Below, piece by piece: positions 1-64,000 of a stretch of 64,000 nucleotides of DNA. Made by a program: the position numbers and the translations under genes. The notes below the pieces were generated by a model, which was not told the DNA's origin, ran no database searches, and saw only the letters and a list, made by a program, of their open reading frames with translations. Origin of the DNA: an uncultured Verrucomicrobiae bacterium (lineage in GTDB: Bacteria; Verrucomicrobiota; Verrucomicrobiia; Chthoniobacterales; UBA10450); assembly GCA_963800015.1 (NCBI GenBank), contig CAWCZE010000001.1:5111-69110 (forward strand), in the 5' to 3' direction. How positions within the stretch are numbered: the first letter of the stretch is position 1; the number at the start of each line of letters is the position of its first letter.

Positions 1-157
1 CTGACAAATTTATTTCGTCGGCGGTGCGCTTCGCATTTCCTTCGCTCCGACTCACGCACGCGACCCGCGCGCCTTCGGCTGCAAGCCGCAGCGCGATCGC
101 ATGTCCGATCCCCCGCCCCGCACCGGTGACAATCGCATTTTGATTCTCAAATCGCAT
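1..157 (-). CDS. short-chain dehydrogenase/reductase (FabG-like), N-terminal part; gene continues past the window start
   Basis: Minus-strand translation from the ATG at 157 gives MRFENQNAIVTGAGRGIGHAIALRLAAEGARVACVSRS..., with the TGxxxGxG Rossmann motif. It is too short for the ORF track. Confidence 0.6.
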   Translation of the reverse strand, partial: MRFENQNAIVTGAGRGIGHAIALRLAAEGARVACVSRSEGNAKRTADEINLS

Positions 158-246
158 CGCAGACTATTCCACGCGATGAATACCCTTTATGCAAGTGGGA
201 ACGCGTTCGCAACCGTCCAAATCTCGGACCGCTCGCAAGTTCGCAA

Positions 247-283
247 ACCAAAAAAATTTGCGGCAGCCCGTTGGGACTGCCGC
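247..283 (-). terminator. rho-independent terminator closing the minus-strand accessory block
   Basis: GC hairpin GCGGCAG(CCCGTTGGGA)CTGCCGC at 260-283. On the minus strand it is followed by a run of 7 T (A-run at 250-256 on plus). Confidence 0.55.
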
Positions 284-418
284 AAAAGCTTTCGGTAGGA
301 ATCGATCAATTACCGGCCGCCATTATTCGTGGTCGTTTCCGGTATCGTTAAGCAGATCATCTTTTTTGCCTAGCGAATTCATCGACTTGCGTGATGTTCC
401 AGGCTCGCGGGTTGTCGG

Positions 419-742
419 CTATATTGGTGGTCGCTCCGTTCGTAGCTTGAACCCGGCGCCATAGTGGTCTTTTTGGCCGGTTCCCTTGGCCGGTTCAGTT
501 CCGGTCATTTCGCCGCGGTTCTTATGACTTTGATTCTGAGTGGTTTTCTTCTTCGTCTTGGCCGACGTGGCGATGTCGTTATTCGCGTTGGTGTCGTTCG
601 TCGCCGAAACAGAGGTTGAATTGTCCCTCTGGTTACTCCCGCCGCCGGTTCCCGTCTCAGTTCGCGCCTGGGCGAACGCGAGGGTCGGGAGCGCCAAACC
701 TGCTGCCAAAATTACAGCTAAGATTGTTTTCCCCTTCATCAT
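419..742 (-). CDS. small secreted low-complexity protein (signal peptide; N/T/K-rich)
   Basis: Part of ORF 419..853. The likely start is MMKGKTILAVILAAGLALPTLAFAQA at 742, preceded by AAGGAA. No recognisable domain. Confidence 0.45.
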   Translation of the reverse strand: MMKGKTILAVILAAGLALPTLAFAQARTETGTGGGSNQRDNSTSVSATNDTNANNDIATSAKTKKKTTQNQSHKNRGEMTGTEPAKGTGQKDHYGAGFKLRTERPPI

Positions 743-963
743 GTTGTGTTCCTTCTTGTTATTGTTTTGGTTCGTAGTTGTCCGGCTGATACGCGACCGT
801 TTCTCAACTCTTGAGATATAAGTTGTGACTCCGGACCCCTGACGAGCGTTCAAACCTGCGACGTCAGCAAAATTCTGATTCGAGGAACGGAATCAGTCTC
901 AGGTGTGGTTAGAAAAGAAAAATGAAAAGCAGGCGAGAAGACGCTTGTGTTGCGCCGGCGGGG

Positions 964-1626
964 TCAACGAAAGAAACGTGGTAATACCACACCAAGAAAA
1001 TCGCTAAGGCCGTGGCCGATCATGTTTGCCACAAGATCGCGACGCCAAACATAGAATACTGTCGCGATCGTCCCAAGCACCAACGCAATGATGATATTCG
1101 GGACACCGCCAGTCCAATGGATGCCAGCAAAAATCGCGAGCGGAATTGCCGCAGAAACAACGCGGCCACAACCAATTGCCTCGAGCCGTTCGATCGCGTA
1201 ACCGCGGAAAAATAGTTCCTCGACATGATCCCCGCTCGAATGACCATCAGGGTTTTGAGCCATATCGGAATTTTGTTGAACTGGCTGAGCCAGGGCCACG
1301 ACCGTATCCGGTGAACTGGATACCATCATGAGCAGCGACTTTACAAACGCCGGCGAGAATGCATTCCATACCGAAGGGATTGGCGCCACGGCACGACGCC
1401 GAGACGAATCGAGCTTAATGGCAGCCGTTCGCCGAAACGAATCACCACGATCAGCAAGCAGCCATGGAGTGATACGGGCGACTTCTCTCCAGGCATTAGC
1501 TGAAGTTGTATCTGGCACACGAAGGGCGCGGGACCCGAATCGCAGAACGAGGAACCCGAAAAGGGCGATAAAAAGACCCACCCACGTGAATGGAGAAATT
1601 CTCGAGCGCATCGATTTAGGCGACAC
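964..1626 (-). CDS. CPBP family intramembrane metalloprotease (CAAX protease-like)
   Basis: Intact 220-aa ORF with an EELFFRGY motif and a downstream H-containing TM helix (FAGIHW...). The ATG lies 32 nt downstream of the attC R' core at 1658. Confidence 0.7.
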   Translation of the reverse strand: MSPKSMRSRISPFTWVGLFIALFGFLVLRFGSRALRVPDTTSANAWREVARITPWLLADRGDSFRRTAAIKLDSSRRRAVAPIPSVWNAFSPAFVKSLLMMVSSSPDTVVALAQPVQQNSDMAQNPDGHSSGDHVEELFFRGYAIERLEAIGCGRVVSAAIPLAIFAGIHWTGGVPNIIIALVLGTIATVFYVWRRDLVANMIGHGLSDFLGVVLPRFFR

Positions 1627-1657
1627 TAGCCATTCACTGGAAAGGCCATAATCTTCG

Positions 1658-1783
1658 GGCTAACGAGAACAGAGATGAGCGAGGGCGGTCGAGCGCATGC
1701 GTCGATCGAAGTAGAAATGTGGAAACTATGTTCAAAACCGAAGCATACGCCGGCACCTCGTTCGCTCCATCGCATGGTCAGGC
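1658..1783 (-). repeat. attC recombination site 1 (about 126 bp)
   Basis: Minus-strand reading: GCCTGAC-CATGCGATGGAGCGAACGAGG...CCCTCGCTCATCTCTGTTCTC-GTTAGCC. It begins 3 nt after the TAA of ORF 1787..1978. Confidence 0.75.
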
Positions 1784-1786
1784 GCT

Positions 1787-1978
1787 TTACCTCGCACGCA
1801 CGATATTCTTGGCTAGCGTCTTGAATCTCAGTCCATCTCTCTGCGTCACGGTAATCGTCACATGACCAGTCTTGCTAATCTTCGTATCGCTGACGATACC
1901 CGATTTTCCGGTATGAGTGCCGCCCGTGACTTTGCACTTGGCACCGTCTTTGATGTTGCTTTGTAAGTTCGTTTTCAT
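1787..1978 (-). CDS. small KOW-like hypothetical protein (63 aa)
   Basis: Part of ORF 1787..2020. The likely start is MKTNLQSNIKDGAKCKVTGGTHTGKSGIV... at 1978, and the stop abuts attC 1. Confidence 0.45.
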   Translation of the reverse strand: MKTNLQSNIKDGAKCKVTGGTHTGKSGIVSDTKISKTGHVTITVTQRDGLRFKTLAKNIVRAR

Positions 1979-2029
1979 GTGGTTTGAACATTCGCCGCTA
2001 ACGAGATACAACATCAGCAACGGCGCGAG

Positions 2030-2438
2030 TTACAACACATATCGCTGAGCCAGCCAAGAGAAGATGGCGCCGAACAGAATGAATTGAACGACCACGTATC
2101 CAGCGTCGATCGCTGCTAGCGTCAGAGTGCGCCCGGCGAACAGATAGGCGATAACATGGATGGAGTAACCCAAGCCAGACCGATGGCCGCGCCTGTGCCA
2201 AGCGCTGCGCGAAGACCCGGCCTCGGACCCACAAACGCGCCGAATACCACAGCCGCTACTAAGTCAGGGTGATCGCCAGTCCAAATAGCGTTGACCGCGC
2301 AACCCGTGGTTTGAAGTCGCGGCCGACTCCCATTTCGCGCATCCACGGTTTACTGAACAGTGGACCGTACCAAAGGCCGCCGAGGATGAAGGCCGTAACA
2401 GTCGAGACAATAACGGCAATCCAACTTATTTGAGGCAT
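2030..2438 (-). pseudogene. DUF1761-family membrane protein, spread over three frames as assembled
   Basis: The N-terminus from the ATG at 2438 is MPQISWIAVIVSTVTAFILGGLWYGPLFSKPWMREMG. The middle is in the frame of ORF 2122..2346. The C-terminus HVIAYLFAGRTLTLAAIDAGYVVVQFILFGAIFSWLAQRYVL ends at the TAA at 2030. Confidence 0.5.
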
Positions 2439-2505
2439 AATTTCGTCACGCTTGTTGGTTGAGGTTCTGCGCTCGGCTGAAAATCCGCCCTCATTGGGAC
2501 CGTGA

Positions 2506-3496
2506 TTAACTGGACGTGTATTCGTCAGCTAGCCCGTTCGCGTTAGTGCAGGATTTCAAATGCTCAAAGCTGACGAGTTGGCGCGTCGTTTGATCCCAAA
2601 GTTTCAGCTTCGCGCAAGCAAGACTCGTCCTGAGGGTGATTGTCGGCGCCTTGGCAAACGCAGGATGGGCAGCATGGCAGAGCTCCAAATTATAATTGGG
2701 AATTCCAGGGCTAAGATGATGGATGTGATGGAAGCCAATACTACCTGAAAACCACTGCAGTATTTTCGGTAGTCGATAAAACGAACTTCCGTGGAGCGCT
2801 GCCGCGCAATAGCTCCACTCCTCCGACGGTGTCCAATAAGCGTTCTCAAATTGATGCTGGATATAGAACAACCAGATTCCAATGCCGCCCCCGACTATGG
2901 TAATCAGCAGTTGGGTAATTAGAAATTCTCGCCATCCGAAAACCACACTCAGTGTCACCCATAGGCCCAATACCCAAAGGTTTGTCATCCAGACCGACCA
3001 GACCGACCGGCGAGGAGCGGTGCGGCCTGGGACGCGGTGTAAACAAAGAAAAACGAATAAAGGGGCAATCGAGAACAGAACGACCGGATTGCGTGTAATC
3101 GCGTACACACAACGGCGCCACCGCGGTGAACTTAAATATTCCTCGACTGTCATCGTCCAAACATCGCCAATCCCACGCCGACCGAGGTCCCCTGAAGTGT
3201 TGTGGTGGACGGCATGTTCCCACCGCCAATGGTAGAAGGGCATGAAAACCATCAGGCCCGCAACGGTGCCGATAATGTCGTTCGCAACTTTGGATTGTGT
3301 GAAAGATCCATGACCGCAGTCATGCATAATAATGAAGACACGAATGACCCAAAGACCGGCAAGAAGTGTAAGACAAAGAGCTAGACGTACGAAAATCTCC
3401 ACTCCAATAAATGGCGCCCCATAACAACACATACATCGCCATACTATTAGCGACCTGGATCGCGGCGCGCCAAGCAGAGCGTTTCTGGAACTGCAT
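2506..3496 (-). CDS. membrane fatty acid desaturase (three His boxes); N-terminus frame-disrupted
   Basis: ORF 2506..3432 carries HDCGH, HWRWEHAVHH and HHIHH. Upstream, another frame reads MQFQKRSAWRAAIQVANSMAMYVLLWGA, the typical desaturase N-terminus. This implies an indel near 3415-3425. Confidence 0.85.
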
Positions 3497-4154
3497 TACA
3501 CGGGCTTTAGCTCTGTTAGAGGAGGTAGTGGACCTACTTTGTCAGGTTGCGGTGCGCTAGCAGAGTTTGGAGACATATGCGGCCGATCCCGTGTCAGTCG
3601 GCTGGTGAATAGTTGAGATCGCGTTAGGGCGTCGCAACGAACCGCAGTCCCTCAGAACTTTCGCCGGCCCGAAGATGCGCTGAAACTTGGGCAGCCTAAT
3701 CGGATCCGATACTCAATTCGAGGTTTTTATGTGTAGGCCTCTACCTCACCGGAGGCCTTAGCATATATACAATCGATGCCGGTGAACGCTAATCGACCAG
3801 CCGGTGATCGTCTCAACGTCTGCTCGCCGAATCTTTGCGTCTTCGGCGAACGCTGCTGATGAGCGAGGTTGTGGTACCCGGTCAGCTGGCAACGCTGGAA
3901 GCTCAAGTGAAATCGGAAGCGATGAGAAGGCGTGTCACCATGTAAAAGATGGAGATAAGCCGCGGGCGGGGTCACTAGCAAAGACGCTGAAGTTTTTCGC
4001 AATGGGCCGTTGGTTATATCGATTGGTTAAAGGTTAAGGCCATGACATCCCGTGCACGAGAAGGCCAGAATATTAGACTCAGCTCGCAAGAAATATAAAT
4101 CGCAAATCGCTTTCTCACAAAGCGCAGGAAGATCGCCGTTCTCGATGCGCAACC

Positions 4155-4705
4155 TACTCCATCACGTTCCTCACCACAATCTTGTAGTCGAGTGACCCTG
4201 CAAGCCGTTCAAATTGCTCCCGCCCTTTGACGTTTGGACCTCCTAGCAGAACCCAATCAAGGCCAATGCGCCCATGTTCAACGGAAAATTGGACGTTGAC
4301 CGCGTTATCGTCAGTGAGTGGAACTCCGGCAGGTGTAAAGACAAAGCTGCGAAGCTATTGTCTTTGCCTGTGCTTTTGCACGAGTAAAAACGGCCGGAAT
4401 ATCCTTCACGGTAATTTCAAACTCGGTCAGCCCTGCGTAAGCGGCTGCGATCCTAGCGGAATCGTAGCCATATTGCTTACGTAAACATCTGACCGATACG
4501 ATCGGACAAAACTGACTCCACCCCGGTGAGTAATCGAGAGTCCGTAAACTGATGCACCCGTCACAGTTGCCTCGTCAAAACGCTCCCCACTAACTGTGGT
4601 GATCGTACCAGGCTCTTCGGATCGCGCGATGATAACCGTCGACAACGCAAGTAGTAACAGAGATACCAACAATTTCATTCTGGAGCCGTGTAGCGTTTCT
4701 GCCAT
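4155..4705 (-). CDS. hypothetical exported protein(s), fragmented over several frames
   Basis: ORF 4427..4705 has a signal peptide (MKLLVSLLLLALSTVIIA). Downstream segments in other frames (YGYDSARIAAAYAGLTEFEITVKDIPAVF..., ...DNAVNVQFSVEHGRIGLDWVLLGGPNVKGREQFERL) end near 4155. Confidence 0.3.
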
Positions 4706-4825
4706 CTAACGAAAATAAGCTGAGCGACCGCTGACGAGAGCGAGCCGTGTTTTGCGTTTAAGTATTGAAGTCATCGAAAGTAAATTTATCGCCGGTCAGC
4801 GGTTCGCTCCATCGCATGCTTAGGC
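4704..4825 (-). repeat. attC recombination site 2 (about 122 bp)
   Basis: Minus-strand reading: GCCTAAG-CATGCGATGGAGCGAACCGCTGACCGGCG...GTCAGCGGTCGCTCAGCTTATTTTC-GTTAGAT. It begins 9 nt after the stop at 4835. The R' core overlaps the ATG at 4705. Confidence 0.75.
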
Positions 4826-4834
4826 CTCTCACAG

Positions 4835-5429
4835 TTAAAACCCAAGTTTCGGAAACACTTCGAACACCGCGATTACCTGCACAACAAGAATGATGATCGC
4901 CATAAAAGTATGGATGCGGATGTTTACGGACCGGATACCGATCAGGCAGGCCGGTATCGCCGGGGCCCCATATATGAATGCCCCGATACCGTTGCCCTGG
5001 ATATATGGCCAGCCTCCCTTCAGCCACGCGTCGACAATGTCCGCGAACGTCGCGATCAAATAGAGAGGATAGAACCATTGTCGCTTGGACAAAAAGTATC
5101 TCATCCAAGTCCTCGATCGTAGCCCATTCGCGCGGAAGCAGGAGCACGGCGAGGAGAAAGAGAATAACGGCATAACTAATGATGAAAAAATAATGCAGCA
5201 GAGTCCAGCTCTTCAGGAGCGCCAGAAGTCGAAATTCCCACCCCCAGAAAGATACCATCCAAATAAACAGGATTAGTAGCCAGGTAGCGTGCGGCCAGCT
5301 CAGGCGCAGGCGCGCTCCATGTCCGGTAATGCGCTCGATGGCCGAGCCTACCCCGATGAGGATATAGGTGATGCCAAGACCGATAATGATCGACGTAAGC
5401 ACCATCACATGCTGGAACTGATCGTTCAT
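4835..5429 (-). CDS. multi-pass membrane protein of unknown function (one frame change needed near 5095)
   Basis: The N-terminal half comes from ORF 4758..5429. The C-terminal half comes from ORF 4835..5173 (...YFLSKRQWFYPLYLIATFADIVDAWLKGGWPYIQ...). Both halves are hydrophobic. Confidence 0.55.
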
Positions 5430-5765
5430 TGGAGTGCTTTAGGTGCTAACGAATTCATATCCAGGGAACACGCCGTGGCGCGCGATTATCTTTTTCCTCC
5501 AGTTGCGCGGCCCTTTGGCGGCGCGAGTTCGGTGAACTTGATACGCATGCGGAGGTGGCGCGGATGTAGAGTTTTTTCATGAACATTTGAAGTTATCGCC
5601 GAAACAAATGCGATTCACGTCGCAACGCTTATTCCAAGATCGAAAGTCGTGCGATTGAAATCATCTTCGAACTCGCCTGGTCGCCGGCTGTTCTGGTGTC
5701 GATAGTGAGCTCTGACCCCGCTTTGCTGCCCCAAACTTACTCTGCGCTGTCAACGATATTCTTGG

Positions 5766-5831
5766 GTCTAACGAGAACAAGATAAGCCACTCCGAAAGCT
5801 TTCGCGAGTTGGCTTCATGGTTTGGTTAGAT
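5766..5831 (-). repeat. attC recombination site 3 (short, about 66 bp)
   Basis: Minus-strand reading: ATCTAAC-CAAACCATGAAGCCAACTCGCGAAAGCTTTCGGAGTGGCTTATCTTGTTCTC-GTTAGAC. The stem AAGCCAACTCG/CGAG-TGGCTT has one bulged base. Confidence 0.7.
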
Positions 5832-5919
5832 CTTTGGCGGCGGCGGAGGCAGACAACCGTTTTGTCTCTAATTCGTTTGTCCAACGCAAGACTCTGGGGA
5901 CGCGATTATGACATCGTGA

Positions 5920-6153
5920 CTATTGCCGGACACTGATCACCCACGTTGGGTGGTTTCCTACCCTCCTAGCATGCTCATTCCCTTGTTGCTGCGCCTTCAT
6001 CACCGCTTGAGGGTCGTTAGCACTGAACTTCGATCCTTTCCAACCGCAGCTACAAACAGCTTGAAAAGCGGCGCCATTGGCATTGATAGCAATTATGGCA
6101 ATGACGCACAAAACGACAGTCAGGAAAAGGATGAGTATAGATCGATGTTTCAT
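5920..6153 (-). CDS. small membrane-anchored hypothetical protein (77 aa)
   Basis: Intact ORF with an N-terminal TM helix: MKHRSILILFLTVVLCVIAIIAINA. It lies between attC 4 and attC 3. Confidence 0.45.
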   Translation of the reverse strand: MKHRSILILFLTVVLCVIAIIAINANGAAFQAVCSCGWKGSKFSANDPQAVMKAQQQGNEHARRVGNHPTWVISVRQ

Positions 6154-6260
6154 AAAATTAGGTTGCCTTCTTTTGAATGATTCACCTTAACATGAAATGC
6201 TCCGGTTCGGTTGATACCTTCGACCTGACGATTCAGTTGATGGCGAGGCGTACAGCATAG

Positions 6261-6465
6261 ACCTAACGAAAACAAGCTGAGCGACCGCTACCATCGAAGA
6301 CATCACGGCCGGAGTGCGTGGCGCCGAAGACGCGAATCGCACTAGGGAAGCCGGGGACTTGGATGGAATCCAAGCGGTAGCGTGCGGTGCATTAAGTTTC
6401 AGTATCGAAGTCATCAAAAGTAAATTTTCTGCCGGTCAGCGGTTCGCTCCAGCGCTTGGTTAGAT
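6261..6465 (-). repeat. attC recombination site 4 (long, about 205 bp; paralogue of site 2)
   Basis: Minus-strand reading: ATCTAAC-CAAGCGCTGGAGCGAACCGCTGACCGGCAG...GGTAGCGGTCGCTCAGCTTGTTTTC-GTTAGGT. It begins 13 nt after the stop at 6478. Confidence 0.7.
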
Positions 6466-6477
6466 GCGGTCGAATTG

Positions 6478-6943
6478 CTATTGAATTGGTTGAAGCAAAG
6501 TCTCCTGCTCCGCGACTAAGACCCATTTGTCGCTCCGGCGGACATAAACGTGAGTATCGGCCGTCTTGCCTATGAAAGGCTTGCCATCCGCATGCTTGCC
6601 CGTGTCGATGATGCGACACGTAACACAGCGGCATCGCCGTAGATGCGTATTACCGGATCCTCGATTTGCGTGTGCGTGTCAATGTCTCCGCTGACTTGAC
6701 TCAGGGCCACAGCTTGAGCAAATCGGTATTATTTCGACGCTCACCCTTGAATGACCAAAACTGAAAATCGTCTCCGATGATCGCGTTCAACGTTACAATG
6801 TCATTCTTCTGCCACGCTTCGATCATCGCGTGGTGTAGCCGAAGAATCTCTTGCTCATCCCGTGAGTTATCAGCCGCAAGCACCGTCGCCGTAACAACCG
6901 TGGTGACGACAAGCAGGATCAACAATGTGGTAAGTCTTAGCAT
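6478..6943 (-). pseudogene. SnoaL/DUF4440-like (NTF2 fold) exported protein, three frames as assembled
   Basis: ORF 6701..6943 reads MLRLTTLLILLVVTTVVTATVLAADNSRDEQEILRLHHAMIEAWQKND... It continues in other frames as ...IEDPVIRIYGDAAVL... and ...GKPFIGKTADTHVYVRRSDKWVLVAEQETLLQPIQ, with the stop at 6478. Confidence 0.55.
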
Positions 6944-7062
6944 CTAACGAGAACAAGCTGGGCCGCCCCGACCCAAGCGGGCTCTGCTAAGAACTTCAAT
7001 CTTCTATCTTCCATCTGCTCATTCGTCTGCGGCCAGCCGTTCGCTGCATCGCCTGGTCAGAC
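6942..7062 (-). repeat. attC recombination site 5 (about 121 bp)
   Basis: Minus-strand reading: GTCTGAC-CAGGCGATGCAGCGAACGGCTGGCCGCAG...GGCGGCCCAGCTTGTTCTC-GTTAGAT. It abuts the stop at 7063, and the R' core overlaps the ATG at 6943. Confidence 0.75.
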
Positions 7063-7601
7063 TCATTGGCCAGCGGCTGTTTGCGCAGGCCGTAGTGACG
7101 GCCTCTCGTCCATCACTTGAAAGCTGTCGGTCAGCCATTTGCCGTCTCGCTTCAGCATGAGTCGAAAGACGTGTGATACCCGGTTGCCCTCAGGCGTCCC
7201 GTCGGCCTTGAGCTGATCGATGGTGTCTTGCCGCGTGTGAACTAACGCTATGTCCGGACGAATGAACCTGATCAACCGAAAGAGCAAGGGAAGCTGTTTT
7301 CGGTGTCGCATCCCCCCCGGGCGCAGCAAAAATGCGGGTCACAAATTTCTCGATTTTCTTCCTTTCCCTCCTTTTCGATTCCATACGCATTGATCCAATA
7401 GGCGCCAGGGGTGTATCCGCCATCGTGTGTGCCACATCGAACTTGCCCCAGCCCTCGTCCACGGCGTCCGTCACCACTTTCTGAATCGCAGCCACGTCCT
7501 CCGCGCTGTGCTCCCTTCTATTTTGGGCTCCGCATTTTGAGCGGATGCGAGAAGCGGAACCATCGCGACAGTAAAGCTGCCACAGTTGGGTCGTGTTTCA
7601 T
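7063..7601 (-). pseudogene. SgcJ/EcaC-like NTF2-fold protein (second SnoaL-like cassette), frame-disrupted
   Basis: Fragments are AEDVAAIQKVVTDAVDEGWGKFDVAHTMADT... (ORF 7190..7495) and ...IRFIRPDIALVHTRQDTIDQLKADGTPEGNRVSHVFRLMLKRDGKWLTDSFQVMD (ORF 7063..7329). The candidate ATG at 7601 lies 45 nt from attC 6. Confidence 0.5.
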
Positions 7602-7645
7602 TTCGAGAATGTAAGTAAAAGAGAGCCCCCGCGCTATTGTTTTGA

Positions 7646-7766
7646 GCCTAACGAGACCACGATGAGCGACGGCCACCGAAAGCGAGGATGGCTCAAATGA
7701 AAGTGATTTAATCATCTGAAATGTGAACACGCACGGCTGGCCGTTGGCTCCATCGCATGGTTAGGC
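7646..7766 (-). repeat. attC recombination site 6 (about 121 bp, best match to the canonical cores)
   Basis: Minus-strand reading: GCCTAAC-CATGCGATGGAGCCAACGGCCAGCCG...GGTGGCCGTCGCTCATCGTGGTCTC-GTTAGGC. It begins 1 nt after the stop at 7768. Confidence 0.8.
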
Positions 7767-7767
7767 G

Positions 7768-8160
7768 TCAGTGGGGCCATCCCGCGATAATAGCAACTAG
7801 ACCCAAGCCCGTAAACACGATCATCCCGCCGAGCCACGCCCAGGGTTGCGGCGCTGAAAACGGAAAACTGCGAGAGGGAGAACTGTTGTCGTAATACACG
7901 GGAATAGCGCCGCCGATCTGGCGAGAAGGAACTCCAGGAACGCCCCACATGCGACCGATGCCAGTGCCGGCATATTCGACGCCGGCGACGGAATACCTGT
8001 AAGCCACGCGTATCGAATCCGCGCTCGACTCACCAGCGGGAACGCCGGGGCCAGTGTCGGTGATGACTCCGGGCGTCCGCACGAAGAGGAATGGATTGCT
8101 CGGACGTAGCCGAACGATCAGACGCTGATTGCCAATACGATGCACGACGGCCCGAACCAT
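7768..8160 (-). CDS. DUF3592-like membrane protein
   Basis: 130-aa ORF with a beta-rich core (...RVAYRYSVAGVEYAGTG...IPVYYDNSSP...) and a C-terminal TM helix WAWLGGMIVFTGLGLVAIIAGW. The N-terminal TM may be lost to a frame change upstream. Confidence 0.55.
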   Translation of the reverse strand: MVRAVVHRIGNQRLIVRLRPSNPFLFVRTPGVITDTGPGVPAGESSADSIRVAYRYSVAGVEYAGTGIGRMWGVPGVPSRQIGGAIPVYYDNSSPSRSFPFSAPQPWAWLGGMIVFTGLGLVAIIAGWPH

Positions 8161-8484
8161 AAACTGTCACGCTTCCGCAGCGACATGCGTTTAGCTTAAC
8201 ATCACAACAGCGAGGAAGGACATCCAAATGGCAGACGCTTACATTGAACCAAAGCCCACCGTCCGACATGAGCATGACGCCATTGATCACTATGTGATCG
8301 AGCACGCAAACGGCGCAAAAATAGCGGGCCATAAAAACCACAAGGAGAGGCGATCCAAGCTGCAAGGCAAGCGGGCACCATCCGCTTGTCGCTCGCGTCC
8401 GTGGCACTGATAAGGGAAACGCTGATCATTTGCGGTCGTCGGAACGACAATCCGAGCCGAGGGATTGCTGAACATAAAAGGCGA

Positions 8485-9453
8485 TTAGGCGCCGAAGACT
8501 TCGAGAAAGGCGACTTCGAAGGCGAGCGCTTCCTGAATATTGCGGCCAAGATTGTCGCGCAGTTCCTCCAGCCGCTGAATTCGCCGCAATACAGCCGGAA
8601 CACCAAAACGTTCGGCAAGTGTCGCGGTTTCTTTTTTCGCCATCGGCAGATTGTGTTCTGGACTCCGGTGCAGCGCGAAGAACGTCCGACCAAAATTCGA
8701 CAAGAACTTCAATCAGCATCGCGCGGCGTTGGATGTAGAGACTTTCCGTCAGCGCCTTGTAATATTCCCTCCGGTCTTCCAGCCATGCGCCGTCGGTCGC
8801 ATTGCGATATCGTGCTTCTTCATTTTCCAAAGCCTGATCGTTTTCGGCTTTGATCTTTTGCTTAATACGATTCAGCAAGCTCTGCATTCCCTGTTGCAAT
8901 CGATAAGCCTGCTGAAGTCCCCAACTCTTGTCGCGGGCAGCGCCGCGAAGGAGCTCGACCAGCTCGCTTCGTTCCGGAATTTCAATCTCTTCTCCATTCG
9001 GCGTCAGGGGAATGCAAATACAACGCGACACGATTGTGTCCGGCAACGCTTCAGGTAAAGAGCTCAACAACAGCAGCAGCGAATTGCTTGGCGGCTCCTC
9101 CAGGGTTTTGAGAAACGCGTTTGCGGCCTGGGGTTGCAAACGATCGGCTTCGGCAATGATTGCCACCTTGCGCTGTCCTTCCTGCGAGCGCATTTGCAAT
9201 CCGTGTTCGAGCTCGCGGATTTGCTCGATCAATATTCGGCGCGACTTCGATTCGGGCTCGGCGACGAAAATTTCGCGGGCCTTGGAGGAAAATACGTCGC
9301 GGCTTCGGTTCCGTTCACAACACTGGCAAGATTCGCCGCGACTTCGCGTTTGCCGCTTCCAACCGGACCGGAAATCAAATAGGCGTGGCCGAGCCGATTA
9401 TTTTCGTGGGCACGCCGCAGGAGTCCGATCGCAGTTTTTTTCGAGAAAGCCAT
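8485..9453 (-). CDS. holB: DNA polymerase III subunit delta' (frame-disrupted at about 9290 and about 8700)
   Basis: The sequence reads MAFSKKTAIGLLRRAHENNRLGHAYLISGPVGSGKREVAANLA..., then ...ILIEQIRELEHGLQMRSQEGQRKVAIIAEADRLQPQAANAFLKTLEEPP...SRC. The C-terminus comes from ORF 8485..8712. Confidence 0.8.
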
Positions 9454-9517
9454 TTCAGATGTTTGATGTTCGAGGTTCGATGTTCGAATGTCGCGCGAGC
9501 TTCGGGAAATCCCCTGA

Positions 9518-10148
<631 letters not shown>

Positions 10149-10317
10149 TCACTGTTTTCAAGCACCAAATCCCGATGTCACGACTCGTCCATGGGCACTG
10201 GAAATTTCCTTTAGTTGGGCGCCGGACGTTGAGCTCCGAGGGGAAAACAGGATCAGTGCGCACACTCCGCTATGCGACGCCCGATCTTACTCGAAAAACT
10301 TGGTTGCGCAGTGGGTT

Positions 10318-11022
10318 ATGTTTCCTGCAATAATCTGTCATGAAAGCTCTCTGCTACCTAGTAGTTTGCTGCTCATTGCGTTGGCCGGTGTATGGGCTGC
10401 ATCGATCCCATTTTCGTTTGAGTGCTCGAAGGAAGGCGGATTTTTGCCGGACCCGAACAAGCACAAGCAGCTTGGATACATTACCGACTTCGATGCCGGT
10501 GGCGCGACACTAAAAAGAGACCTTCAAGTGAGTCTGCCGCTTAAGCCAGCCTATCGGCAGTTTAACGCTTTCCAGGCGGTTAATGGTCGAACCGTCACGA
10601 GTGTGATTGGTATTGTCGAAAAATTTTCGTGGCCTGGAGGCGTCGGCGATCCAATCGCCATTGAGTTCTATGTGTCGAAAGAGAACGCGATGTTGATCAA
10701 AGCAGTCACGAGCTCCGCTCTTACAACTACCAGAGTCGATTCGATTGCGTGGTGGATTTGCAATTACGATCAGGAGACCAAGGCCTGGTATGAAGCGGCT
10801 TACCCTTCTCACCCCACAGATCTTAAAGGCATAATCCAGGGGGGCTCGGCTAACCCAATGCTAAACGTCGACATGACACCCGTGTCACTCGAAGGTCTCA
10901 ACGGCGTTGCGAATGTTTACAAAGTTACCCTCGGGGTCCTCCCGCCCCCTCATGAGGCTTTCACGCTATTGTTCGCCAACTCATCCGCAAAATCGATGAC
11001 GAAAAATTGGGGACTGCCGTGA
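10318..11022 (+). CDS. hypothetical secreted protein, no recognisable domain
   Basis: Part of ORF 10105..11022, with an internal start at MFPAIICHESSLLPSSLLLIALAGVWAAS (signal-like). An out-of-frame MKALCYLVVCC at about 10341 hints at a frame problem at the 5' end. Confidence 0.4.
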   Translation: MFPAIICHESSLLPSSLLLIALAGVWAASIPFSFECSKEGGFLPDPNKHKQLGYITDFDAGGATLKRDLQVSLPLKPAYRQFNAFQAVNGRTVTSVIGIVEKFSWPGGVGDPIAIEFYVSKENAMLIKAVTSSALTTTRVDSIAWWICNYDQETKAWYEAAYPSHPTDLKGIIQGGSANPMLNVDMTPVSLEGLNGVANVYKVTLGVLPPPHEAFTLLFANSSAKSMTKNWGLP

Positions 11023-11080
11023 TTCTCAGCGCGATAGGACATTAAATAAGCTTTCGTTTGCCCACGCCCAAGCTTCCGAT

Positions 11081-11497
11081 TTGGGATTTATGAAGAATCA
11101 CTGGCTCGTGAAGCAGGAACCGTCCGGTTACTCGTGGGATGACTTTGTTAAGGACGGCGGCACCAGCTGGACCGGCGTGCGCAATTTTGCCGCGCGAAAC
11201 AATCTCCGCCGAATGTCGAAAGCCGATCAGGTCCTTTTTTATCATAGCGGCGAAGATAAGGCCGTGATTGGAATCGCCACAGTGATTCGCACCGCTTACA
11301 AGGATCCAACCGCCAAAGATGAAGATTGGAGCGCGGTCGAGCTCGCTCCGGTCAAACCCCTGGCCCGACCGGTCACCCTGGCTGAGATCAAAGCCAGACC
11401 TCGGCTCAAGAATATCGCGCTTGTCCGTCAGTCCCGGTTGTCGGTAATGCCGCTAACCGCCAAAGACTTCGATTATATCGTGAAAATGGCGAAATAA
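11081..11497 (+). CDS. EVE (PUA-like) domain protein
   Basis: MKNHWLVKQEPSGYSWDDFVKDGGTSWTGVRNFAARNNLRRMSKADQVLFYHSGEDKAVIGIATV... is a typical EVE/THYN1-like sequence. Confidence 0.75.
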   Translation: MGFMKNHWLVKQEPSGYSWDDFVKDGGTSWTGVRNFAARNNLRRMSKADQVLFYHSGEDKAVIGIATVIRTAYKDPTAKDEDWSAVELAPVKPLARPVTLAEIKARPRLKNIALVRQSRLSVMPLTAKDFDYIVKMAK

Positions 11498-11540
11498 TTG
11501 ACCTTGTTCGCAGGGAGAACGGGGTCGAAAATTCGCCGAA

Positions 11541-12372
11541 ATGACCTCGGTTGCGGCCACGCAATTCCTGCCAGTCGTCGCGACACCCAGCGCGACCAAA
11601 GATTTTCTGGTGGTTTCGATTCACGATGTCGCGCCCGCGACGCAGGCGATCGTCAGCGAAATCATCGCCGAGCTCGCTCAGCGCGGAGTTCATCACACGT
11701 CGCTTTTGGTCGTGCCGAATTATCACCATCAAGGAGCGTCGACGGCGGATCAGAGTTTCGTTTCCTGGCTGCGCCAACTCGAGGCCGCGGGACATGAGAT
11801 CGTCATTCACGGTTACTTCCACGAGCGACCAAGGCGCCAACAGCGAAGGATTTTTCGATGCGATCGTCACTCGTTTTTACACGCAAGGCGAAGGCGAGTT
11901 TTACGATCTCAGCTATGACGAAGCTTTTCGCCGAATCACTGCGGCTCGCGACGAATTTGTCGCCGCAGGATTGAAACCGCGAGGCTTTATCGCGCCGGCG
12001 TGGCTGTTGAGCGCCGAGGGCAGGCGCGCCGCCCGCGACGCAGAAATGGAATACACCACTCATCTGCGAAACGTCGTCGATCTGCGCTCCGGCCACGTCT
12101 TTCCGGCGCGTTCGCTGGTTTACAGCGTTCGAAACGGTTGGCGTCGAGCAACCAGCCTCGCTTGGAACGCAGTCCTCGGTCGGGTGTTGAAAAACAATGC
12201 GCTGGTCCGTGTAAGCATTCATCCGCCGGATTATTCGCATCCGGCCATTTGGCGGCAGATCGTCGATCTTGTTAGTGAAATGGCTCGTATTCGAACGCCG
12301 ATCACTTATCAGGACTGGATCGCCGAGCAGCGCATCAAGCCGGGCGCTCTAAATATATATGAGCAAATGTGA
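11541..12372 (+). CDS. DUF2334 / polysaccharide deacetylase-like protein (one frame change near 11825)
   Basis: ORF 11541..11918 (FLVVSIHDVAPATQ...HGYFHE) joins ORF 11551..12372 (...YDLSYDEAFRRITAARDEFVAAGLKPRGFIAPAWLLS...VSIHPPD). Confidence 0.6.
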
Positions 12373-14765
12373 CCTCCACATTCACTCCCGTTTCAGCGCG
12401 AGGTCGGAGGAATGGCTGTTTCGGCGGCTCGATTTTCCGGATAGTTACTCCGATCCGCGGGAGCTCCATCGACAACTTATCGAGCGCGGGATGGATTTCG
12501 TCACGATCACCGACCACGACACGATCGATGGCTGTCTGCAGATTGGCGATTTGCCGAATACCTTTATCAGCGAGCAAGTCACCACCTATTTCCCGCAGGA
12601 CCCATGCAAGATTCACATCCTGGTTTGGGGAATTACCGAACAAGCAGCACGCAGACATCACCATCGTTCGCGACAATATCTTCGCGCTGCAACGATATCT
12701 GGCGGGCGCCAACATCGCACACGCGGTCGCTCACCCGCTCTACAGCATCAATGGAAAACTTGAGGCCACTCACGTCGAGCGACTCATCTTATTCTTTAAA
12801 CATTTCGAGGGGATCAACGGATTGCGCGACGCGCTTCTGAGCGAGCTCGCCCAACAGCTGTTTGGTTCGTTAACGCCGCAAAAAGATCGAGGAACTGGCC
12901 GCTCGCCATAACCTCGCGCCGACCCATCCTGAACCGTGGCAAAAGATTTTCGTCGGCGGCTCGGACGATCATGGCGGGAAATTTATCGCTTCGGCTTACA
13001 CCGAAACGCCCAGCAGCAAAATCAACCGCGGCATTTCTCGAACACATTCGGACCGGGAATTGCAAGACGCACGGTCACGGCGGAACTCCCCTCGCCCTTT
13101 CGCACGGCTTTTACAACACCCTCGGCTGTTTCATTCAGGACCGGTTCCACGAAAAACTCGGCCCGAGCGCGACACTGGTGGAGCAAATGTTCTCGCGATT
13201 CATGGAAGGTCGCGATCCGACTGAATTCACGCTGGCGGAGAAGGTGAGCTTCATCGCGCAAGGCGTGATGTCAGGGAAAATCTTCGAGCTCGCCAAACCG
13301 GCGAACATGTCGCTCTGGAAAGAGCTCTCCGGTTATTTCGCGCAGCCTGAAATAAAAGCGAAAATGGCCACCGAGCTGGACTCTGTTGCCGAGCCGGAGC
13401 GCCGCACGTTCATGATGGCGAACATGGTCACCGAGCAGCTGGCATTTCGATTTTTCCAAAAATTTGTCCAGCAACTCACCGCCGGAAACATGCTCGAAAG
13501 CATGCAGGCGTTGAGCGCAATCGCGCCGATTCTGGTCGTGTTGGCGCCTTACATCTACGGATTTCACAGCCAGGCGCCGTCGCGAAAATGGTTGCGCGGC
13601 ATTTTTCGCGAACTGACCGGAGCGATTCCGAAAGAATTGCAGAACAACAAACGGGCCTGGTTTACCGACACCCTCGAGGATGTGAACGGCGTCGCCACCA
13701 CGATTCGCAAAATGACAGCCGCGGGAGCTGCCGCTGGCAAAGAACTGATCGTAGTCACTTCCCGCACCGAGCTCACGGTCGACGACATTCCGATCAAGAA
13801 TTTCAAGCCGATCGGCGAATTCGAATTGCCCGAGTACGAACTGCAGAAGTTGAGCTTCCCGCCGATTCTGCAAATGCTCGATTACATTCAGCGCGAGCGA
13901 TTCAGCGAAGTCATCATCAGTACGCCGGGGCCGATCGGACTAACCGCGTTGCTCGCCGCCAAAATGCTCAACCTCCAAACCAGCGGCATTTATCACACCG
14001 ATTTTCCGCAATACGTCCGCATCCTGACCGAAGACAGTTTTCTCGAAAGCGTGACCTGGCGTTACATGCATTGGTTTTACGGACAACTCGATACCGTGTT
14101 CGTCAATTCGGAAGAATATCGCCAAAGCTGGATCAAACGCGGCCTCGATCCCGGAAAATTAAAAATTCTTCCGCGCGGACTCGACACCGAATTATTTCAT
14201 CCAGTCGCGTCGCGATCCGGCATTCTTCGAAAAATTCGGCGCGACCAACGGGCAGGTCAGATTGCTTTATGTCGGGCGCGTGTCGCGAGAAAAGGATCTC
14301 GATCTGTTGGTGGAAGCTTACCGCCGTCTGCGAACCGAGGGACTCTCGATCCAGCTTTTCATCGTCGGCCACGGTCCGTACTCCGAGACACTGCCCGAAT
14401 CATTGCCGGAAGCGTATTTTACCGGCTACCTCAGCGGCAAAGAACTGGCGGCGGCTTATGCGTCGGCTGACATTTTTGTTTTCCCGAGCACAACCGACAC
14501 GTTCGGCAACGTGATCATTGAAGCGCAGGCATCTGGCGTTCCCGTAATCGTTTCGGATTCCGGCGGACCGAAAGAGCTTGTTGAGGAGAACCAAAACGGT
14601 TTGATCACAAAGTCTCACGACGCCGATGATCTGACTCGGGCGATTCGCGAGCTCGTTCTGGATTCAGATCGGCGCAAGCGAATGGGCAATCACGCGCGCG
14701 AAAGCGTAATCAATCGCACCTGGCCGAGCGCATTCCGAAAATTCTGGGCCGCGACTCAGCTCTAA
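12359..14765 (+). CDS. PHP-domain protein fused to GT4 glycosyltransferase (about 800 aa; several frame changes)
   Basis: The N-terminus is MSKCDLHIHSRFSARSEEW...VTITDHDTIDG (PHP). The C-terminus is ...LLYVGRVSREKDLDLL...FVFPSTTDTFGNVIIEAQASGVPVIVSDSGGPKELV (GT1/GT4 EX7E region). Pieces are in ORFs 12359, 12369, 12971 and 14262. Confidence 0.7.
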
Positions 14766-14768
14766 TTA

Positions 14769-15747
14769 CTAACTCGGCAACGGCGGAGGAATTGGCGGTG
14801 GAACAGGCGGGGTTGCAACATTCCCGCCCAGACATCGTAGTCCGGTCCGAATTGCCGAATGAACCGAAGGCCAAACCCGCGCAGGACAACATAAATCGGC
14901 AACAGTGATGACCGTGCCGATGTAGGGAAGCAGCGCGATGCAACATGTCGCCAAAATCACAATGCACGACACGACAACTGTTCCGATCGTCAGCGCGATC
15001 CAAAACAAACAGTAGAGGGTGATCTCGCCCGGATAAGCTGCAATGAGCGCGACCGAAGCTCGAAATCCTTCAGCGCGCCAAACACCGGCGGCGATACATT
15101 ATCGCGATCATAAAATGGCCGATCAACGCCCAGGCAATGACCAGCACTGCTGCAACTGCGACCCACAACGCGATGACGCAAAGCATGTAAACGTTTTCAA
15201 GATGCGGAAGCGCTCCACGTCCGCGGATGATTGGGATAAGGAAAGGCAAACCAGTCGCGAGCAAGACGATCACACGAATCACTCCGACTACCAGCGAGAA
15301 CAGGAAATAACTGTTCCCCTGCTCTCGAAATTCGCGCCACGGCTCCGCGATTGCACCTCGATTTTTCGCGATGCAATCAACGAAAATAAAACGCCCGCGC
15401 GATCGCAACCAGGCGACGAGGATGATTAGAGCGACCAGCAAGGCGATGAACCCGATGATGCCATAGATTAAAATCCAGTGCGGAACCTGGCTGACGGTGT
15501 CGCGAAGTTCCTGCGCGCCCGGAACATTTTTCCAATCGTTCCCTCGCATATTGAAGTTGTAATTCCCGTTGCCCAGATTCGAAAGCCATGCTGCGAACCC
15601 AATCACGAACCATTTTTTCAATTGGAAAGGACGAAACAGAATCTGTTTCATCAGTTCGAATGCCTCGTTAAACGGCCTGATCGTCTCGATGTTTGGACCG
15701 TCGCCATTCATGCTGGCGATTTCACCCGTTGGCGACCTATTGATCAA
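14769..15747 (-). CDS. multi-pass membrane protein with proline-rich C-terminus (frame-disrupted)
   Basis: ORF 15070..15747 joins ORF 14769..15008. Several TM helices; the tail is ...PPVPPPIPPPLPS. Confidence 0.5.
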
Positions 15748-15858
15748 GCTTCTACTGCGAATCGCCGGTTTTGTGTAGGGTGAATTGCCTCGGCGCTGAA
15801 GAAATTGGCCACCGGAAGTGACGGCCAGAATCGCGCCGGCTAGCGAAAGAATTCAACC

Positions 15859-17795
15859 ATGGAGCGAACAACATCGCGGCGCTATCCGATTGGCGCGGAA
15901 TTGATTTCGTCAAACAAAACCAACTTTCGGGTTTGGGCGCCAAAAGCCCAGAGCCTTGACGTCGTTATCGAAGATGCCGATGGAAACAATTCCAAACGCT
16001 CGTTTCACCCGCTCAACCGCGAAGTCGACGGTTATTTCTCCGGGATCCGTGGACGTTGGCGCGGGCGCTTGTTATCGGTTTCGGATCAACAATGATGACG
16101 CTCATTGTTATCCCGATTCAGCGTCGCGTTATCAACCCGATGGACCACACGGCCCGTCTTGTGTGATTGACCCCACTGCTTTCCAGTGGACCGATCAGAA
16201 TTGGCGCGGGCTCAAGCTGACCGGGCAGATCATTTACGAATTTCACATCGGCACGTTTACGCCCGAAGGGACGTGGCGCGCAGCCGCGGAAAAATTGCCG
16301 CTGCTCAAAGAGGACGGCATCACTTTGCTCGAGATGATGCCGATCGCGGATTTTCCCGGCAGTTTCGGCTGGGGTTATGACGGCGTGGACCTGTTTGCGC
16401 CCTGTCGCCTCTACGGCGAGCCCGACGATCTTCGATTCTTCATTGATCGCGCGCACTCGCTCGGCTTGGGCGTCATTCTCGATGTCGTCTATAACCATTT
16501 CGGTCCCGATGGAAATTATCTCGGCGTTTTTTCACGATTACTCCACGTCGAAAGAGAAAAATGAATGGGGCGAATGCATTAATTTTGATGGCGAAAATTC
16601 CGGACCGGTGCGCGAGTTCTTCATCACCAACGGGCGATACTGGATCGAAGAATTCCATTTCGACGGTTTTCGCTTCGACGCGACCCAGGGGATTCACGAT
16701 AAGTCGGACGAATACATTGTGGGCGCGATCGGCCGCGCTGCACGGGCAGCTGCCGGTGAACGCGCAATAGTTCTAGTCGCGGAAAACGAGCGCCAGGAAA
16801 CAAAGATGATCCGACCGCGCGCCGAAGGCGGCGACGATCTCGACGGAATGTGGAATGACGACTGGCACCACACCGCGATGGTGGCGCTGACCGGCGATCC
16901 GCGAAGCGTATTACACCGATTATTGCGGTACACCGCAGGAATTCGTTTCGGCCGCGAAATATGGCTTTCTCTTTCAAGGCCAGCCTTACGTCTGGCAGGA
17001 AGCGGAGCGCGGTTATCCGTCGTTCGGGGTGAGACCGGAAGCGTTCGTTTCCTTCATTGAGAATCATGACCAGGTTGCGAACACCGCGTTTGGCGAACGG
17101 GTCCGTTTTCTCACCTCGCCTGGCGCGTTATCGCGCGATCATCGGCGTTGTTGTTGTTGGGCCCGTGGACGCCACTGCTTTTTCAAGGGCAGGAATTTGG
17201 CGCGACCGCGGCGTTTCGATATTTCAGCGACGTCGGCGACGATCAACTGAAGGAGGCTGTCCGCAAAGGCCGCTTCGAATTTCTCTCGCAATTTCCGTCG
17301 GTTGCTTCGCCCGAAGTGCAGGAACGTCTGCCGGTGCCGCATCACCGCAGCACTTTCGAAGGCTCGAAGCTCGACTGGGACGATCGCGAACAGAAACCCG
17401 CAAGTTTGGCATTTGCATCGCGATCTCATTCGACTTCGGCAAACGACGTCCGGTTTTCGCGAATTGAAACCGCACGGCGTCGACGGGGCGGTTCTGGGCG
17501 CGGATTCGTTCGTCCTGCGATATTTTGCCGACGCCCCGCATGAGGAGCGATTGCTCGTGGTCAATTTCGGCGGATTGCAATCGTTCAGTCCCGCGCCGGA
17601 ACCGCTCCTCGCGCCACCGGACCGTCACGAATGGCAAACGATCTGGACAAGCGAAGCCGCGAAGTACGGCGGGCTCGGTCCGCGACCGATTGTTCATGAC
17701 AGTGGCTGGACGTTATTTGCGGAGGAAACGGTCGCGTTGCGCGCGGTTGCCACTAACAAACCGCGCAAAACTCCGAAGCACGCTAAGATCTGCAC
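15859..17795 (+). CDS. treZ: malto-oligosyltrehalose trehalohydrolase (GH13; about 5 frame changes; 3' end approximate)
   Basis: RRYPIGAELISSNKTNFRVWAPKA..., YRF...PDSASRYQPDGPHGPSCVIDP, IYEFHIGTFTPEGTW, FGWGYDGVDLFAP, LDVVYNHFGPDGNYL, DGFRFDA. Pieces are in ORFs 15859, 15956, 16377, 17148 and 17302. Confidence 0.8.
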
Positions 17796-17798
17796 CTC

Positions 17799-19860
17799 AT
17801 GCAAGAAGATCAGCCGACAACGTGTCCGCACATTGCATTGGGACCCGCGAACGTTCTCGCGCGAAATTCTGTTGGAACGCGAATGGCTCGTGACGAACGG
17901 CCTCGGCGGTTATGCTTCCGGCACAGTTTCCGGCGCGATCACCCGCCGTTACCATGGCGTGTTAATCGCCGCGTTGCCGGCGCCGTTCGGTCGCGTCGTG
18001 ATGTGGAGTCATGTCTCGGAGTTTCTCCGTTTCGACAACGACGAAGTCGTTTCGCTTAGGCGGCGAAGAACGATGCCGGCGGACAACTCGATCTTCGAAG
18101 GGCGCGGATTATCTTCGCGAGTTTCGACTGGAGGACGGAATGCCGGTTTGGATTTATCACGTTCGCGATCTCGTATTCGAAAAGCGCGTCACGATGCCGC
18201 ACCTCCAGAACACGGTGCATGTCAGCTATCGAATCGTGGCTGGTTCCAGCCGCCGCGGTTGGAATTGCGGCCGGCATTTCATTTTCGTCATCACGAAACT
18301 CCGGTGAACGAAGGGCAGGCCGGGCCATACAAGATTACTTCGATAGACGACCGTTACGAGATCGCAGCCCGAACATGGCGAATTGCCGCCGGTGCGAATG
18401 AAAATCTGCCAGTGCCAGTCTGATTTCCACGTCGCGCCTAAGCATCTCACTCAAGTTTTGTATCGGATCGAGCAAAGCCGGGGTTATACCTTCGAAGGCG
18501 ACTTGTGGAGTCCTGGATTTTTCCAGGTCGATCTTGCCAAAGAAAACTCCGTCGACCCTGATCGGATCGACCGAAGAATGGAACATCATCGAAGTTCTGA
18601 GCCCGGACCAGGCACACGCGGCGGAGCGTGAACGTCGCGCGCGTTTGCTCCAGGATGCGCTCCCGAAAGCGCGTCACGATTTCCCGGCGGAACTAATTTT
18701 TGCGGCGGACCAGTTTGTGATTACGCCGGCCGGCCGCTTTGAAGAAGCTGCCCGCGCTCACGCGGCTGGCGACGAGGTGCGAACAATCATCGCCGGTTAC
18801 CATTGGTTCACTGACTGGGGTCGCGATACGATGATCAGCCTGGAAGGTCTCACCCTGCTGACGGGACGCTGGCTCGAGGCCGGTTACATTTTGCGCACGT
18901 TCGCCTATTACGTTCGCGATGGCTTGATCCCAAACATGTTTCCGGACGGAGCCAAGGAAGGCAAATATAACACCGCCGATGCGACACTTTGGTTTTTTCA
19001 CGCAATCGGCCGCTACGTCCAACGCACCAAGGACTTCAACACGTTGAAGTTTCTTCTGCCGACGCTGGTCGAATATTGTTGATCACCATTTGCGCGGCAC
19101 AAAATTCAATATCCATGTCGATCCCACAGATGGACTGCTCGCGCAGGGCGAAACTGGTTATCAGCTCACCTGGATGGACGCGAAGATGGGCGATTGGGTT
19201 GTTACTCCGCGGCGCGGAAAAGCCGTCGAAATCAATGCACTGTGGTACAACGCGCTGCGTTTGATCGCCGAATGGTCGCGCGAATGTGGCGACTCGACAT
19301 TGGCGAATCGCTACGACGATCGTGCCGAACAGGCCTTTGCATCCTTCAACGAAAAGTTTTGGTTCGCTGACGGTCGCTATCTTTACGACGTCGTTGACGT
19401 GGACGGCGGGACTGATCGCGATCCGGCCTGCCGGCCAAATCAACTCTTCGCCGTCTCTCTGGATTATCCGGTGCTGAATCCAGAGCGTTGGGCCGCCGTC
19501 GTCGAGGTCGCAGAAAAAAAATTAGTGACGCCAGTTGGGCTGCGTTCACTGTCACCCGACGATCCAAATTACAAACCGATTTATGCCGGCGACCTGCGTT
19601 CGCGTGACGGCGCGTATCATCAGGGAACGGTCTGGGCGTGGCTGATCGGCCCATTTGTGGACGCGTGGCTGAAAGTTCACCCGCACGATCGGTCGTCCGC
19701 CCGCAAATTTCTCGAATGCTTCCCCGAACATCTGAGCGACAACGGCGTGGGCACGATCAGCGAAGTATTCGATGCCCGGGAGCCGCATCATGCCGGCGGT
19801 TGCATCGCTCAGGCGTGGAGCATTGCCGAAGTATTGCGGGCCTGGGTCGAGACGGCCTAA
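17799..19860 (+). CDS. glycogen debranching enzyme, archaeal-type amylo-alpha-1,6-glucosidase (GDE_N + GDE_C; several frame changes)
   Basis: EREWLVTNGLGGYASGTVSGAITRRYHGVLIAAL..., IIAGYHWFTDWGRDTMISLEGL, LTWMDAKMGDWVVTPRRGKAVEINALWYNAL, YHQGTVWAWLIGPF. Pieces are in ORFs 17302, 18011, 18534 and 19090. Confidence 0.8.
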
Positions 19861-19922
19861 CGATTTGCCTTATCGACGACGCATCCGCTCGCAGGCGAAG
19901 CGGCTACAATTAAGAGCTGCGT

Positions 19923-21021
19923 TTGACGCGCAAAGCTGTGTCCGCCTGCGATTTAGTTTTGATGCCCGAAGCAGAAATCGCACACGAAGTCGAACAGCGG
20001 CCGGAGGTCAAAAAAGAACTCAGCCGGACGACCGGTAACAAACAACCCGGCAAGCAAGTTAAAGCAGCCGTCACCGATAAATTTTGGTTTGTCACTCATG
20101 CGCTTCTTCTCGTTGGCTGCGCGGTTGGCTACTACCTGATCGAATCGAAAGCCATACCTCTCACCCAAATTCAGGTGGGATTGGCTTTTCGTTTCATCCG
20201 AGGCGCAGCCTTGGTCATCATCATCCTCGCTGCTGCCAAAGCGGTCCGAGTTTACGCCATCGGTCGAATCGAGGATACCGCGACCCGGTTTACTCTTCGG
20301 CGCATTGTCCTTTTGATCGCGGGAGCAATGATCGCCGTCATTGCGGTCTCGGTTGTTTTCGTCAATTGGTACGGCGCACTCACCGCACTTGGGGTCGGCT
20401 CAATCATCCTCGGTCTTGCGGTGCAGACGCCGGCCAAAAGTTTTATCGCCTGGATTTACATTTTGGTGCGACAACCATTCAGGGTTGGAGATCGCATAAA
20501 AATCGGCGATGCCACCGGCGATGTAATCGATGTCAGCTATCTCGATACCACGCTTTGGGAGTTCGGCGGCAGCTACATCTCGGGAGACCATCCAAGCGGA
20601 CGAGTTATTCGTTTTCCGAACGAAAAAGTCCTCGACGAAATTATCTGGAATTATTCCTGGCCGCTTTTTCCTTACATCTGGAACGAAATCAAATTCCAGA
20701 TCGCCTATCAAAGCGATTTGCAATTTGTCAGCGAAACTATGCAGCGCGTAGTGGCGGAAGAAATCGGCAAAGACATGAGTGACCGGGTCGAAGTTTACCG
20801 ACGAGCTCCTGGCCAAGACGCCGGTAGATGAACTGCAAGTCCGCGAACATCCCCGCGTCATCTTTAGGGTGGACGAAGTCACCTGGATCGACGCGATCGT
20901 GCGTTACTTGGTTCCGCCTCGCGAAGCCGGGCCGATCAAATCGAGATTGATTCCGAAGCTGCTCGCCGCCCTCAATACTGCTCCGGGAAAGGTCATGTTC
21001 CCGAAAGGCGACGCACGCTAA
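19923..21021 (+). CDS. MscS-family mechanosensitive channel (one frame change near 20800)
   Basis: TM helices are followed by LGLAVQTPAKSFIAWIYILVRQPFRVGDRIKIGDATGDVIDVSYLDTTL. The C-terminus comes from ORF 20779..21021. Confidence 0.7.
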
Positions 21022-21025
21022 CCAG

Positions 21026-21631
21026 CTATAATTGGTCCGTCCCGACATCGCCTGCTGCAAGGTCAGATCGTCGGCTGATTCCAAGGCCGCTCCCGCCGGC
21101 AGACCCCGGGCGATCCGCGTCAACGCGATGCCTTTGTTCTTCAAGAGATCGACCAGATAATTCGTGGTCGCTTCGCCCTCCACATCGGCCGCCAGCGCGA
21201 AAATGATCTCGCTGAACTTTTCTGTTTCCGATGCGGTCCAACAATTCTTTGATTCGCAAATCTTCCGGACCGATGTGATCCAGCGGCGAAATCCGGCCGC
21301 CTAACGAATGGTACCGTCCGCGGAAGGCGCCGGTTTTTTCCAACGGCAGGATATCGGTCGGCTGCTCGACCACGCAAAGAAGTTCCATCGCGCGCGACGG
21401 ATCCGAGCAAATGTCGCAAAGTTCGTTGGTCGTGAAATAGCCGCAGAGTTTGCAGGGATGAATTCCACGGCGCGTCTCCGAGATGGCCCGCGCGATCTGC
21501 TCCGGTTGATCGCCGCGCGCCTGGACGATCCAGAGCGCAATCCGTTCGGCCGAGCGTGGGCCAACGCCGGGCATGTGACGAAGTTGCGCGACCAAGTCCC
21601 GAAGCGCGGATGGATATTCCGTTTTCTTCAT
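21026..21631 (-). CDS. recR: recombination protein RecR (C-terminal Toprim part in another frame)
   Basis: LRDLVAQLRHMPGVGPRSAERIALWIV...CKLCGYFTTNELCDICSD. The Toprim part is DVEGEATTNYLVDLLKNKGIALTRIARGLPAGAALE, in ORF 20737..21183. Confidence 0.8.
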   Translation of the reverse strand: MKKTEYPSALRDLVAQLRHMPGVGPRSAERIALWIVQARGDQPEQIARAISETRRGIHPCKLCGYFTTNELCDICSDPSRAMELLCVVEQPTDILPLEKTGAFRGRYHSLGGRISPLDHIGPEDLRIKELLDRIGNRKVQRDHFRAGGRCGGRSDHELSGRSLEEQRHRVDADRPGSAGGSGLGISRRSDLAAGDVGTDQL

Positions 21632-21672
21632 GAGCGTTTACTCGAGCGCGGCTCCACGGATCCCCGCCGCTT

Positions 21673-22932
21673 CTACATCGGCCGCATCGGCACTTCGGCA
21701 AGATGAAGCGCGAGCGGCTCGAGCCGGCGCAGATACAATTGCAGCGGCGCGTCTTCTTCCTCGTTAGGCCCGCGCGCTTTTTGAAATTCCGAATACGCTT
21801 CGGCCCAGCGTTTCTCGCGATAAAACACAACGCCGTTCCAAAAACAATCGCGCCGGGCGAGTTGTTCCGGTTTTGCTTCCGCGGCCGGCCAGAGAGGTTC
21901 GTAAATCTCGTGACGCTCGCGCGATATTTACGCCGCTGAGAAAATCAATCGGCCGCGCGACAATGTATCGGCTGGCCAAGCTCGAACGTGCGAGGCCCAA
22001 TCAAAACACGAGATCCATAGAATCGGTTCGCCACACAAAATCGCCGAGCAAGCTCGACCGGTTCGCCGCTCGTGATCAGACCCGGACGATCGCCATTTTG
22101 AAGCGGCGCGACCACCATCGTTCCCGAGCTGACTCCGACATGAACATCGGATTTCGCGTCTCCGTTTGCCACGACGCGCATCGTCGAAATTGATCGACCA
22201 CATCGAGCGCAACCCGCACCGCTTTGTCTCCATGATGCGCGTCGACTTCCGGAAAACCAAACAGCGCGACTACGCCCTCGCGCATCAGCGGTTTGAATGT
22301 AACCGCCCGCACTCATGAAAATGATCCGTCGCGCGACGGATAAAATCTTCGGTGATATTTGCCGAACTCCGGCGGCTCGCATTCGTCCGCCAGATCGTAT
22401 TTGTTCGCGACATCGCAAACTACCACGGTCGTTTCGTAAGTCTTCGCGTCGGGATCGAATGGAATGTCGCCAGACGATAACGCGTTGAAACTGATCACTT
22501 GATAGTCGATCGCTGAAAAACGCGCGCGCCGTGACCGAGCGCCCGCGATGAGCGATCGCGGTGTAACGATCGGCCGCGACGAACCCGAGAACGGTGCGCA
22601 AACATCGACGGCAAAGGTTGGAAAAAAAATTTGATATAACCCACAGATCCACGCGACGGCTGCGAGCTCGACAGCAACCCGATCACCAAGCAGCCCGATC
22701 CGACCGCGTCGCGAACTCGTCGCCGTCAGCGCCGCCACGCCAAACGCGAGGACCGACATGAACACGTATTGGAGTTGCGTCGGCGAGATTGCGAGTGGTC
22801 GATCCGGAGTCTGCAATGTAATCGGCGGCCCGCGATTCGAATTCCCTGACCTGAGGGACAAGCTGCAGGCGCTCACCAGCCACCACGGTGAAAATACCAA
22901 TAATCAAAGTCGCTATCAGCGGAGCGTTTCAT
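21673..22932 (-). CDS. membrane-anchored class III adenylate/guanylate cyclase (multiple frame changes)
   Basis: N-terminal TM segments are in ORFs 22683 and 22313. The cyclase core is TVVVCDVANKYDLAD..., ...ALFGFPEVDAHHGDKAVRVALD..., ...VHVGVSSGTMVV.... The C-terminal helical part ends LHLAEVPMRPM with a stop near 21673. Confidence 0.6.
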
Positions 22933-22994
22933 GGACAGGGGATCAGGGTTTTGCCATCGACGGCGAACCTGGATAGTACGACTGCACGACGAGT

Positions 22995-24576
22995 TCACTC
23001 AAGCATCTGTCTGGCCCGTCCACTGCGTCGCGCCCCGAGGACGAAATTGGAGCGGCCGGTGTTCTTTTTCACCAGGTTCAAACCAAACTGATAATCTTTG
23101 AACAGGTGGGCGCAGAGATCGGTCATGTTCATTCGCTCGCTATGGGCGCGTTCCACCAAACGCCGGACGGCGCGCATCGTCAAAAACAATTTCGATCCCG
23201 TGCGCCCTGCCGAATCCCGCCGCCCATTGTCGGGCCGCATCCTCCAGTATCCTGGCCTCGTGCTTTTCGCCTTCCGCCATCAATCGATCGAGCACGCGCT
23301 TCGGCTCCCGCACCAGCTCTGCCGTCACCCGCAATTGACTCAAACCTGAGCCTGCCAGGTGATATTTGTAATCGCGGAAGAGTTTTTCAAACACTGTCAG
23401 CAAACCGCGCGCGCCCGTTTTTTCCGAGGCTGCCGCTTCCGCGATCAGACGGAGCGCTTCATCGTCAAAACTAATCTCGATCCCGTAGGCCCTGAAAGCG
23501 CGTTCGTACTGGCGCAACAGGCTGCCTTCCGAAAATTTCATGATCTTGAAACAGATCGTCAGCGATCGAGATCCAGACAGACCACCCGCACCGGCAAACG
23601 CCCAATGAATTCCGGTTCGAAGCCGTACCCGACAAAATCCTGCGTCGTGACCTGCTGAAACAATTCGTTATCCATCACCTGAACCGGTTCCGCTCGAAAA
23701 CCGATTTGTCCCTGACGAATTCGCCGCGGCCACTTGCTCCTTCAACTTTTCGAACGCGCCACTGACCACAAACAAAATGTGCCGCGTGTTAATGGTTTCG
23801 CGCTTTGCTTTGCCTTTGCGCTGGAATTCGAACGCCGCCTGCAACTGCGCCTGCAAATCGTTCATGCTGCGCACCGGCACTTCCGTCTCCTCCATCAACT
23901 TGAGCAGCGTCGTTTGCACTCCGCGGCCGCTCACGTCCCGGCCAATCAGATTTCCAGCGGACGCGATTTTGTCGATCTCGTCGATGTAAATGATCCCGAA
24001 CTGCGCGAGATTCAGATCGCCGTTGGCTTTGTGAACGAGCTCGCGCACCAAATCTTCCACATCGCCGCCGACGTAACCGGTTTCGCTGAACTTCGTCGCG
24101 TCCGCTTTCACGAACGGAACTTTGATCAAATCCGCGATGTGTTTGATGAGGTAAGTTTTTCCAACACCGGTTGGTCCGACCAGAATCACATTCTGCTTTG
24201 CGTACTCGAGTTGCTCGGCCGCCTTCGGATTTTCCTGCTCAAGCTGATGCAAATATTTCGCGTGGTTATAATGATCGCAGACTGCGATTGAGAGAACCTT
24301 CTTGGCTTCGTCCTGTTTGATCACGAACCGGTCCAGATGCGCTTTGATGTCACGCGGGAGAAAGTTGAATTCGAAATCGTGCGCCTTCGCCGCCGGCTCG
24401 GGCTTTTCTTCCGTTTCGGCTTCGGCCGGTTCCGGGGCCGGAAATGCCGCAACCGAAACGTGATCGCCGAAGTTCTGTTTCATGAACTCGGTGATCTTCG
24501 TCTTCAGTTCCTCGGGTGAAGGAAACGTCGGTGGCGGTGGGTTTTGCTCCATTGGCAGGCTTAACGTGGCGGTCAT
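22995..24576 (-). CDS. ClpX-like AAA+ ATPase without N-terminal zinc finger (frame-disrupted)
   Basis: Walker A is [18 protein letters not shown] and Walker B is [11 protein letters not shown]. The sequence also has [19 protein letters not shown], and the C-terminal lid has [13 protein letters not shown]. The N-terminus is Pro/Glu-rich. Pieces are in ORFs 23668, 23140 and 22995. Confidence 0.65.
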
Positions 24577-24818
24577 GGTTTGACCAGCGCAGAGCGCCGG
24601 CGTTCAAGGCTCAAGCGCGGCAGGAATCTACCATCGGAACTCGCGGTGTAAACCGGCCCCAACTAACGGGGTCTGTACCTAAACATTCAACATTTGGCCG
24701 CTTAGATCGGTGTTCATCGATTCAGGCAGTTGATCCGGCCATCAGGGATGCTCCGGCGGGCGAGGAACTTGATAAGTCAAAGAAATTGCCGGCGAGACGT
24801 CTGGCGGCAAAGAAGCAA

Positions 24819-25385
24819 TCAGACCGGAGGGATGTTTTCACGGCCGTATTTCAACACACGGCACATCCAGATCAGTTCGTTGAGAAATCCGTCGACTCGA
24901 CGAATGAAGTTTTGGTCGAGAAGTTCTCCGCGTTCGTCGAATAAGCTGCCGACCCGACCGAAGTTCACGTCTTCGAAGATCGTGACCAGCCCGAGCTCGC
25001 GCATCACCGGCAACAAACTTTCGATTACCCGCGCGCCTCCGATAATGCCGGCTGACACGCCGCAAATCCCGACCGCTTTATGAATGTATTCCTTCAGATT
25101 CATATCCAGCGCATGTTTCAGAAGGCCGGGAAAACTGTGGTTGTATTCCGGCGTCACAATGATCAGTCCGTCGCAACGATCGATCGTCGCCGCGAATTTC
25201 GGATCTTTCATTTGTTCGCCGGCATCATCGAGCTTCATCGGCAGAGTGCGAACATCGATGAATTCAGTTTCCACACCGGCACGCGCTTTGATTCGTTCGA
25301 ACACAAATTTCGCCGCGTGCTCGCTTTCGCGGCCCTGACGAGCGGTCCCAAGAATCAGCGGAATAAAAAGTGGGCGTTCAGCCAT
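24819..25385 (-). CDS. NADPH-dependent FMN reductase
   Basis: Intact 188-aa ORF: LILGTARQGRESEHAAKFV...GLIIVTPEYNHSFPGLLKHALD. Confidence 0.8.
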   Translation of the reverse strand: MAERPLFIPLILGTARQGRESEHAAKFVFERIKARAGVETEFIDVRTLPMKLDDAGEQMKDPKFAATIDRCDGLIIVTPEYNHSFPGLLKHALDMNLKEYIHKAVGICGVSAGIIGGARVIESLLPVMRELGLVTIFEDVNFGRVGSLFDERGELLDQNFIRRVDGFLNELIWMCRVLKYGRENIPPV

Positions 25386-25423
25386 TTCAGTTTTTCAGAT
25401 TTCAGTTTTCAGCTTTTCAGAAA
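25386..25423. repeat. tandem TTTCAG(N) heptamer/octamer repeats (5 units) between the FMN reductase start and the tRNA-Leu 3' end
   Basis: TTCAGTTTTTCAGATTTCAGTTTTCAGCTTTTCAGAAA. On the minus strand this is CTGAAAA repeated directly upstream of the ATG at 25385. Confidence 0.7.
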
Positions 25424-25508
25424 TGCCGATGGCGGGACTCGAACCCACACGGGCGTTTAAGCCCAACGGATTTTAAGTCCGTTGCGTCTGCCATTTCGCC
25501 ACATCGGC
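25424..25508 (-). tRNA. tRNA-Leu (anticodon UAA)
   Basis: Minus-strand reading: GCCGATGTGGCGAAATGGCAGACGCAACGGACTTAAAATCCGTTGGGCTTAAACGCCCGTGTGGGTTCGAGTCCCGCCATCGGCA. It has a 7-bp acceptor stem, a long variable arm and a TTCGAGT T-loop. Confidence 0.9.
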
Positions 25509-25760
25509 GGATTTACCGTGGGAAGGTAGCCACAGAACCTCGAAAATGAAATAAGGCTCCACTTACCGTGTCCGGCCGGTGCGGAGCGACAGATAATATT
25601 TTCGTGGCCGGAGGTGAAAAAAGCAAACCTCGATTCGCCAAAACCGGATTGATTTGTGGAGCGAAAACCAGCCTGTGCCGCAGTGGCGCCCACGCTTCAG
25701 GGGCTTCGGCGCCACAAGACGGCTCTGCAGGCAAGCCGCGGCTGTTTTCCCCGCTTCGGA

Positions 25761-25794
25761 GCGGCGCAGTTTATTGCGCCGCTTCTTTGCTTTC
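25761..25794 (+). terminator. terminator-like hairpin with no upstream annotated gene
   Basis: GCGGCGCA-GTTTAT-TGCGCCGC followed by TTCTTTGCTTTC. Confidence 0.35.
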
Positions 25795-25816
25795 ACGGCT
25801 GCGGATGGCGAAGAAT

Positions 25817-25842
25817 GGCGACTGGGGTCAGTCGCCGCTACC
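25817..25842. repeat. half REP unit (single hairpin + GCTACC)
   Basis: GGCGACTGGGGTCAGTCGCCGCTACC. Confidence 0.6.
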
Positions 25843-25985
25843 AGCAGCACGATCCCGCGACGGTCGAACGATTGCGTTCGATCGCGGAAAAATCGGTCAC
25901 ATCCAAGCGGCCGCCACGCGGCGCGTAGTACTTATATAGATGAGGTCGTCCGGCGGGAGCATCCGCTTCCCCCGACCAGGGCGAT

Positions 25986-26011
25986 GGCGATTGGGGTCAA
26001 TCGCCGCTACC
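25986..26011. repeat. half REP unit (single hairpin + GCTACC)
   Basis: GGCGATTGGGGTCAATCGCCGCTACC. It is near-identical to 25817-25842, with compensatory stem changes. Confidence 0.6.
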
Positions 26012-26042
26012 TGATCTATCAAAATTCAAAAGAGGAGGAGTT

Positions 26043-26627
26043 ATGGCTCGGAAGTTGGAAGGCAAGAAGGTGGCCATCTTGGTGGCTAATGGTTTTGAAC
26101 AAGTCGAAATGACGAAACCCCGCGAAGCGCTGGATGAAGCCGGTGCGGAAACAAAAATTGTTTCGCCGAAATCGGGACAAATCCAGGGAATGCATCACGC
26201 GGACAAAGGCGACAAGTTTGATGTCGATCTCACGCTGGACGAAGCGCGACCGGAGGAATTCGACGCGATCATGATTCCGGGCGGTCTGATGAATCCGGAC
26301 GAACTTCGCGGAACTCCGGAAGCGCTGGACTTTGTGAGACACTTCTTCGAAGAAGGCAAACCGGCGGCCGTGATTTGTCATGGTCCCTGGGTGCTGATCG
26401 ATGCCGGTCTCGTCCGGGGGCGAACCCTGACCTCGTGGCCGAACATTAAAACCGATGTGCGAAATGCCGGCGGCAACTGGGTGAACGAGGAAGTCGTGGT
26501 TGATAACGGACTCGTGACCAGTCGCAAACCTGACGACATTCCGGCGTTCAACAGAAAGATGATCGAGGAATTCTGCGAAGGAAAACACGCGCAGACCAAG
26601 GCAATGGCGGCAGCGTTAGAGACATAG
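26043..26627 (+). CDS. DJ-1/PfpI family protein (type 1 glutamine amidotransferase-like)
   Basis: Intact ORF with a strong RBS (AAGAGGAGGAG). It contains AAVICHGPWVLIDAGL, the nucleophile-elbow Cys-His. Confidence 0.85.
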   Translation: MARKLEGKKVAILVANGFEQVEMTKPREALDEAGAETKIVSPKSGQIQGMHHADKGDKFDVDLTLDEARPEEFDAIMIPGGLMNPDELRGTPEALDFVRHFFEEGKPAAVICHGPWVLIDAGLVRGRTLTSWPNIKTDVRNAGGNWVNEEVVVDNGLVTSRKPDDIPAFNRKMIEEFCEGKHAQTKAMAAALET

Positions 26628-26632
26628 GCGGC

Positions 26633-26697
26633 ATTGTAGCGGCGGCGTCTCGCCGTCGATTTAAATGGTTTCGGCGCTCAGAGAGCGCCGCTACAAT
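26633..26697. repeat. REP/BIME-like double-hairpin palindrome (family TTGTAGCGGCG...CGCCGCTACAA)
   Basis: ATTGTAGCGGCGGCGTCTCGCCGTCGATTTAAATGGTTTCGGCGCTCAGAGAGCGCCGCTACAAT. It fills the DJ-1/pgsA gap. Confidence 0.75.
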
Positions 26698-26705
26698 AAT
26701 CATCA

Positions 26706-27314
26706 ATGACTACCGCCAATAAAATCACCATCACGCGGATCCTGATGATCCCGGCGTTTGTGACCATGGCGATCTATTATGGTGAAAGCATTCAGCGTCA
26801 CGAGCCGCAGGAGTGGATGCGCTTCGCCGCAATTATCATCTTCCTTGTGGCGGCGGTGAGCGACGGGCTGGACGGTTACGTAGCACGCCGTTACAAACAA
26901 CGCAGCTCGTTAGGCGTGATTCTTGATCCGATCGCAGACAAAGGTTTGCTTTTGAGCGGCATCATCACGCTGAGCATCAGCAATTGGAGCGAAAGCGACC
27001 CGGATTACGGAAAATTTCCGATCTGGTTTCCGGTCCTCGTCATTACGCGCGACGCGGTGATTCTGGTCGGCGCGATAATGCTGCATTATTTGATCGGCAA
27101 CAAAATGAAAGTGAAGCCGAGCTGGACGGGAAAAGTCGCGACGGTTTGCCAGATGTGCGCGATTGCGTGGGTCATGTTGCAGCTTCGTTTTCTGCCGCTA
27201 ACTGCCGTCGTCATAGTTGCCGGACTGTTCACGCTCGTCTCCGGGATTATTTACGTCCTGGCAGGGGTCCGCCAATTGCAAGCCGAGGGTCACGCCCACG
27301 CACGCGCCGATTAA
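26706..27314 (+). CDS. pgsA: CDP-alcohol phosphatidyltransferase (PgsA-like)
   Basis: DGLDGYVARRYKQRSSLGVILDPIADK matches the CDP-alcohol phosphatidyltransferase motif. The protein has multiple TM helices. Confidence 0.8.
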   Translation: MTTANKITITRILMIPAFVTMAIYYGESIQRHEPQEWMRFAAIIIFLVAAVSDGLDGYVARRYKQRSSLGVILDPIADKGLLLSGIITLSISNWSESDPDYGKFPIWFPVLVITRDAVILVGAIMLHYLIGNKMKVKPSWTGKVATVCQMCAIAWVMLQLRFLPLTAVVIVAGLFTLVSGIIYVLAGVRQLQAEGHAHARAD

Positions 27315-27321
27315 ATTCGAT

Positions 27322-27403
27322 CCACAGATTGCACAGATTTTCACAGATTATTTTGAACAAAGCTGCTGTGTCTGGAAATCTGTGAAATCGGCGAAATCTG
27401 TGG
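27322..27403 (+). repeat. composite leader hairpin (arms made of degenerate CACAGATT repeats) ending at the der start codon
   Basis: CCACAGATTGCACAGATTTTCACAGATT...GAAATCTGTGAAATCGGCGAAATCTGTGG, followed immediately by the ATG at 27404. Confidence 0.7.
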
Positions 27404-28813
27404 ATGAACTCCGTCGCAATCATAGGGCGGCCTAACGTAGGCAAGTCGGCGCTGTTCAATCGCCTCGCCGGAAGGAAGATCGCGATCGTTCACGACCAAC
27501 CGGGGATTACCCGCGACAGAATCTCTGCTGTCTGCGAACGCGGAGCGCGACCGTTCACGGTTTGGGATACCGGCGGCATTTTCGGCCGAGGCGAAGCGGA
27601 ATTGACCAGTCAGGTGCGAGGCGCAGTCGATCAGGCTTTACGCGAGAGCGATTTGGCTCTGTTTGTTGTCGACGCCAAGGACGGTCTCACGCCGGTGGAC
27701 GAAGAGCTCGCCCGCATGCTGCGCAGATCGCGGAAGCCAGTGCTGCTGGTAGTCAACAAGATCGACCATGATAAACATGAGCCGCTTTCGGGCGATTTCG
27801 ATTCGTTAGGTTTCGGAACATCTGTTTCGATCAGCGCCGAACACAATCGCGGGATTGTGGACCTGCTCGAACAGATCGATAAACTGCTGCCGGACGTCGG
27901 AGGTCACAGGTCAGACGTGAGCGGTCAGACGTCAGACGTCGGAGATGAGACGACGACTCCGGTCGCTCAACTCTCAACCCTCAACTCTCAACCGCTTGCG
28001 ATCGCAATCATTGGGCGCCCTAACGTTGGAAAATCCTCGCTGATTAATGCGATCGTTAAGAGCGAGCGCGCGATCGTTAGTGAATTGCCTGGAACAACCC
28101 GTGATTCCGTCGATATCGCCTATGAACGCGATGGCCATCAGTTTCGGTTCATCGACACCGCGGGCATGCGCCGCCGCGGCAAAGTTTCCAGCTCGGTGGA
28201 AGTTTTCAGCGTGATGCGGGCCGAGAAAAGCATTCAACGGGCGGACCTTTGCGTGTTGATCGTGGACCTAACGAGCGGCGTGACAGCGCAAGACAAACGC
28301 ATCGCCGGTTTGATTCAGGAAGCGCGCAAAGGCGGATTGATCGTGTTGAATAAATGGGACCTCGTGAAACCGCAACGCGGCAAGAGTCAGACGATCCGGG
28401 AACTGGCGGATGACGCCCGGGAACGGATTTTCTTTCTCGATTATGCGCCGGTCGTCATCGCATCTGCCGCAACCGGCGAAAACGTTGACCGTATCTTCGG
28501 GATGATCGACAAGATCGAGCTCGCGTCGAAAGCACGGATCGGCACCGGAGTCCTCAATCGCCTGATGCGAGCGGCGTTCGCCGCGAATCCGCCGCCGATG
28601 GTGAAGGGGAAACGATTGAAACTTTTTTATGCTGCTCAATCGAGCGGATCAAAGACCAGGCGGCTTCAGCCGGTCGAAATCGTGTTATTTGTTAACGATC
28701 CTCGCCTGCTTGGGCGCACTTACGCGCGTTACCTGGAAGCGCAAATTCGAGACTGCATGCCCTATCCTGGGGTGCCGATCATTTTGACTTTGCGGCCACG
28801 TAGCCAAAAATAA
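27404..28813 (+). CDS. der: ribosome-associated GTPase Der/EngA, with a repeat-encoded linker insertion
   Basis: There are two GTPase domains (GRPNVGKSALFN and GRPNVGKSSLIN) and a KH-like C-terminus. The inter-domain linker HRSDVSGQTSDVGDETTTPVAQLSTLNSQP is encoded by tandem repeats at 27901-27995. Confidence 0.9.
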   Translation: MNSVAIIGRPNVGKSALFNRLAGRKIAIVHDQPGITRDRISAVCERGARPFTVWDTGGIFGRGEAELTSQVRGAVDQALRESDLALFVVDAKDGLTPVDEELARMLRRSRKPVLLVVNKIDHDKHEPLSGDFDSLGFGTSVSISAEHNRGIVDLLEQIDKLLPDVGGHRSDVSGQTSDVGDETTTPVAQLSTLNSQPLAIAIIGRPNVGKSSLINAIVKSERAIVSELPGTTRDSVDIAYERDGHQFRFIDTAGMRRRGKVSSSVEVFSVMRAEKSIQRADLCVLIVDLTSGVTAQDKRIAGLIQEARKGGLIVLNKWDLVKPQRGKSQTIRELADDARERIFFLDYAPVVIASAATGENVDRIFGMIDKIELASKARIGTGVLNRLMRAAFAANPPPMVKGKRLKLFYAAQSSGSKTRRLQPVEIVLFVNDPRLLGRTYARYLEAQIRDCMPYPGVPIILTLRPRSQK

Positions 28814-28921
28814 CAGTAAGCATGCCGCCTATGGGGGCTTGGGATGCGCTAAAGAGCGCGCGGCTACACGGAATCGAACATTTCGCGGCCGTATCTGTCA
28901 TAATTTGTCTGTAAAAAATAC

Positions 28922-29908
28922 ATGAAATCTACCCAGGAAATCACTCAGGAGGTCCAGGAACTCGGTCGCTGGATTCCGGCGCTTCGCGAACAAGTCTCGC
29001 ATGTGGTCGTCGGCCAGAAATATCTCGTCGACCGGCTGTTGCTCGGCCTTCTCGCCAACGGTCACATTTTGCTCGAAGGCGTTCCCGGTTTGGCCAAAAC
29101 GCTCACCGTCAAGACGATGGCGTCAACGATCCAGACGGGCTTTCAACGACTGCAATTCACGCCCGACCTCTTGCCCGCCGACTTGATAGGCACTCTGATT
29201 TACAATCCGCGCACCGGCGAATTTTCAACGAAACTTGGGCCGATTTTCTCGAACTTAATTCTGGCCGACGAAATCAATCGCGCGCCGGCCAAAGTTCAAA
29301 GCGCATTGCTCGAAGCAATGCAGGAACGCCAGGTCACTATTGGTGAACAAACTTATCCCCTCGCCGATCCGTTTCTGGTTCTTGCGACCCAGAACCCGAT
29401 TGAACAGGAGGGAACGTATCAGCTTCCGGAAGCGCAACTCGATCGGTTCATGTTCAAATTGAACGTTGGTTATCCGCAAAAATCCGAGGAACGCACAATT
29501 CTGGATTTGATGGCCACGTCCGCGCCGGATTTACGCGTCCAGGGAATTGTCGATCCGAAACAGATCATCGCGGCGCGTGATGTCGTGAATCAAATCTACA
29601 TCGACGATCGAGTGAAGGATTACATCGTCGATGTTGTCTGGGCAACTCGCGAACCGGCGACCTACAATCTCGAGCTCGAAGGTTTGATCCGTTATGGCGC
29701 ATCGCCGCGGGCCACGATTTATCTGGCTCTTGGCGCCCGCGCTCACGCTTTTCTCAACGGACGCGGTTATGTTACTCCGCAGGACGTCAAAAGCATCGGT
29801 CCCGACGTATTGCGCCATCGCATCATCGTTAGTTACGAAGCGGAAGCTGAAGAGGTCACCAGCGAAACCATCATCGACCGCATTTTTGCGGGCCTTCCCG
29901 TTCCGTAA
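28922..29908 (+). CDS. MoxR-family AAA+ ATPase (first gene of the Bat operon)
   Basis: ILLEGVPGLAKTLTVKTMA, LILADEINRAPAKVQSALLEAMQERQVT, ATQNPIEQEGTYQLPEAQLDRF. Confidence 0.9.
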   Translation: MKSTQEITQEVQELGRWIPALREQVSHVVVGQKYLVDRLLLGLLANGHILLEGVPGLAKTLTVKTMASTIQTGFQRLQFTPDLLPADLIGTLIYNPRTGEFSTKLGPIFSNLILADEINRAPAKVQSALLEAMQERQVTIGEQTYPLADPFLVLATQNPIEQEGTYQLPEAQLDRFMFKLNVGYPQKSEERTILDLMATSAPDLRVQGIVDPKQIIAARDVVNQIYIDDRVKDYIVDVVWATREPATYNLELEGLIRYGASPRATIYLALGARAHAFLNGRGYVTPQDVKSIGPDVLRHRIIVSYEAEAEEVTSETIIDRIFAGLPVP

Positions 29909-29910
29909 CG

Positions 29911-30811
29911 ATGAACGGTTTGCAGGAAAAGACGGCGGAAATTCTCAAGAAGATCCTGTACGCTCGAAATTAAGACCCGCGGTCTGGTCGACACAGTTTT
30001 CGCGGGCAATTACCACAGTGTCTTCAAGGGACGCGGAATGAATTTCGAAGACGTCCGCGAATATCAACCGGGCGACGAGATTCGGGCGATTGATTGGAAC
30101 GTGACCGCGCGGCTTGGAACTGCGTTCGTGAAAAAGTTTACCGAGGAGCGCGAACTAACGGTCATGTTGATCGTGGACGTCAGCGCGTCCGGAAGCTTCG
30201 GGAGCGCGACTCAATCCAAACGCGAGTTGGCCGCGGAAGTCGCCTGCCTGCTCGCGTTCAGCGCCATTCGAAACAACGACAAAGTCGGTCTCCTTCTGTT
30301 CACAGATCGGGTCGAACTTTTCATTCCGCCCAAGAAGGGCCGTTCGCACACGTTGCGGCTGATTCGCGAGATTCTATTTTTCGAACCGGCCGGGCGCGGA
30401 ACGGACCCGGCATTGGCGCTCGATTATCTGAACCGGATCGTCACTCGGCGCGCGGTGGTGTTTTTCATTTCCGATTTTCAAGCACCCGATTTCTCGCACG
30501 CGCTTGCCGTGAGCGGACGCCGCCACGATTTCATTGCCGTCCGTGTTCAGGACGAACGCGAAACCGTGTTGCCGAATGTCGGCATCATCACGCTCGAAGA
30601 CGCGGAAACCGGCGAGCAAATCGAAATCAACACCGCGGACCGGAACATTCGCACGCAGTTCAGCGATTTGGCCGACCAGAATGCGCGCGAGCTGACCCGA
30701 ACACTGCGGCGTAACAACGTCGACACAATCACGCTGCGAACGAGCGAAGATTATTTGCCGGCGTTGCGCGCGTTCTTCAAGAGTCGCGAACGCCGGGTTG
30801 CGCTCCGATAG
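29911..30811 (+). CDS. DUF58 protein (one frame change near 29950)
   Basis: ...LEIKTRGLVDTVFAGNYHSVFKGRGMNFEDVREYQPGDEIRAIDWNVTARLG... The ATG at 29911 lies 2 nt after the moxR stop. Confidence 0.8.
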
Positions 30812-30815
30812 CATC

Positions 30816-31318
30816 ATGAGCTTCCTCGCCGCCCAGAATTTTCACGAGATCGCGCCGCCGGTGGATTACTCTTTCGTTCCCACGTGGCTGATTTTTGTGG
30901 GAAGTTTCGTCGTAATTTCACTCATCGGTTTGGTCGTTTGGTTGTTTATGCGAAAACCGAACCTGCGTTGCCCCCGAGATTGCCGCGCGACATCGCCCTG
31001 GAAGAACTCGACTCGATCAGCGGTGAAATCGAGACGATGAACCCGTATCAGTTCAGCATTCGCGTCTCAGATATTTTGCGACGTTATGTCACGAATCAAT
31101 ACGCGCTACCGGTTACCCGCCAGACCTCGGTCGAATTTCTCACCGCTCTGGCCAAAGCGTCCTCGTTCTCGCCTAACGAGAAGTCGCTGCTCGAAGATTT
31201 TTTGAATCGATGCGATTTGATCAAGTTCGCGCGATACGAAGCAACATCCGCGGACAGCCGGCTTCTCCTGGAAGAGGCGCTGCGGTTTGTGAAAGGAGAA
31301 CAACTTGCGCTTGCTTGA
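30816..31318 (+). CDS. DUF4381 protein (one frame change near 30950)
   Basis: MSFLAAQNFHEIAPPVDYSFVPTWLIFVGSFVV... joins ...ALEELDSISGEIETMNPYQFSIRVSDILRRYV...LIKFARYE. Confidence 0.7.
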
Positions 31319-32357
31319 CTGGTGGCCGGCAAACACTGCGCTGACCTTCGCGCGTCCGTGGCTTTTGCTGCTCTTGGTCGCAATCCCGTTGCTCGCTTAT
31401 TTGCGCGGGAAACGCGGCCCGGCCGCTGCGCTGACATTTTCGTCGACATCAGCGTTGCGCGCGATTGGTAAACAAAGCGCCGCGCGCGTGGGCAAAATTT
31501 TGCGGGCCATGATTTTTGCGACGCTCGCAATTTTTATCGTTGGACTCTCCCGTCCCCAGCTCGGCAAAAGCCTCACTCAAGTAGAAGCCAGCGGAATCGA
31601 CATCATGCTCGTTCTCGACGTTTCGGGATCGATGCTGACAAAAGACTTCACGATTGGGGGCGACGAAGCGACGCGGCTTGACGCGATTCGTGAGGTTACA
31701 CGCAAGTTTATCGATGGCCGCCCTAACGATCGCATCGGAATAATCGCGTTTGCCGGGCGACCCTACGTGGTCAGTCCAATGACTCTCGATCACGATTGGT
31801 TAACCCAAAATCTCGAGCGCGTGCGGATTGGCCTGGTCGAAGACGGGACGGCAATTGGATCGGCAATGGCCGCGGCGGCCAACCGACTGAATGACAAACA
31901 ATCGAAGAGCCGGGTCCTGGTGTTATTGACGGACGGAGAAAATAACGCTGGGAAAATTTCACCGAACACCGCAGCCGAAGCAGTAAAAGCCCTCAAAATC
32001 CATTTTTACGCGATTGGCGCCGGGATTAACGGTGTCGCACCGGCGCCAATCTACACTTCCCGTGGACCGATGACGGATGCGTTGGGGAACATTTATTATC
32101 AAAACCAGCGGGTAGAATTCAACGAGACCGGGTTGAAAGAAGTAGCGCAAATCGCCGACGGCAAATTCTATCGGGCAACGGACACAAAATCGCTGGAACA
32201 AATCTACAGCGATATCGACAAGCTCGAAAAATCAACGGTCGCAATCAAAAAATATCAGGAGTATCGCGATCTGTTCCCGATTTGCATCATGAGTGGATGC
32301 GGTTTGCTGGTCGCGCAGCTTCTGTTGTCGCAAACCGTGTGGAAAAAATTGCCATGA
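31305..32357 (+). CDS. batA: VWA-domain membrane protein BatA
   Basis: DIMLVLDVSGSMLTKD, GIIAFAGRPYVVSPMT, GTAIGSAM, VLLTDGENNAG. Confidence 0.85.
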   Translation: MRLLDWWPANTALTFARPWLLLLLVAIPLLAYLRGKRGPAAALTFSSTSALRAIGKQSAARVGKILRAMIFATLAIFIVGLSRPQLGKSLTQVEASGIDIMLVLDVSGSMLTKDFTIGGDEATRLDAIREVTRKFIDGRPNDRIGIIAFAGRPYVVSPMTLDHDWLTQNLERVRIGLVEDGTAIGSAMAAAANRLNDKQSKSRVLVLLTDGENNAGKISPNTAAEAVKALKIHFYAIGAGINGVAPAPIYTSRGPMTDALGNIYYQNQRVEFNETGLKEVAQIADGKFYRATDTKSLEQIYSDIDKLEKSTVAIKKYQEYRDLFPICIMSGCGLLVAQLLLSQTVWKKLP

Positions 32358-34609
32358 CGTTCGGCGCGCCAGTTTGGTTTTGGGGGCTGCTCGCGATTCC
32401 CGTCCTCGCTCTTTTGTTTGGGCGATCGGAACGACGGGCGGCGGTGCGATTGCGTGAATTCGTTTCCCCGCGATTGCTTCCTCAATTGTCCGCAACGGTG
32501 AACCGCAGTCGGCGGATGGTGCGCTTTGGATTTGTCATGCTCGGTCTTGCCTTCGCGATCGTTAGTCTGGCTCAGCCACGATGGGGTTACATTTACGAAG
32601 ACGTGAAACGCAAGGGCCTCGATTTGCTTTTCGCGGTCGACACATCGCGAAGCATGCTTTCAAACGATGTGCAGCCGAACCGCCTCGAGCGCGTCAAGCT
32701 GGCGGCCCAGGATCTCGTCAATCAGCTGCAAGGCGATCGGGTCGGTCTCATCGCTTTTGCCGGGCGCGCGTTTTTGCAGGCGCCCCTAACAATTGACTAC
32801 GAAGCCGCGGTCGAATCGATCAACGACTTGGACACTAAAACAATCCCTGAAGGCGGAACCAATATTTCCGAATCGATCAATCTCGCCATCCAGACATTCG
32901 GCAAAAGCGCAGCCGGAAATCGCGCCTTAATCATTTTCACGGACGGCGAAGAATTGAGCGGCGACGCTGTCAAAATCGCCAAGGCCGCCGCCGATGCCGG
33001 CGTGAAGATTTTCACAATTGGAGTAGGCACTCCGCAAGGTTCGTTGATTCCGATTAATTCCGACGACGGAGGCACCGCGTTTGTAAAAGATTCTGCCGGA
33101 CAAGTTGTAAAATCGAAGCTCGACGAAAAACGATTGACCGAAATCGCCGAAGCAACCGGCGGTTTTTACCTTCACCTGGGTGACGGACCACAAACAATGG
33201 CGCAGTTGTATCAGCAGGGTCTCGCGAAAATGAAAGCAGCGGACATCGACGCCCGCTTGTCGCGGCGACCGATCGAACGCTACGAATGGCCGCTGGCCGC
33301 AGCCGTGATCGCGCTGACCATTTCAATCTTAATAGGCGAACGCAAAAAAGTGCGGGCCCGCTCCCGACTGCCACGGTGGACAAGAGTCGCGGTGCCGGCT
33401 TCGGCCGTATTCTTTGTTTTGATAGGGCCGGCATTCGCGAGTGCGCCCGGTCTGAATCTCTACCAAGACGGGAAATATCGAGACGCGTACCAGAAGTTTC
33501 AGGAGGATCTCAAGTCGCATCCGGACTCGTCGGAAAAGGAGAAGATCGAATTCGACGCCGGAACCGCTGCGTTCAAAATGAACGATTACAACAAAGCGCT
33601 TCAATCCTTCAGCGATGCGCTGCTTTCACCGGACCAACGGCTTCAAGAGAACAGTCATTTTAATCTGGGCCGCACGTTGGAGGAACGGGCCGATCTCGAT
33701 AAGGCCAACGATACGACATTAAAGGACCTGACTGATGCAGCCTCGCATTATGAGGCCACCCTCCAGCTCAATCCGAAGAATGAAGCAGCTCGGGCGAACC
33801 TTGAAGAAGTCAGAAAGAAAATCGAGCGGCTGAAACAACATCCGAAGAACAAGCCGACTCCCACTCCACCGCCGCAACAACAGCAAAAGAAAAAAGATCA
33901 GCAACAGGGCGGCGGCCAAAGTCAGGACCAGGACCAACAGCAATCTCAATCCCAAAACAATTCCGACAACAAGGATCAAAACCAGAATCAACAGCAGCAG
34001 CAGCAAAACCAACAACAACAAAGTCAGCAGGCGCAATCACAGAATCAATCGAGTCAAAATCAGGACCAAAAATCCGCGGAACAATCGAAGCAGCAACAGA
34101 TGGCCAAGAACGACTCGCAAAAAAATCAGCAGCAACCGAAACCCGGCGAAAGTCCGAGTCCCGGAGAGAATCAAAATGAGGACCAACAGCAGTCCGGCCA
34201 ATCCTCATCGTCGCCGTCTCCCGGAAAGGGAGAGAACAAATCAGCGCAAGATCGTCAGTCATCAGGCAAACAGGAGCAGCCTGAAGAATCGCCAACCCCT
34301 GGAATTGGAGACCAGGCGCCGACACCGGCGCCGGGTGAAGGCGAAGGAAACGAGCAAAACGCATCGCCTTCACCGACGGTGGCCGGTTCGCCGGAAAAAA
34401 AATTAGCGGGCGAGATCAAAGGCGCGAACGGCGAGAATCAGCCACAGCCACCTCAACAAGGCGCTGCGTTCGCTGAAGCTGATCAGGAGAAAAACGGCCA
34501 AATGACTGAAAAGCAGGCGGAGCTGTTATTACAGTCGATGAAAGACGAAGAAGCGCGGGTTCAGCTTGATGAACGGAGGGTCAGACGCCGTGTCTATAAT
34601 GACTGGTGA
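32354..34609 (+). CDS. batB: BatB-BatC fusion: VWA + TPR protein with a long Q/N/S/P-rich low-complexity region
   Basis: The ATGA overlap with the batA stop gives a start at MTFGAPVWFWGLLAIPVL. The VWA part has DLLFAVDTSRSMLSND and GLIAFAGRAF. The TPR part has YQDGKYRDAYQKFQ. A low-complexity stretch of about 220 aa spans 33840-34500. Confidence 0.85.
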   Translation: MTFGAPVWFWGLLAIPVLALLFGRSERRAAVRLREFVSPRLLPQLSATVNRSRRMVRFGFVMLGLAFAIVSLAQPRWGYIYEDVKRKGLDLLFAVDTSRSMLSNDVQPNRLERVKLAAQDLVNQLQGDRVGLIAFAGRAFLQAPLTIDYEAAVESINDLDTKTIPEGGTNISESINLAIQTFGKSAAGNRALIIFTDGEELSGDAVKIAKAAADAGVKIFTIGVGTPQGSLIPINSDDGGTAFVKDSAGQVVKSKLDEKRLTEIAEATGGFYLHLGDGPQTMAQLYQQGLAKMKAADIDARLSRRPIERYEWPLAAAVIALTISILIGERKKVRARSRLPRWTRVAVPASAVFFVLIGPAFASAPGLNLYQDGKYRDAYQKFQEDLKSHPDSSEKEKIEFDAGTAAFKMNDYNKALQSFSDALLSPDQRLQENSHFNLGRTLEERADLDKANDTTLKDLTDAASHYEATLQLNPKNEAARANLEEVRKKIERLKQHPKNKPTPTPPPQQQQKKKDQQQGGGQSQDQDQQQSQSQNNSDNKDQNQNQQQQQQNQQQQSQQAQSQNQSSQNQDQKSAEQSKQQQMAKNDSQKNQQQPKPGESPSPGENQNEDQQQSGQSSSSPSPGKGENKSAQDRQSSGKQEQPEESPTPGIGDQAPTPAPGEGEGNEQNASPSPTVAGSPEKKLAGEIKGANGENQPQPPQQGAAFAEADQEKNGQMTEKQAELLLQSMKDEEARVQLDERRVRRRVYNDW

Positions 34610-34659
34610 CCCGGAAATTTGAGGGTTGATGGTTGAGAGTTGATAGAACGCCGATGCAC

Positions 34660-36507
34660 ATGCGCGATTTGAAAATCTTGGTAACGGTCTTCGCATTGTT
34701 CGCGGCCACTTCGGCTGCGAACGGAGCATCGCCGAGCGTGACCGCCGTGCTGAGCAATTCGGAGCCTCAAGTCGGCGAAACCGTGCAGCTCGAGATCAAA
34801 GTCACCGGCGCTCAAAGCGCCAATGTGCCGCAGGAGATATCGATCGACGGCCTGGAAATTCATCAGACCGGGACGTCGCGCCAATTCGAAATGCACAATT
34901 TCGATGTGAAAAGCAGCGTCAATTACAACTACACAATTCTGCCGTTACGCGCCGGACGATTTAAAATTCCAGCTCAAACCATTCGGATTGGAAGCGAATC
35001 GCTGCACACCCCGGAACTCGCACTCAATGTAGCAGGTGGCTCGAGCAACTCGGCTGGAGCGCCTCGAACCAATCAATCGGCCACCAACGTTAGCAAACTT
35101 GCGTTCGCTGAATTGGTGATCCCAAAAAAGGACGCATATGTCGGCGAAATGATACCAGCCGTGATTCGGCTGGGGTTTGACGCTCGGGCCCGTGGACAGC
35201 TCCAGGAAGGACCGGAACTTTCCGGTCAAGGTTTTACGACTCAAAAATTGCAGCAACCGAACGAAACTTTGGAAACAATCGGGGGCCGGCCTTGTAAAGT
35301 TTATACGTTCAAAACGGCGATCTCGCCCGCGCGAGCCGGAAAATTCGAGATCGGACCGGTGAAAGCCAAAGCAATGCTGCTGCTGCCGAGACGGCCAAGC
35401 GCGCCGCGCACCACCCGGCCGCGTTCGCCATTCGACCTCTTTAATTTAGACGATCCATTCTCCGATCCATTTTTCGCCGACCCTTTTGGCAGCATGGGCG
35501 AGCGAACGGAGTTACCGATCAAAAGCGAATCGGTGATGCTGGACGTCAAACCGTTGCCTCCCAACGCGCCTCCAGAGTTCTCGGGAGCAATCGGCAGCTT
35601 CACCATGACTGTCGATGCGAAACCGAAAAAGGTGCAGGCGGGCGACCCAATCACTGTGACCGCGACAATTTCGGGACGCGGCAATTTCGATCGAATGAAC
35701 GCACCGGTCCTGACGGACGAACACGGCTGGCACAAATATCCCCCGTCGTCGAAATTTAAACAGGACGACGATGTTGGATTTAGCGGCGAGAAAACTTTCG
35801 AGACGGTCATCGCGCCTAACGAGAAGAAGACGGCGCTGCCGCCGCTGGCATTCGCTTATTTCGATCCGATCAAAGAAAACTACGTCACATTGCGAAGCGA
35901 CGCGATTCCCATCGAGGTTGAAGGAGGCGCTGCGGCCGCTCCAACGGCTGCCGCCCCTGCCGCGTCAGCAAAAACGACGGCGAGCGCGGCTCCGACTCCC
36001 GCGCCCGCGGCAAAACCGGCCGACATCTTGTATCAGCTTACTGATCTTGGATCGGCTCGCTCGTTTGTTCCGCTTTACATGCGACCCGTATTTTGGATTT
36101 CGCAGCTCGCTCCCCTCATTGGGCTTTTACTTTTTGCCGGCTGGAAAATTCGTAAGGCAAGAATGGGCAACCGCGAGGCGATGAGAATCGCGGCATTGCA
36201 ACACGAGTCCGCGGAGCTGTTGCGTAAACTGCGCCGCGATCGCCTCTCGCCACAGGAATATTTCTCAAATGCGTCGCGGGTGGCCCGCGTCAAGACGGCG
36301 CTGGCGAAGAATCTCGACCCGAACGCGGTCGACGCGACAACGATCGAGAAAACTTTTGATCTGAACGAGACCGACCGAACCCGGCTCCGGACGTTATTCG
36401 AGCGGACTGACGAGTTGCGTTACAGCGGGAGCGGCAATGGCGACAACAAAGTCCCGGATCAGGATCGCGAGAAAGTTTTGGAATTGCTCGAAAGTTTGCA
36501 CGCATGA
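34660..36507 (+). CDS. batD: BatD (oxygen tolerance) protein
   Basis: Part of ORF 34633..36507, with a signal peptide from MRDLKILVTVFALFAATSAANGA. The repeated beta domains, an Ala/Pro linker, a TM helix and a cytoplasmic tail are typical of BatD. Confidence 0.8.
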   Translation: MRDLKILVTVFALFAATSAANGASPSVTAVLSNSEPQVGETVQLEIKVTGAQSANVPQEISIDGLEIHQTGTSRQFEMHNFDVKSSVNYNYTILPLRAGRFKIPAQTIRIGSESLHTPELALNVAGGSSNSAGAPRTNQSATNVSKLAFAELVIPKKDAYVGEMIPAVIRLGFDARARGQLQEGPELSGQGFTTQKLQQPNETLETIGGRPCKVYTFKTAISPARAGKFEIGPVKAKAMLLLPRRPSAPRTTRPRSPFDLFNLDDPFSDPFFADPFGSMGERTELPIKSESVMLDVKPLPPNAPPEFSGAIGSFTMTVDAKPKKVQAGDPITVTATISGRGNFDRMNAPVLTDEHGWHKYPPSSKFKQDDDVGFSGEKTFETVIAPNEKKTALPPLAFAYFDPIKENYVTLRSDAIPIEVEGGAAAAPTAAAPAASAKTTASAAPTPAPAAKPADILYQLTDLGSARSFVPLYMRPVFWISQLAPLIGLLLFAGWKIRKARMGNREAMRIAALQHESAELLRKLRRDRLSPQEYFSNASRVARVKTALAKNLDPNAVDATTIEKTFDLNETDRTRLRTLFERTDELRYSGSGNGDNKVPDQDREKVLELLESLHA

Positions 36508-37248
36508 AGGTCGGCATTCGAATACTCAGCTTGTTCGTCTTTCTCGTTGCCGCTTCGGTTGCGCCGGCTCAATCCGCGACACAGTTCGACAAAGCCAACC
36601 AGGAATATGCCGCTGGAGATTTCGACAGTGCAGTCAGGGACTACGAAGAGTTGATCCGGTCCGGCCAGGACATTCCAAACGTGTTCTACAATCTCGGAAA
36701 CGCTTATTTCCGGAAAAAAGATTTCGGTCACGCGATTTTGAATTACGAACGCGCGCTGGCGCTTGACCGTCGTCATCCCGAAGCGCAAGCCAATCTTCGA
36801 ATTGCGCGCGACGAAGCGCGAGCCTTGGAGCTGGTTCCGACAAAGTGGGAGCGAGTGCTCGCAATGGCGACGCCAAATGAATACGCAATCACCGCAGCGA
36901 TCGCCTTTTGGGTGTGCGCATTTAGCGTGGTCGCGCTGATTTTTAATGCGCGCTCACCGAGGACGCCGGGTCGTCTTGGCCGTAATTTCGCTGGCGATTG
37001 TCGCGATTGGAATCTTCGCGGCCTGGCAAACTGAACATGGAAAACATGGCGACGGTTTGGCGATCATCATCGCGCAAAGCGCCGACGCGCGGCTGGCGAC
37101 GGCGGATACTGCCAATCGCGTCCTGACTCTGCCCGCAGGAAGCGAAGTTCAGGTCATAACTCCGCGCGCTGATTGGGTTTACGCCATTTTACCGAACAAC
37201 TTGCGCGGTTGGGTGCCAGCCAAAAGCACCGAGCTCGTCCGAATGTAA
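36504..37248 (+). CDS. BatE-like TPR + SH3 protein (one frame change near 36950)
   Basis: The TPR part has NLGNAYFRKKDFGHAILNYERALALD. The SH3-like C-terminal part has VLTLPAGSEVQVITPRADWVYAILPNNLRGWVPA. Confidence 0.7.
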
Positions 37249-37249
37249 G

Positions 37250-37330
37250 ATGTAGCTGCCGACCTTTGCATCGGCAGGAGTTGCACGACCTGCCGGCAAC
37301 GGTAGGAACTAGGGCAAGGGCCCTACTGCT
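37250..37330. repeat. REP-like multi-hairpin element (divergent member)
   Basis: TGTAGCTGCCGACCTTTGCATCGGCAG...GTAGGAACTAGGGCAAGGGCCCTAC. Confidence 0.4.
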
Positions 37331-37387
37331 CGCGATCTGCTGTTTGAGAACACCTCAAGCAAGAGCAACAGTAAGAGGAAGATTTTT

Positions 37388-38802
37388 ATGAAAGCGGAGA
37401 TGGATATCGAGACGAACCGAAAAGCGTTCCAGATCAATCTCGACGCGCACAAAGTACGGGACTTTTGCCGAAATCGGCGCCGGCCAGGAAGTAGCGCGCC
37501 GGTTTTTCCTTGTTGGCGGCGCGGCGGGGACGGTCGCTAAAACGATGTCCGCCTACGACATGACGTTCAGCGATGCGATTTACGGTCCTGCCGATCGTTA
37601 TGTCAGCCGGGTGCGCCTGAACACGATGCTCGATCACGAATACGATTTGCTTGTGGAACGGCTCGACAAAAAATCGGGAAGCGAGCGCGACATTTTTTGT
37701 TTTCGCAGACACCGTTGCCGCGCGCAGCTTCAAACAGCATAACGAATCCCACGGCTGGCTCGGCGTTCGATTCCAAACTCAGCCGCGCGGCGAACCGAGC
37801 CAGATCATTATTCACGTTCGAATGCTCGATGAGGGAAATGCCGATCAACAGGAGGCGCTCGGCGTCATTGGAGTGAACCTGCTTCATGGCGCGTTTTATC
37901 AAACCCAACCCGAGCGATTGATATCGAGCCTCCATGAAAATCTCGCGCCCGGCCGGATTCAAGTCGACCTGATCAAATTCTCCGGTCCGGCATTTGCCGC
38001 GATTGATAATCGGTTGATGAATCTGCAATTGGTTAGTCAGGGCCTCACCGATGCAGTCATGTTCAAGGCCGACGGCGAAATGGTGCAGGCGTCGGAAATC
38101 CTGCACAAGAAGGCGATTCTGATCGAGCGCGGCAGCTTTCGGCCGGTGACCTACGCAACCAACGACATGCTGGAAGGCGCTCGGCGCCAGTTTCTGAAGG
38201 AGACCGGTGGCTCCGAAGAAGATCTGGTCGTGCTCATGGAAATGACGCTGGAGAATTTGCTTGCCGAAGGTCAATTGAACCACGCGGATTTTTTGCAGCG
38301 AGTCGACATTCTGGGCGCGCTCGGCCGCACGGTTTTAATTTCAAAATTCGGCGAATACTACCGTCTGGCCGCTTACCTATCCCGTTACACGACGAAAAAG
38401 ATCGGGCTGGTAATGGGCGTGCCGACTTTGCACGAAATTTTCGACGAGAAATATTATCTCAATCTCGAAGGCGGAATTTTGGAAGCGCTCGGTCGAATGT
38501 TTAAACACGGCCTGAAACTTTACGTTTATCCGATGATCGACGAAAAGAGCGGCAAAATCGTGACTGCAAATCAAACCCAGGTCGCGCCAAACCTGCGATC
38601 GCTGTTTCAATACCTCATCGATAATCGTTACATCGCGGAAATTGCCGATTACGAACGGGATTTCCTGCGTATTTACCCGGCTGCAGTATTGGCAAAATTG
38701 AAAGCCGGCGACGAGACTTGGGAGGAAATGGTGCCGCCCGAGGTCGCGCAAATCATCAAAGAACGCGAATTTTTCGGCTATCACGCAGCGGTTGCGGCCT
38801 GA
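37388..38802 (+). CDS. conserved protein of unknown function (about 470 aa; two frame changes in the first 300 nt)
   Basis: MKAEMDIETNRKAFQINLDAHK(YGTFAEIGAGQEVARRFFLVGGAAGTVAKTMSAYDMTFSDAIYG...) continues into ORF 37651..38802. I cannot assign a family. Confidence 0.5.
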
Positions 38803-38905
38803 CCGCGAAAAATCGCCGAAACGGCACCAGGCTGGGTGCGTAAGTTACTTAGTAGAAACCGTCTCCACGAGGCACGTTTCCCGCTACAGGGAGTACAGCA
38901 GCATC

Positions 38906-39973
38906 ATGGCCCGACGCGCAGATTCTGTTATTGGCATCGACTTAGGCAAACACACGCTCAAAGGCGTTGCTCTTCGCCGAAAGAGCGATAATCGCTTTGT
39001 TCTCACGAGCTTCGCTTCCCGGCCTGTGCCCGAAGAATTTGCATCGCCTGACGATCTTGCCCGCGAACTAAAACAGTTGGTGAAAGAGCTCGGCGGCGCC
39101 AAAACCTGTGCCTTTGCGATTTCGGATCCCGGCACAATCCTTCGAATCATTGAGCAACCGGACACGCCTGTCCATTTGTTGCGAAACGCTCTCCGCTTGA
39201 ATGGTCTGGCGGTCTTGAACCAGGAATGCAAGGACTTCGTCCTCGACGTTGCTCCGGTCACACCGCGCAATGGAAATTTGCCTGATGACAAGTCAGGCGG
39301 CGGAAACGTTGCCGTGCACGCCGGCGTCCTTACTCAAACCAAATATCTGGTCGGCGGAACCTTGCGGAGCCATGTGAAACAAATCGTCGCCGCCGCCGCG
39401 AAGATCCGCGTTTCGCCTGAACTGATCCAAGTCGCTCCGGTTTGCTCGTTCAACGCGTTTGAATTCGCCTACCCCGATGTTTTCGCCAACGAACCATTTC
39501 TGCTGCTCGACATGGGTCATCTCCAAAGCACGGTGTTGATCGGAAGCCGAAGCGAACTCGTTCTGGTGCGCAGCATCGATTACGGCGGCAAAGCTTTGAT
39601 GCAGGCGCTGACCGCCGAAGATGCTCTGGATGGCGATGCTGCGTGGTTGATGATTCAACAAGGCGACGAAGGCATGACTGAAATTTGCCGAAATTCGCTC
39701 GCGCGGTTGGCCATGGAAGTGCGCAATTCCATCGGGTTTTTTGAAGGCCAGCACGAAGAAAGCATCCACCGAATTTTTGTTTCCGGCGGATTGGCTCGCG
39801 CCGAAACTGTTTTGCAAACTCTCAGCGACGAACTGAGTTTGCCCTGCGAAATTTGGGATCCGCTCGAGACCTGCGAAGTCACGCTGCCCGCGGCCAAGCG
39901 TCAGAGTTTGCCGAACGAATTTGTGTCACTCAACGTCGCCTGTGGAGCGGCCTTCGAATATCTGAAGAAATAA
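38906..39973 (+). CDS. pilM: type IV pilus assembly protein PilM (actin-like ATPase fold)
   Basis: Part of ORF 38792..39973, with the start at MARRADSVIGIDLGKHTLKGVAL. The sequence also has ...IFVSGGLAR.... Confidence 0.7.
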   Translation: MARRADSVIGIDLGKHTLKGVALRRKSDNRFVLTSFASRPVPEEFASPDDLARELKQLVKELGGAKTCAFAISDPGTILRIIEQPDTPVHLLRNALRLNGLAVLNQECKDFVLDVAPVTPRNGNLPDDKSGGGNVAVHAGVLTQTKYLVGGTLRSHVKQIVAAAAKIRVSPELIQVAPVCSFNAFEFAYPDVFANEPFLLLDMGHLQSTVLIGSRSELVLVRSIDYGGKALMQALTAEDALDGDAAWLMIQQGDEGMTEICRNSLARLAMEVRNSIGFFEGQHEESIHRIFVSGGLARAETVLQTLSDELSLPCEIWDPLETCEVTLPAAKRQSLPNEFVSLNVACGAAFEYLKK

Positions 39974-39982
39974 CGCGCACCC

Positions 39983-40583
39983 ATGGCCCTGCAACTCAAT
40001 CTCCTTCACGAAGAAATCCTCGAACAGCGCCAGCGTCAGCGCGATCCGCTGAAGATTGGCATGCTCGTGCTCGCTGGTTGCGGAGCGATACTTTTTCTCT
40101 ATTACGCCTGGAACGCCTACCGCACACTCGAAATCAAGGCGCGGCTTAGCCACGTCACCGCTGAGTGGAAGAAAATCGAGCCGGAAGTCACCAAGGCGCA
40201 GAAACGCGCCGCGGACCTGACCAACATCATCAACGCCACTCGAGTTCTTGATGATTACATCGACAGCCGCTTTTTCTGGGGACCATTTCTCGAAAAACTG
40301 TCCGCATTGCGTCCCACCAAATGCGCAACTGACCAACCTTGAAGGGGTGGTGCTGGACGACGACAAAGGCGGTGGAATCTCTGTCACCGTCGATGGCAGC
40401 ACCGCCGCGCGCGAGCCGCGGTCAGCTGCCGAAGATCTGCGTCAAATGTTGCTCGAACAACTCGGCAAAACGTATTTTGACGTCAAAGTCGAATTCAAAA
40501 CGCTTGAGGACATGGAAACAGTCGCCAACGTCGGCGGCACGAGCGTTCCAATGTCGCACTTTATCATGGGCGATAACATTTAA
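39983..40583 (+). CDS. pilN: PilN-like fimbrial assembly protein (one frame change near 40310)
   Basis: MALQLNLLHEEILEQRQRQRDPLKIGMLVLAGCGAILFLYY (TM), followed by a coiled coil. The C-terminus comes from ORF 40248..40583. Confidence 0.55.
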
Positions 40584-40642
40584 TTCGTCCGAACCAAAAC
40601 CCGCCGCTACTCCTGCGCCCGCCCGCGGCAAAAAACGAGGCA

Positions 40643-41215
40643 GTGATGAAAATTCCTAAACTTTCTTCCGACCAGATTAAAAAATTGGTCCTCAGCGCGA
40701 TGGGATTCGTTGTCCTGCTGTACGTCTATTTCACTTTTTTTCTCGGGCCTCTCCAAAAGTCTCGGGACACCACGTTTACCCAGATTGACGAAATCCAGAA
40801 GAAAATCGACGGCTCAAAAGGCGAAATGTCGAAAGCGGCCAATCTTGAGCGTCAAGCGAAGGATGCGACAGCGCGCTTTGCCGCGCTCAAAGGGCTGATT
40901 CCAGACGGAGCGCCGATCGCGTGGTTCCCGCCGCGGATGAAGACATTTTTTGCTAGCGACCAAATCGACAAGGCCTCTGCCCGGCTCGAAAGCAGTACCA
41001 GTTTCAAACAAACCGAATTGTCCAGATGGAGTAAATACAACTGGATAATCGAGTTGCCCCAAGCCGATTTCGTCGCGCTCGGCAAATCCATTGCCGATCT
41101 CGAAAATGCCGAACCACTGCTTTGCATCACCAAGCTGAACATTCATGTGCTGCCTACTGAATCGCAGTTCCAACAGGTCGGCATCGCTGCCACTACCGTA
41201 ATCGAAAAACGATGA
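40643..41215 (+). CDS. pilO: PilO-like pilus assembly protein
   Basis: An N-terminal TM helix (LVLSAMGFVVLLYVYFTFFLGPL) is followed by a coiled coil and a ferredoxin-like C-terminal part. Gene order also supports the call. Confidence 0.5.
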   Translation: MMKIPKLSSDQIKKLVLSAMGFVVLLYVYFTFFLGPLQKSRDTTFTQIDEIQKKIDGSKGEMSKAANLERQAKDATARFAALKGLIPDGAPIAWFPPRMKTFFASDQIDKASARLESSTSFKQTELSRWSKYNWIIELPQADFVALGKSIADLENAEPLLCITKLNIHVLPTESQFQQVGIAATTVIEKR

Positions 41216-41769
41216 AGACGTTTCTATTGCCGGTTTGTTTGTCGATTTCGCTGGCTGGATTGTCGTTTGCCGCGGGCCATCGCCCTGGCCCGACCGATAC
41301 CGCCCCTAAACCTAGCGAATCTCCCGCGCCCGCCGATTCCAACACCAAGCCAGCTCCCGACGCCGGCACGATCACGGTTAAGAACAAGTCGTCTTTCCAG
41401 GCGGATGCCGCAGCACGCAATCCATTTTGGCCGATTGGTTGGAAACCGACCGGTCGCGTGGCTGGAGGCGGCGCCGGCGGCGGATCAGATCAGGGCGAAG
41501 TTCCACCAGGCGCGTTTTTGGTTACGAGTATCACGCTCGACGGAGCGACCCATTTCGCGATCATCAACGGCAAAACCATGGGGGAAGGTCAGCAGTTCGG
41601 ATTACAAGTTGGGACTCAAATTTACCAGGTGACGGTGAAACGAATCGAAGACGGTCGCGTCATTATTGGCCGTCACGATGAGGAAATCGCCGTTCCACTG
41701 CGACGAAAAGAAGCGTCCGAGCATCCTCCCGAGGGCGCTACCCGCTCCGCTTCTCCGTCGCCGAAATAA
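41212..41769 (+). CDS. PilP-like exported protein
   Basis: A signal peptide, a Pro/Ala-rich linker and a beta domain (FLVTSITLDGATHFAIINGKTMGEGQQF...VKRIEDGRVII). It follows pilO with an ATGA overlap. Confidence 0.4.
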   Translation: MKTFLLPVCLSISLAGLSFAAGHRPGPTDTAPKPSESPAPADSNTKPAPDAGTITVKNKSSFQADAAARNPFWPIGWKPTGRVAGGGAGGGSDQGEVPPGAFLVTSITLDGATHFAIINGKTMGEGQQFGLQVGTQIYQVTVKRIEDGRVIIGRHDEEIAVPLRRKEASEHPPEGATRSASPSPK

Positions 41770-41818
41770 ATACGACCGGCCGTCCCTTTTGCGGGCCCAC
41801 AGCCGGGCAGCTCTAGAT

Positions 41819-43858
41819 CTAGACGTTCACTGTCTGAATCGAAGTTACCGGCACAAACTCGCTCTCTTTCAGCACGGCTGGCTTAGTCCCGCGAATCAAA
41901 TTCCACCACTGCCAGGCTGAGCCAAGCACGATCAGAAACACGAACAGCATGAAAAATCCGGCAACGATTGCATCGAATTGCCAAACCCATGCTTGTCGCG
42001 ACAACTCGGCTGCTTTCGCTGAATTGCTGCCCGCCTGAGCTGCGAGCAATTGCGCGCCGCTAAGAAATCCAAGTTTCGGGTCGGCTGAAAAAATTTTCAG
42101 ATAACCGGCCGAGAATGTGACTGCGCACATGAAACAGAGCGGCGCGAGGGTAATGAACAAATACCGCGTCTTTTGCATCTTGATCAGGATCGTGGTGCAC
42201 AAACAAAGCGCGATCACGGAAAGGAGTTGGTTGGCCAGACCGAACAGCGGCCAGAGTGTGTTTACGCCGCCGAGTGGATCGATAACGCCTTGATACAAAA
42301 ACCAGCCCCAGGCCGCAACCAAAAGCATACTGGTCACAAAATTTGCGGCCCACGATCGGGTATTGCCCAGTGGTCGCCACACGTTGCCTAACAAGTCTTG
42401 CAACAAAAATCGTCCCACTCGCGTGCCGGCATCGATCGTCGTCAAAATAAACAATGCCTCGAACATGATCGCAAAGTGATACCAAAGTGCGAGCGCCGTC
42501 GGACTAGATGTGACCCTCGCGAACATATGCGCCATGCCGACCGCAAATGTCGGCGCGCCGCCGGCACGATTGTACATGGTTTGTTCGCCGAGCTGCTTCG
42601 CCAGACCCGCCATATCGTCTTCGGTAACCGGAAACCCTTGCGCCGAAACTTTCTGCACGATCTCGGTCGGCGCGCCTTTCATATTGATTGCGAAGTATTC
42701 ACCTGGTTGCAGAACACACGCGGCAATCAACGCCATCAAAGCGACCATCATCTCAGTAATCATCGCGCCGTAGCCAATGTCGCGAATCCGCGATTCACGC
42801 GGCAACATCTTCGGCGTTGTCCCGGAGGCGATCAGCGAATGAAATCCTGAAACCGCGCCACACGCGATCGTGATACAAACGAATGGGAACACCGGTCCGG
42901 CAAAAACCAAACCGCTCCCGTCGATGAATTTTGTCAACGCCGGCATTTGCAGCGTCGGATGGATGAGAATCACTGCAATCGCCAACGCAGCCACGGTTCC
43001 GAGTTTCAAAAACGTGCTGAGATAATCGCGCGGCGTGAGCAGCATCCAAACCGGAAGGATCGACGCAGCCAATCCGTAAATCATGATCGCCCACGCGATC
43101 CAGGTCGCGTCATGGCGAAACCACGACTCGATCGTTGGGAAATGCGCCAGGAATTGTCCGCCCCAAACTCCAAACCCCAGACCGAGCAGACCGAAGATCG
43201 TGATCGCGGTTACATTTACTTTTCCACTGCGCAAACCAAAACCCATGATCAGCGCGGTCGGAATCGTCATTGCGATCGTAAACATTCCCCACGGACTTTT
43301 CGCCAGCGCTTGAACGACGACCAGCGCAAGCACAGCCAGCAAGATGATCATGATCGCGAGCACACTGATCAATGCCAGGACCCCCACGCCGGGCCCGATT
43401 TCTTCCTTCACCATCATGCCGAGCGTTTTTCCGCCGCGTCGTACCGATGCGAAAAGGACAATCATGTCGTGCACCGCGCCCCCGAGCGTTGCGCCGATCA
43501 AAATCCAAAGCGTTCCCGGCAAAAACCCAAACTGCGCCGCGAGCACGGGACCCACCAGCGGCCCGGGCCCAGCGATCGCCGCGAAATGATGGCCGAATAC
43601 CATCCAGCGATTCGTCGGCACGAAATCTTTGCCGTCATTTTTCACCATTGCCGGCGTCGCTCGTTCGTCGTTGAGCACGAGAATTTTCGCCGCAATCCAT
43701 TTGCTGTAAAACCGGTAACTGATCGCAGCGGCGCAAAATCCGGCGGTCACAATCCAAAGCGCGCTTATTTGTTCGCCGCGGGACACCGCCAGCACCGCGA
43801 CCGAGCCCAAACCAAGCAATGTCACTGCAATCCACAACAGTTTTTTCCAGAGAGGCAT
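41819..43858 (-). CDS. cstA: carbon starvation protein A (peptide/pyruvate transporter)
   Basis: Intact 679-aa polytopic ORF: VFGHHFAAIAGPGPLVGPVLAAQFG, CGAVSGFHSLIASGTTPK. Confidence 0.9.
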   Translation of the reverse strand: MPLWKKLLWIAVTLLGLGSVAVLAVSRGEQISALWIVTAGFCAAAISYRFYSKWIAAKILVLNDERATPAMVKNDGKDFVPTNRWMVFGHHFAAIAGPGPLVGPVLAAQFGFLPGTLWILIGATLGGAVHDMIVLFASVRRGGKTLGMMVKEEIGPGVGVLALISVLAIMIILLAVLALVVVQALAKSPWGMFTIAMTIPTALIMGFGLRSGKVNVTAITIFGLLGLGFGVWGGQFLAHFPTIESWFRHDATWIAWAIMIYGLAASILPVWMLLTPRDYLSTFLKLGTVAALAIAVILIHPTLQMPALTKFIDGSGLVFAGPVFPFVCITIACGAVSGFHSLIASGTTPKMLPRESRIRDIGYGAMITEMMVALMALIAACVLQPGEYFAINMKGAPTEIVQKVSAQGFPVTEDDMAGLAKQLGEQTMYNRAGGAPTFAVGMAHMFARVTSSPTALALWYHFAIMFEALFILTTIDAGTRVGRFLLQDLLGNVWRPLGNTRSWAANFVTSMLLVAAWGWFLYQGVIDPLGGVNTLWPLFGLANQLLSVIALCLCTTILIKMQKTRYLFITLAPLCFMCAVTFSAGYLKIFSADPKLGFLSGAQLLAAQAGSNSAKAAELSRQAWVWQFDAIVAGFFMLFVFLIVLGSAWQWWNLIRGTKPAVLKESEFVPVTSIQTVNV

Positions 43859-43907
43859 TTCGTCTGTTAATGATCGGCAATGAGCGCGTCATTTGCAATC
43901 CGCGCGA

Positions 43908-43969
43908 CTGTAGCGGCGCTCTCTGAGCGTCGAACGAATTAATCCGGCGGTCATAGACCGCCGCTACAG
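43908..43969. repeat. REP/BIME-like double-hairpin palindrome
   Basis: CTGTAGCGGCGCTCTCTGAGCGTCGAACGAATTAATCCGGCGGTCATAGACCGCCGCTACAG. It starts 2 nt after the valS stop. Confidence 0.75.
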
Positions 43970-43971
43970 CT

Positions 43972-46624
43972 CTAGAGTTTCTCCCTCGCCTGCTTCAACA
44001 ACCTCAGCTGGTCCAGATAATTCGTCTGGCGCTGGCGATTCAGTTCTACCACGTCCCTCGGCGCGCGATCGACAAACGATTTGTTGTTCAGCTTCGATTC
44101 TACAATGCGCAGATCGGCTTCAATTTTTGCGATTTCCTTATCCAGCCGCGCGCTCTCCGCGGAGGCGTCGACATCTACGATAAGCAAGAATTTCACCAAG
44201 AGCAGTTGTGGCAATCGGCACACCCGCGTCGGCGCTAAAACCCGGATCCACCTTCAATTCGGACGCGTTGAGCAAACGCGCGACTGTTCCCTGCTCGTCG
44301 GTCAATTCGAATTCCTTCGACCGCAAAGCGAACTTTGCTTTCTGATTCGAAGGAATGTGCGCCTGCGCGCGCAAATTGCGGCCTGCCTGAACGGTTTCGT
44401 AAATCGCAGCGACCAGTTTCCGTTTCTCCAGATCCGCATCTTTCAGAGGGAACTTCTTCGGCAAAGGTGCGAACTGAATCGATCCCGTTCCCAAACCGAG
44501 CAGGGACCAAAGCTCCTCGGTGATGTGCGGCATGAACGGATGCAACAAACGCACGATTGCGGACAGGACGTAATCCATCACCGCGAGTGCGGATTTCTTC
44601 CTTGATTCGTCTTCGCCAAAAATCTCGGTCTTCGCCGCTTCAACGAACCAGTCGCAGTAATCGCTCCAGATAAAATCGTAGAGCCGCTGCGCGATGTTAT
44701 TGAATTCGTAATCGCGATAGCCTTTCTCGACCGCGTCGATGGTCTCGTTCAGCCGCGCCAAAAGTTCGATCGCGTAGATCGATAAGTCTTCTCGAGTTTC
44801 GGTTCAGCCATCACTCGGGCCGTGCATTTGGCGAAAACGCGCGACGTTCCAAAGCTTGGTCGCGAAGTTGCGGCCTTCTTCGATTTGCTTGTCGTCGAAT
44901 CGAATGTCCTGGCCGCTCGGCGCGATTCGCATCAGACCGAATCGCAAACCGTCCGCGCCGTATTTATCAATTAAATCCAGCGGATCGGGTGAATTGCCTA
45001 ACGACTTCGACATTTTCCGGCCCTGCTTGTCGCGAATGATGCTGGTGAAGAAAACGTCGTGAAACGGAATATTGTCCTCGGTCTTTGTGGTTTGGCCGGG
45101 CTTGAACTCGAGCCCGGCAAAAATCATTCGGGCGACCCAGAAGAAAATAATGTCCGGCCCGGTAACGAGGGTGGTCGTCGGATAAAATTTCTTTCGCGTT
45201 TTTGGATCCATCGTTTCATAGGCCCACAGCCACGACGAAAACCAGGTGTCGAGCGTGTCGTTATCCTGGATCCAATTCTCCGGATCCTTCGGCGGTTTCA
45301 AACCGACATAAATTTCGGATTTCGGATTTCGGATTTCGGATTTTTCCGTTCCGGTACCACGCCGGAATCCGGTGTCCCCACCAAACCTGGCGGCTGATGC
45401 ACCAGTCCTGAATATTCTTGATCCACTGCTCGTAAACTTTCTCCCAATGGTTGGGATAGAAACGGATGAGATGTTTCTTCACCACCGCGAGCGCTTCTTT
45501 GGTCTTCGGATATTTCAAAAACCATTGTTCGCTTAGCCGCGGCTCGATCGGCACATCGCTGCGATCGCTGAAGCCGACATTGTTTTCGTGCGGCTCGGTT
45601 TTTGCCAGCAGTCCCCTCGCCTCCAATAATTCCGCCGCTCGTTTGCGCGCCTCAAAGCGATCGAGGCCGTGCAATTCCGGAACGGCCGGGCAATCGATTT
45701 TTCCGTCCGCGGTTAGAACATCGATCATCGGCAATTTGTGCCGCTGACCAATCTCGAAATCGACTTTGTCGTGCGCCGGCGTGACTTTCAGAATGCCGGT
45801 GCCGAATTCGGGATCGATCGCATCGTCCGCAACAACCGGAATTTTTTCGCGCGGCAATCGGACGCCAAACCTCTTTGCCGACAAGTTCGGCGTACCGCTT
45901 GTCGTTCGGATGAACTGCAACGCCGGTGTCGGCCATGATCGTTTCCGGCCGCGTCGTCGCGACTTCCAAAAATTTCCCGGGCTGATCGACAATTTCGTAG
46001 CGAACGTAATACAGATTGCCGCGTTGCGGTTTGTTGATGACTTCCTCGTCCGACAACGCCGTTTGGGCCGCCGGATCCCAGTTAATCATCCGGCGTCCGC
46101 GATAGATCAGGCCTTTTTTGTAGAGATCGACAAAGACTTCGAGCACTGCGCGCACGTACGATCTCATCCATCGTGTATCGCTGGCGCGACCAATCGCACG
46201 AGCAGCCGAGCCGTTTCAGTTGCTGAATGATGATGCCGCCGTGTTTGTCCTGCCATTCGAGCACGCGCTGGAGGAACTTTTCACGGCCGAGATCGTGTCG
46301 CGTCACGCCCTCATTTTTGCGCAGCCATTTTTCGACCGCGGTCTGCGTTCCGATTCCGGCGTGATCCATCCCCGGAAGCCAAAGCACTTCAAAGCCCTGC
46401 ATCCGCGCGCGCCGCGCCAGGATATCCTGAATCGAATCGTTTAACACGTGGCCGAGCGTGAGAACACCGGTGATGTTCGGCGGCGGCATCACAATCGAGA
46501 ACGGCTTCTTTTTCGAATTCGCATCGGCCTCGAAGTCGCGGTTATCGATCCAACGCTGATACCATTTCGGCTCAACGGTTTTTGGATCGTAGGTTTTGGA
46601 AAGCTCGGCCATTTTCGGTTTCAA
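43972..46624 (-). CDS. valS: valine--tRNA ligase (at least 5 frame changes as assembled)
   Basis: The N-terminus is [21 protein letters not shown]...[13 protein letters not shown] (HIGH-like). The sequence also has [22 protein letters not shown] and [12 protein letters not shown] (KMSKS). The C-terminus is a coiled coil. Pieces are in ORFs 46082, 45652, 45261, 44804, 44138 and 43972. Confidence 0.9.
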
Positions 46625-46707
46625 TCATCGACAGCCACAGCGCGTTTGCAAATGCCGTTACCTGACGACTTGCGACAAATGCCTAGCACGGTGATTCTTG
46701 CCGCTGC

Positions 46708-47513
46708 ATGAGCAACACACGCCCGATCGGTGTTTTCGATTCTGGCATCGGCGGATTGACCGTGGTCAAGGCTCTGCGCGATTTGCTGCCGAACGAGAAC
46801 ATCTCCTACCTGGGCGACACCGCGCGTGTGCCTTACGGCCCGAAGAGTCGCCGAAACTGTCCAGCGTTACGCGATCGAGCTCGGCGAGATGTTGATGAAA
46901 GACAACGCAAAGGCACTGATCGTGGCCTGTAACACCGTTTCGTCAGTCGCTCTTCCAACATTAACAAAAAAGTTTCCAGTGCCGGTGATCGGGGTGATCG
47001 AGCCCGGGGCGCAGCGCCGCGGTCTCGGCGACGCGAAATCTGCACGTCGGCGTCATCGGAACTCGCGGAACGATTCGGAGCGGCGCCTACGAAAAAGCGT
47101 TGCGCGCGGTCAACGGCAACGTGCGGGTTAGCAGTCAAGCTTGTCCGTTGCTCGTTCCATTGATTGAGGAAGGACTGCTCAATGACGAAATCACCGATCG
47201 AATGATTTTGCGATATCTGGAACCGTTACTTAAGGCCGACATCGACACGCTTGTTCTGGGTTGCACTCACTATCCGTTGCTGGCCGGCGCAATTGGCCGC
47301 GTGCTAAAACGCCAAATCATGGTGGTAGATTCCGCCCAGAATTGCGCGCGCGCGACCGAGATTATGCTCGATGAACAATCACTTCGTGCTGCGCCCATGA
47401 ACAATGGTGAATTGCGGGTCGCGCTCACCGATGCGGCCGATAATTTCCTCAACGTCGCCCGCGACGCGTTGCAATTGCAATTTGGCGAAATCGAAATCCG
47501 CGCTTTGTCGTGA
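46708..47513 (+). CDS. murI: glutamate racemase (about 3 frame changes)
   Basis: [60 protein letters not shown]. Confidence 0.85.
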
Positions 47514-47591
47514 CAGCCGGTCGAAGATCACTGTCGACATCCGCCTTCACAGGACTCGCGCGAGGTCGAAACCGCGGTTAGAGCCAGCGGA

Positions 47592-49605
47592 ATGACAAGT
47601 CCGCAGTCGCGGTCGACCCAACCGTTTCAGCAATTCGTCGCCGACATGATCCTGTGGCTGGCGCTGCTCCTTTTATTTCTAACGTTTCGCATCACGCTAT
47701 TCGCAGTTTTTCGCGGTGAACTATCGGAACTCCCCAGCCTGCACGCGTTTGTTCGCTGTTTGAACACGGGTTTGCGTTCGGATGCCACCGCCGCGACTTG
47801 GGCAATTCTCCCGTCGCTGGCGCCTGACGATTGTCGGATTATTTGTCCGTTGGGATCTGGCACCGGCGTGTCCGCCAATTCACCACCGCGATCGCGCTGC
47901 TGCTGTGCGGAATCATTTTCGTCGCGGATGTCGGATATTTCGCCGAGTACGACAACCAGTTCGATCATTGGATCTTTGGCCTTGTTTACGACGATCGGGC
48001 GGCGATTTGGGAGACGATTTGGAAAAGCTATCACCTCGTCCTGCTCGTCGGCTTTGATGCTTGCCGGCGTCACCATTGGGAGCTGGCTCCTGAACAAGTT
48101 GTGCGGCAAAGCTGAGACTGGCCATTCGCCAGGTTTTCTGGGAACAAAAACAGCCCGCGTTATCACGGTGGTTGTGATTGTTGATCTGGGCGTTCGTCGG
48201 GACGCGAGTCTGGCTTGGCAGAAATTTGGCCGGCCTAAAAAATGCCGAATCAACCGGCGACGTTTTCCTCAACAAGATCGTGCTCAATCCATTTTTCGCG
48301 TTGCGATATGCGATGTGGCAGGAGCACACGATGCAAAAATCCGCCGGTCTGCGGACGATTTTGCCCGACGGCAACATTCGAGGCGCAGCGGCCGCGATTT
48401 ATCCCGGCTACAGCAAAATTCGGCCAATCTCGACGATTGTCTGAAACGAAGCGCGCCCGGCATCTCGGGAGCGAAGCCGGATCACATCTTTATCGTTGTG
48501 ATGGAGAGTTACGACGCATGGGCGATGCAGCCCGAATATGCGGGCCTTCATCTCACTGATCGATTAAAGCAGCTCGGCGATTCAGGAATTCGCGCTCAAG
48601 GTTTCGTTTCATCGGGAATCAGCACAATCGAAAGCCTTGGCGTAATCATCACCGGCCTCCCGTTCGCGCGGGCGTTTGTTAATTTTCAACCGATCGTGCG
48701 CCGCGGATTGCCGACGGCGGCTGCGCCGATTTTCAAACAACTCGGATACAAGCCGCGTTTTTTCTACGGCGGTTATTTGAGTTGGCAACGCATCGGCGAA
48801 TTCTGCCGTGAGCAGGGGTTTGAAGAAGTTTACGGCGGAGATCAGATGGTTCCGCATTCGCGCCAAAAAGAATGGGGCGTGGACGATGAGAGCTTGTTTC
48901 GATACGTGGTCGAGCACACCGGCGCCGAGCCAACCTTTAATCTGATCATGACCACTTCATATCATCCGCCTTACAGCGTGAATCTGGAGACGAAAGGTTT
49001 CGATCCGAACGTCATGAAATCGGATTCGCTCGGCAAGAAACTTTCGGACGAGCAGATTCGCGTCCTCGGTCATCTTTGGTATTCGGACAAATGCGTCGGC
49101 GACTTTGTCTCCCAAGTGGAATCGAAACTGCAACGCCCGATTTTTGCGATCACTGGCGATCATTATTCGCGGAAGCAATATGTTTCAGCGCGGCCAACTC
49201 ACACTTTGTACGAAAGCCTCGCCGTTCCGCTGGTGATTCACGGGCCCAAAGCGCTCGAACACAGCTTTGAGCGGCCGGCGGCGATTGCGGGCAGTCATCT
49301 CGACATTGTGCCAACGTTTATCAACCTCGTCGCGCCTCGCGGATTTTGAATATCATGCTTTCGGTCGCGATCTGTTTGATCAATCGCAACTGCAGGCCGG
49401 TTACGGATGCAATGCGGTGATTGGTCCAGATTTCGTTTTGAAGATCAACGATCCGGCGCATGTGGAAGATCTGCATGGACAACCAGCGGCGGGCGTTGAC
49501 GGAGCAAGCCTCGCCCTGCATTACCGGCAGTTGCATGCCCTCGGTTGGTGGCGCGCAATGAAGGGAAATGAATGGCCGCAGAATAAAACTGGTAGCGGCG
49601 ATTGA
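47592..49605 (+). CDS. LTA-synthase-family sulfatase / phosphoglycerol transferase-like membrane enzyme (frame-disrupted)
   Basis: An N-terminal polytopic region is spread over 3 frames. The sulfatase domain has IFIVVMESYDAW, MTTSYHPPY, FAITGDHYS and GSHLDIVPT. The C-terminus comes from ORF 49267..49605. Confidence 0.65.
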
Positions 49606-49643
49606 CCTCAATCGACCGTCTGTTTTCGCCTCGATGCGTTTCT

Positions 49644-49668
49644 GGCGGGTCGGTGACCCGCCGCTACC
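49644..49668. repeat. half REP unit
   Basis: GGCGGGTCGGTGACCCGCCGCTACC. Confidence 0.55.
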
Positions 49669-49993
49669 TGCACGTTTCGCAATCAAGCTCATAAGAATGA
49701 TCGATCATTTTCCGAATTTCGGCGTCCGGAATTCCGGCTTCGATATCGACCGTGTTCCAATGTTTCTTGTTCATGTGATAACCCGGGTCGCACTTGCTCG
49801 TAGCGGTCGCGTAATTCGAGCGCGAGGTCCGGGATCGCATTTCAGGTTCGCCCGCGCAGGAATTTCGTCGAGCGCAGTGATCGCGAATATTTTTCCGGCA
49901 ACCTTGAACACGAGACGTGTCCGGCCCGAACGGCGTGCCTTCAGTCGCGTGCGGTTTGCTCAGGCAGTATTCGCGAAATTCTTCGATGTTCAT
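49664..49993 (-). CDS. MmcQ/YjbR-family DNA-binding protein (internal compensating frame changes)
   Basis: The ends are MNIEEFREYCLSKPHATEGTPFGPD... and ...PGYHMNKKHWNTVDIEAGIPDAEIRKMIDHSYEL. The family-typical middle, VFKVAGKIFAITALDEIPARANLKCDP, is only readable in another frame. Confidence 0.65.
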   Translation of the reverse strand: MNIEEFREYCLSKPHATEGTPFGPDTSRVQGCRKNIRDHCARRNSCAGEPEMRSRTSRSNYATATSKCDPGYHMNKKHWNTVDIEAGIPDAEIRKMIDHSYELDCETCR

Positions 49994-49994
49994 C

Positions 49995-50057
49995 TTTGTA
50001 GCGGCAGTCTCTGACTGTCGAAATAACCTGTCGGCGGTCAGAGACCGCCGCTACAAA
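49995..50057. repeat. REP/BIME-like double-hairpin palindrome
   Basis: TTTGTAGCGGCAGTCTCTGACTGTCGAAATAACCTGTCGGCGGTCAGAGACCGCCGCTACAAA. It fills the whole glyQS-stop to yjbR-start gap. Confidence 0.75.
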
Positions 50058-50060
50058 AAA

Positions 50061-51422
50061 TCAGCTGACGCGCTCGGTTAATAGCGCCGCCAAATCCTTA
50101 ATCGCGACTCGTTCCTGTTTCATCGAATCGCGATCGCGGAGCGTCACGGTATCTCTCGATGCGCCATCGTTCTCACCGAGCGTTTCGAAATCAACGGTAA
50201 CGCCGAACGGCGTTCCAACTTCATCCTGGCGTCGATAACGCCGGCCGATCGCCCCGGCTTCATCATAAAAAACAAACATGTGCGGCCGCAAAAGTTTGAC
50301 GATCTCCTTCGCTTTAGCGACGAGGGGTTCTTTATTTTTCAACAACGGGAACACCGCGCACTTGATCGGCGCGATGCGTGGATGAAATCGAAGAACGGTG
50401 CGAGTTTCCATTTTTCCTTTGTCATCTGGCGCCTCATCTTCAGTGTAAGCTTCGCAGATTAGCGCGAGCACGGTCCGATCGACTCCCGCGCTTGGCTCGA
50501 CCACGTGCGGAATAAATTTTTGTTTTGTCTCCTCGTCGAAATACTCGAGCGATTTGCCACTGGCCTTTTGGTGCTGCGACAAATCGTAATCAGTCCGATA
50601 AGCGACGCCTTCGAGTTCCTGCCGGCCGAACGGGAATTCGTACTCGATGTCGTAAGTCCCCTTGGAATAAAACGCGCGTTCCTCATCCGGCACATTCAAA
50701 ACGTGCAATTTTTCCTTCGGAATTCCGATCTCCTCATAAAATTTGAGACGCTGGTCCTTCCAATACTCCAGCAGCTTCATCCCCTCATCCGGCCGGCAAA
50801 AATACTCGAGCTCCATCTGTTCGAACTCGCGGGAGCGAAACGTAAAGTTTCGCGGATTAATCTCGTTGCGAAACGCCTTTCCGATCTGGGCGATGCCGAA
50901 AGGCAATTTCTTCCGCGAAACGTCCAGCACGTTCTTGAATTGCACGAACATTGCCTGCGCCGTCTCCGGTCGAAGATAAGTCACACTCGACTCGTCCTCA
51001 GTCGCGCCGACATAAGTCTTGAACATCAAATTGAACGAGCGCGGCTCAGTCAGATCTTTGCCGCCGCAATTTGGACACTGCTTGCCTTTGCCGTTGTCGA
51101 CAATTTGATCAGCGCGAAGCCGGGCTTTGCAGGTCCGACAATCAACCATCGGATCACTGAACGTGTCCTCGTGTCCGCTTGCTTTCCAAACTGAACGGTT
51201 CATCAAAATTGAACCGTCCATGCCGACAACGTCATCCCGCTCGTGGACCATCACGCGCCACCAATAATTCTTCAGGTTGCGCTTCAGTTCGACGCCGAGC
51301 GGGCCGTAATCCCACGAACCGTTCAGTCCACCGTAGATCTCGCTGGATTGGAAAATGAAACCGCGCCGCTTGCACAAGCTGACGATTCTCTCCATGCGTT
51401 GAGCGTCTGGCTTGTCGCTCAT
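50061..51422 (-). CDS. glyQS: glycine--tRNA ligase (homodimeric class II type)
   Basis: Intact 453-aa ORF: [68 protein letters not shown]. Confidence 0.9.
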
Positions 51423-51438
51423 AAAAAGCAGAAACGGT

Positions 51439-51530
51439 CCACAGATTTCGCAGATTAGCGCAGATTTTCCAACACCCGAGAAATTTCTGTGTCTGTTTTC
51501 CTAATCGGCGAAATCTGCGTCAATCTGTGG
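51439..51530 (-). repeat. composite leader hairpin (CACAGATT/CGCAGATT repeats), same family as 27322-27403, 16 nt upstream of the glyQS ATG
   Basis: CCACAGATTTCGCAGATTAGCGCAGATTTT...AATCGGCGAAATCTGCGTCAATCTGTGG. Confidence 0.7.
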
Positions 51531-51543
51531 ATAAATGAATCTC

Positions 51544-51990
51544 TTATTTCTCCACCGTGACTTCGGTCTTCACCGAGTTGGCGATAAAGCACTGCTCGTG
51601 GGCCAGATGATGCATTTTGTCGAGCTCTTCGGCGCTGGGCGTTTTGTCGCCGCCCCATTTCAGCTTCGGCTTCAACGTCACTTTCGTGATCGCCAGCCTG
51701 CCTTCGGCGTTCTTTTCCATGTGACCAACTGCGTCGTCGACGTATTCGTCGAGAACAAACTTCTGCTTACACGCGATCGCCAGAAACGTGAGCATGTGAC
51801 AGGCGGACAACGAGGCAACAAACGCTTCTTCCGGATCGACATTTTTCGGATCGCCGAGATAGGCCGGCGCTGCCGTGCCGGTCATTTCGTGGCCGCCATC
51901 AAATTTCCACGAGTGATTGCGCGGATATTTCTGATACTCGAACGGCGCGTCACCGCGCTTCCAGGTGAGGGTCATTTTGTGCTCGGACAT
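51544..51990 (-). CDS. OsmC-family peroxiredoxin
   Basis: Part of ORF 51544..52053, with the start at MSEHKMTLTWKRG. The sequence has EEAFVASLSACHMLTFL...LAHEQCFIANS, which carries the two conserved Cys. Confidence 0.75.
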   Translation of the reverse strand: MSEHKMTLTWKRGDAPFEYQKYPRNHSWKFDGGHEMTGTAAPAYLGDPKNVDPEEAFVASLSACHMLTFLAIACKQKFVLDEYVDDAVGHMEKNAEGRLAITKVTLKPKLKWGGDKTPSAEELDKMHHLAHEQCFIANSVKTEVTVEK

Positions 51991-52075
51991 ACCTTCTAGA
52001 TAGAATGGCATCTGTTGTAGGGCAAGCGCTCCGCTTGACTGGTCACTGCTCACTGATCACTGTTCACTTCTTCAG

Positions 52076-52147
52076 GCGCGGTTAGCTCAGTGGTAGAGCG
52101 CTTGCTTCACACGCAAGAAGTCGCAGGTTCGAACCCTGCACCGCGCA
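52076..52147 (+). tRNA. tRNA-Val (anticodon CAC)
   Basis: GCGCGGTTAGCTCAGTGGTAGAGCGCTTGCTTCACACGCAAGAAGTCGCAGGTTCGAACCCTGCACCGCGCA. The cloverleaf is complete and no CCA is encoded. Confidence 0.9.
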
Positions 52148-52173
52148 TTGTGCTTTTTGAGCGTGCGCGCCCC

Positions 52174-53516
52174 GTGATTTCTGCGCAATCTCAAACCGTG
52201 GCAGACGATTCCGTTTTCGTTAAACATCCGCCCGGCTTTCGACCGCGGCGCGGATTGAACTGGGCCTTCGTCGGTCTGCTTTACACGTCGTTTTACATGT
52301 GTCGCTACAACTTGCCGCTGGCAAATAGCGCGATCAGTAGCGAGTTCGGGTTCAACAAAGCGCAGATGGGAAATATCATTACCACCGCGCTGCTCGCCTA
52401 CGCCTTCGGCCAGATCATTAACGGACTTTTGACCGACCGCCTCGGAGGCAAACGCGCGATGCTGATCGGCGCCGCGGGCACGATTGTGATGAACGTTGTC
52501 TTCGGAGCCGCTTCCTTCTGGGGTTTGCTTTGGCTTTTCGTCGTCATTCGGGGAATCGACGGCTACATGCAGGCATTCGGCGCGCCCGGAATGGTGAAGA
52601 TCAATGCCGCGTGGTTCCGCCCGACCGAGCGCGGAAGCTTCGCCGGCATCTTTGGTTTTATGATCAACCTCGGTCGCTTCGGGATTAACAATCTCGGCGC
52701 CGCTTTGCTGGGTGGCTTTTTGTTTTTGGGAATGATCCGGATCCCGCCATTGCACTGGCGCTGGCTATTTTGGGTCCCCGCTGGAATTGCCCTGATTGTC
52801 GGCACGCTCATGGCGCTGATCGTCAAGGACGCGCCGGAAGACGCCGGATTTCCTTCAGTGAATCCGCAAGAGGAAACCGGCGGCGAGGTTCGGGCCCGGG
52901 TCTGGGATGTTTTCAAAATTATCGTAACAAACCCGGTGGTCTGGATTATCGCGTGCGCCTACGCATGCACCGGAGCGGTGCGACAGGGCATCGACCAATG
53001 GTTTCCGCGCTTCATGCTGGAAGTGCATCATGTCGATTTCAAATCCGCGCAATTCCAATTACTCGGGGCGGCCATACCCATCGTTGCCTCCGCCGGCTCG
53101 CTTGTTTCGGGTATTATCTCGGACAAAGTTTTTCGAGGTCGGCGAGCGCCGGTTGCATCGGCACTGTATTTGGTCGAGACGCTAATCATTCTCGCTGCGG
53201 CGCAGTTCCATTCGGTGAACGCGGCAATCATTTTCCTGGTTTTGATTTCGCTGACGGCGAACTCCACTCACTCGATTCTCGGCACGGCCGCGGCGATGGA
53301 TATTGGCGGCGCTAAGATGGCGGGTTTTGCGTCCGGCCTGATCGATTCTTTCCAATACTTCGGCGGCAGTCTCGCCGGTTATTTTCTCGGCAAACTTCTC
53401 GATCTTAGTTGGGGCTGGTATTTCTATTTCATGGCGCCATTCGGCTTGATAGGAGGCGCGCTGATGCTGTCGATCTTAGGAAAAGTGAGCCTGGCCAAGC
53501 CGAGAGACGGTTGTAG
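52174..53516 (+). CDS. MFS transporter (organophosphate/GlpT-UhpC-like); both ends uncertain
   Basis: Part of ORF 52090..53769, whose 5' end overlaps tRNA-Val. It has GTG candidates at 52174 and 52198 and 12-TM-type sequence (GQIINGLLTDRLGGKR, DGYMQAFGAPGMVKI). The reading frame runs through REP 53511-53578 into the convergent gene, so the true stop is probably near 53500-53520. Confidence 0.65.
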
Positions 53517-53578
53517 CGGCGTTTGTTCTCAAACGCCGAATCAGATGAATAGGTGCTTGAGAACAAGCACCTCTACAA
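53511..53578. repeat. REP/BIME-like double-hairpin palindrome (divergent inner stems)
   Basis: TTGTAGCGGCGTTTGTTCTCAAACGCCGAATCAGATGAATAGGTGCTTGAGAACAAGCACCTCTACAA. Its right end supplies the TAG stop of the radical SAM gene. Confidence 0.7.
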
Positions 53579-54681
53579 CATTTCCAGCTGCTGTTGCGAT
53601 CTTCGAAACGCTGCCGTCGAAAGCGTCGGCCGTTCGCCCATCCCAGCCCGGCGACAGGCAATTTCGAACATGTTTCCGATTTGTTCGGCGAAAGCTCCTT
53701 CGCCAATCTGGCGCTTCCGCCATCGCGAATCATAAAGTTTTCCGCCGCGAAAACCGCGCACCTGATTGAGGACCTTCTCTTTTCGTTCCGGAAAATGTTC
53801 GTCCAGCCAACGTTCGAACAATGGCGCAACTGCCCACGGCAATCGCAACAGAACATGACCGGCAAATTGCGCGCCTGCTTTTGCGCATGCGGCAACAATC
53901 GCCGGAATTTCGTGATCGTTAATCCCAGGAATTACCGGAGCGACCATTACGCCGACAGGAATTCCTGCGGCTCGCAATTGCGCAACCGCTTCCAGTCGCG
54001 CAGCCGGTGCAGATGTTCGCGGCTCGAGAATTTGTTGGAGCTTCGGATCGAGTGATGTCACTGAAAGATTTACTACCGCGCAACGATCACGCGCGAGATC
54101 CGAAAGAAGGTCGATGTCGCGCGTAACAAGCCGGTTCTTCGTCAGAATGCCGACTGGGTTGCGGAATTTCGCGAGAACTTCGAGACAACCGCGGGTGATT
54201 TTCAGTTTGCGTTCGATCGGCTGATAACAATCGGTCACTCCGCTCATCATCAACAGCTGCGGTTTCCATTTCGGCGAGGACATTTCGGCTTCCAGCAATC
54301 GGGGCGCATCGGCCTTGACCATGATCCGCGATTCAAAATCAAGTCCGGCGGAAAAGCCGAGATACTCATGCGTCGGTCGCGCGAAACAATAAATGCATCC
54401 GTGTTCGCAACCACGATACGGATTCACGCTGGTTTCAAATCCGACATCGGGGCTTTGATTGCGCGCCACGATTGTTTTGGTCGCGTCCCGAAAATACTGA
54501 GTCGGGACGTTTGGGCTTTTCTTCCGCATCAGGATCGTCATCGACCACATCGATGTCGGTCAGATCAACGTGAAGTTTTTCGAAGCGATTAGCCGGACTC
54601 CAGGATGCGCCGCGCCCGTGAATCGCCTCGCGACTTTGGGGCGTTTCCTTGATCTACCGGGCTGAATTTCGCCTTCGCCAT
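53573..54681 (-). CDS. PA0069-family radical SAM protein (N-terminus frame-disrupted)
   Basis: SVNPYRGCEHGCIYCFARPTHEYLG (CxxxCxxC). Upstream, another frame reads HGRGASWSPANRFEK. The candidate ATG is at 54681. Confidence 0.75.
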
Positions 54682-54805
54682 ACTTGAATGTTCATCTGAA
54701 CATAGTGATTTGTCCAGCCGATTCTTGATCCGTTTGGCGGCCAGCTTGCTGAACTATGAACCAGTGGCACACTTGTCACTCGTCACAGGTCACTGCTCAC
54801 TTTTT

Positions 54806-54893
54806 GGAGGGGTGGTCGAGCGGTTTATGGCTCCGGTCTTGAAAACCGGCAAGGCGCAAGCCTTCGTGGGTTCGAATCCCACCCCCTCCGCCA
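54806..54893 (+). tRNA. tRNA-Ser (anticodon UGA), CCA encoded
   Basis: GGAGGGGTGGTCGAGCGGTTTATGGCTCCGGTCTTGAAAACCGGCAAGGCGCAAGCCTTCGTGGGTTCGAATCCCACCCCCTCCGCCA, with a long variable arm. Confidence 0.9.
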
Positions 54894-55516
54894 TCAACGG
54901 TTTGACGTTTGATGCTCGATCTTCGGTTTCGGCAATAGCCAGCGCCAAACGACGTAAGCCGATAAAATTCCCAGCACCGCGGCGCAAACCACGTCAGATA
55001 ACCAGTGCGCGCCGAGATAAATCCGCGAAAATCCAATCAGGATTGGAATCGCAAGGCACGGCAGTCCGATCCGCCAATTCGCCAGCAACAAGACGGCAAA
55101 AAATCCGAGCGAGGCGTCAACATGTCCGGACGGAAATGAGTGATACTTCGAATCACTCCATCGCGGACCATTCCACATTTGCTCCGATTTGACTGACGGC
55201 CGCGCCCGCCCGCTCGTAACTTTGATCGCGCGACCAACGAGGCCGGCGATCGCCAACGCGATCAGCATCGCCAGAAAAATTCGCATCCACTTTTTGCTTC
55301 CGCGCGCCCACGCAACGCCGACACAACCCAGCCCAACTAGAAAATGCTCGGGCCAATCACCAAACCGGCTCACGTTTCGCATCAAGTGGTAAACACTTCG
55401 GTTTTGGTGTTGCGCCATAAAATCCCGAACCGCGTTGTCGAAATAGAATGCCGACTGCAATTACGACCGCAGCGATCAGAATGGCGATGATCCAGAAAAC
55501 CGGGCGTTGCTTCACA
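54894..55516 (-). CDS. PAP2-family phosphatase (N-terminal TM in another frame)
   Basis: KVTSGRARP...SFPSGH...SRIYLGAHWLSDV are the three PAP2 motifs. The stop abuts the tRNA-Ser 3' end. Confidence 0.75.
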
Positions 55517-55541
55517 AATAAGTTCCCGTCAGTGGTTTGAA

Positions 55542-55615
55542 CTCTTACTCTTGCTCATTCTCTTACTCTTAATCGACCGAAATCGAGTAAGAGCACGAGT
55601 AAGAGCATGAGCAGG
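55542..55615 (+). repeat. composite hairpin (CTCTTACTC repeats) engulfing the start codon of the GT39/GT83 gene
   Basis: CTCTTACTCTTGCTCATTCTCTTACTCTTAATCGA...TCGAGTAAGAGCACGAGTAAGAGCATGAGCAGG. The ATG at 55607 lies inside the right arm. Confidence 0.7.
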
Positions 55616-57058
55616 ATAAACTCAGCCGCTGGAAACTACGCCATCTTATTTTTTGTTTGCGTGGCTTTTCACGTCATTGGCACGTGGAGCGTTCCGTTGA
55701 TCGATCGCGACGAGCCGCGATTCGCTGAAGCGTCGCGGGAAATGATCGAGCGCGGTGATTACATCGTTCCGCATTTCAATAATCAGCTTCGTTTGGATAA
55801 ACCGCCGCTCACCTATTGGGCCCAGGTCGCCAGCTACAAGATTTTTGGGGAGAATGATTTCGCGGCGCGCTTTCCTTCCGCGGTCGCCGCGGCGCTGGTT
55901 GCGATAACGATTTTGGCATGGGGCCGGCAGATCGGCGGCGATCGGGCGGCCTGGTGGGCGGCGATTATTTTCACGCTCTCGCTGCAGACGTTTGTTCACG
56001 CCAAAGCCGCAGTCGCAGACATGTGGCTGGTTTTGTTTATGACGACAGCGCACTGGGCGGGATGGGAATTGATCGCGAAACGCGAAACGCGAACTGCGAA
56101 ATGGCGAACCACAATGGCGGTTGGTGGATCTTTTACCTTTCTCTTGCGTTGGGTTTTCTGGCCAAAGGCCCGATTGCCTGGACGCCGTTGTTGACTGTTG
56201 CGGTGATGAAATTTTTGGCGCTTGATGTTGAGTTGGCGCGGCGCTTCAAGTTCGTCCGCGGAATTTTGTTGATGCTTGCAATCGTCGCGCTCTGGGGAAT
56301 TCCGGCCTTAATCCAGACCCACGGGGAATTTCTGCGCATCGGCATCGGCCGTCACGTGATCGGCCGCTCGATCGGTGCGATGGAAGGCCACGGCTCAAAT
56401 TCGTTAGGCACTTATCTCCTGTTGCTGCCGTTTTATTTCGTGACCGTCTTCGCCAGTTTTTTTCCGTGGTCGCTCAAACTGCCGGCGCTGACAAAAAAAC
56501 TCTGGCGCGAACGGGACCAGACGGACCTTTATCTGCTGAGCGGCGTCGCAATTATTTTTGTCATCTTCACGCTCATCAAAACCAAGCTGCCGCATTACAC
56601 CCTGCCCGCGTTTCCGTTGCTGGCGTTGCTGGTCGCGCGACACGTTTCCACGGAACGTTTTGTTAAAACTGCCGCAATCGCGGTCGGCTGTCATCTATCT
56701 CGCGGTCGCGCTATTCGCCGCGCCCTTCGTTGCCCGATTCTTTCCGGCAGCGGAACTTTATCGACAAGCGCGAGCCGATCTCAAACCGGAGATGGAATTT
56801 GGCGCGATCGAGTTCCAGGAACCGAGTCTCGTTTGGTATTTTCGATCGCGCGCGAAAGGCTGGATGGTTCCGTTAAAGGGAAAAAACGCGACCGAATTCA
56901 TGCAAAGAAGTGGGCCGCGTTTTGTCATTTTGCCAACTGAGATGGGTGAGGACGCGTTCCCAAATTCACCGGCGACTTGGAAAACGTTCACCACAACCGG
57001 CTTCAACATCGCCAAAGGCAAGAAAGTTGATCTCACTCTGCTCTTAAAACCGGAATAA
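55607..57058 (+). CDS. ArnT/PMT-like glycosyltransferase (GT39/GT83; two frame changes)
   Basis: PLIDRDEPRFAEASREMIERGDYIVPHFNNQLRLDKPPLTYW. Pieces are in ORFs 55607, 55918 and 56558. Confidence 0.7.
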
Positions 57059-57062
57059 TTAA

Positions 57063-57134
57063 CCACAGAGCACACGGAGACCACGGAGTAACAATCCCTT
57101 TAAATATTCTCTGCGATCTCCGTGGCCTCTGTGG
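57063..57134 (+). repeat. composite leader hairpin (CCACAGAG/CACGGAGA repeats) 16 nt upstream of the ruvA ATG
   Basis: CCACAGAGCACACGGAGACCACGGAG...CTCTGCGATCTCCGTGGCCTCTGTGG. Confidence 0.7.
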
Positions 57135-57150
57135 TAAATGACAAACTGAA

Positions 57151-57756
57151 ATGATCACGTTCCTGGACGGCAAACTTGTGACCGCATTGCCAACCCAAGC
57201 GACGGTCGACGTGAACGGGGTCGGCTACGAAGTTCTGATTCCGCTTTCGAGCTACGATAAGCTTCCGGCGGCAGGCCAGCCGATCCGGATTCTCACCCAC
57301 CTTGCTGTCCGCGAAGACGCTCACATTCTTTACGGATTCATGAGTGCGCCGGAGCGCGATTTGTTTCGGTTACTCGTAAACAACGTCAGCGGAATCGGTC
57401 CAAAGCTCGCGCTGGCCGTGCTAAGCGGGATGAGTGTGACGAATTTCAAAACCGCGGTCGTGAATTCCGACATCGGCGCGATTTCGAAAATCAGCGGACT
57501 CGGCAAGAAAACGGCCGAGCGAATCGTCCTGGAATTGAAAGATAAACTTGGAGTCGCGGCTGCATGGGAAGCCGCGAGCGCGGCTCACGCGCCAACCCCC
57601 GAAGCGGAACAAGCGAACGAAGCAATTTTGGCGCTGATCGCGCTCGGTTACAAACAGGTCGACGCGCACAAAGCGGTCCGAGATTTGCAAGGCCAGGCGA
57701 AATCGGCTGAAGAACTGGTGAAACTCGCGCTGAAACGCATCGCTTCGGGAAGATAA
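57151..57756 (+). CDS. ruvA: Holliday junction branch migration complex subunit RuvA
   Basis: MITFLDGKLV...VDVNGVGYEVLIP..., LLVNNVSGIGPKLALAVLSG, ISGLGKKTAERIVLELKDK. Confidence 0.9.
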   Translation: MITFLDGKLVTALPTQATVDVNGVGYEVLIPLSSYDKLPAAGQPIRILTHLAVREDAHILYGFMSAPERDLFRLLVNNVSGIGPKLALAVLSGMSVTNFKTAVVNSDIGAISKISGLGKKTAERIVLELKDKLGVAAAWEAASAAHAPTPEAEQANEAILALIALGYKQVDAHKAVRDLQGQAKSAEELVKLALKRIASGR

Positions 57757-57777
57757 GCGAACGCGAAGGCAAAATAA

Positions 57778-57975
57778 GCAAACGCCCAACGCTGAACGCC
57801 GAATCTCGAATTCAGAGGTCTGCGATTCAGCATTGGACGTTCGGCGTTGGGCGTTCGGCGTTTTCCCCTGCTATTTACCTATAAGCAAACACCCAACGCG
57901 CAGCATCCAACGCCCAATGTCCAATTCAGACGGCTGCATTCAGCATTGGACGTTGGGCGTTCGGCGTTCGACGTT
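57778..57975 (+). repeat. two tandem copies of a hairpin element of about 100 bp (CGCCCAACG / CGTTGGGCG repeats)
   Basis: Right arms are TTCAGCATTGGACGTTCGGCGTTGGGCGTTCGGCGTTTTCCCC (about 57826-57868) and TTCAGCATTGGACGTTGGGCGTTCGGCGTTCGACGTTTTCCCC (about 57939-57980). Each is preceded by its inverted partner. Confidence 0.65.
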
Positions 57976-57982
57976 TTCCCCG

Positions 57983-59372
57983 ATGTTGGTTAAAGACGAC
58001 AAACTGGCCGCAATCCGCGGTTCCTTCCCCAAAGAAGGCCTCTTCGCCGAAAAGGATTGGCTGCTTTCGCCGGACGCGTTTCCGATCGAAAAGAAGTTTC
58101 AGACCGAACTCGAGCAGCTCGGTCATCGCCTGTTGGTTTTTCAGCGCGCCTGCAATCAGCTTTACCAGCTAAGCGTCAAAGGAAAACAGCCCGCCTGGGT
58201 CGCGCGTTATCTCGACGCCGGCAAACCTAAAGAGTTGATCGAATTTTCGCAGCGCAAAGAAATTCGCGACGATCTGCCCCGCGTCATTCGTCCCGACCTG
58301 ATCCTGACCGATGACGGTTATATCATTGCGGAAATCGACTCGGTGCCCGGTGGAATCGGGCTCACCGGCTGGCTCAATCAAACTTACTCAAGCTTCGACA
58401 GCGAAATTATTGGCGGCGCAGACGGCATGCTCGCAGGATTTCAAAGCGTGCTGCCGAATGGCGGCGATATCGTGATTTCACAGGAGGCCGCGACTTACCG
58501 GCCGGAGATGGAATGGGTCGCCGCGCGACTTAATCAGAAGATACTCGATTCTGGATCCTCGATACTCGATCAAGAGAAGACCACGCGTCCAGAATCCAGC
58601 ATCCAGTATCCAGAATCCAGCATCGTGGCGGACAGTTGCGGCCGAAAACTACGAGCCGCGCGACGGCGTTGCGGTTTACCGCTTCTTCGAACTATTCGAT
58701 CTGCCGAACATTCCAAAGATCGAAAATCTTTTGCGCGCGAACGCTGACGGCCGCGTGACAATCACGCCTCCGATCAAACCGTTTCTGGAAGAGAAAATGT
58801 GGTTCGCTCTTTTCTGGTTGAAACCGCTCCAGGAATTCTGGCGACGCGAACTCGGCGAGAAATATTTCCTGCAGCTCCAAAAAGTGATCCCCTATTCGTG
58901 GCTGCTTGATCCCACCCCGTTGCCGCAACACGCGGTCATTCCCCGTCTGGAAATTCACGATTGGCGCGAAGCGGCCAGGTTCAGCCAGAAAGATCGCGAT
59001 CTGCTCTTAAAAATCAGCGGATTTTCGCCACTTGGGTGGGGCAGCCGTGGAATTTCGCTCGGCTCCGATCTCGCCCATGCCGAATGGGAAAAACGGATCG
59101 AAAACGCGCTGACTACTTTCGATTCAGCGCCGACGATCCTGCAACGGTTTCATAAAGGTCGACTGATCGAACATCGCTATTGGGATTCGGATTCGGGCGA
59201 ACTAAAAATAATGAAGGGCAGGGTGCGGCTGTGCCCGTACTACTTTGTCGAATCAAACAAAGTGCAGCTCCGCGGCGCGCTCGCTACGATTGTTCCCGCC
59301 GACAAAAAATTCGTCCACGGCATGCGGGACGCAATTTTGGTTCCGTCCAGAGCTGACCAGGCGAAGGCCTAA
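57983..59372 (+). CDS. circularly permuted ATP-grasp / glutathionylspermidine-synthase-like protein (one frame change near 58630; internal repeat insertion)
   Basis: MLVKDDKLAAIRGSF...RPDLILTDDGYIIAEIDSVPGGIG... joins ...VYRFFELFDLPNIPKIE...PIKPFLEEKMWFALF...RLCPYYF. The family assignment is approximate. Confidence 0.5.
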
Positions 59373-59729
59373 CGAGTTACTCTCGCTCGAGGCCTCTCAG
59401 GTTCTCTCTGGCGGCGGAGTCACCGCGCGACGCCGCCAATTTGAGCCACCAAACAGAAAGCCCTCGATCGTTCCGGGCGGAGTAATAGTAATTGCCATGC
59501 GTCTCGCGGAGACGTTATCGCCAAGAAGGGCGTCCCGCTCGGTCGCTCGAAGCTGGTTCTTTGTTGAAATGGTCTTCGGCGGAACGCCGTAGTGGACCAG
59601 CCCGAAAGACCGACAGCGAGGCAGCCATCAGGAGGAACGAAGACTTCATAGCTAACGAAAACCTTAGAACTAGAACTGCCGGGCGAAAAGAGCAGACTAA
59701 CAACACACGAGACACGGCCAGGAGCTGGC

Positions 59730-60098
59730 TTACAAGTCGTAAGTGGTGATTTCGAGGATGTGACCGTCAGGATCGTGAAAGTAAATCGAGTGCGAGATTT
59801 CGTGGTCCTCGAATTCGAATTTGATGCCGCGTTGTTTTAGTTCTTCCTGAGCGGCGAGGAAATTCTGTCGCGTCGCGCGAAACGCCAGATGCAGCATTCG
59901 GATGCCGCCGCGAGCGGGTTCGTCTGATTTGGCAGGAAACAATGCGAGCGCGGTGGTGCCTTTGCCGATGAAGGTGGGAACGCCGCCCCATGCCCCTTCG
60001 TGAAGACGTTTGAAGCCGAGCACGTCGATGTACCAATTCGCGGAACGCTCGATATCGCGCACGCTGATCGCGACATGATCGATTCCTTCAAGCTCCAT
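59730..60098 (-). CDS. VOC-family (glyoxalase/bleomycin resistance/dioxygenase) protein
   Basis: Intact 122-aa ORF: GIDHVAISVRDIERSANWYIDVLGF...HLAF...SIYFHDPDGHILEI. Confidence 0.8.
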   Translation of the reverse strand: MELEGIDHVAISVRDIERSANWYIDVLGFKRLHEGAWGGVPTFIGKGTTALALFPAKSDEPARGGIRMLHLAFRATRQNFLAAQEELKQRGIKFEFEDHEISHSIYFHDPDGHILEITTYDL

Positions 60099-60104
60099 AG
60101 GAAT

Positions 60105-60233
60105 TAGACAGGATTTACAGGATTAAATTGGATTCAAATACAAATCGTCGAAGAATTCGTCAATCCTGTCAGTCTCCCATCGCCCGCGGAGCGGCCGTCC
60201 ACCTCGGACAAAAATCCTGTTAATCCTGTCTGA
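60105..60233. repeat. inverted repeats of ACAGGATT units in the divergent VOC / 5'-nucleotidase intergenic region
   Basis: The left arm is TAGACAGGATTTACAGGATTAA (60105-60126). An internal copy is GTCAATCCTGTCAG (60159-60172). The right arm is AAAATCCTGTTAATCCTGTCTGA (60211-60233). Confidence 0.65.
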
Positions 60234-60252
60234 TTGTTGATATCTCGAAGCC

Positions 60253-61879
60253 GTGAGTCCCCCCACTCGCCGCGCATTTCTTCAAACCATCAGCGGCGCC
60301 GGCTTGTATTGCGCAACGCCGGAAATTCTTCGCGCGACTTCGGAGTTCGCAAGCGACACCGTCCAAATTTCGATTCTTCACACGACCGATCTGCACGGAC
60401 ACATCTTGCCGACAATCGATTACGCTGGTAATGCCGATCTCGGCGGTTTGGCGCGATGCGCGACGCAGATCCGGCGTTGGCGCCGGCAAAATCGAAATTC
60501 AATCGTGATCGACGTCGGTGATGTTTATCAGGGCACCGAGGTCAGCCTGCGTGACAAAGGGCGCACTCATGATCGATCTCTTCAATCATCTGAAGTTCGA
60601 CGCCTGGGTCGTCGGCAATCACGAATTCGACTGGGGTGTTGAACCTTTCACGAATGCGCTGGCCAAGTCCGCCATGCCGGTCCTGGCTGCGAACATGCTC
60701 GATCCAGGGAAATCTCAAGCGGACGATCCACGAAATCCCTTCGCGAAGTTGCGCCCGTACATTTTGAAAGAATTCGAAGGAATCAAAATCGCGATCGTCG
60801 GAGTGACCACGCCCGGAATGCCATTTTGGTTTCGGCCCGAATTCATCCGCGGCTTCGAATTCGAGCATTCGGTTGAAGCGGTGCGGCGCGCGGTCGCCGG
60901 CGCAAAGCCGCGAAGGTGCGAAGGCAATCGTGCTCGCCGGGCCACATGGGATTGAAGTCGCGCGGCGGCGGAGACGATTTCGCCAACAATGTGATCGCGC
61001 TGACCTCCGAATTTCCAGAAGTCGCGGTGTTCATTGCCGGACATACCCATCAACCGATCACCAGCCGGCTGACCAACAGCGTTCTGTTCACCCAGGCCGA
61101 TCATTTCGGAATTCACGTCGGCCGAGTCGATCTCGCCTTCGATCGGCGCTCGAAGAGATTGCTGCGTCGGGAAGCGCGATTGTGAATTGATGAACAGCCG
61201 GATTCGGCTCGATCAGCGCGTGATTCTCGCGCCGAAACCGCTGCTCGCCGAATCGGCGGCCGCGCTCGCACGAACCGATCGGAATGTTGGCCGGACACGC
61301 TGCATGCTCGCGGCCGACCCGGCGAGCCGAGCGACGTCGAAGAAGTTGATCGGCGCAGCAATTTTCGAACAACTGCGACGAGCGCGACGTCGCAGGTTGA
61401 CGGCGCGATGCACGGCGTGTTCGACGAACGAAATGATTTCGAAGCCGGTCCGAAAACGGTGAACGACATCTGGAAAATAATTCCGTTCGAGAACTATCTG
61501 GTCACAGCTGCGCTGACTGCCGGAAGAGATCAAAAGCGGTGATGGAAGAAATTTACGCCAGCCGCGAGCCGCGGAATCTGCTCGGGTTCGAAATTCGAAA
61601 CCGTGAGGGAAGCGGGTTGCCAGCGCGATTCAGCTCGATGCGACTTGGACAGATGGGCGTCCGCTCGAACGCGACAGACGCTATTTCATCGCCTTTAACA
61701 GCTTCGATTCCCGCAGCGCCGGCCATCGTTTTATGAAATTGCGGGCGTTGTTCGAAAGAGCCGGCGACCAATTGCACGTTTCATCGGTTCTAGACCCGGG
61801 ACGCGTTGATCGATTATTTCCGTCGCCACGGCATCGTCCACAAAGTCGCTCGCGAGCGCTCATGCCGGCGGCGGCGTAA
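60253..61879 (+). CDS. bifunctional metallophosphatase/5'-nucleotidase, Tat-signal (many frame changes; 3' end approximate)
   Basis: RRAFLQTISGAGL (twin-arginine), ILHTTDLHGH, DVGDVYQG, VVGNHEFDWG, IAGHTHQ. Pieces are in ORFs 60253, 60518, 60916 and 61187 onward. Confidence 0.65.
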
Positions 61880-61921
61880 CTTAGCAGCCAAATTGCGGTT
61901 GAAAATTCCCAGCGCTTCCGG

Positions 61922-62707
61922 TTGCGTATCTGCCCCATGCGCGTTCTGCGCAATTTTAGCTCTTTTTCTGCGATCTGTCGATCCTGGGTCGGTCACAAGT
62001 TGACGTCGGATCGTCGCAAAGCGGCGCAGCTGCCAATGTATCGCCCGATTCTGCTCGGCACTGGGCCGACTGCGTTGATCAATCGCATCGACACGCGCCG
62101 ATTTGGCGCAGGAAAGGACAAAAAGACGCGGCGGTCATGTTCTCCTGCTCGGTGCAAGAAGGACGGGCGCGGTCATTTCGAGTTTCCACCTATCGCGGCA
62201 CGCCAGATTCAAAATTGCTCGAGCAGGAAGTGATCAAGAGACTGTCGGTGGCGGCGAATCCGAAGTTTTTCCCGGCGGTTTACAACCATTTGCCGGTTGA
62301 CGCGATCTATCTACGGCACGGTCACGTTCAGGGTGGTGGACGGGAAACCGCGGCTGCGGATTTTTTCCAACCAGGAACGGAGGAATTGAAAAAGGAAAGC
62401 GACTTCGTCGGTCCGCAGCCTTTTTGGGGAGGCGAATCGAAATTTAACGGCTTCGCATTACCCGAGCAAGAATGACTGCGCCAGTCCAAGTGGACGGCGT
62501 CGGCCGAATTGGAGGCAGAAGATCGACGCGACAGGGGATCTGTTAAGAAAATCAGCATCGTTAGCGAGGAGCCGCCTTTCCTCGGTTTCGGCGACACCGC
62601 CTTCGAGGACTTGGGCAAGGCGAAATTCATTCCGGCGTTTCGCGACGGCAAACCTGTCGCCTGCGACGTGAAGATGCCGGTTTATTTCAACACCATGAGG
62701 GCTTCTA
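61922..62707 (+). CDS. TonB C-terminal-domain protein (fragmented)
   Basis: ORF 62509..62790 contains ...IVSEEPPFLGFGDTAFEDLGKAKFIPAFRDGKPVACDVKMPVYF, which is TonB_C-like. The upstream part is in other frames. Confidence 0.35.
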
Positions 62708-63322
62708 ATGTCGCGGCTCAATCGCCAGCTAAAGCTGTCCGTGATAAACGGCCGAATCATTCCCGGAATTTTTTCGTCGTGATCCGCTGACTTGCGCGCG
62801 CGAGCTCATCGGCGCCGAGCTGATCTGGGGAAGCTGCGCCGGGACGCATCGTGGAGACGGAGGCGTATCTGCGCGGAGAACGACGAAGCCTCTCACACTT
62901 TTTCCGGCCGAGCGCGCGCGCGTTCGTCGAGCGCAACAAGCCGGCGCCGCCTACGTTTATTTCAGCTACGGCGCGCACTGGATGTTGAATGTGCTGGTGA
63001 AAGGCGAGGCGAACGGTTTCGTGTTATTCCGCGCCGTTGCAACCGAAGCACGGCATCGCATTGATGAAAAAGCGCCGCGGTGTCGATGACGAACAGCAAG
63101 CTTTGCTCGGGGCCGGGAAAATTGACGCAGGCGTTGGACATTACCGGTCGGCATCACGAGATGGATTTGTGCGGCGATCCGCGCGCATTGCTTCGTAGCG
63201 AGCGACGAAGGGCCGATGTGGTGGCGGACGCGCGGATTGGGATCACGCGGTCGGCGCATCTTCCGTGGCGATTCACTTTGCGCGGACAGCCCATTCGTGA
63301 GCCGTCGCAGTCGAAATGGTGA
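62708..63322 (+). CDS. mpg: DNA-3-methyladenine glycosylase (Mpg/AAG family; frame-disrupted)
   Basis: ...FFRRDPLTCARELIGAEL...(R)IVETEAYLRGENDEASHTFSGR...AAYVYFSYGAHWMLNVLVKGEANG...LCSGPGKLTQALDI...ARIGITRSAHLPWRF. Confidence 0.6.
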
Positions 63323-63358
63323 TGACCGAGCGCCTCGATTGACTCGGCGCAGCCGGAA

Positions 63359-64000
63359 GTGATCGTGACGATTCGTGCTTCGAATGAGACTGAAAAACAA
63401 CGCGTGCTGCTCGGCATGAGCGGTGGAGTGGACTCCAGCGTCGCCGGCTATTTCCTGCGCGAACAAGGCTACGACGTCATCGGCGTGACCATGAAAGTCT
63501 GGCCGCAGGACTGTATTTCGCGCGCGGAAGACAAATGCTGCGGACCACAGGCGGTGGCGGACGCGCGGGCCGTCGCCCATTCGTTAGGCATTCCACATTA
63601 CGTGGTCGATGAAGCGGACCAATTCGAACAGACCGTCATCAATTATTTCGCGAGCGAATACCAGGCCGGACGGACGCCGAACCCGTGCGTGATGTGCAAT
63701 GAGAAGCTCAAGTTCGGCAATCTCTGGGGAAAGCGGAAGCGCTGGGGTGCGATTACATCGCGACCGGCCATTACGCGATCATCGAGCATCGAGGCAGACC
63801 GACGCCGTTTTGCGCAAGGGCGTCGATCCGCGCAAAGATCAGTCGTATTTCCTATTCAGTCTGCGCCAGCCGCAATTGCGGCGCGCCCTGACCCCGCTCG
63901 GGCGCGATGCAAAAGCCGGAGATCCGCGAGATCGCGCACTCGTTAGGCCTGAAGGTGGCCGACAAAGTCGATAGCCAGGAAATCTGTTTCGTCCCGGGCA
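63359..64000 (+). CDS. mnmA: tRNA 2-thiouridine(34) synthase MnmA, 5' part (frame change near 63720; continues past the window end)
   Basis: [33 protein letters not shown] (PP-loop), [16 protein letters not shown], then ...DYIATGHYA... in another frame. Confidence 0.85.

Follow-up and report, generated by a model that had tools for sequence, protein, structure and literature searches.

The region between fabG and holB in this 64-kb window (the window being the whole stretch of DNA analysed) is occupied by small minus-strand ORFs and imperfect palindromes, which raises the questions of whether it is an integron and, if so, where its integrase is and how the genes came to lie there. The bottom strand of an attC site folds into an imperfect hairpin, and the integron integrase recognises the shape of that hairpin. 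A sequence-only reading had proposed a gene-cassette array, and every available test agreed with this proposal. With a probability of about 0.86, window positions 1658-8200 represent an integron gene-cassette array that is integrase-less (CALIN), on what is probably a soil Verrucomicrobiota chromosome. Judged by their core boxes (RYYYAAC and GTTRRRY), unpaired spacer and bulges, by a cross-genome model and by their IntI neighbours, the palindromes are true attC sites. Each cassette consists of a small, seemingly promoterless minus-strand ORF followed by an attC site.

All six palindromes were found where the sequence-only reading had placed them, with the same polarity, and the core sequences quoted there were correct (Table 1). 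A degenerate seventh, site G, had been overlooked. The array thus contains six clear sites and one decayed copy, all on the same strand and of the same polarity, with the plus-strand pattern YCTAAC-GAGAACAA-GMTGAGCGACSGC ... GSCGTTCGCTCCATC-GCATG-GTTAGRY. Other details needed correction. The sites were said to start 1-13 nt past a stop codon; five of the six begin 0-12 nt after the stop, but site C lies 88 nt from the stop of the cassette 4 ORF. An exact GTTRRRY-type end core (R'') was found in three of the six sites, whereas A and E read GTCAG and B reads CTTAG. The array does lie between fabG and holB but does not abut fabG, as the CPBP and secreted-protein genes intervene. On the other side, the array is bounded upstream by the lone core, which precedes the ATG of the first cassette by 33 nt; no partner of attC or attI type was detected for it, and neither the covariance models nor a half-site search gave a match there.

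Table 1. Features of the holB-fabG region, in window coordinates. R1 and R2 are covariance-model scores in bits; L numbers are loci compared with the window.
Feature	Position	Strand	R1	R2	Details
Inserted block, ~8.2 kb	204-8433				Absent from closest "empty-site" relatives
Small ORF, frameshifted	8228-8470	+			Opposite strand, between array and holB; Pfam match sub-threshold
Lone core GCTTAAC	8194-8200	+			GTTAAGC on cassette strand; read from sequence
Cassette 1 ORF, DUF3592 protein	7768-8160	-			Pfam PF12158, E 7.9e-07
attC site F	7646-7766	+	116.1	100.5	R' GCCTAAC, R'' GTTAGGC; ends cassette 1; DNA fold pairs both arms
Cassette 2 ORF, frameshifted	7063-7614	-			Frame analysis; no Pfam match
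attC site E	6942-7062	+	96	43.7	R' ATCTAAC, R'' GTCAGAC; partly eroded, ~12 broken pairs; many non-canonical pairs aligned by R2
Cassette 3 ORF, DUF4440/SnoaL-like, frameshifted	6478-6943	-			Stitched translation vs PF14534, E 2.9e-09
attC site D, long form	6261-6465	+	115	16	205 nt, extra ~80-110 nt in variable terminal structure; 3' part alone aligned by R2; insert 6262-6372 78-81% identical to sites in L037, L029, L008, L051
Cassette 4 ORF, 77 aa	5920-6153	-			ORF list; hydrophobic N-terminus; no Pfam match
attC site C, short form	5766-5831	+	60.6	59.0	66 nt; R' GTCTAAC, R'' GTTAGAT; DNA fold z-score -3.4
Cassette 5 ORF, multi-pass membrane protein, frameshifted	4835-5429	-			No Pfam match
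attC site B	4704-4825	+	125.6	102.5	R' ATCTAAC, R'' CTTAGGC; 84-87% identity to sites in L020, L048
Cassette 6 ORF, putative secreted protein, frameshifted	4154-4705	-			No Pfam match
attC site G, degenerate seventh	3940-4032	+	13.5	18.9	R2 E 0.002; 3' arm GGCCGTTGGTTATATCGATTGGTTAAAG retained, R' box decayed to TGTAAA; 3952-4029 84% identical to attC region of L048
Fatty-acid desaturase gene	2506-3432	-			Pfam PF00487, E 2e-29
DUF1761 gene, two frameshifts	2030-2438	-			Pfam PF08570
Possible remnant of attC of DUF1761 cassette	1997-2035	+			R'-L' arm-like GCTAACGAGATACAACATCAGCAACGGCG, then GTTACAA; not significant; 72% identity to 5' arm of site A; half-site HMM E 0.21
Small KOW-like ORF, last before site A	1787-2020	-			Pfam KOW 20.5 bits, below cut-off
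attC site A, last of array	1658-1783	+	101.6	67.7	R' GGCTAAC, R'' GTCAGGC
CPBP/Rce1-like intramembrane protease gene	964-1626	-			Pfam PF02517, E 6.5e-13
Secreted-protein gene	419-853				Between site A and fabG; no attC after

Two covariance models were scanned across all 64 kb with filters off. R1 scored 60-126 bits at the six clear sites, and R2, which had been trained on copies from other genomes and on no window sequence, scored five window sites at 44-103 bits; reverse-strand scores were at most 17 bits. Neither model found a similar palindrome in the other 56 kb of the window. For the arm consensus sequences (25-26 nt), 0 matches are expected in shuffled sequence.

The structure was equally characteristic. 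RNAalifold analysis of 75 sites from other genomes yielded a 6-bp R box, an unpaired spacer, 3 bp, a bulged C, 6 bp, a bulged T and more stem, and each of the two bulged bases was present in 74 of the 75 sites. They occupy positions 16 and 23 from the 3' end, 6 bp apart on the arm opposite the AAC triplet, which is the geometry of the aadA2 attC site read from a real class 1 integron and agrees with the published attC definition (Nivina 2016, PMC5027507). The extrahelical bases and the unpaired central spacer that the sequence-only reading had proposed to look for were seen in this consensus fold. The arm asymmetry that it described is real, but the R''-L'' arm carries three bulges, not 1-2, as does VCR2 (PMC5027507). 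Covariation was strong across 150 family members, with compensatory changes in 15 of 23 pairs; 94.8% of the cells were paired, versus 23-39% when the partners were slid, and 0 of 500 shuffles reached the observed values. The family is about 123 nt long from R' to R'' (about 129 nt as the model matches, including short flanks). Usual attC sites have a G as the first bulged base, a 5' spacer of 5-6 nt and a length of 57-141 nt. Here, the first bulged base is C, the 5' spacer spans 8-9 nt, and site D extends to 205 nt. These atypical points, like the three R'' boxes that deviate from GTTRRRY, count against the attC reading.

Membership among attC sites was assessed by cross-recognition with R2, as a surrogate for the attC model of IntegronFinder. 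In a scan of six class 1 integron plasmids (90 kb), the top 11 R2 matches were known attC sites, all on the bottom strand, namely those of aadA2 (38.9 bits), aadA16, aacA4, aadB, blaVIM-2, aac(6')-29a/b and arr-3. The class 1 sites share the core boxes, the unpaired spacer and the bulges at 16/23 with 6 bp between them, and the model of the window family aligned them bulge for bulge. They differ in their length of 60-110 nt, short terminal loops and little sequence conservation, and they accompany resistance genes beside intI1 on plasmids or transposons. The window family is large and homogeneous and occurs mostly in Verrucomicrobiota (Chthoniobacterales-type) genomes, where the arrays of relatives reach 10-12 sites or more within 8 kb, some of them beside IntI. 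Full-length integron integrases adjoin arrays of this family in five loci (L028, L039, L093, L105 and L075), matching TIGR02249 with 384-489 bits (cut-off 265), and in each of the 11 loci where IntI was matched, it is found on the R''-proximal side of the array, as attC polarity predicts. Taken together, the recovery of class 1 attC sites, the bulges and the adjoining IntI support membership in attC.

Intergenic imperfect palindromes downstream of ORFs could also be REP-like elements or transcription terminators that resemble attC by chance, and by single-sequence DNA folding energy, 4 of the 6 sites fold no better than shuffled sequence. A generic REP, the refuting case named by the sequence-only reading, is contradicted by the confinement of the palindrome to the array within the window and by its strict co-orientation: in none of the 39 loci where the exact pattern matched more than once (median spacing 674 nt) did copies lie on both strands. 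The conserved, asymmetric bulges at canonical positions argue in the same direction. For practical purposes, IntI adjacency, the 64-kb scan, class 1 recovery and co-orientation refute this explanation.

In the window itself, the absence of a tyrosine recombinase, as claimed earlier, was borne out. Queried with IntI1, phmmer found no match among all stop-to-stop ORFs of 100 aa or longer; the best tblastn match to five verrucomicrobial IntI proteins had an E-value of 0.079, and no fragment was recovered even at E = 10. From the polarity of the sites, intI would be expected rightward of 8200, where holB and tmk lie and where no recombinase was found in 56 kb.

Comparison with related contigs indicates how the locus is built. 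The fabG gene (start at 157 in the window) begins 41-546 nt after holB (stop at 8485) in about 24 related soil contigs, and in L131 and L122, homology to the window stops at 8434 and resumes at 202, with 35 nt between. Neither attC nor IntI was found in 80 holB-anchored soil contigs. Thus, by sequence comparison, positions 204-8433 are an insertion of about 8.2 kb between housekeeping genes that are adjacent in relatives. The block also holds genes without attC (CPBP, the secreted protein and the reversed small ORF), so that not all of it need have arrived by integrase. The CPBP gene is followed by no attC (no R1 or R2 match in window 1-1650) and is absent from the related holB-fabG loci.

The composite "cassette 7" (1664-3945) comprises 2.3 kb without an internal attC and contains the desaturase gene. 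The DUF1761 gene recurs in the array of another genome (L061), where a homologous cassette retains its full attC: it has 79% nt identity to L061 1755-2151, which lies between attC sites at 1615-1743 and 2198-2327. Frameshifts interrupt most of the cassette ORFs, and holB and tmk as well, which points to errors in the sequence as the probable cause and away from pseudogenes. Since indels are frequent in the sequence, some of the apparent erosion of sites and ORFs may be artefactual. The eroded sites G, E and A, together with the lack of detectable attC between the KOW-like, DUF1761 and desaturase genes, suggest decay without integrase-driven turnover, a point weakened by the poor sequence quality.

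Alternatively, a complete sedentary chromosomal integron might have its intI-attI platform elsewhere in the genome and still service these cassettes, the array being a distal part of it or one split off by rearrangement. Such integrons typically have long, highly homogeneous attC sites, as in this family, whose relatives include the long arrays beside IntI; sites B, F and C appear intact, about half of CALINs lie in replicons that also encode IntI (Cury 2016, PMC4889954), and in a view limited to 64 kb, a rearranged or split integron would look alike. We nevertheless favour a CALIN and consider a split integron improbable, because the side where the platform is expected holds holB, tmk and 56 kb without recombinase, and because the array sits in an insertion between genes that adjoin each other in relatives, with intI in none. 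In addition, several sites are eroded or missing, and the IntegronFinder 4 kb (or 10 kb) rule would still yield a CALIN.

As for the origin of this CALIN, the cassettes or a multi-cassette circle may have been inserted at a non-attI site by IntI acting in trans, an origin to which we give somewhat less than even odds. Transfer of the block, or rearrangement, is a weaker candidate. Slightly less likely still is that a complete integron once lay beside holB and lost intI and attI in place. Integrase loss is among the classical explanations of CALINs (Cury 2016, PMC4889954), the lone core may be a remnant of the attI crossover point, and eroded sites fit an old, inactive array; however, the IntI searches recovered no fragment anywhere in the window, the approximately 235 nt from the first cassette to the holB flank are filled by an unrelated small ORF, intI and attC are absent from all 80 related holB loci, and intI pseudogenes are found near only 5% of CALINs (Cury 2016, PMC4889954). 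Insertion in trans resembles attG insertion as described by Loot et al. (bioRxiv 10.1101/2022.09.11.507474) from experimental single insertions in E. coli and from statistics on single-site arrays (SALIN) and small CALINs. The window cassettes likewise lie outside attI, follow a host operon and share its orientation, and the upstream junction is likewise a bare core that contains GTT and is flanked on its far side by host sequence. The window differs in having 6-7 cassettes plus genes without attC, and the mechanism would apply to it by analogy.

In type, the array is ordinary, as CALINs are common, and integrons have been reported previously in Verrucomicrobia (Cury 2016, PMC4889954). Like the CALINs described with IntegronFinder (2016), the window array consists of at least two co-oriented attC sites spaced by less than 4 kb, lacks both intI and any intI pseudogene within 10 kb, is small, with 6-7 sites versus a mean of about 5 in that paper, and carries cassettes of unknown or non-resistance functions. 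It shows no essential difference; its host is a probable soil Verrucomicrobiota rather than a Proteobacterium, and it can be shown to lie in an insertion that separates two housekeeping genes adjacent elsewhere. The Vibrio cholerae VCR (about 120-130 nt) is likewise long, and the window family, too, is conserved across hundreds of cassettes in many genomes and forms large, strictly co-oriented arrays, IntI-adjacent in some genomes. Unlike VCR, it belongs to Verrucomicrobiota, without sequence kinship beyond the core, and has the C bulge and the longer 5' spacer; the window array itself has no integrase.

The cassettes are co-directional with tmk-holB, and from gene orientation, they would probably be transcribed by read-through of that operon, not from a Pc promoter, with transcription probably ending at a strong terminator at 286-257; scans for promoters and terminators gave no more matches than in shuffled controls. 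The plus strand of the window is the recombinogenic bottom strand of each attC. It would fold into an imperfect hairpin in which R' (YCTAAC) pairs with R'' (GTTAG), followed by the unpaired central spacer and an L-box stem whose R''-L'' arm carries the bulged C and T. This shape would be bound by an integron integrase, which would cut between A and C of the AAC triplet, and attC x attC recombination would release a cassette circle able to re-enter at attI or at a secondary genomic site. With no integrase along the 56 kb to which polarity points, we infer that the array is static unless IntI acts in trans, encoded at another place in the genome or brought in by an incoming element.

The covariance model trained on the six palindromes (R1), run against the full 64 kb on the two strands with filters off, returned these six sites alone, with scores of 60-126 bits, which confirms both the positions and the single polarity described in the sequence-only reading. 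The next best match was weak and lay within the array on the same strand; it is listed below as the degenerate site G. A second model (R2), built from an alignment of sites from other genomes only, found nothing significant in the window beyond the listed sites, and its reverse-strand scores were 13 bits or lower. Neither of the two 25-26 nt arm consensus sequences had a match in shuffled sequence. An Rfam scan of the window yielded three tRNAs only, Rfam having no attC family. For three stretches proposed as extra sites by eye or with half-site HMMs (837-915, 2468-2551 and 3620-3650), the models returned no significant match, and the occurrence at 35811-35830 of CCTAACGAGAAGAAG, which matches the attC consensus in its R'-spacer portion, is located inside a 624-aa ORF, lacks a 3' arm, and was dismissed as a chance match.

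Coordinates of the attC sites, cassettes and neighboring features in the window
Feature	Position	Strand	Remarks
attC site A	1658-1783	+	R2 67.7 bits; decayed boxes or broken pairs
attC site B	4704-4825	+	R2 102.5 bits
attC site C	5766-5831	+	R2 59.0 bits
attC site D	6261-6465	+	aligned by R2 only in part, insert of ~80-110 nt
attC site E	6942-7062	+	R2 43.7 bits; decayed boxes or broken pairs
attC site F	7646-7766	+	R2 100.5 bits
attC site G, degenerate	3937-4035 (model match)	+	R2 18.9 bits, E 0.002; decayed boxes or broken pairs
Cassette 1	7652-8199	minus	DUF3592
Cassette 2	6948-7651	minus	unassigned product
Cassette 3	6267-6947	minus	DUF4440/SnoaL-like
Cassette 4	5772-6266	minus	77-aa protein
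Cassette 5	4710-5771	minus	membrane protein
Cassette 6	~3946-4709	minus	secreted protein
Cassette 7, composite (2.3 kb)	1664-3945	minus	fatty-acid desaturase, DUF1761, small KOW-like ORF; no detectable internal attC
DUF1761 gene	2030-2438		in cassette 7
Possible attC remnant	1997-2035		3' of the DUF1761 gene
CPBP protease gene	964-1626		in block, no attC
Secreted-protein gene	419-853		in block, no attC
Terminator-like hairpin	286-257	minus	13-bp stem with 8 G-C pairs, then T7
Lone core	8194-8200	+	GCTTAAC (GTTAAGC on the other strand)
holB and tmk	8485-10127

On the bottom strand, attC sites are defined by an R' box RYYYAAC and an R'' box GTTRRRY, by extrahelical bases on the arm facing the AAC triplet, namely position 16, as a rule a G, and position 23/24, where a T is conserved, which enclose a 6-bp stem, by a spacer of 5-6 nt, and by a total length of 57-141 bp (Nivina et al., 2016, PMC5027507). 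The + strand of the six window sites follows the pattern YCTAAC-GAGAACAA-GMTGAGCGACSGC ... GSCGTTCGCTCCATC-GCATG-GTTAGRY. On this strand, all six sites carry CTAAC in the 5' box, and five conform exactly to RYYYAAC (site A reads GGCTAAC); of the 3' boxes, only those of C, D and F conform exactly to GTTRRRY, and A and E (GTCAG) and B (CTTAG) have one mismatch each. The central part spans from about 10 nt (C) to 150 nt (D); five sites are 66-126 nt long, within the published range, and site D, at 205 nt, is outside of it. When each 5' arm was aligned with the reverse complement of its 3' arm, the unpaired extra bases were found exclusively on the 3' arm. Because of this asymmetry, and because the small ORFs are all on the minus strand, the + strand is the bottom strand of the sites; the bulges on one arm and the agreement of polarity with the ORFs had been recognized correctly from the sequence. 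The distance from the minus-strand stop codon to the start of the site is 0-12 nt for five sites and 88 nt for site C, so that the spacing of 1-13 nt proposed for all six applies to five of them. The folding energies of the single DNA sequences were no better than those of shuffled sequences for four of the six sites. Thermodynamic stability by itself is not diagnostic of attC; covariation and geometry are.

Covariation and geometry were assessed with sites from other genomes. A degenerate 24-nt pattern derived from the 3' arm was scanned against one genome per GTDB species and identified at least 118 stretches, nearly all of them from Verrucomicrobiota MAGs (Chthoniobacterales, Udaeobacter, 'Spartobacteria' and Limisphaerales), with a few carrying other phylum labels. 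In these loci, R1 detected over 400 sites, with as many as 12 of them arrayed within 8 kb. For 150 aligned members, 94.8% of the cells were paired, compared to 23-39% when the partners were slid by 1-3 columns, changes on both sides occurred in 15 of the 23 pairs, and none of 500 shuffles matched the observed values. The alignment underlying R2 (A3, 75 sites from other genomes) was folded with RNAalifold without any supplied structure, which produced, from the 3' end, an R box of 6 bp and an unpaired spacer, then 3 bp up to a bulged C (74/75), another 6 bp up to a bulged T (74/75) and a further stem; a third bulge further in is a G in 67 of the 75 members. Thus, the conserved bulges are a C at position 16 and a T at position 23 from the 3' end, with 6 bp between them. 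Conservation of the CTAAC columns is 98% or higher in this set, the R-box pairs are 98-100% paired across the family, and the spacer is unequal, with 8-9 nt on the 5' arm as opposed to 5 nt on the 3' arm.

The family differs from the published definition (PMC5027507) in three respects, namely a C instead of the usual G at position 16, a 5' spacer of 8-9 nt instead of 5-6 nt, and some long forms of 186-205 nt, whereas 57-141 bp are usual. Long forms of 186-202 nt are also present in other genomes among the matches listed, and segment 6290-6372, which is the extra ~80-110 nt of site D, is 78-81% identical to attC segments of four pattern-bearing loci (L037, L029, L008 and L051). Therefore, the long forms represent a recurring subfamily and not a one-off insertion.

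For comparison with characterized sites, IntI1 loci were retrieved from PLSDB plasmids, using an IntI1 seed 100% identical to annotated proteins. Nine class 1 loci were fetched, the attC sites of annotated cassettes were read in four, and six loci (90 kb) were scanned with R2, filters off. The top 11 matches were all at known attC positions, namely aadA2 (38.9 bits, E 5.5e-9), aadA16, aacA4 (three sites), aadB, blaVIM-2, aac(6')-29a, aac(6')-29b and arr-3 (two sites), and, with intI1 as the reference, each was on the 'bottom' strand; the dfrA27 attC was the sole known site missed in these six loci. The aadA2 attC (5412-5471 of the class 1 integron plasmid locus L205) has its G16 and T23 at the same positions as the bulges of the family, and the two bulge columns of R2 align with them. 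Hence, a model trained on the verrucomicrobial family alone recognizes canonical attC sites.

The exact 24-nt pattern was also present in MAGs labeled Planctomycetota, Acidobacteriota, Cyanobacteria, Nitrospira, Limnocylindria and even 'Klebsiella' (L003, L008, L011, L032, L043, L066, L072, L105, L112, L113 and others), which could reflect either cross-phylum exchange of cassettes or mis-binned contigs. In addition, 14 IMG/VR contigs classed as viral (L208-L221) contain the pattern; R2 detected 50 sites in them, and their co-oriented arrays contain as many as 11 (L216 and L220). Possible explanations are cassettes carried by phages, host sequence flanking prophages, or misclassified contigs.

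A phmmer search with IntI1 against all ORFs of the at least 118 loci gave strong matches, and the NCBIfam model TIGR02249 ('integron integrase', cut-off 265 bits) scored 384-489 bits in L028, L039, L093, L105 and L075. Among the matches listed, 11 loci have a full or partial IntI match, and in every one of them the integrase flanks the array on its R''-proximal side, which is the same side as intI1 in class 1 loci. It is divergent from the cassettes in eight of the 11 and co-oriented in three (L093, L031 and L117); the co-oriented genes, also on the expected side of the array, are located at 3165-4421, 139-678 and 4505-5114, respectively. By the same polarity, intI would be expected to the right of about 8200 in the window. 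What follows there is the lone core, which is 33 nt ahead of the ATG of the first cassette, a small opposite-strand ORF without a Pfam assignment, holB, and tmk. Thus, the attC family adjoins IntI with consistent polarity in related genomes, but not in the window.

The absence of an integrase from the window, as noted from the sequence, withstood both searches: phmmer with IntI1 gave no match among the window ORFs of 100 aa or longer, and the best E value of tblastn with five verrucomicrobial IntI proteins, searched against the 64 kb, was 0.079. The combination of intI, attI and a Pc by the first cassette that makes up a complete integron is not found in the window. A CALIN is defined as two or more attC sites of the same orientation, spaced by less than 4 kb, with neither intI nor a pseudogene of it within 10 kb (Cury, 2016, PMC4889954). 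The array comprises six significant sites and a weak one, all on the + strand, with a largest gap of 2921 nt (between A and B), or of 2156 nt if site G is counted, and no IntI was found in the 64 kb, of which only ~1.6 kb are visible to the left of the array, the polarity pointing to the right. The array therefore falls under this definition and is a CALIN. The competing possibility, a family of generic REP-like palindromes dispersed in the genome, would predict scattered copies in either orientation; no copy exists outside of 1655-7769 in the 64 kb, and none of the 39 multi-copy loci (those with more than one exact pattern match, among the matches listed; median spacing 674 nt) has sites on mixed strands. 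The array thus consists of bona fide integron cassettes without a nearby integrase, and the initial description and interpretation were essentially right. Such an array would be mobilized only by an IntI supplied in trans.

Cassettes were delimited by an AA|C cut in every R' box, and their contents were annotated by Pfam and frame analysis. The DUF1761 gene of the composite cassette 7 is 79% identical at the nucleotide level to a gene of L061, another locus with the pattern, where it forms a clean cassette with attC on both sides; in the window, only a possible attC remnant follows its 3' end. The decayed boxes or broken pairs of G, E and A fit erosion without integrase-driven turnover. Relative to intact homologues, however, the DUF1761 gene, holB and tmk are each disrupted by two or more frameshifts. 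Because the essential holB and tmk are broken, too, the assembly is probably indel-rich and error-prone; pseudogene formation is the less likely explanation, and the ORF disruptions are not treated as evidence of it. Beyond the cassettes, the block includes three genes without attC, those for the CPBP protease and a secreted protein, for which the holB-anchored soil contig L167 contains a weak homologue in the equivalent position, and a small reversed ORF. The strong hairpin at 286-257, which resembles an intrinsic terminator, lies between the secreted-protein gene and fabG.

To define the chromosomal locus, an in-frame holB fragment was used to retrieve 80 related soil-metagenome loci (67-88% amino acid identity). 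None of the 80 contains attC, including five with holB-fabG gaps of 2-7 kb that were rescanned with filters off, and none contains IntI. A marginal attC match in L155 was rejected, being within an ordinary ORF; the 7.3 kb gap of this locus is filled with genes of ordinary size. Likewise, tblastx matches of the cassette genes to the holB loci were spurious short HSPs, except for the weak homologue in L167. In about 24 of the 80 loci, fabG begins 41-546 nt past the holB stop codon and is 78-95% identical to the fabG fragment of the window. In the closest relatives, L131 and L122, homology ends at window position 8434 and restarts at 202, with 35 nt between in the relatives. These junctions delimit window 204-8433 as an insertion of ~8.2 kb between adjacent, co-oriented housekeeping genes. 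The holB-fabG spacer spans 41 nt to 7.3 kb among the holB-anchored contigs (L119-L198), with attC cassettes in the window only, and is apparently a hot spot of variable insertions. A separate two-site attC cluster was observed at 1232-1913 of L052, a related MAG (MFD00822.bin.1.1), between a tsaC/sua5-like gene and pyrG, with holB-tmk intact; the two sites are ~4.4 kb from holB, with pyrG and kdsB between, so that the neighborhood is shared with the window array but the junction is a different one.

How the array reached this locus can be considered in terms of two alternatives, loss of the integrase from a full integron in place or insertion of cassettes from elsewhere. The bare upstream core, the lack of any intI fragment and the empty sites of the relatives argue against in-place loss, and the same observations fit insertion at a non-attI genomic site, comparable to that described by Loot et al. 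(10.1101/2022.09.11.507474). The attC-less genes in the block and the limited view of the genome leave some probability to other routes. As for expression, the cassettes are co-oriented with tmk-holB and, judged from this arrangement, read-through from tmk-holB is the most plausible source. Our tentative scenario, with a probability of roughly 0.3, is that one or more cassettes, or a multi-cassette circle, entered at the bare GTT core just after the essential tmk-holB operon through the action of an integrase in trans, and that the cassettes have since been expressed via read-through. The result would be a platform for expression without integrase or Pc, now undergoing slow erosion.

CALINs are common, with 279 counted in the 2016 survey, in which Verrucomicrobia were already among the integron-bearing phyla (Cury, 2016, PMC4889954), and 2961 in RefSeq in a later one. 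The array adds no new kind to these and is an ordinary finding; its significance is modest, and nothing here alters the current understanding of integrons. It is a well-delimited CALIN from a probable soil lineage of Verrucomicrobiota, a poorly studied host, with mostly unassigned cassettes. Because the empty site between holB and fabG is kept in many related contigs, the locus could serve as a test case for the origin of CALINs, that is, insertion in trans versus loss of the integrase. The attC family, ~123 nt from R' to R'', very homogeneous and marked by C as the first bulged base, occurs widely in Chthoniobacterales-type genomes and is linked to the integrases of these genomes; it could be used to assign cassettes from soil metagenomes to this lineage.

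Follow-up and report, generated by a model that had tools for sequence, protein, structure and literature searches.

A Dispersed Nine-Base Word in a Family of Soil Verrucomicrobiota and Its Possible Role in DNA Self-Recognition

Introduction

The nine-base word GCCTAACGA is dispersed in large excess through the genome of a Chthoniobacterales bacterium near Candidatus Udaeobacter (a MAG with a completeness of 74%, called G000 here) and through most genomes of its family, and the evidence strongly supports that it is selected or driven as a DNA word and not for the protein that it encodes. By analogy with known systems, it may be a DNA-uptake-type self-recognition word spread by drive on the DNA. 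We favour this reading tentatively, and rate it a little short of probable. GCCTAACGA would then be the DNA-level recognition word of a whole family of soil Verrucomicrobia, inserted irrespective of coding content.

Uptake sequences have, to our knowledge, been described in only two proteobacterial families, both of which are animal-associated, and the only other cases known to us of such a word pattern within genes are the uptake tags for "self-DNA" in Neisseria and Haemophilus. The relatives of Candidatus Udaeobacter are a group of soil bacteria known mainly from MAGs. A literature search returned no paper describing GCCTAACGA, or uptake sequences in Verrucomicrobiota. If the uptake reading is true, kin-biased exchange by transformation may shape soil populations that are not yet in culture, and the word would be a simple sequence probe toward the receptor. 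If it is not, GCCTAACGA would mark a new genome-wide DNA-recognition system, and its overlap with integron sites would need an explanation of its own. In addition, the word can serve as a taxonomic marker for binning and for tracing the DNA of the family in metagenomes, and the natural contrasts described below (a 100-fold density range, two words, genera with both or neither) give access to the origin and decay of such words.

Results and Discussion

Over-representation and reading frames

In G000, 261 copies of GCCTAACGA were counted (141 forward and 120 reverse), compared to 11–23 expected from Markov models of order 0–4, that is, an observed/expected ratio of 11–23. One poly-A run excepted, it is the top over-represented 9-mer of the genome, and this at a density of 0.09 per kb, which is low for the family. 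The window, by which we mean the whole stretch of 64,000 nucleotides that was analysed, contains 12 exact copies (7 on the plus and 5 on the minus strand), while in dinucleotide shuffles of it the copy number averages 0.27 and never exceeds 2. All copies counted by hand in the initial annotation were thus reproduced, at the positions it gave. The near-matches that it listed are also real, but several of its positions were off by 1–3 nt; the sites are at 6261, 27430, 27803, 28266 and 31721, and the window has 20 one-mismatch sites in total.

The excess remains under a codon-aware null, in which synonymous codons were permuted inside 2,688 crude gene calls (100 runs). The genes hold 179 copies, compared to a mean of 10.6 and a maximum of 17 after permutation, and the ratio is therefore not near 1 with codon usage taken into account. 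Each of the 9 positions of the word is sharply defined, and the exact form dominates over its one-mismatch variants. The variants that are enriched have changes mainly at positions 1 and 8 (in G000 and in the densest genome, G073) and at position 5 (in G073).

In G000, the word occurs in every one of the four stop-free frames and in either orientation relative to genes, the readings being Ser-Leu-Gly (95), Pro-Asn-Asp/Glu (56), Leu-Thr (43) and Val-Arg (37). The earlier statement that the word is always read as Ser-Leu-Gly, as Pro-Asn-Glu/Asp or across a stop is hence correct within the window, but not genome-wide, where the last two readings occur too. Each strand of the word contains one stop codon (TAA and TAG), which often serves as the stop of a gene. 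The leucine codon TTA is indeed rare, with 5.3% of the Leu codons in G000, and TCG-TTA-GGC spells 79 of the 359 Ser-Leu-Gly tripeptides (22%), compared to 0.8% predicted from codon usage, which is a 27-fold excess. Together with the variety of frames and orientations and the dense non-coding DNA of G073 (see below), this rare-codon excess strongly supports the proposal of the initial annotation that selection, or drive, acts on the word as DNA and not on the encoded protein.

Outside the nine bases there is little signal. In G000, only weak preferences for R at +9 and for T at +10 are seen, all other flanking positions having at most 0.1 bit, and in G073 the flanks reach at most 0.33 bit at positions −3 to −1. 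A repeat element of the REP or MITE type was considered and rejected, since there is no conserved sequence or hairpin beyond the core word. The spacing of the copies in G000 is near Poisson.

Sites in the window and their turnover

On the minus strand, the word is read as Ser-Leu-Gly at 26907–26915, in a CDP-alcohol phosphatidyltransferase gene (26706–27314), at 56401–56409, in ORF 55918–56940, and at 63581–63589, in ORF 63359–63946. For the plus-strand copies at 21299–21307 and 44996–45004 it is the opposite strand that reads Ser-Leu-Gly, in the first case as TCG TTA GGC in the minus-strand ORF 21026–21631 and in the second in a minus-strand fragment of a class-I aminoacyl-tRNA synthetase (44804–45301). 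The reading x-Pro-Asn-Glu is found for two further plus-strand copies, 31171–31179 in ORF 30884–31318 and 35814–35822 in the BatD gene (34633–36507). At 19855–19863 (plus strand), a glycogen-debranching (GDE_C) gene (19090–19860) ends on the GCC-TAA of the word, its final sense codon and its stop, and at 59367–59375 (plus strand) GCC-TAA gives the stop codon of ORF 58731–59372. Similarly, the internal TAG of the copy at 63940–63948 (minus strand) is the stop codon of ORF 63359–63946. The minus-strand copy at 21761–21769 has no confident gene call and lies within the minus-strand ORF region 21141–21830. Finally, the plus-strand copy at 7646–7654 is the R' end of an integron attC site (7646–7766), and is the sole attC-borne copy among the 12.

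Between congeners, exact sites are retained in 33% of the comparisons, vs 11% for other 9-mers. The copy at 21299 is exact in 7 of 9 congeners, that at 21761 in 5 of 9, that at 35814 in 5 of 11 and that at 19855 in 3 of 7. The copy at 26907 is exact in only 2 of 11, and the words found in the others, GCGCTCGGC and similar ones, indicate turnover of the site. At 31171, the congeners display an apparent stepwise gain, from GGCCAACGA via GGCTAACGA to GCCTAACGA. There are also 12 aligned places at which the word is present only in a relative.

Distribution across the family

Among 150 genomes of one family, which represent 30 genera, most are enriched in the word, whereas 12 other families of the order have 1–19 copies each, below the reversed-word control. 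In the genus of G000 itself, 17 of 18 species are enriched and one congener lacks any enrichment, and in its sister genera the density rises to about one copy per 700 bases. The highest value is found for G073 (91% complete), which has 4,336 copies per 3.2 Mb, or 1.36 per kb, divided evenly between the strands (2160/2176); on one of its contigs, 236 copies are observed vs 0.9 expected, a ratio of about 260. The density in G073 is 1.17 per kb inside genes vs 2.71 per kb outside. Overall, densities spread about 100-fold among genera, and about 15-fold inside the genus g17 alone (0.04–0.71 per kb).

A second word, AAGATCGACA, is unrelated to the first and largely complements it in distribution among the genera of the family; in other genera it appears to have the same role, and in g36 both words are high.

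These results can be confronted with the possibility that GCCTAACGA is a functionless product of biased repair or gene conversion turning near-matches into the word, for example through sequence-specific mismatch correction. Such a process would account for the drive-like signature with overridden codon preference, for the faster accumulation under low constraint and for the apparent stepwise conversion of near-matches, and the lineage-specific presence and absence would fit the gain and loss of one enzyme. However, an asymmetric 9-bp target is without known precedent; short-patch repair acts on short, usually palindromic methylation sites, and we know of no 9-bp asymmetric case. Moreover, as the two words are unrelated, a separate system would be required for each, and g36 would have both of them active. 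We consider this origin unlikely. A mismatch-correction origin has been proposed for the HIP1 palindrome of cyanobacteria (GCGATCGC), which resembles GCCTAACGA in being a hyper-abundant short word of about 1 copy per kb, lineage-restricted, both genic and intergenic, and possibly generated by drive. HIP1 is, however, a palindrome tied to a methylation site, whereas GCCTAACGA is asymmetric and has no known modification.

Pair geometry and strand orientation

We now consider how the copies are placed relative to each other. In 548 kb of G073, there are 52 direct pairs within 30 bp vs about 11 expected (5-fold), with spacing peaks at 10, 11, 13 and about 20–24 bp. Both the doublets and the tandem arrays, of up to 5 copies, are spaced at roughly one and two turns of the helix. 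In the same 548 kb, inverted pairs are at the chance level (12 within 30 bp vs about 11 expected). Inverted-repeat terminator pairs, frequent in DUS and USS, are not in excess, nor is there an enrichment of inverted pairs spaced as for a recombinase. G000 has only two tight inverted pairs.

The phased direct doublets of G073 favour some bound protein, in line with the earlier suggestion of a protein-binding word, but no candidate protein was identified. The protein could be unrelated to uptake: GCCTAACGA might be the site of an abundant chromosomal DNA-binding protein, such as a nucleoid-associated factor or one that organises the chromosome, or else a "self" mark read in defence or repair, with its copies kept by selection. 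Head-to-tail cooperative binding would give doublets and arrays of this kind, and the sharp definition of all 9 positions and the higher density outside genes also agree with it. The same is true of a scan of IMG/VR for GCCTAACGA doublets, which gave no viral contig with dispersed copies, as a chromosomal "self" mark predicts. On the other hand, the 100-fold density range among genera, the 15-fold range in g17 and the loss in one congener are odd for an essential architecture, there is no promoter enrichment or other positional pattern, and thousands of weakly selected sites would be hard to maintain without drive. We regard a binding protein of this type as the most serious of the rivals, if still rather unlikely.

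Replichore polarity is absent: for every large contig of the two genomes G000 and G073, the runs test gives |z|<2. This largely refutes the idea that GCCTAACGA is a Chi-like recombination hotspot modulating a helicase-nuclease of the RecBCD/AddAB type. Chi (GCTGGTGG and its analogues) is likewise short, asymmetric and over-represented, and the observed/expected ratio of 11–23 in G000 is of the same order as for Chi, but the copies of Chi follow the direction of replication and depend on RecBCD/AddAB, whereas GCCTAACGA is unpolarised, with random local orientations, and RecC is patchy: it was not found in G000, G073 and G059, yet is present in the non-enriched G063. The 1.4 copies per kb and the ratio of about 260 in G073 are furthermore far above the densities and enrichment of known Chi sites. 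A Chi-like function is thus highly improbable.

Comparison with uptake sequences

Among the three explanations put forward in the initial annotation, an uptake or recognition signal is the best fit, the argument being one from analogy of pattern. In the mechanism that we envisage, a surface or periplasmic transformation receptor, probably a type IV pilus component, would bind double-stranded DNA carrying the word. DNA from kin would as a result be taken up preferentially, alleles carrying the word would spread via homologous recombination, and this molecular drive would be opposed by coding constraint. While the statistics, the anatomy and taxonomic range of the word, the turnover of its sites and the presence of pilus genes, secretins, ComEC and DprA are results of the analysis, the receptor, the biased uptake and the drive itself are all things that we infer.

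The window does contain candidate machinery, namely a PilM-type type IV pilus assembly gene at 38792–39973 on the plus strand (PF11104 PilM_2, E 8e-20), and a neighbouring ORF (40643–41215) has a weak T2SSM/PilO-like match. G000 also encodes ComEC, DprA, secretins, PilM, a T2SSE ATPase and pilin-like N_methyl proteins. These genes, ComEC and DprA among them, occur in non-enriched genera too, so that enriched and non-enriched genera cannot be told apart by their competence genes. A search for an HHH_3 domain of the ComEA type gave no match in G000 (74% complete) and none in 14 of 15 genomes of its genus, and the HHH_3 protein of G073 is a staphylococcal-nuclease fusion. We know of no member of the family that is transformable.

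The closest parallels are the DUS of Neisseriaceae, GCCGTCTGAA and its dialects, for which the minor pilin ComP is the receptor, and the USS of Pasteurellaceae, with a 9-bp core of AAGTGCGGT or ACAAGCGGT. With DUS, GCCTAACGA shares the character of a non-palindromic word of 9–12 bp that occurs in hundreds to thousands of copies, at up to more than 1 per kb, equally on the two strands, in all permissible frames within genes and more densely outside them. It is likewise limited to one family with lineage-specific alternatives. Genes for the type IV pilus, along with ComEC and DprA, are there too, but not in the enriched genera alone. With USS, it shares a 9-bp core with weak flank preferences, two family-level variants, and copies that are mostly coding, roughly by the share of coding DNA, with distorted codon and peptide usage.

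Terminators account for about half of the DUS and USS copies, which frequently form inverted pairs there (bioRxiv 10.1101/2025.10.24.684340), and ComN is the predicted USS receptor of Pasteurellaceae (bioRxiv 10.1101/2025.06.16.659825). GCCTAACGA differs from DUS in that neither inverted pairs nor terminator hairpins are in excess and phased direct doublets and tandem arrays take their place, and in that the alternative word of the family is unrelated in sequence and not a one-base dialect. The hosts also differ, being uncultured soil bacteria of the phylum Verrucomicrobiota. Compared to USS, it lacks the AT-rich, helically phased flanks and the terminator association, and has a stop on each strand. 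Finally, the 0.09 copies per kb in G000 are about ten times under those of working DUS and USS systems, which speaks against the uptake reading; under that reading, either drive is weak in this genome or the word is partly a relic.

Relation to integrons

The initial annotation described the word as the attC R' core plus 2 nt. This is correct, as GCCTAACGA equals TC followed by the R' core GTTAGGC (consensus GTTRRRY), and it has a 7-nt core in common with the integron attC and attI sites of the lineage, all of which contain CTAACGA. In the window array (964–8199), all six attC sites begin with nnCTAACGA(G/A)AA on the plus strand, and in four genomes every attC site, as well as the attI-like site adjoining intI, begins with RY-CTAACGA-GAA. 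The core being shared hints at some other protein or origin for the word, and we count it against the uptake reading.

In principle, the integron integrase or a tyrosine recombinase related to it could bind the dispersed copies or use them as secondary targets, and the copies would then derive from, or work with, the integrons of the family. Besides the shared core, the abundance of integrons is compatible with this: an integrase above the curated cut-off of the profile TIGR02249 is present in 92 of 151 family genomes, in 26 of 30 genera, and G000 has two cassette arrays, the one in the window and one at C6:44.7–51.7 kb. However, in G000 the attC architecture, an imperfect palindrome with R''-L''...L'-R' boxes just downstream of a cassette ORF in same-strand arrays, is seen only for the copy at 7646 and for the C6 cluster, which are truly attC. 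More than 90% of the copies are solitary, without R''/L''/L' partners. The dispersed copies lie in conserved genes in both orientations, and are in frame within housekeeping genes. As attC sites they were rejected, their orientation being random and their flanks free of information, with T and not A at +10. Neither G000 nor the densest genome, G073, gave a TIGR02249 match above the cut-off, at their completeness of 74% and 91%. Conversely, where integrons occur outside the enriched lineages, the word is confined to the cassette arrays; G050 and the outgroup G022 have integrons with GCCTAACGA in the arrays but no dispersed copies. In the word-rich G052, the full 9-mer, with GC before CTAACGA, is found in only 2 of 17 attC sites plus the attI-like site. 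Adding that recombinase-like inverted pairs are not enriched and that a chromosome with active recombination sites in their thousands would become scrambled, secondary integrase targets, the third suggestion of the initial annotation, are very unlikely.

A more elaborate form of the preferred uptake reading would be that two unrelated self-recognition words, GCCTAACGA and AAGATCGACA, serve sequence-selective transformation, alternating or co-existing among the genera, and that GCCTAACGA was seeded from the integron core CTAACGA, which would link the cassette pools with uptake specificity. We put this forward as a doubtful speculation. The attC sites vary at the RY positions, where the dispersed word is fixed as GC, and the inner flank differs as well. 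Genus g19 has a weak shifted form, CTAACGAGA.

Abundance and anatomy of the word

A DNA search of the window (C1:5111-69110) recovered all 12 exact copies of the 9-mer GCCTAACGA that the initial annotation had counted by hand, seven on the (+) and five on the (-) strand, compared with a mean of 0.27 and a maximum of 2 in dinucleotide-preserving shuffles. With one mismatch allowed, 32 sites are found vs 12 expected, and the five 8/9 matches reported together with the exact copies do exist among these, although their positions had been given with errors of 1-3 nt. In the whole assembly of the genome under study (G000; 11 contigs, 2.87 Mb, 55% G+C), there are 261 copies compared with 11-23 expected (Markov order 0 to 4), which makes the word the top over-represented 9-mer, one long poly-A run aside. 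That run, 1,238 consecutive A inside a contig (C10:368433-369670), is in all likelihood an artefact of assembly or masking.

A codon-aware null had been set beforehand as the refuting test. Here, synonymous codons were permuted within 2,688 crude gene calls, such that the proteins and the per-gene codon usage remain unchanged. The enrichment withstood it, with 179 copies observed vs 10.6 on average in 100 permutations, none of which exceeded 17. The copies in genes are spread over the four stop-free frames (S-L-G 95, x-P-N-[DE] 56, L-T 43 and V-R 37), and about 30 others lie in non-coding DNA or at gene ends. A peptide motif or codon bias as the source is ruled out by the codon shuffle together with this spread over four frames. 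TTA makes up 5.3% of the Leu codons, and TCG-TTA-GGC spells 79 of the 359 S-L-G tripeptides (22%), compared with 0.8% predicted by codon usage.

In the window, the word is read as S-L-G at 21299, 26907, 44996, 56401 and 63581, and as P-N-E at 31171 and 35814. It supplies the stop codon of the gene at 19855, 59367 and 63940, lies within an attC site at 7646, and is without a called gene at 21761. The hosts are unrelated (glycogen debranching enzyme, CDP-alcohol phosphatidyltransferase, BatD, class-I tRNA synthetase).

When all 261 copies are aligned, the only information in the flanks is a slight preference for purine at +9 and for T at +10. The word is thus a bare one, outside any repeat element, and a MITE or REP origin is ruled out. 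The exact form dominates over its 27 one-mismatch variants, among which clear enrichment is confined to changes at the outer positions, notably G to A at position 8. The spacing is near Poisson (20-kb bins with mean 1.71 and variance 2.35), the sole obvious cluster being on contig C6. Both orientations are locally mixed with no replichore polarity (runs tests |z|<2 on every large contig), and RecC, present in the non-enriched genome G063, was not found in G073, the relative densest in the word, in G059 or in G000. The local orientation, the runs tests and the patchy RecC rule out replichore-polar signals (KOPS/Chi), and a Chi-like site is accordingly the explanation to which we give hardly any credence.

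The word in a dense relative

In a 548 kb sample of G073, the word occurs 759 times (376 forward, 383 reverse), and on one contig it is ~260-fold above the order-2 expectation. As in G000, the flanks contain little information (weakly T-T-Y ahead and R-T behind), and all four frames are used. The density is 1.17 per kb in called genes vs 2.71 per kb outside, as expected from a drive opposed by coding constraint.

Close pairs of the word behave differently from those of the uptake sequences of Neisseriaceae (DUS) and Pasteurellaceae (USS). Of the pairs no more than 30 bp apart, 52 are direct and 12 inverted, compared with a Poisson expectation of about 11 for either type. The direct pairs are most often spaced by 10, 11 or 13 bp, with another peak near 20-24 bp. 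The word also forms tandem arrays of as many as five copies, mostly located at gene boundaries, as for those of 3-5 copies with 10-13 bp spacing at C15:27159-27215, C14:61761-61790 and C14:94305-94330 (within L165-L184). The phasing of these direct doublets speaks for some protein binding there, and one option is that the word is a site for another abundant DNA-binding protein, which we consider unlikely but worth keeping in mind.

Word-free islands were also considered as possible foreign DNA. Ordinary genes, without rRNA, occupy the largest gaps of G073. In G000, contig C7 (52,318 bp; L161-L163) has 0 copies vs about 4.8 expected (P about 0.01 before correction) and a lower G+C of 52.7%, and it looks chromosomal, with cytochrome oxidase genes and two pilin-like genes of the N_methyl type. 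Other genes on it encode a T2SSE ATPase, a PA14 protein and a 971-aa protein of unknown family, and there is a broken phage-type integrase.

Taxonomic range and turnover

A Der GTPase search places G000 as a soil Verrucomicrobiota MAG of the order Chthoniobacterales, adjoining Candidatus Udaeobacter. In its genus, 17 of 18 species have 107-308 copies vs 50-79 for the reversed-word control, the lone species with no enrichment being G013. The word is enriched almost everywhere in the family (150 genomes, 30 genera), with genera g19, g33 and g42 at or near background in the family-wide count, while in twelve other families of Chthoniobacterales there are 1-19 copies, below the reversed-word control. 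Five or six genera reach 1,200-4,336 copies per genome, and the 3.2 Mb of G073 contain 2,160 copies in forward and 2,176 in reverse orientation (1.36 per kb). Within genus g17, the density spans 0.04-0.71 per kb; G000 is a low-density member with 0.09 per kb. The tallies take in four genomes flagged unpublished (G005, G036, G144, G161), and no statement rests on these four alone.

One-base 'dialects' of the word in low-density genera were rejected, as 200-kb samples of G081, G064 and G050 gave weak or no alternative forms, and the alternative found in G059 was the unrelated word AAGATCGACA. Viruses as carriers were rejected as well: of the 23 IMG/VR contigs with direct doublets, 0 have dispersed copies.

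Six window sites were compared with their orthologous DNA in 10-11 congeneric species, in alignments of 72-80% identity. The word is conserved exactly in 33% of the comparisons; for the remaining 9-mers of these alignments, taken together, the figure is 11%. Some sites are old, such as 21299 (exact in 7 of 9 species), and others lineage-specific, and at 31171 the word seems to have been gained in steps, from GGCCAACGA via GGCTAACGA to GCCTAACGA. At 12 aligned places, a relative has the word and G000 does not. For this small sample of non-independent genomes, the pattern is suggestive of continuing gain and loss and not of pure decay.

Connection to integrons

The description of the word as the attC R' core plus 2 nt turned out to be exact. 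In the cassette array at 964-8199 of the window, each of the six attC sites starts nnCTAACGA(G/A)AA on the + strand. The C6 cluster of the word is a second integron-type array of this kind in G000 (C6:44700-51700, L164) and consists of small same-strand ORFs, each followed by an attC site that starts GCCTAACGA(G/A/C)AA. Of 151 family genomes, 92 have an integron integrase above the curated cut-off, and none was found in the G000 assembly or in G073.

Arrays adjacent to intI were compared in the word-rich G052 (L211, G052:C2:1396000-1415999), in G053, which is rich in both words (L209), in the word-free family member G050 (L210) and in G022 from an outgroup family (L208). The attC sites are very uniform in all four, RY-CTAACGA-GAACAAGAT[CG]AGC, and the attI-like site adjoining intI reads CTAACGA-GAAGTAG. 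Several of the intI genes have an in-frame stop, for example one TGA in G052.

The dispersed copies are not attC sites, because they are without a partner and have different flanks, because GC is required where attC has any RY, because the integrase was not found in G073 or G000, and because in G050 and G022 the word is confined to arrays. An adaptation of attC sites toward the full word is unsupported, as GC precedes CTAACGA in only 2 of 17 attC sites plus the attI-like site of G052. The chance of a word sharing a 7-mer with the conserved attC ends is roughly estimated at 1%, and a historical or mechanistic link to integron sites may therefore exist. That the word itself is an integrase-related site we regard as very improbable.

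Competence genes and interpretation

G000 encodes ComEC, DprA, three or four secretins, PilM, a T2SSE ATPase and pilin-like N_methyl proteins. ComEC and DprA do not discriminate, because they are equally present in non-enriched genera; ComEC, carried by 143 of 151 genomes with non-enriched genera included, is uninformative as a marker. In two low-density genomes, ComEC is split or has an in-frame TGA and may be a pseudogene (G151:C12:409293-409950 and G035:C9:459447-460251); in other low-density genomes it is intact. Every high-density genus has a ComEA-type HHH_3 domain, but it also occurs in non-enriched genera, and in the G000 genus only 1 of 15 genomes has it. In most family genomes, the matching ORFs are ~300 aa long. 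The only such 'ComEA-like' protein of G073 (L159:5161-6093 (-), on G073:C15, 310 aa) is a staphylococcal-nuclease domain fused to a C-terminal HHH_3 DNA-binding domain. Given this fusion, the occurrence in non-enriched genera and the confounding with phylogeny, the marker was given no weight.

The observations point to a family-specific process acting on DNA sequence, which writes a precise asymmetric 9-mer on both strands regardless of coding. To our knowledge, the only known class with such a footprint is the uptake sequence. We therefore tentatively favor, at somewhat less than even confidence, that the word would be a DNA-uptake-type self-recognition word. A by-product of biased repair is another process that could be envisaged, but we deem it improbable.

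In the literature searched, neither strand of the word was found in a relevant sense, nor were uptake sequences tied to Verrucomicrobia or Udaeobacter to transformation. Recent preprints cover such words in Neisseriaceae and Pasteurellaceae, and one of them reports about half of the DUS/USS copies to be in terminators (bioRxiv 10.1101/2025.10.24.684340). An association of GCCTAACGA with terminators or inverted repeats was tested for and is missing. The word would thus "work like" an uptake sequence, not being a member of the DUS/USS families.

A second word and a hairpin

The second word, AAGATCGACA, has 156 copies in G000, about 10-fold over expectation. They are spread genome-wide (e.g. contigs C9, C2 and C10), with two reading frames dominating, K-I-D and V-D-L, and the word also occurs in the relatives G053, G035, G017 and G059. 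Within the family, AAGATCGACA and GCCTAACGA show largely complementary distributions. There are 2,673-4,653 copies in genus g36, which is rich in both words, 2,607 in g18 and up to 1,474 in most species of the G000 genus, while the GCCTAACGA-rich genera g35, g15, g17, g28 and g16 are at background (8-63). Both words are scarce in G000 and in its nearest relative G150, which has 155 copies of AAGATCGACA.

Finally, G000 has 37 dispersed intergenic copies of a REP-like or terminator-like hairpin (CGGCGGTC-aGA-GACCGCCG, then CTACA), for example at C1:49065 and C1:55152 (about 43955 and 50042 in the window), in agreement with a separate 'REP/BIME-like' entry of the initial annotation.

Follow-up and report, generated by a model that had tools for sequence, protein, structure and literature searches.

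Intergenic tandem heptamers have been described as simple sequence repeats (SSRs) in Xanthomonas (GGGAATC) and Nostoc (GGGGAYT), and 70-75 cases of the Xanthomonas unit are convergent inverted pairs capable of forming stem-loops (Rehm et al., 2015; PMC4692102). Direct repeats of TAACTGA occur in Beggiatoaceae, Cyanobacteria and Bacteroidetes, and STRR heptamers in Cyanobacteria. These arrays of 2-6 heptamers end a few nucleotides from start codons without Shine-Dalgarno sequence, some lie within ORFs, and their phyletic distribution is unexplained (MacGregor, 2015; PMC4679880). The 5'-UTR of Haemophilus influenzae hmw carries a transcribed heptamer SSR, (ATCTTTC)n, and folds into a long hairpin, one arm of which has about 10 repeats; it is cut by RNase III, and both the hairpin and transcription are required for changes in repeat number (Rapun-Araiz et al., 2025; PMC12721329). 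REP, BIME and REPIN sequences are palindromes tagged by GTAG or CGTC. REPs are linked to RAYT transposases, and a REPIN consists of an inverted doublet, which forms a single long hairpin (PMC3733652, PMC3116915).

Here we analyzed a stretch of 64,000 nucleotides (the window) from a soil verrucomicrobium of the Candidatus Udaeobacter group, in which many gaps between genes are occupied by hairpins built from tandem repeats of 7-9-base units. An earlier note on this DNA did not recognize them as a described element class. That view is not maintained, as there are published precedents for inverted pairs of heptamer SSRs (PMC4692102), for heptamer arrays abutting start codons (PMC4679880) and for a leader hairpin cut by RNase III (PMC12721329). 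The best reading of the hairpins is that they belong to a class of SSR DNA which is abundant and evolves fast in the Candidatus Udaeobacter / Chthoniobacterales lineage of Verrucomicrobiota.

Hairpins and arrays of the window

The six hairpins reported in the earlier note are all present in the window, at the coordinates given there (Table 1). Tandem 7-9-mers form one arm and inverted copies the other, the units differing by locus. This common architecture is highly non-random, and the tandem units of the arms were recovered by Tandem Repeats Finder (TRF) and a repeat finder. Three hairpins begin with CCACAG and end with CTGTGG, as had been noticed. Fold z-scores against shuffles were calculated with RNA and with DNA parameters. 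In none of the RNA folds listed did any of 200 shuffles fold as well as the real hairpin (z -4.6 to -7.9), and DNA parameters gave z -3.9 to -6.5, so that in this check, named beforehand, the hairpins are more stable than shuffled controls under both parameter sets.

Table 1. Tandem-repeat hairpins and arrays of the window.
Feature	Position	Strand	Setting and units	RNA fold (range; kcal/mol; z)
holB array	9458-9487	-	direct-only heptamers, GATGTTC x4.3 on plus strand; adjoins presumed holB start	
FMN-reductase array	25385-25420	-	direct-only, CTGAAAA-type on gene strand	
der hairpin	27320-27405	+	CDP-alcohol phosphatidyltransferase (Pfam) stop (27314) to der ATG (27404)	27318-27408; -32.1; -4.84
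Der linker arrays	27893-27993	+	21-nt (3x7) period, plus CTCAACT x3.9; translated between two GTPase domains	
batD array	34619-34643	+	direct-only TTGAGGG x3.6; upstream of batD ATG (34654)	
valS array	45312-45343	-	perfect (CCGAAAT) array, translated in frame (11 residues)	
glyQS hairpin	51437-51532	-	OsmC-like stop (51544) to glyQS ATG (51422), both genes minus strand	51436-51534; -37.5; -5.73
tRNA-Val array	52038-52068	+	TCACTGN x4.4; between divergent OsmC-like gene and tRNA-Val	
tRNA-Ser array	54770-54801	+	GTCACTN x4.6; 3' of conserved tRNA-Ser promoter, hence pre-tRNA leader	
GT39/PMT hairpin	55542-55616	+	divergent region PAP2 / GT39/PMT gene; CTCTTAC/TGAGCA-type units	55538-55620; -31.4; -6.06
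GT39/PMT loop array	56074-56101	+	CGCGAAA x4; hypervariable loop of GT39/PMT protein	
ruvA hairpin	57059-57139	+	CCACAGAG/CACGGAGA units; GT39 stop to ruvA ATG (57151)	57058-57140; -37.7; -7.94
First post-ruvA hairpin	57777-57863	+	AACGCC/GGCGTT-type heptamers; ruvA stop (57756) to next gene	-48.4; -6.50
Second post-ruvA hairpin	57888-57975	+	ends 7 nt before ATG at 57983	-39.8; -4.83
Coding inverted pair	58540-58624	+	GATACTC x4.4 + TCCAGAA x5.3; linker of gene after ruvA	
VOC/5'-nucleotidase hairpin	60102-60235	.	ACAGGATT-unit arms; divergent region VOC / putative 5'-nucleotidase	60100-60238; -45.7; -4.62

At der, the left arm consists of CACAGATT x3 and the right arm of AATCTGTG-type units x3. 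The glyQS hairpin, whose 16-nt distance to the ATG was given correctly for what is a minus-strand gene, is built from the same CACAGATT family; by eye its arms resemble those of the der copy to about 80%, and both hairpins have the imperfect unit AATCGGCGAAATCTG, and CTGTGTCTG in the loop. The GT39 ATG (55607) lies within the right arm of its hairpin, which has an orthologue in the relative L004 (86% identity over 81 nt); L009 and L044 also have one, and most relatives are without it. The window contains several frameshifts, at least one of which is a homopolymer error (T5 run 45341-45345), and the true stop of the GT39/PMT gene was corrected to TAA 57056-57058. The two post-ruvA hairpins are a tandem duplication of one whole hairpin (57773-57982), and their unit family occupies the same spacer in many relatives too. 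For the gene that follows, called ATP-grasp in the earlier note, neither the window ORF nor the full-length orthologue had a Pfam match. The arms of the VOC/5'-nucleotidase hairpin are 23 nt long and 91% complementary, with an 88-nt loop. In the window, 4-23 nt separate the upstream stop codon from the hairpin start. GTAG-type REPs and a MITE are also present in these genomes, the GTAG REPs of the window being a separate family from the tandem-repeat hairpins. Few genes here have a Shine-Dalgarno sequence upstream.

The direct-repeat-only versions announced at holB, the FMN reductase gene and batD were confirmed, and the second of these takes up the 38 nt from the 3' end of tRNA-Leu to the ATG. 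Arrays also occur beyond those listed earlier, upstream of tRNA-Val and of tRNA-Ser and inside coding sequence. The tRNA-Val array stops 7 nt short of the mature tRNA 5' end; the tRNA-Ser leader of relatives is 18 nt long and non-repetitive. As for the coding arrays, ValRS of relatives has the same insert, also in frame. The GT39/PMT loop of relatives carries AACGYC or CATCAAA arrays at the equivalent place, and in-frame array peptides of this loop include QTSNIKHQTS and SNAQRPTLN. The inverted pair after ruvA folds weakly (z -2.2), and the reading frame of the window breaks there. Unit families of the spacers are also translated in tolerant protein loops (ValRS, GT39/PMT, Der), which fits a placement that follows tolerance.

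Abundance, placement and turnover in related genomes

Arrays (period 6-11, at least 2.8 copies) were counted over 536 kb, comprising the window and close relatives. There were 84 arrays versus 6-14 in dinucleotide shuffles, an about 8-fold excess, and an inverted partner lay within 220 nt for 27 of the 84, versus 0-1 in reversed or complemented controls. The basic unit is a short array in which a motif of 7-9 nt is repeated about 3-6 times; about one third of the arrays have a nearby inverted array, giving a 20-45 bp stem-loop. Period 7 is dominant (50 of 96 arrays). The sample holds 48 canonical heptamers, mostly not G-rich, with 8-9-mers besides, and the families AACGYC, CATCAAA, ATTTSCG and CACAGAK recur at several sites.

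A survey of placement relative to start codons had been proposed in the earlier note. With orthologues collapsed, home-made gene calls and the majority of sites drawn from one 20-kb neighbourhood, array sites are distributed 17:7:4 among co-directional, divergent and convergent spacers versus a spacer background of 427:126:121, and a further 19 sites are intragenic. The distribution over spacer types matches the background, without bias specific to 5' leaders. Orthologous spacers were also compared in about 160 related soil contigs. The stems of 99 ruvA-to-next-gene and 38 GT39-to-ruvA spacers begin at a median of 2 nt past the stop, end at a median of 6-8.5 nt ahead of the start codon and cover about 90% of the spacer. 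Stem-loops make up 72 of 75 long spacers after ruvA and all 25 of those before it, the remaining spacers being shorter than 60 nt. As the stems abut the stop as closely as the start, the proximity to the ATG is mirrored at the stop, and the hairpins fill the whole spacer.

An orthologous spacer in these contigs may measure 0-17 nt, contain an array of the right arm only, contain a full hairpin, whose units differ, or carry a REP or MITE insertion. The GT39-to-ruvA spacer measures 16-17 nt in the closest relatives; elsewhere it holds a small palindrome GAAGCGTTGCTTC, right-arm-only GATTTAAC arrays, a GTTGAAGC/GCTTCAAC hairpin, the same with a MITE in the loop, or a CACAGAG hairpin. The spacer between ruvA and the next gene varies from none (an overlapping ATGA) to 226 nt, and at least four unit families occur in it. 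The der leader of relatives ranges from 18 to 150 nt with differing contents: near the ATG they have GACGATCCACCATTC where the left arm of the window begins CGATCCACAGATT, and L163 keeps ATCGGCGTAATCTGTGG|ATG with the left arm missing. Arrays change by approximately unit-length indels between near-identical genomes: among contig pairs 95-99.9% identical, 3 of 7 indels of at least 4 nt were insertions (8, 7 and 5 nt), all in the left arm of one hairpin.

Pairing is maintained. In the alignment of eight ruvA hairpin orthologues, 89% of pair cells are paired versus at most 59% with the partner slid, and 4 pairs changed on both sides; compensatory changes turned CACAGAG/CTCTGTG into CACGGAG/CTCCGTG and into CACACAG/CTGTGTG. 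Sense-strand G.U versus A.C pairs number 10 versus 6 in this alignment, and 52 versus 35 across related full hairpins in a hand tally from pair counts; these numbers do not decide for an RNA-level role. The right arm and 3' loop (TTATTCTCTGCG, CTGTGGTAAA) of the ruvA hairpin are better conserved than its left arm, which suggests some extra constraint.

Proposed origin and persistence of the hairpins

We favour, with a probability of roughly 0.55, the reading that the hairpins are SSR palindromes, produced by slippage and inverted duplication, which persist where a self-folding insert is harmless and are not gene-specific regulators. Replication slippage would lengthen and shorten the arrays, and the second arm may arise from local inverted duplication, template switching or outward growth of a small palindrome. 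Tolerance would then decide which inserts survive. Between co-transcribed genes that were ancestrally 0-17 nt apart, only a self-folding insert is likely to be harmless. In the transcript, the stem would bring the upstream stop codon beside the downstream start codon; a ribosome terminating upstream could open the stem at its base and so free the start, and translational coupling might be preserved in this way despite an insert of 70-230 nt. The copies in divergent regions (GT39/PAP2, VOC/5'-nucleotidase) lie beyond the reach of stop-start coupling. Long near-perfect duplexes are a natural substrate of RNase III, as in the Haemophilus hmw leader; the hairpin RNAs look like such substrates, and secondary effects on mRNA processing and stability are therefore likely.

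A less probable alternative is that the hairpins are non-autonomous mobile elements, i.e., foldback-, REPIN- or MITE-like units copied by a hairpin-recognizing enzyme (e.g., a RAYT or IS200-IS605-type tyrosine transposase) and later remodelled by slippage. Within the window, CACAGAK hairpins stand at der, glyQS and ruvA; further ones were found in L124 (+7.1 kb) and, before ruvA, in L051, a MAG of the distant order Limisphaerales (a CCACAGAT hairpin). L003 and L004 have AACGYC hairpins with a AATTCAGA...CTGCATTC loop at two sites, one before tRNA-Ser and the other after ruvA. Slippage of arbitrary local sequence would not be expected to yield the same few unit families at unrelated sites or in a distant order, and this recurrence hints at dispersal or sequence specificity. 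The imperfect unit and loop shared by der and glyQS and the whole-hairpin duplication after ruvA point the same way, as does the CACAGAG hairpin of the window, which stands without local precursor where the closest relatives have a TGAAGCGTTGG spacer. The coexisting GTAG-type REPs and MITE indicate that a hairpin-mobilizing activity probably exists. However, the copies show neither consistent target-site duplications nor a conserved terminal tag. Those at different sites have diverged too far for mutual blastn-short matches at E 1e-3, and one site may hold differing unit families. Single arms and mini-palindromes of 1+1 units also exist, as gradual growth predicts.

The main idea of the earlier note, dedicated cis-regulatory leader RNAs that control translation of der, glyQS, ruvA and other genes in response to a signal by sequestering the start region, now appears improbable. 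It would account for right arms that stop 0-16 nt before the ATG or include it, and for pairing kept with compensatory changes; the rarity of Shine-Dalgarno sequences could make access to the start region matter, and there is experimental precedent for a leader hairpin one arm of which is a heptamer repeat (PMC12721329). However, the hairpins are present or absent among close relatives, the nearest having 0-17-nt spacers, which is unexpected if they regulate der, ruvA or glyQS as conserved elements. The upstream stop is as near as the start, the sites show no leader bias, and one leader may carry unrelated alternative units. Also, the same repeats occur in protein loops and tRNA flanks, the downstream genes have no common function, and an Rfam search gave no family matching the hairpins.

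Still less credit is given to protein-binding or promoter modules at the DNA level, where the arrays would be iterated sites for an RNA polymerase sigma or other factor and the palindrome would provide two-fold binding symmetry. Many units carry TTG on one strand (GTTGGAC, GTTGAAG, TTGAGGG, TTGACGA), but this strand is inconsistently oriented relative to the downstream gene. Right-arm-only ruvA leaders always open with a TTGACG unit, and at several loci a TTTAAC unit lies 17 nt downstream of it, 7-8 nt before the ATG, which would give a leaderless transcript; yet TTTAAC has neither the A2 nor the T6 that are key to a -10 element, and a consensus scan of the hairpins found no promoter-like sites. 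The CACTGN repeated in the tRNA-Val array is similar to the CACA(A/C)T that serves as -10 element in the conserved tRNA-Ser promoter, and the stronger conservation of the ruvA right arm would also fit, whereas periods of 7-9 bp fail to hold sites on one helix face and the same units occur within coding loops.

Very improbable, too, is that the hairpins act on the upstream gene as terminators or 3'-end stabilizers, a role proposed for REP elements. Most hairpins do lie directly 3' of a stop codon in co-directional pairs, GTAG REPs occupy comparable positions, and some hairpins are followed by TTT(T), e.g., GGCGTTTTCCCC after both post-ruvA hairpins. However, a terminator scan found none of the full hairpins, only two short minus-strand stems inside a left arm (57781-57803), and the der and ruvA hairpins have no U-tract behind them. 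Two copies stand between divergent genes, in promoter regions that contain no 3' end, and full termination would silence downstream genes without room for their own promoter. An assembly or sequencing artefact, which the frameshifts and the homopolymer error could have suggested, is effectively refuted, as dozens of independent assemblies, produced in different projects and on different sequencing platforms, have the same elements at orthologous positions.

Relation to described systems

Eukaryotic Foldback transposons (Drosophila FB and relatives) have long inverted arms of short tandem subrepeats, are variable in length and are often non-coding. They are of kilobase scale, with a known transposase in some copies. 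The hairpins described here resemble them in the build of the arms and are known as sequence, not as moving elements. With REP, BIME and REPIN sequences they have in common that they are small intergenic hairpins, often between co-directional genes, sometimes intragenic, dispersed and strain-variable (PMC3733652, PMC3116915). Unlike REPs, with their conserved family sequence and tag, they are tagless and built of iterated 7-9-mers.

The hmw leader would be the best experimental model for the behaviour of such an RNA. It differs in that its left arm alone is repetitive, the right arm being G-rich and unique, and in being a single phase-variable virulence locus (PMC12721329), whereas here both arms are arrays, the neighbours are housekeeping genes and the evidence is genomic. 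The TAACTGA arrays match the direct-only arrays of the FMN reductase and batD genes and the right-arm-only ruvA leaders. However, they consist of a single unit with a strong "forward" orientation to the start codon and only one inverted repeat among 170 sets (PMC4679880), while here units are diverse, inverted pairing is frequent and orientation is inconsistent.

Like the SSRs of Xanthomonas and Nostoc, the arrays are intergenic-enriched tandem heptamers; most have co-directional ORFs on either side and an ORF no more than about 50 bp away, and the inverted pairs of GGGAATC have the very architecture found here (PMC4692102). Those genomes use one G-rich unit genome-wide, with G-quadruplex potential (PMC4692102); here we find many unrelated units, 8-9-mers, a different phylum, arrays in coding loops and documented gain and loss at orthologous sites. 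The tandem-repeat hairpins belong to a known kind of architecture for which precedents exist, and which is found here with diverse units and with arrays also in coding loops.

Tandem-repeat hairpins and the genes around them

The earlier note had described, at start codons, long hairpins with arms made of short tandem repeats. Every element that it listed was found in the sequence, and the window contains more examples than it named. Six hairpins were folded (those of der, glyQS, ruvA, GT39/PMT, the spacer after ruvA and the VOC/5'-nucleotidase region), which comprise seven stem-loops as the spacer after ruvA holds two. Their RNA minimum free energies ranged between -31 and -48 kcal/mol, with z from -4.6 to -7.9 against 200 dinucleotide shuffles, none of which folded as well; with DNA parameters, z was -3.9 to -6.5. 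TRF and a repeat finder confirmed the make-up of the arms, which consist of degenerate tandem arrays, and also the arrays in direct orientation only. In the window and the related loci, TRF found head-to-tail units of 5-11 nt in at least 3 copies, which places them in the SSR/STRR class.

In 536 kb of sequence (window and close relatives), 84 arrays had a period of 6-11 and 2.8 or more copies, whereas dinucleotide shuffles contained 6-14; the period was 7 in 50 of 96 arrays. As an ungapped hairpin detector overlooked bulged hairpins, for example that of der, the arrays were scored for inverted partners instead. A reverse-complement partner lay at most 220 nt away in 27 of the 84, and reversed or complemented controls gave 0-1. 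These excesses of folding, arrays and inverted partners indicate that the architecture is real and far above chance.

A set of 161 heptamer arrays reduced to 48 canonical heptamers, headed by AAACATC (25), AACGTCC (20), AACTCTC (14), AAACCTC (11), AACGCTC (10) and AACGCCC (10). Families recurred at several positions, namely the GT39 loop, the spacer after ruvA and the flanks of tRNA-Ser. CACAGAK hairpins occupied three sites in the window, another site in L124 (L numbers denote loci from related soil contigs or MAGs), and the position immediately 5' of ruvA in a MAG of the Limisphaerales. The der and glyQS hairpins shared an imperfect unit.

RuvA was 85-94% identical to proteins of soil metagenome contigs and of MAGs labelled Candidatus Udaeobacter, Chthoniobacterales or Verrucomicrobiota. 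Two RuvA scans yielded 160 loci of at most 20 kb around ruvA, and exact-protein look-ups added 5 loci for the comparison of der. Pfam supported most of the earlier gene labels in the window: a CDP-alcohol phosphatidyltransferase upstream of der, a class II tRNA synthetase (glyQS, minus strand), an OsmC-like gene, PAP2, a VOC/glyoxalase gene, a PMT/GT39-family glycosyltransferase, BatD, FMN reductase and a DNA polymerase III delta' fragment. The gene after ruvA, which the earlier note had called ATP-grasp, encodes 465-496 residues and was present in every relative examined; it had no Pfam match, including in the intact 464-residue orthologue of L005.

The window carries many frame breaks in conserved genes. 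In valS, the frame is restored by deleting one T from a T5 run, suggesting homopolymer errors from (long-read) assembly. A heptamer copy-number frameshift was rejected for this break, as the discrepancy is 1 nt in a homopolymer. The frame of the gene after ruvA can be restored by the loss of 1 nt or of one 7-nt unit.

Coordinates of features in the window and in related loci
Feature	Position	Locus or context
RuvA	57151-57756	window
Gene after ruvA	57983-59372	window
Gene after ruvA, orthologue	10795-12189	L005
Frame break, valS	45341-45345	window
Frame break, holB	~9232	window
Frame breaks, GT39	55918-56194; 56940-57058	window
Frame break, gene after ruvA	58561-58640	window
Frame break, putative 5'-nucleotidase	60253-63000	window
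Frame breaks, window start	1-8000	window
Perfect (CCGAAAT) array, ValRS	45312-45343	window
Arrays, Der inter-domain linker	27893-27993	window
Array, GT39 loop	56074-56101	window
tRNA-Ser promoter	54740-54805	window; also L025, L027, L078 and others
Hairpin after ruvA, two tandem copies	57773-57880; 57881-57982	window
Two short terminator-like stems	57781-57803	window, minus strand, within left arm
(A)ACTGAA immediately 5' of ATG	57141-57153	window, ruvA
(A)ACTGAA immediately 5' of ATG	25383-25395	window, FMN-reductase gene, minus strand
ATCTGAA immediately 5' of presumed start	9452-9462	window, holB, minus strand
Shine-Dalgarno AGGAGG	26043	window
GTAG-tagged REPs	26633-26697; 43908-43969; 49995-50057; 53510-53579	window, co-directional and convergent spacers
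GTAG-tagged hairpin upstream of der	1352-1452	L161; also L163
MITE upstream of ruvA	~9850-9950	L005; also L003, L009, L013, L015, L044, many of L081-L160
MITE in PAP2/GT39 region		L003, L009, L044
GGTTTGCAGTTTGC/CTGTTAGGGATTGC motif upstream of ruvA		L002, L006, L010, L012, L018, L019, L024-L026, L085-L087, L108, L110, L115, L119, L147, L152, L155

Placement between genes and turnover at orthologous sites

The stems had been said to end at the ATG. They do end 0-16 nt before the start codon, and they lie just as close to the upstream stop codon (4-23 nt past it in the window), so that the earlier observation is half of a symmetrical fact. Among 99 spacers between ruvA and the next gene, 24 were shorter than 60 nt, and 72 of the 75 longer ones contained a stem-loop of at least 14 bp, with medians of 2 nt from stop to stem and 8.5 nt from stem to start; 89% of the spacer lay within stem-loops. 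The 38 GT39-to-ruvA spacers gave the same picture: 13 were shorter than 60 nt, all 25 longer ones had such a stem-loop, the medians were 2 and 6 nt, and stem-loops covered 93% of the spacer.

A first census of gene context was discarded as unreliable: it used a homology gene map, built by all-against-all blastp of ORFs, in which arrays had become part of ORFs and shadow ORFs counted as genes. Gene finders based on codon usage and on a 4th-order Markov model, both trained on long ORFs, discriminated weakly and misplaced starts, and the census retained here, which applies the Markov calls to 1.09 Mb of Udaeobacter-like sequence and allows a tolerance of 60 nt, is therefore approximate. With these approximate calls, 245 arrays collapsed to 57 sites, of which 17 were co-directional, 7 divergent, 4 convergent, 19 in genes and 10 unresolved, against a co-directional:divergent:convergent background of 427:126:121 spacers. 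The 28 intergenic sites fell in about 86 kb and the 19 genic ones in about 827 kb of genes predicted by our own approximate calls, an approximately 20-fold higher density in spacers. In the census, spacers with a 5' leader were not favoured, and the proposed tie to 5' leaders was not supported. A clear Shine-Dalgarno sequence was seen at a single site, and short (A)ACTGAA or ATCTGAA motifs directly precede three starts (see the table).

At orthologous sites, the content of the spacers varied widely. Between GT39 and ruvA, the relatives with the most similar RuvA have either a spacer of 16 nt, TGAAGCGTTGGCTGAA, or a mini-palindrome, GAAGCGTTGCTTC; in others, 3-7 copies of GATTTAAC adjoin the ATG, with no left arm; further ones have a complete GTTGAAGC/GCTTCAAC hairpin, which in many relatives carries a MITE of about 130 nt in its loop. 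Eight loci, the window among them, have a CACAGAG hairpin, and some relatives have no repeat and a conserved promoter-like motif instead. This motif, GGTTTGCAGTTTGC, 7-8 nt and CTGTTAGGGATTGC, stands 20-60 nt upstream of ruvA and may be its promoter or operator. After ruvA, spacer lengths extend from none (an overlapping ATGA) to 226 nt, and the hairpins there belong to at least 4 unit families (AACGYC, CATCAAA/CCTCAAA, AACTCTC, AGTCTTA). In the window, this hairpin is wholly duplicated in tandem, both copies beginning with ATAAGCAAAC and finishing with CGTTTTCCCC; the other spacers inspected individually have a single hairpin at this site. The der leader measures 18-150 nt among relatives: one retains only the right-arm-like ATCGGCGTAATCTGTGG 5' of the ATG, and two have a different, GTAG-tagged hairpin. 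Replacement of units was seen at four leaders, those of ruvA, the next gene, GT39 and der. As the element is not conserved with its gene and its presence varies among relatives, the idea of gene-specific leaders occluding the ribosome-binding site was not borne out.

Near-identical contigs (95-99%) differed by 7 indels of at least 4 nt; 3 of these, all within the left arm of the post-ruvA hairpin, were insertions of 8, 7 and 5 nt. Together with the copy numbers of 3-7 at orthologous sites, these are the unit-length indel polymorphisms that characterize slippage in the SSR class.

The eight orthologous CACAGAG hairpins aligned well. In the structure folded for the window, 89% of the pair cells were standard pairs, against at most 59% with a slid partner. 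Both sides had changed at four pairs, as in CACAGAG/CTCTGTG, CACGGAG/CTCCGTG and CACACAG/CTGTGTG, and the values of two measures of such changes were reached by only 7-15 of 500 shuffles. Pairing is therefore maintained. Sense-strand G.U and A.C pairs numbered 10 vs 6 in these orthologues, and 52 vs 35 in the full hairpins after ruvA, the latter being a hand tally on interrelated sequences; the palindromic ACGT cores of the G/T-rich right arms also make these arms self-folding. Sense and antisense fold energies and these counts fit a constraint on RNA as well as on DNA, and are inconclusive between the two. A LexA-box reading of CTGT...ACAG, made by eye, was dropped as the motif is not conserved among orthologues.

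Arrays in coding sequences and at tRNA-Ser

Arrays also occur in reading frames. In the GT39/PMT protein, two conserved helices flank a hypervariable loop, which is minimal in some genomes and elsewhere filled with translated AACGYC or CATCAAA arrays (SNAQRPTLN, QTSNIKHQTS). ValRS carries an 11-letter peptide insert, encoded by a perfect array, between the counterparts of residues 417 and 448 of Thermus ValRS; it is in frame in relatives too and missing from more distant homologues. Arrays are also found in the linkers of Der and of the gene after ruvA. In frame, heptamers thus add repeats of 7 residues to the loops of proteins that are conserved and essential, with a content that is hypervariable among relatives (protein records P0001-P0006 and P0032; GT39 orthologues in L002-L159). 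Their presence inside genes indicates that the process that makes arrays is not limited to leaders; selection sets where they persist.

The tRNA-Ser gene has a conserved, sigma-70-like promoter (TTGCTC, a 14-nt spacer, TGgCACA(A/C)T). Its leader is 18 nt long in relatives and is enlarged in the window to GTCACTC GTCACAG GTCACTG CTCACTT, which looks, from the sequence, like the -10/discriminator amplified into the pre-tRNA leader. Many relatives also have arrays 3' of tRNA-Ser, which extend into the convergent PAP2 gene where it encodes the C-terminal tail.

Candidatus Udaeobacter ranks with the most abundant bacteria of soils, and its genome has been described as streamlined. Self-folding repeats make up much of the non-coding DNA examined here and turn over faster than the neighbouring genes; the hairpins are more widespread than first reported. 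For annotation, arrays lengthen ORFs, obscure start codons and add 7-residue repeats to ValRS and Der. For strain typing, the number of units differs between near-identical contigs. For operon biology, the hairpins offer a natural experiment on the insertions tolerated at intercistronic junctions. Also, the lineage provides many independent loci at which to ask why some bacteria over-represent heptamer repeats.

Origin of the hairpins and comparison with known repeat families

We conclude that the hairpins are SSR-derived palindromes. They are non-random, show indels of about unit length, are gained and lost at orthologous sites, maintain their pairing, fill spacers and also occur in protein loops. 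They would grow by slippage and inverted duplication. An insert that folds on itself would survive by keeping stop and start codons adjacent; the terminating ribosome could open the base of the stem, and processing by RNase III is likely.

The mini-mobile element proposed in the earlier note may account for part of what is seen. An element of about 130 nt that resembles a MITE, bounded by the terminal inverted repeats GTCATGTTGAGCGGAGCGAAACATCTC...GAGATTCTTCGCTTCGCTCAGAATGAC, was repeatedly inserted in the loop of the GTTGAAGC/GCTTCAAC hairpin. A separate family of REP type, GTAG-tagged and ending GTAGCGGC...GCCGCTAC, is present in the window, and in relatives similar REPs stand where the hairpin after ruvA would have its left arm. 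This GTAG-tagged type has been described for the PVC superphylum (PMC3733652). The hairpin of L161 and L163 upstream of der, GGGGTCGTAC...GTACGACCCC(G/A)TAG, has tandem AACATTC units in its arms and is an intermediate between the REP and tandem-repeat classes. The ends of the tandem-repeat hairpins themselves (CCACAG...CTGTGG, AAACGCC...GGCGTTT, CTCTTAC...GTAAGAG, GACAGGATT...AATCCTGTC) lack the GTAG/CGTC tag of REPs. With the six hairpins as queries, blastn-short (E 1e-3) linked only orthologous copies, whereas a MITE would have multiple near-identical copies with defined termini; paralogous copies are too diverged for this search. No fixed or consistent target-site duplication was seen, the flanks being often ..TNA/TAA.. 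and continuing the stem.

A long shot, in our estimation, would join a generator with a function. An enzyme of Udaeobacter-type bacteria (a hairpin-specific nuclease/transposase, a reverse transcriptase, or a slippage-prone polymerase/primase) would create or move 7-9-nt arrays, seeding the AACGYC, CATCAAA, ATTTSCG and CACAGAK families into spacers and protein loops. The hairpins would then have been co-opted as zippers that hold stop and start together, so that translational coupling would outlast insertions of 70-230 nt in a streamlined genome. The arrays would be a bacterial counterpart of eukaryotic foldback elements, whose arms consist of tandem subrepeats.

Dedicated riboregulators, as implied by the suggested translational control, are unlikely. 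In Rfam 15, only tRNAs passed the gathering threshold and the hairpins were unmatched, their sub-threshold matches being generic miRNA-precursor hairpins (E 0.17-0.47). The hairpins are not canonical terminators: a terminator-like scan listed none of the full hairpins and only two short stems, and T runs are absent 3' of the der and ruvA stems. Convincing -35/-10 pairs were absent from loops and arrays, by promoter scan and by eye.

SSR-derived palindromes have parallels in other bacteria. In each Xanthomonas genome, 70-75 of the GGGAATC heptamer repeats occur as convergent inverted pairs near ORFs (PMC4692102). Close convergent arrays are the same here (27 of 84), whereas Xanthomonas has one dominant G-rich unit genome-wide and our sequences have 48 canonical heptamers, with AAACATC, AACGTCC and AACTCTC dominant. 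TAACTGA heptamer repeats stop about 1 nt short of start codons that have no ribosome-binding site (PMC4679880), and the motifs preceding ruvA, holB and the FMN-reductase gene resemble them. In the Haemophilus hmw leader, one arm of a long hairpin consists of a heptamer repeat, and this hairpin is cut by RNase III and is required for changes in repeat number (PMC12721329); the repeats of the window share, in silico, a comparable long predicted fold.
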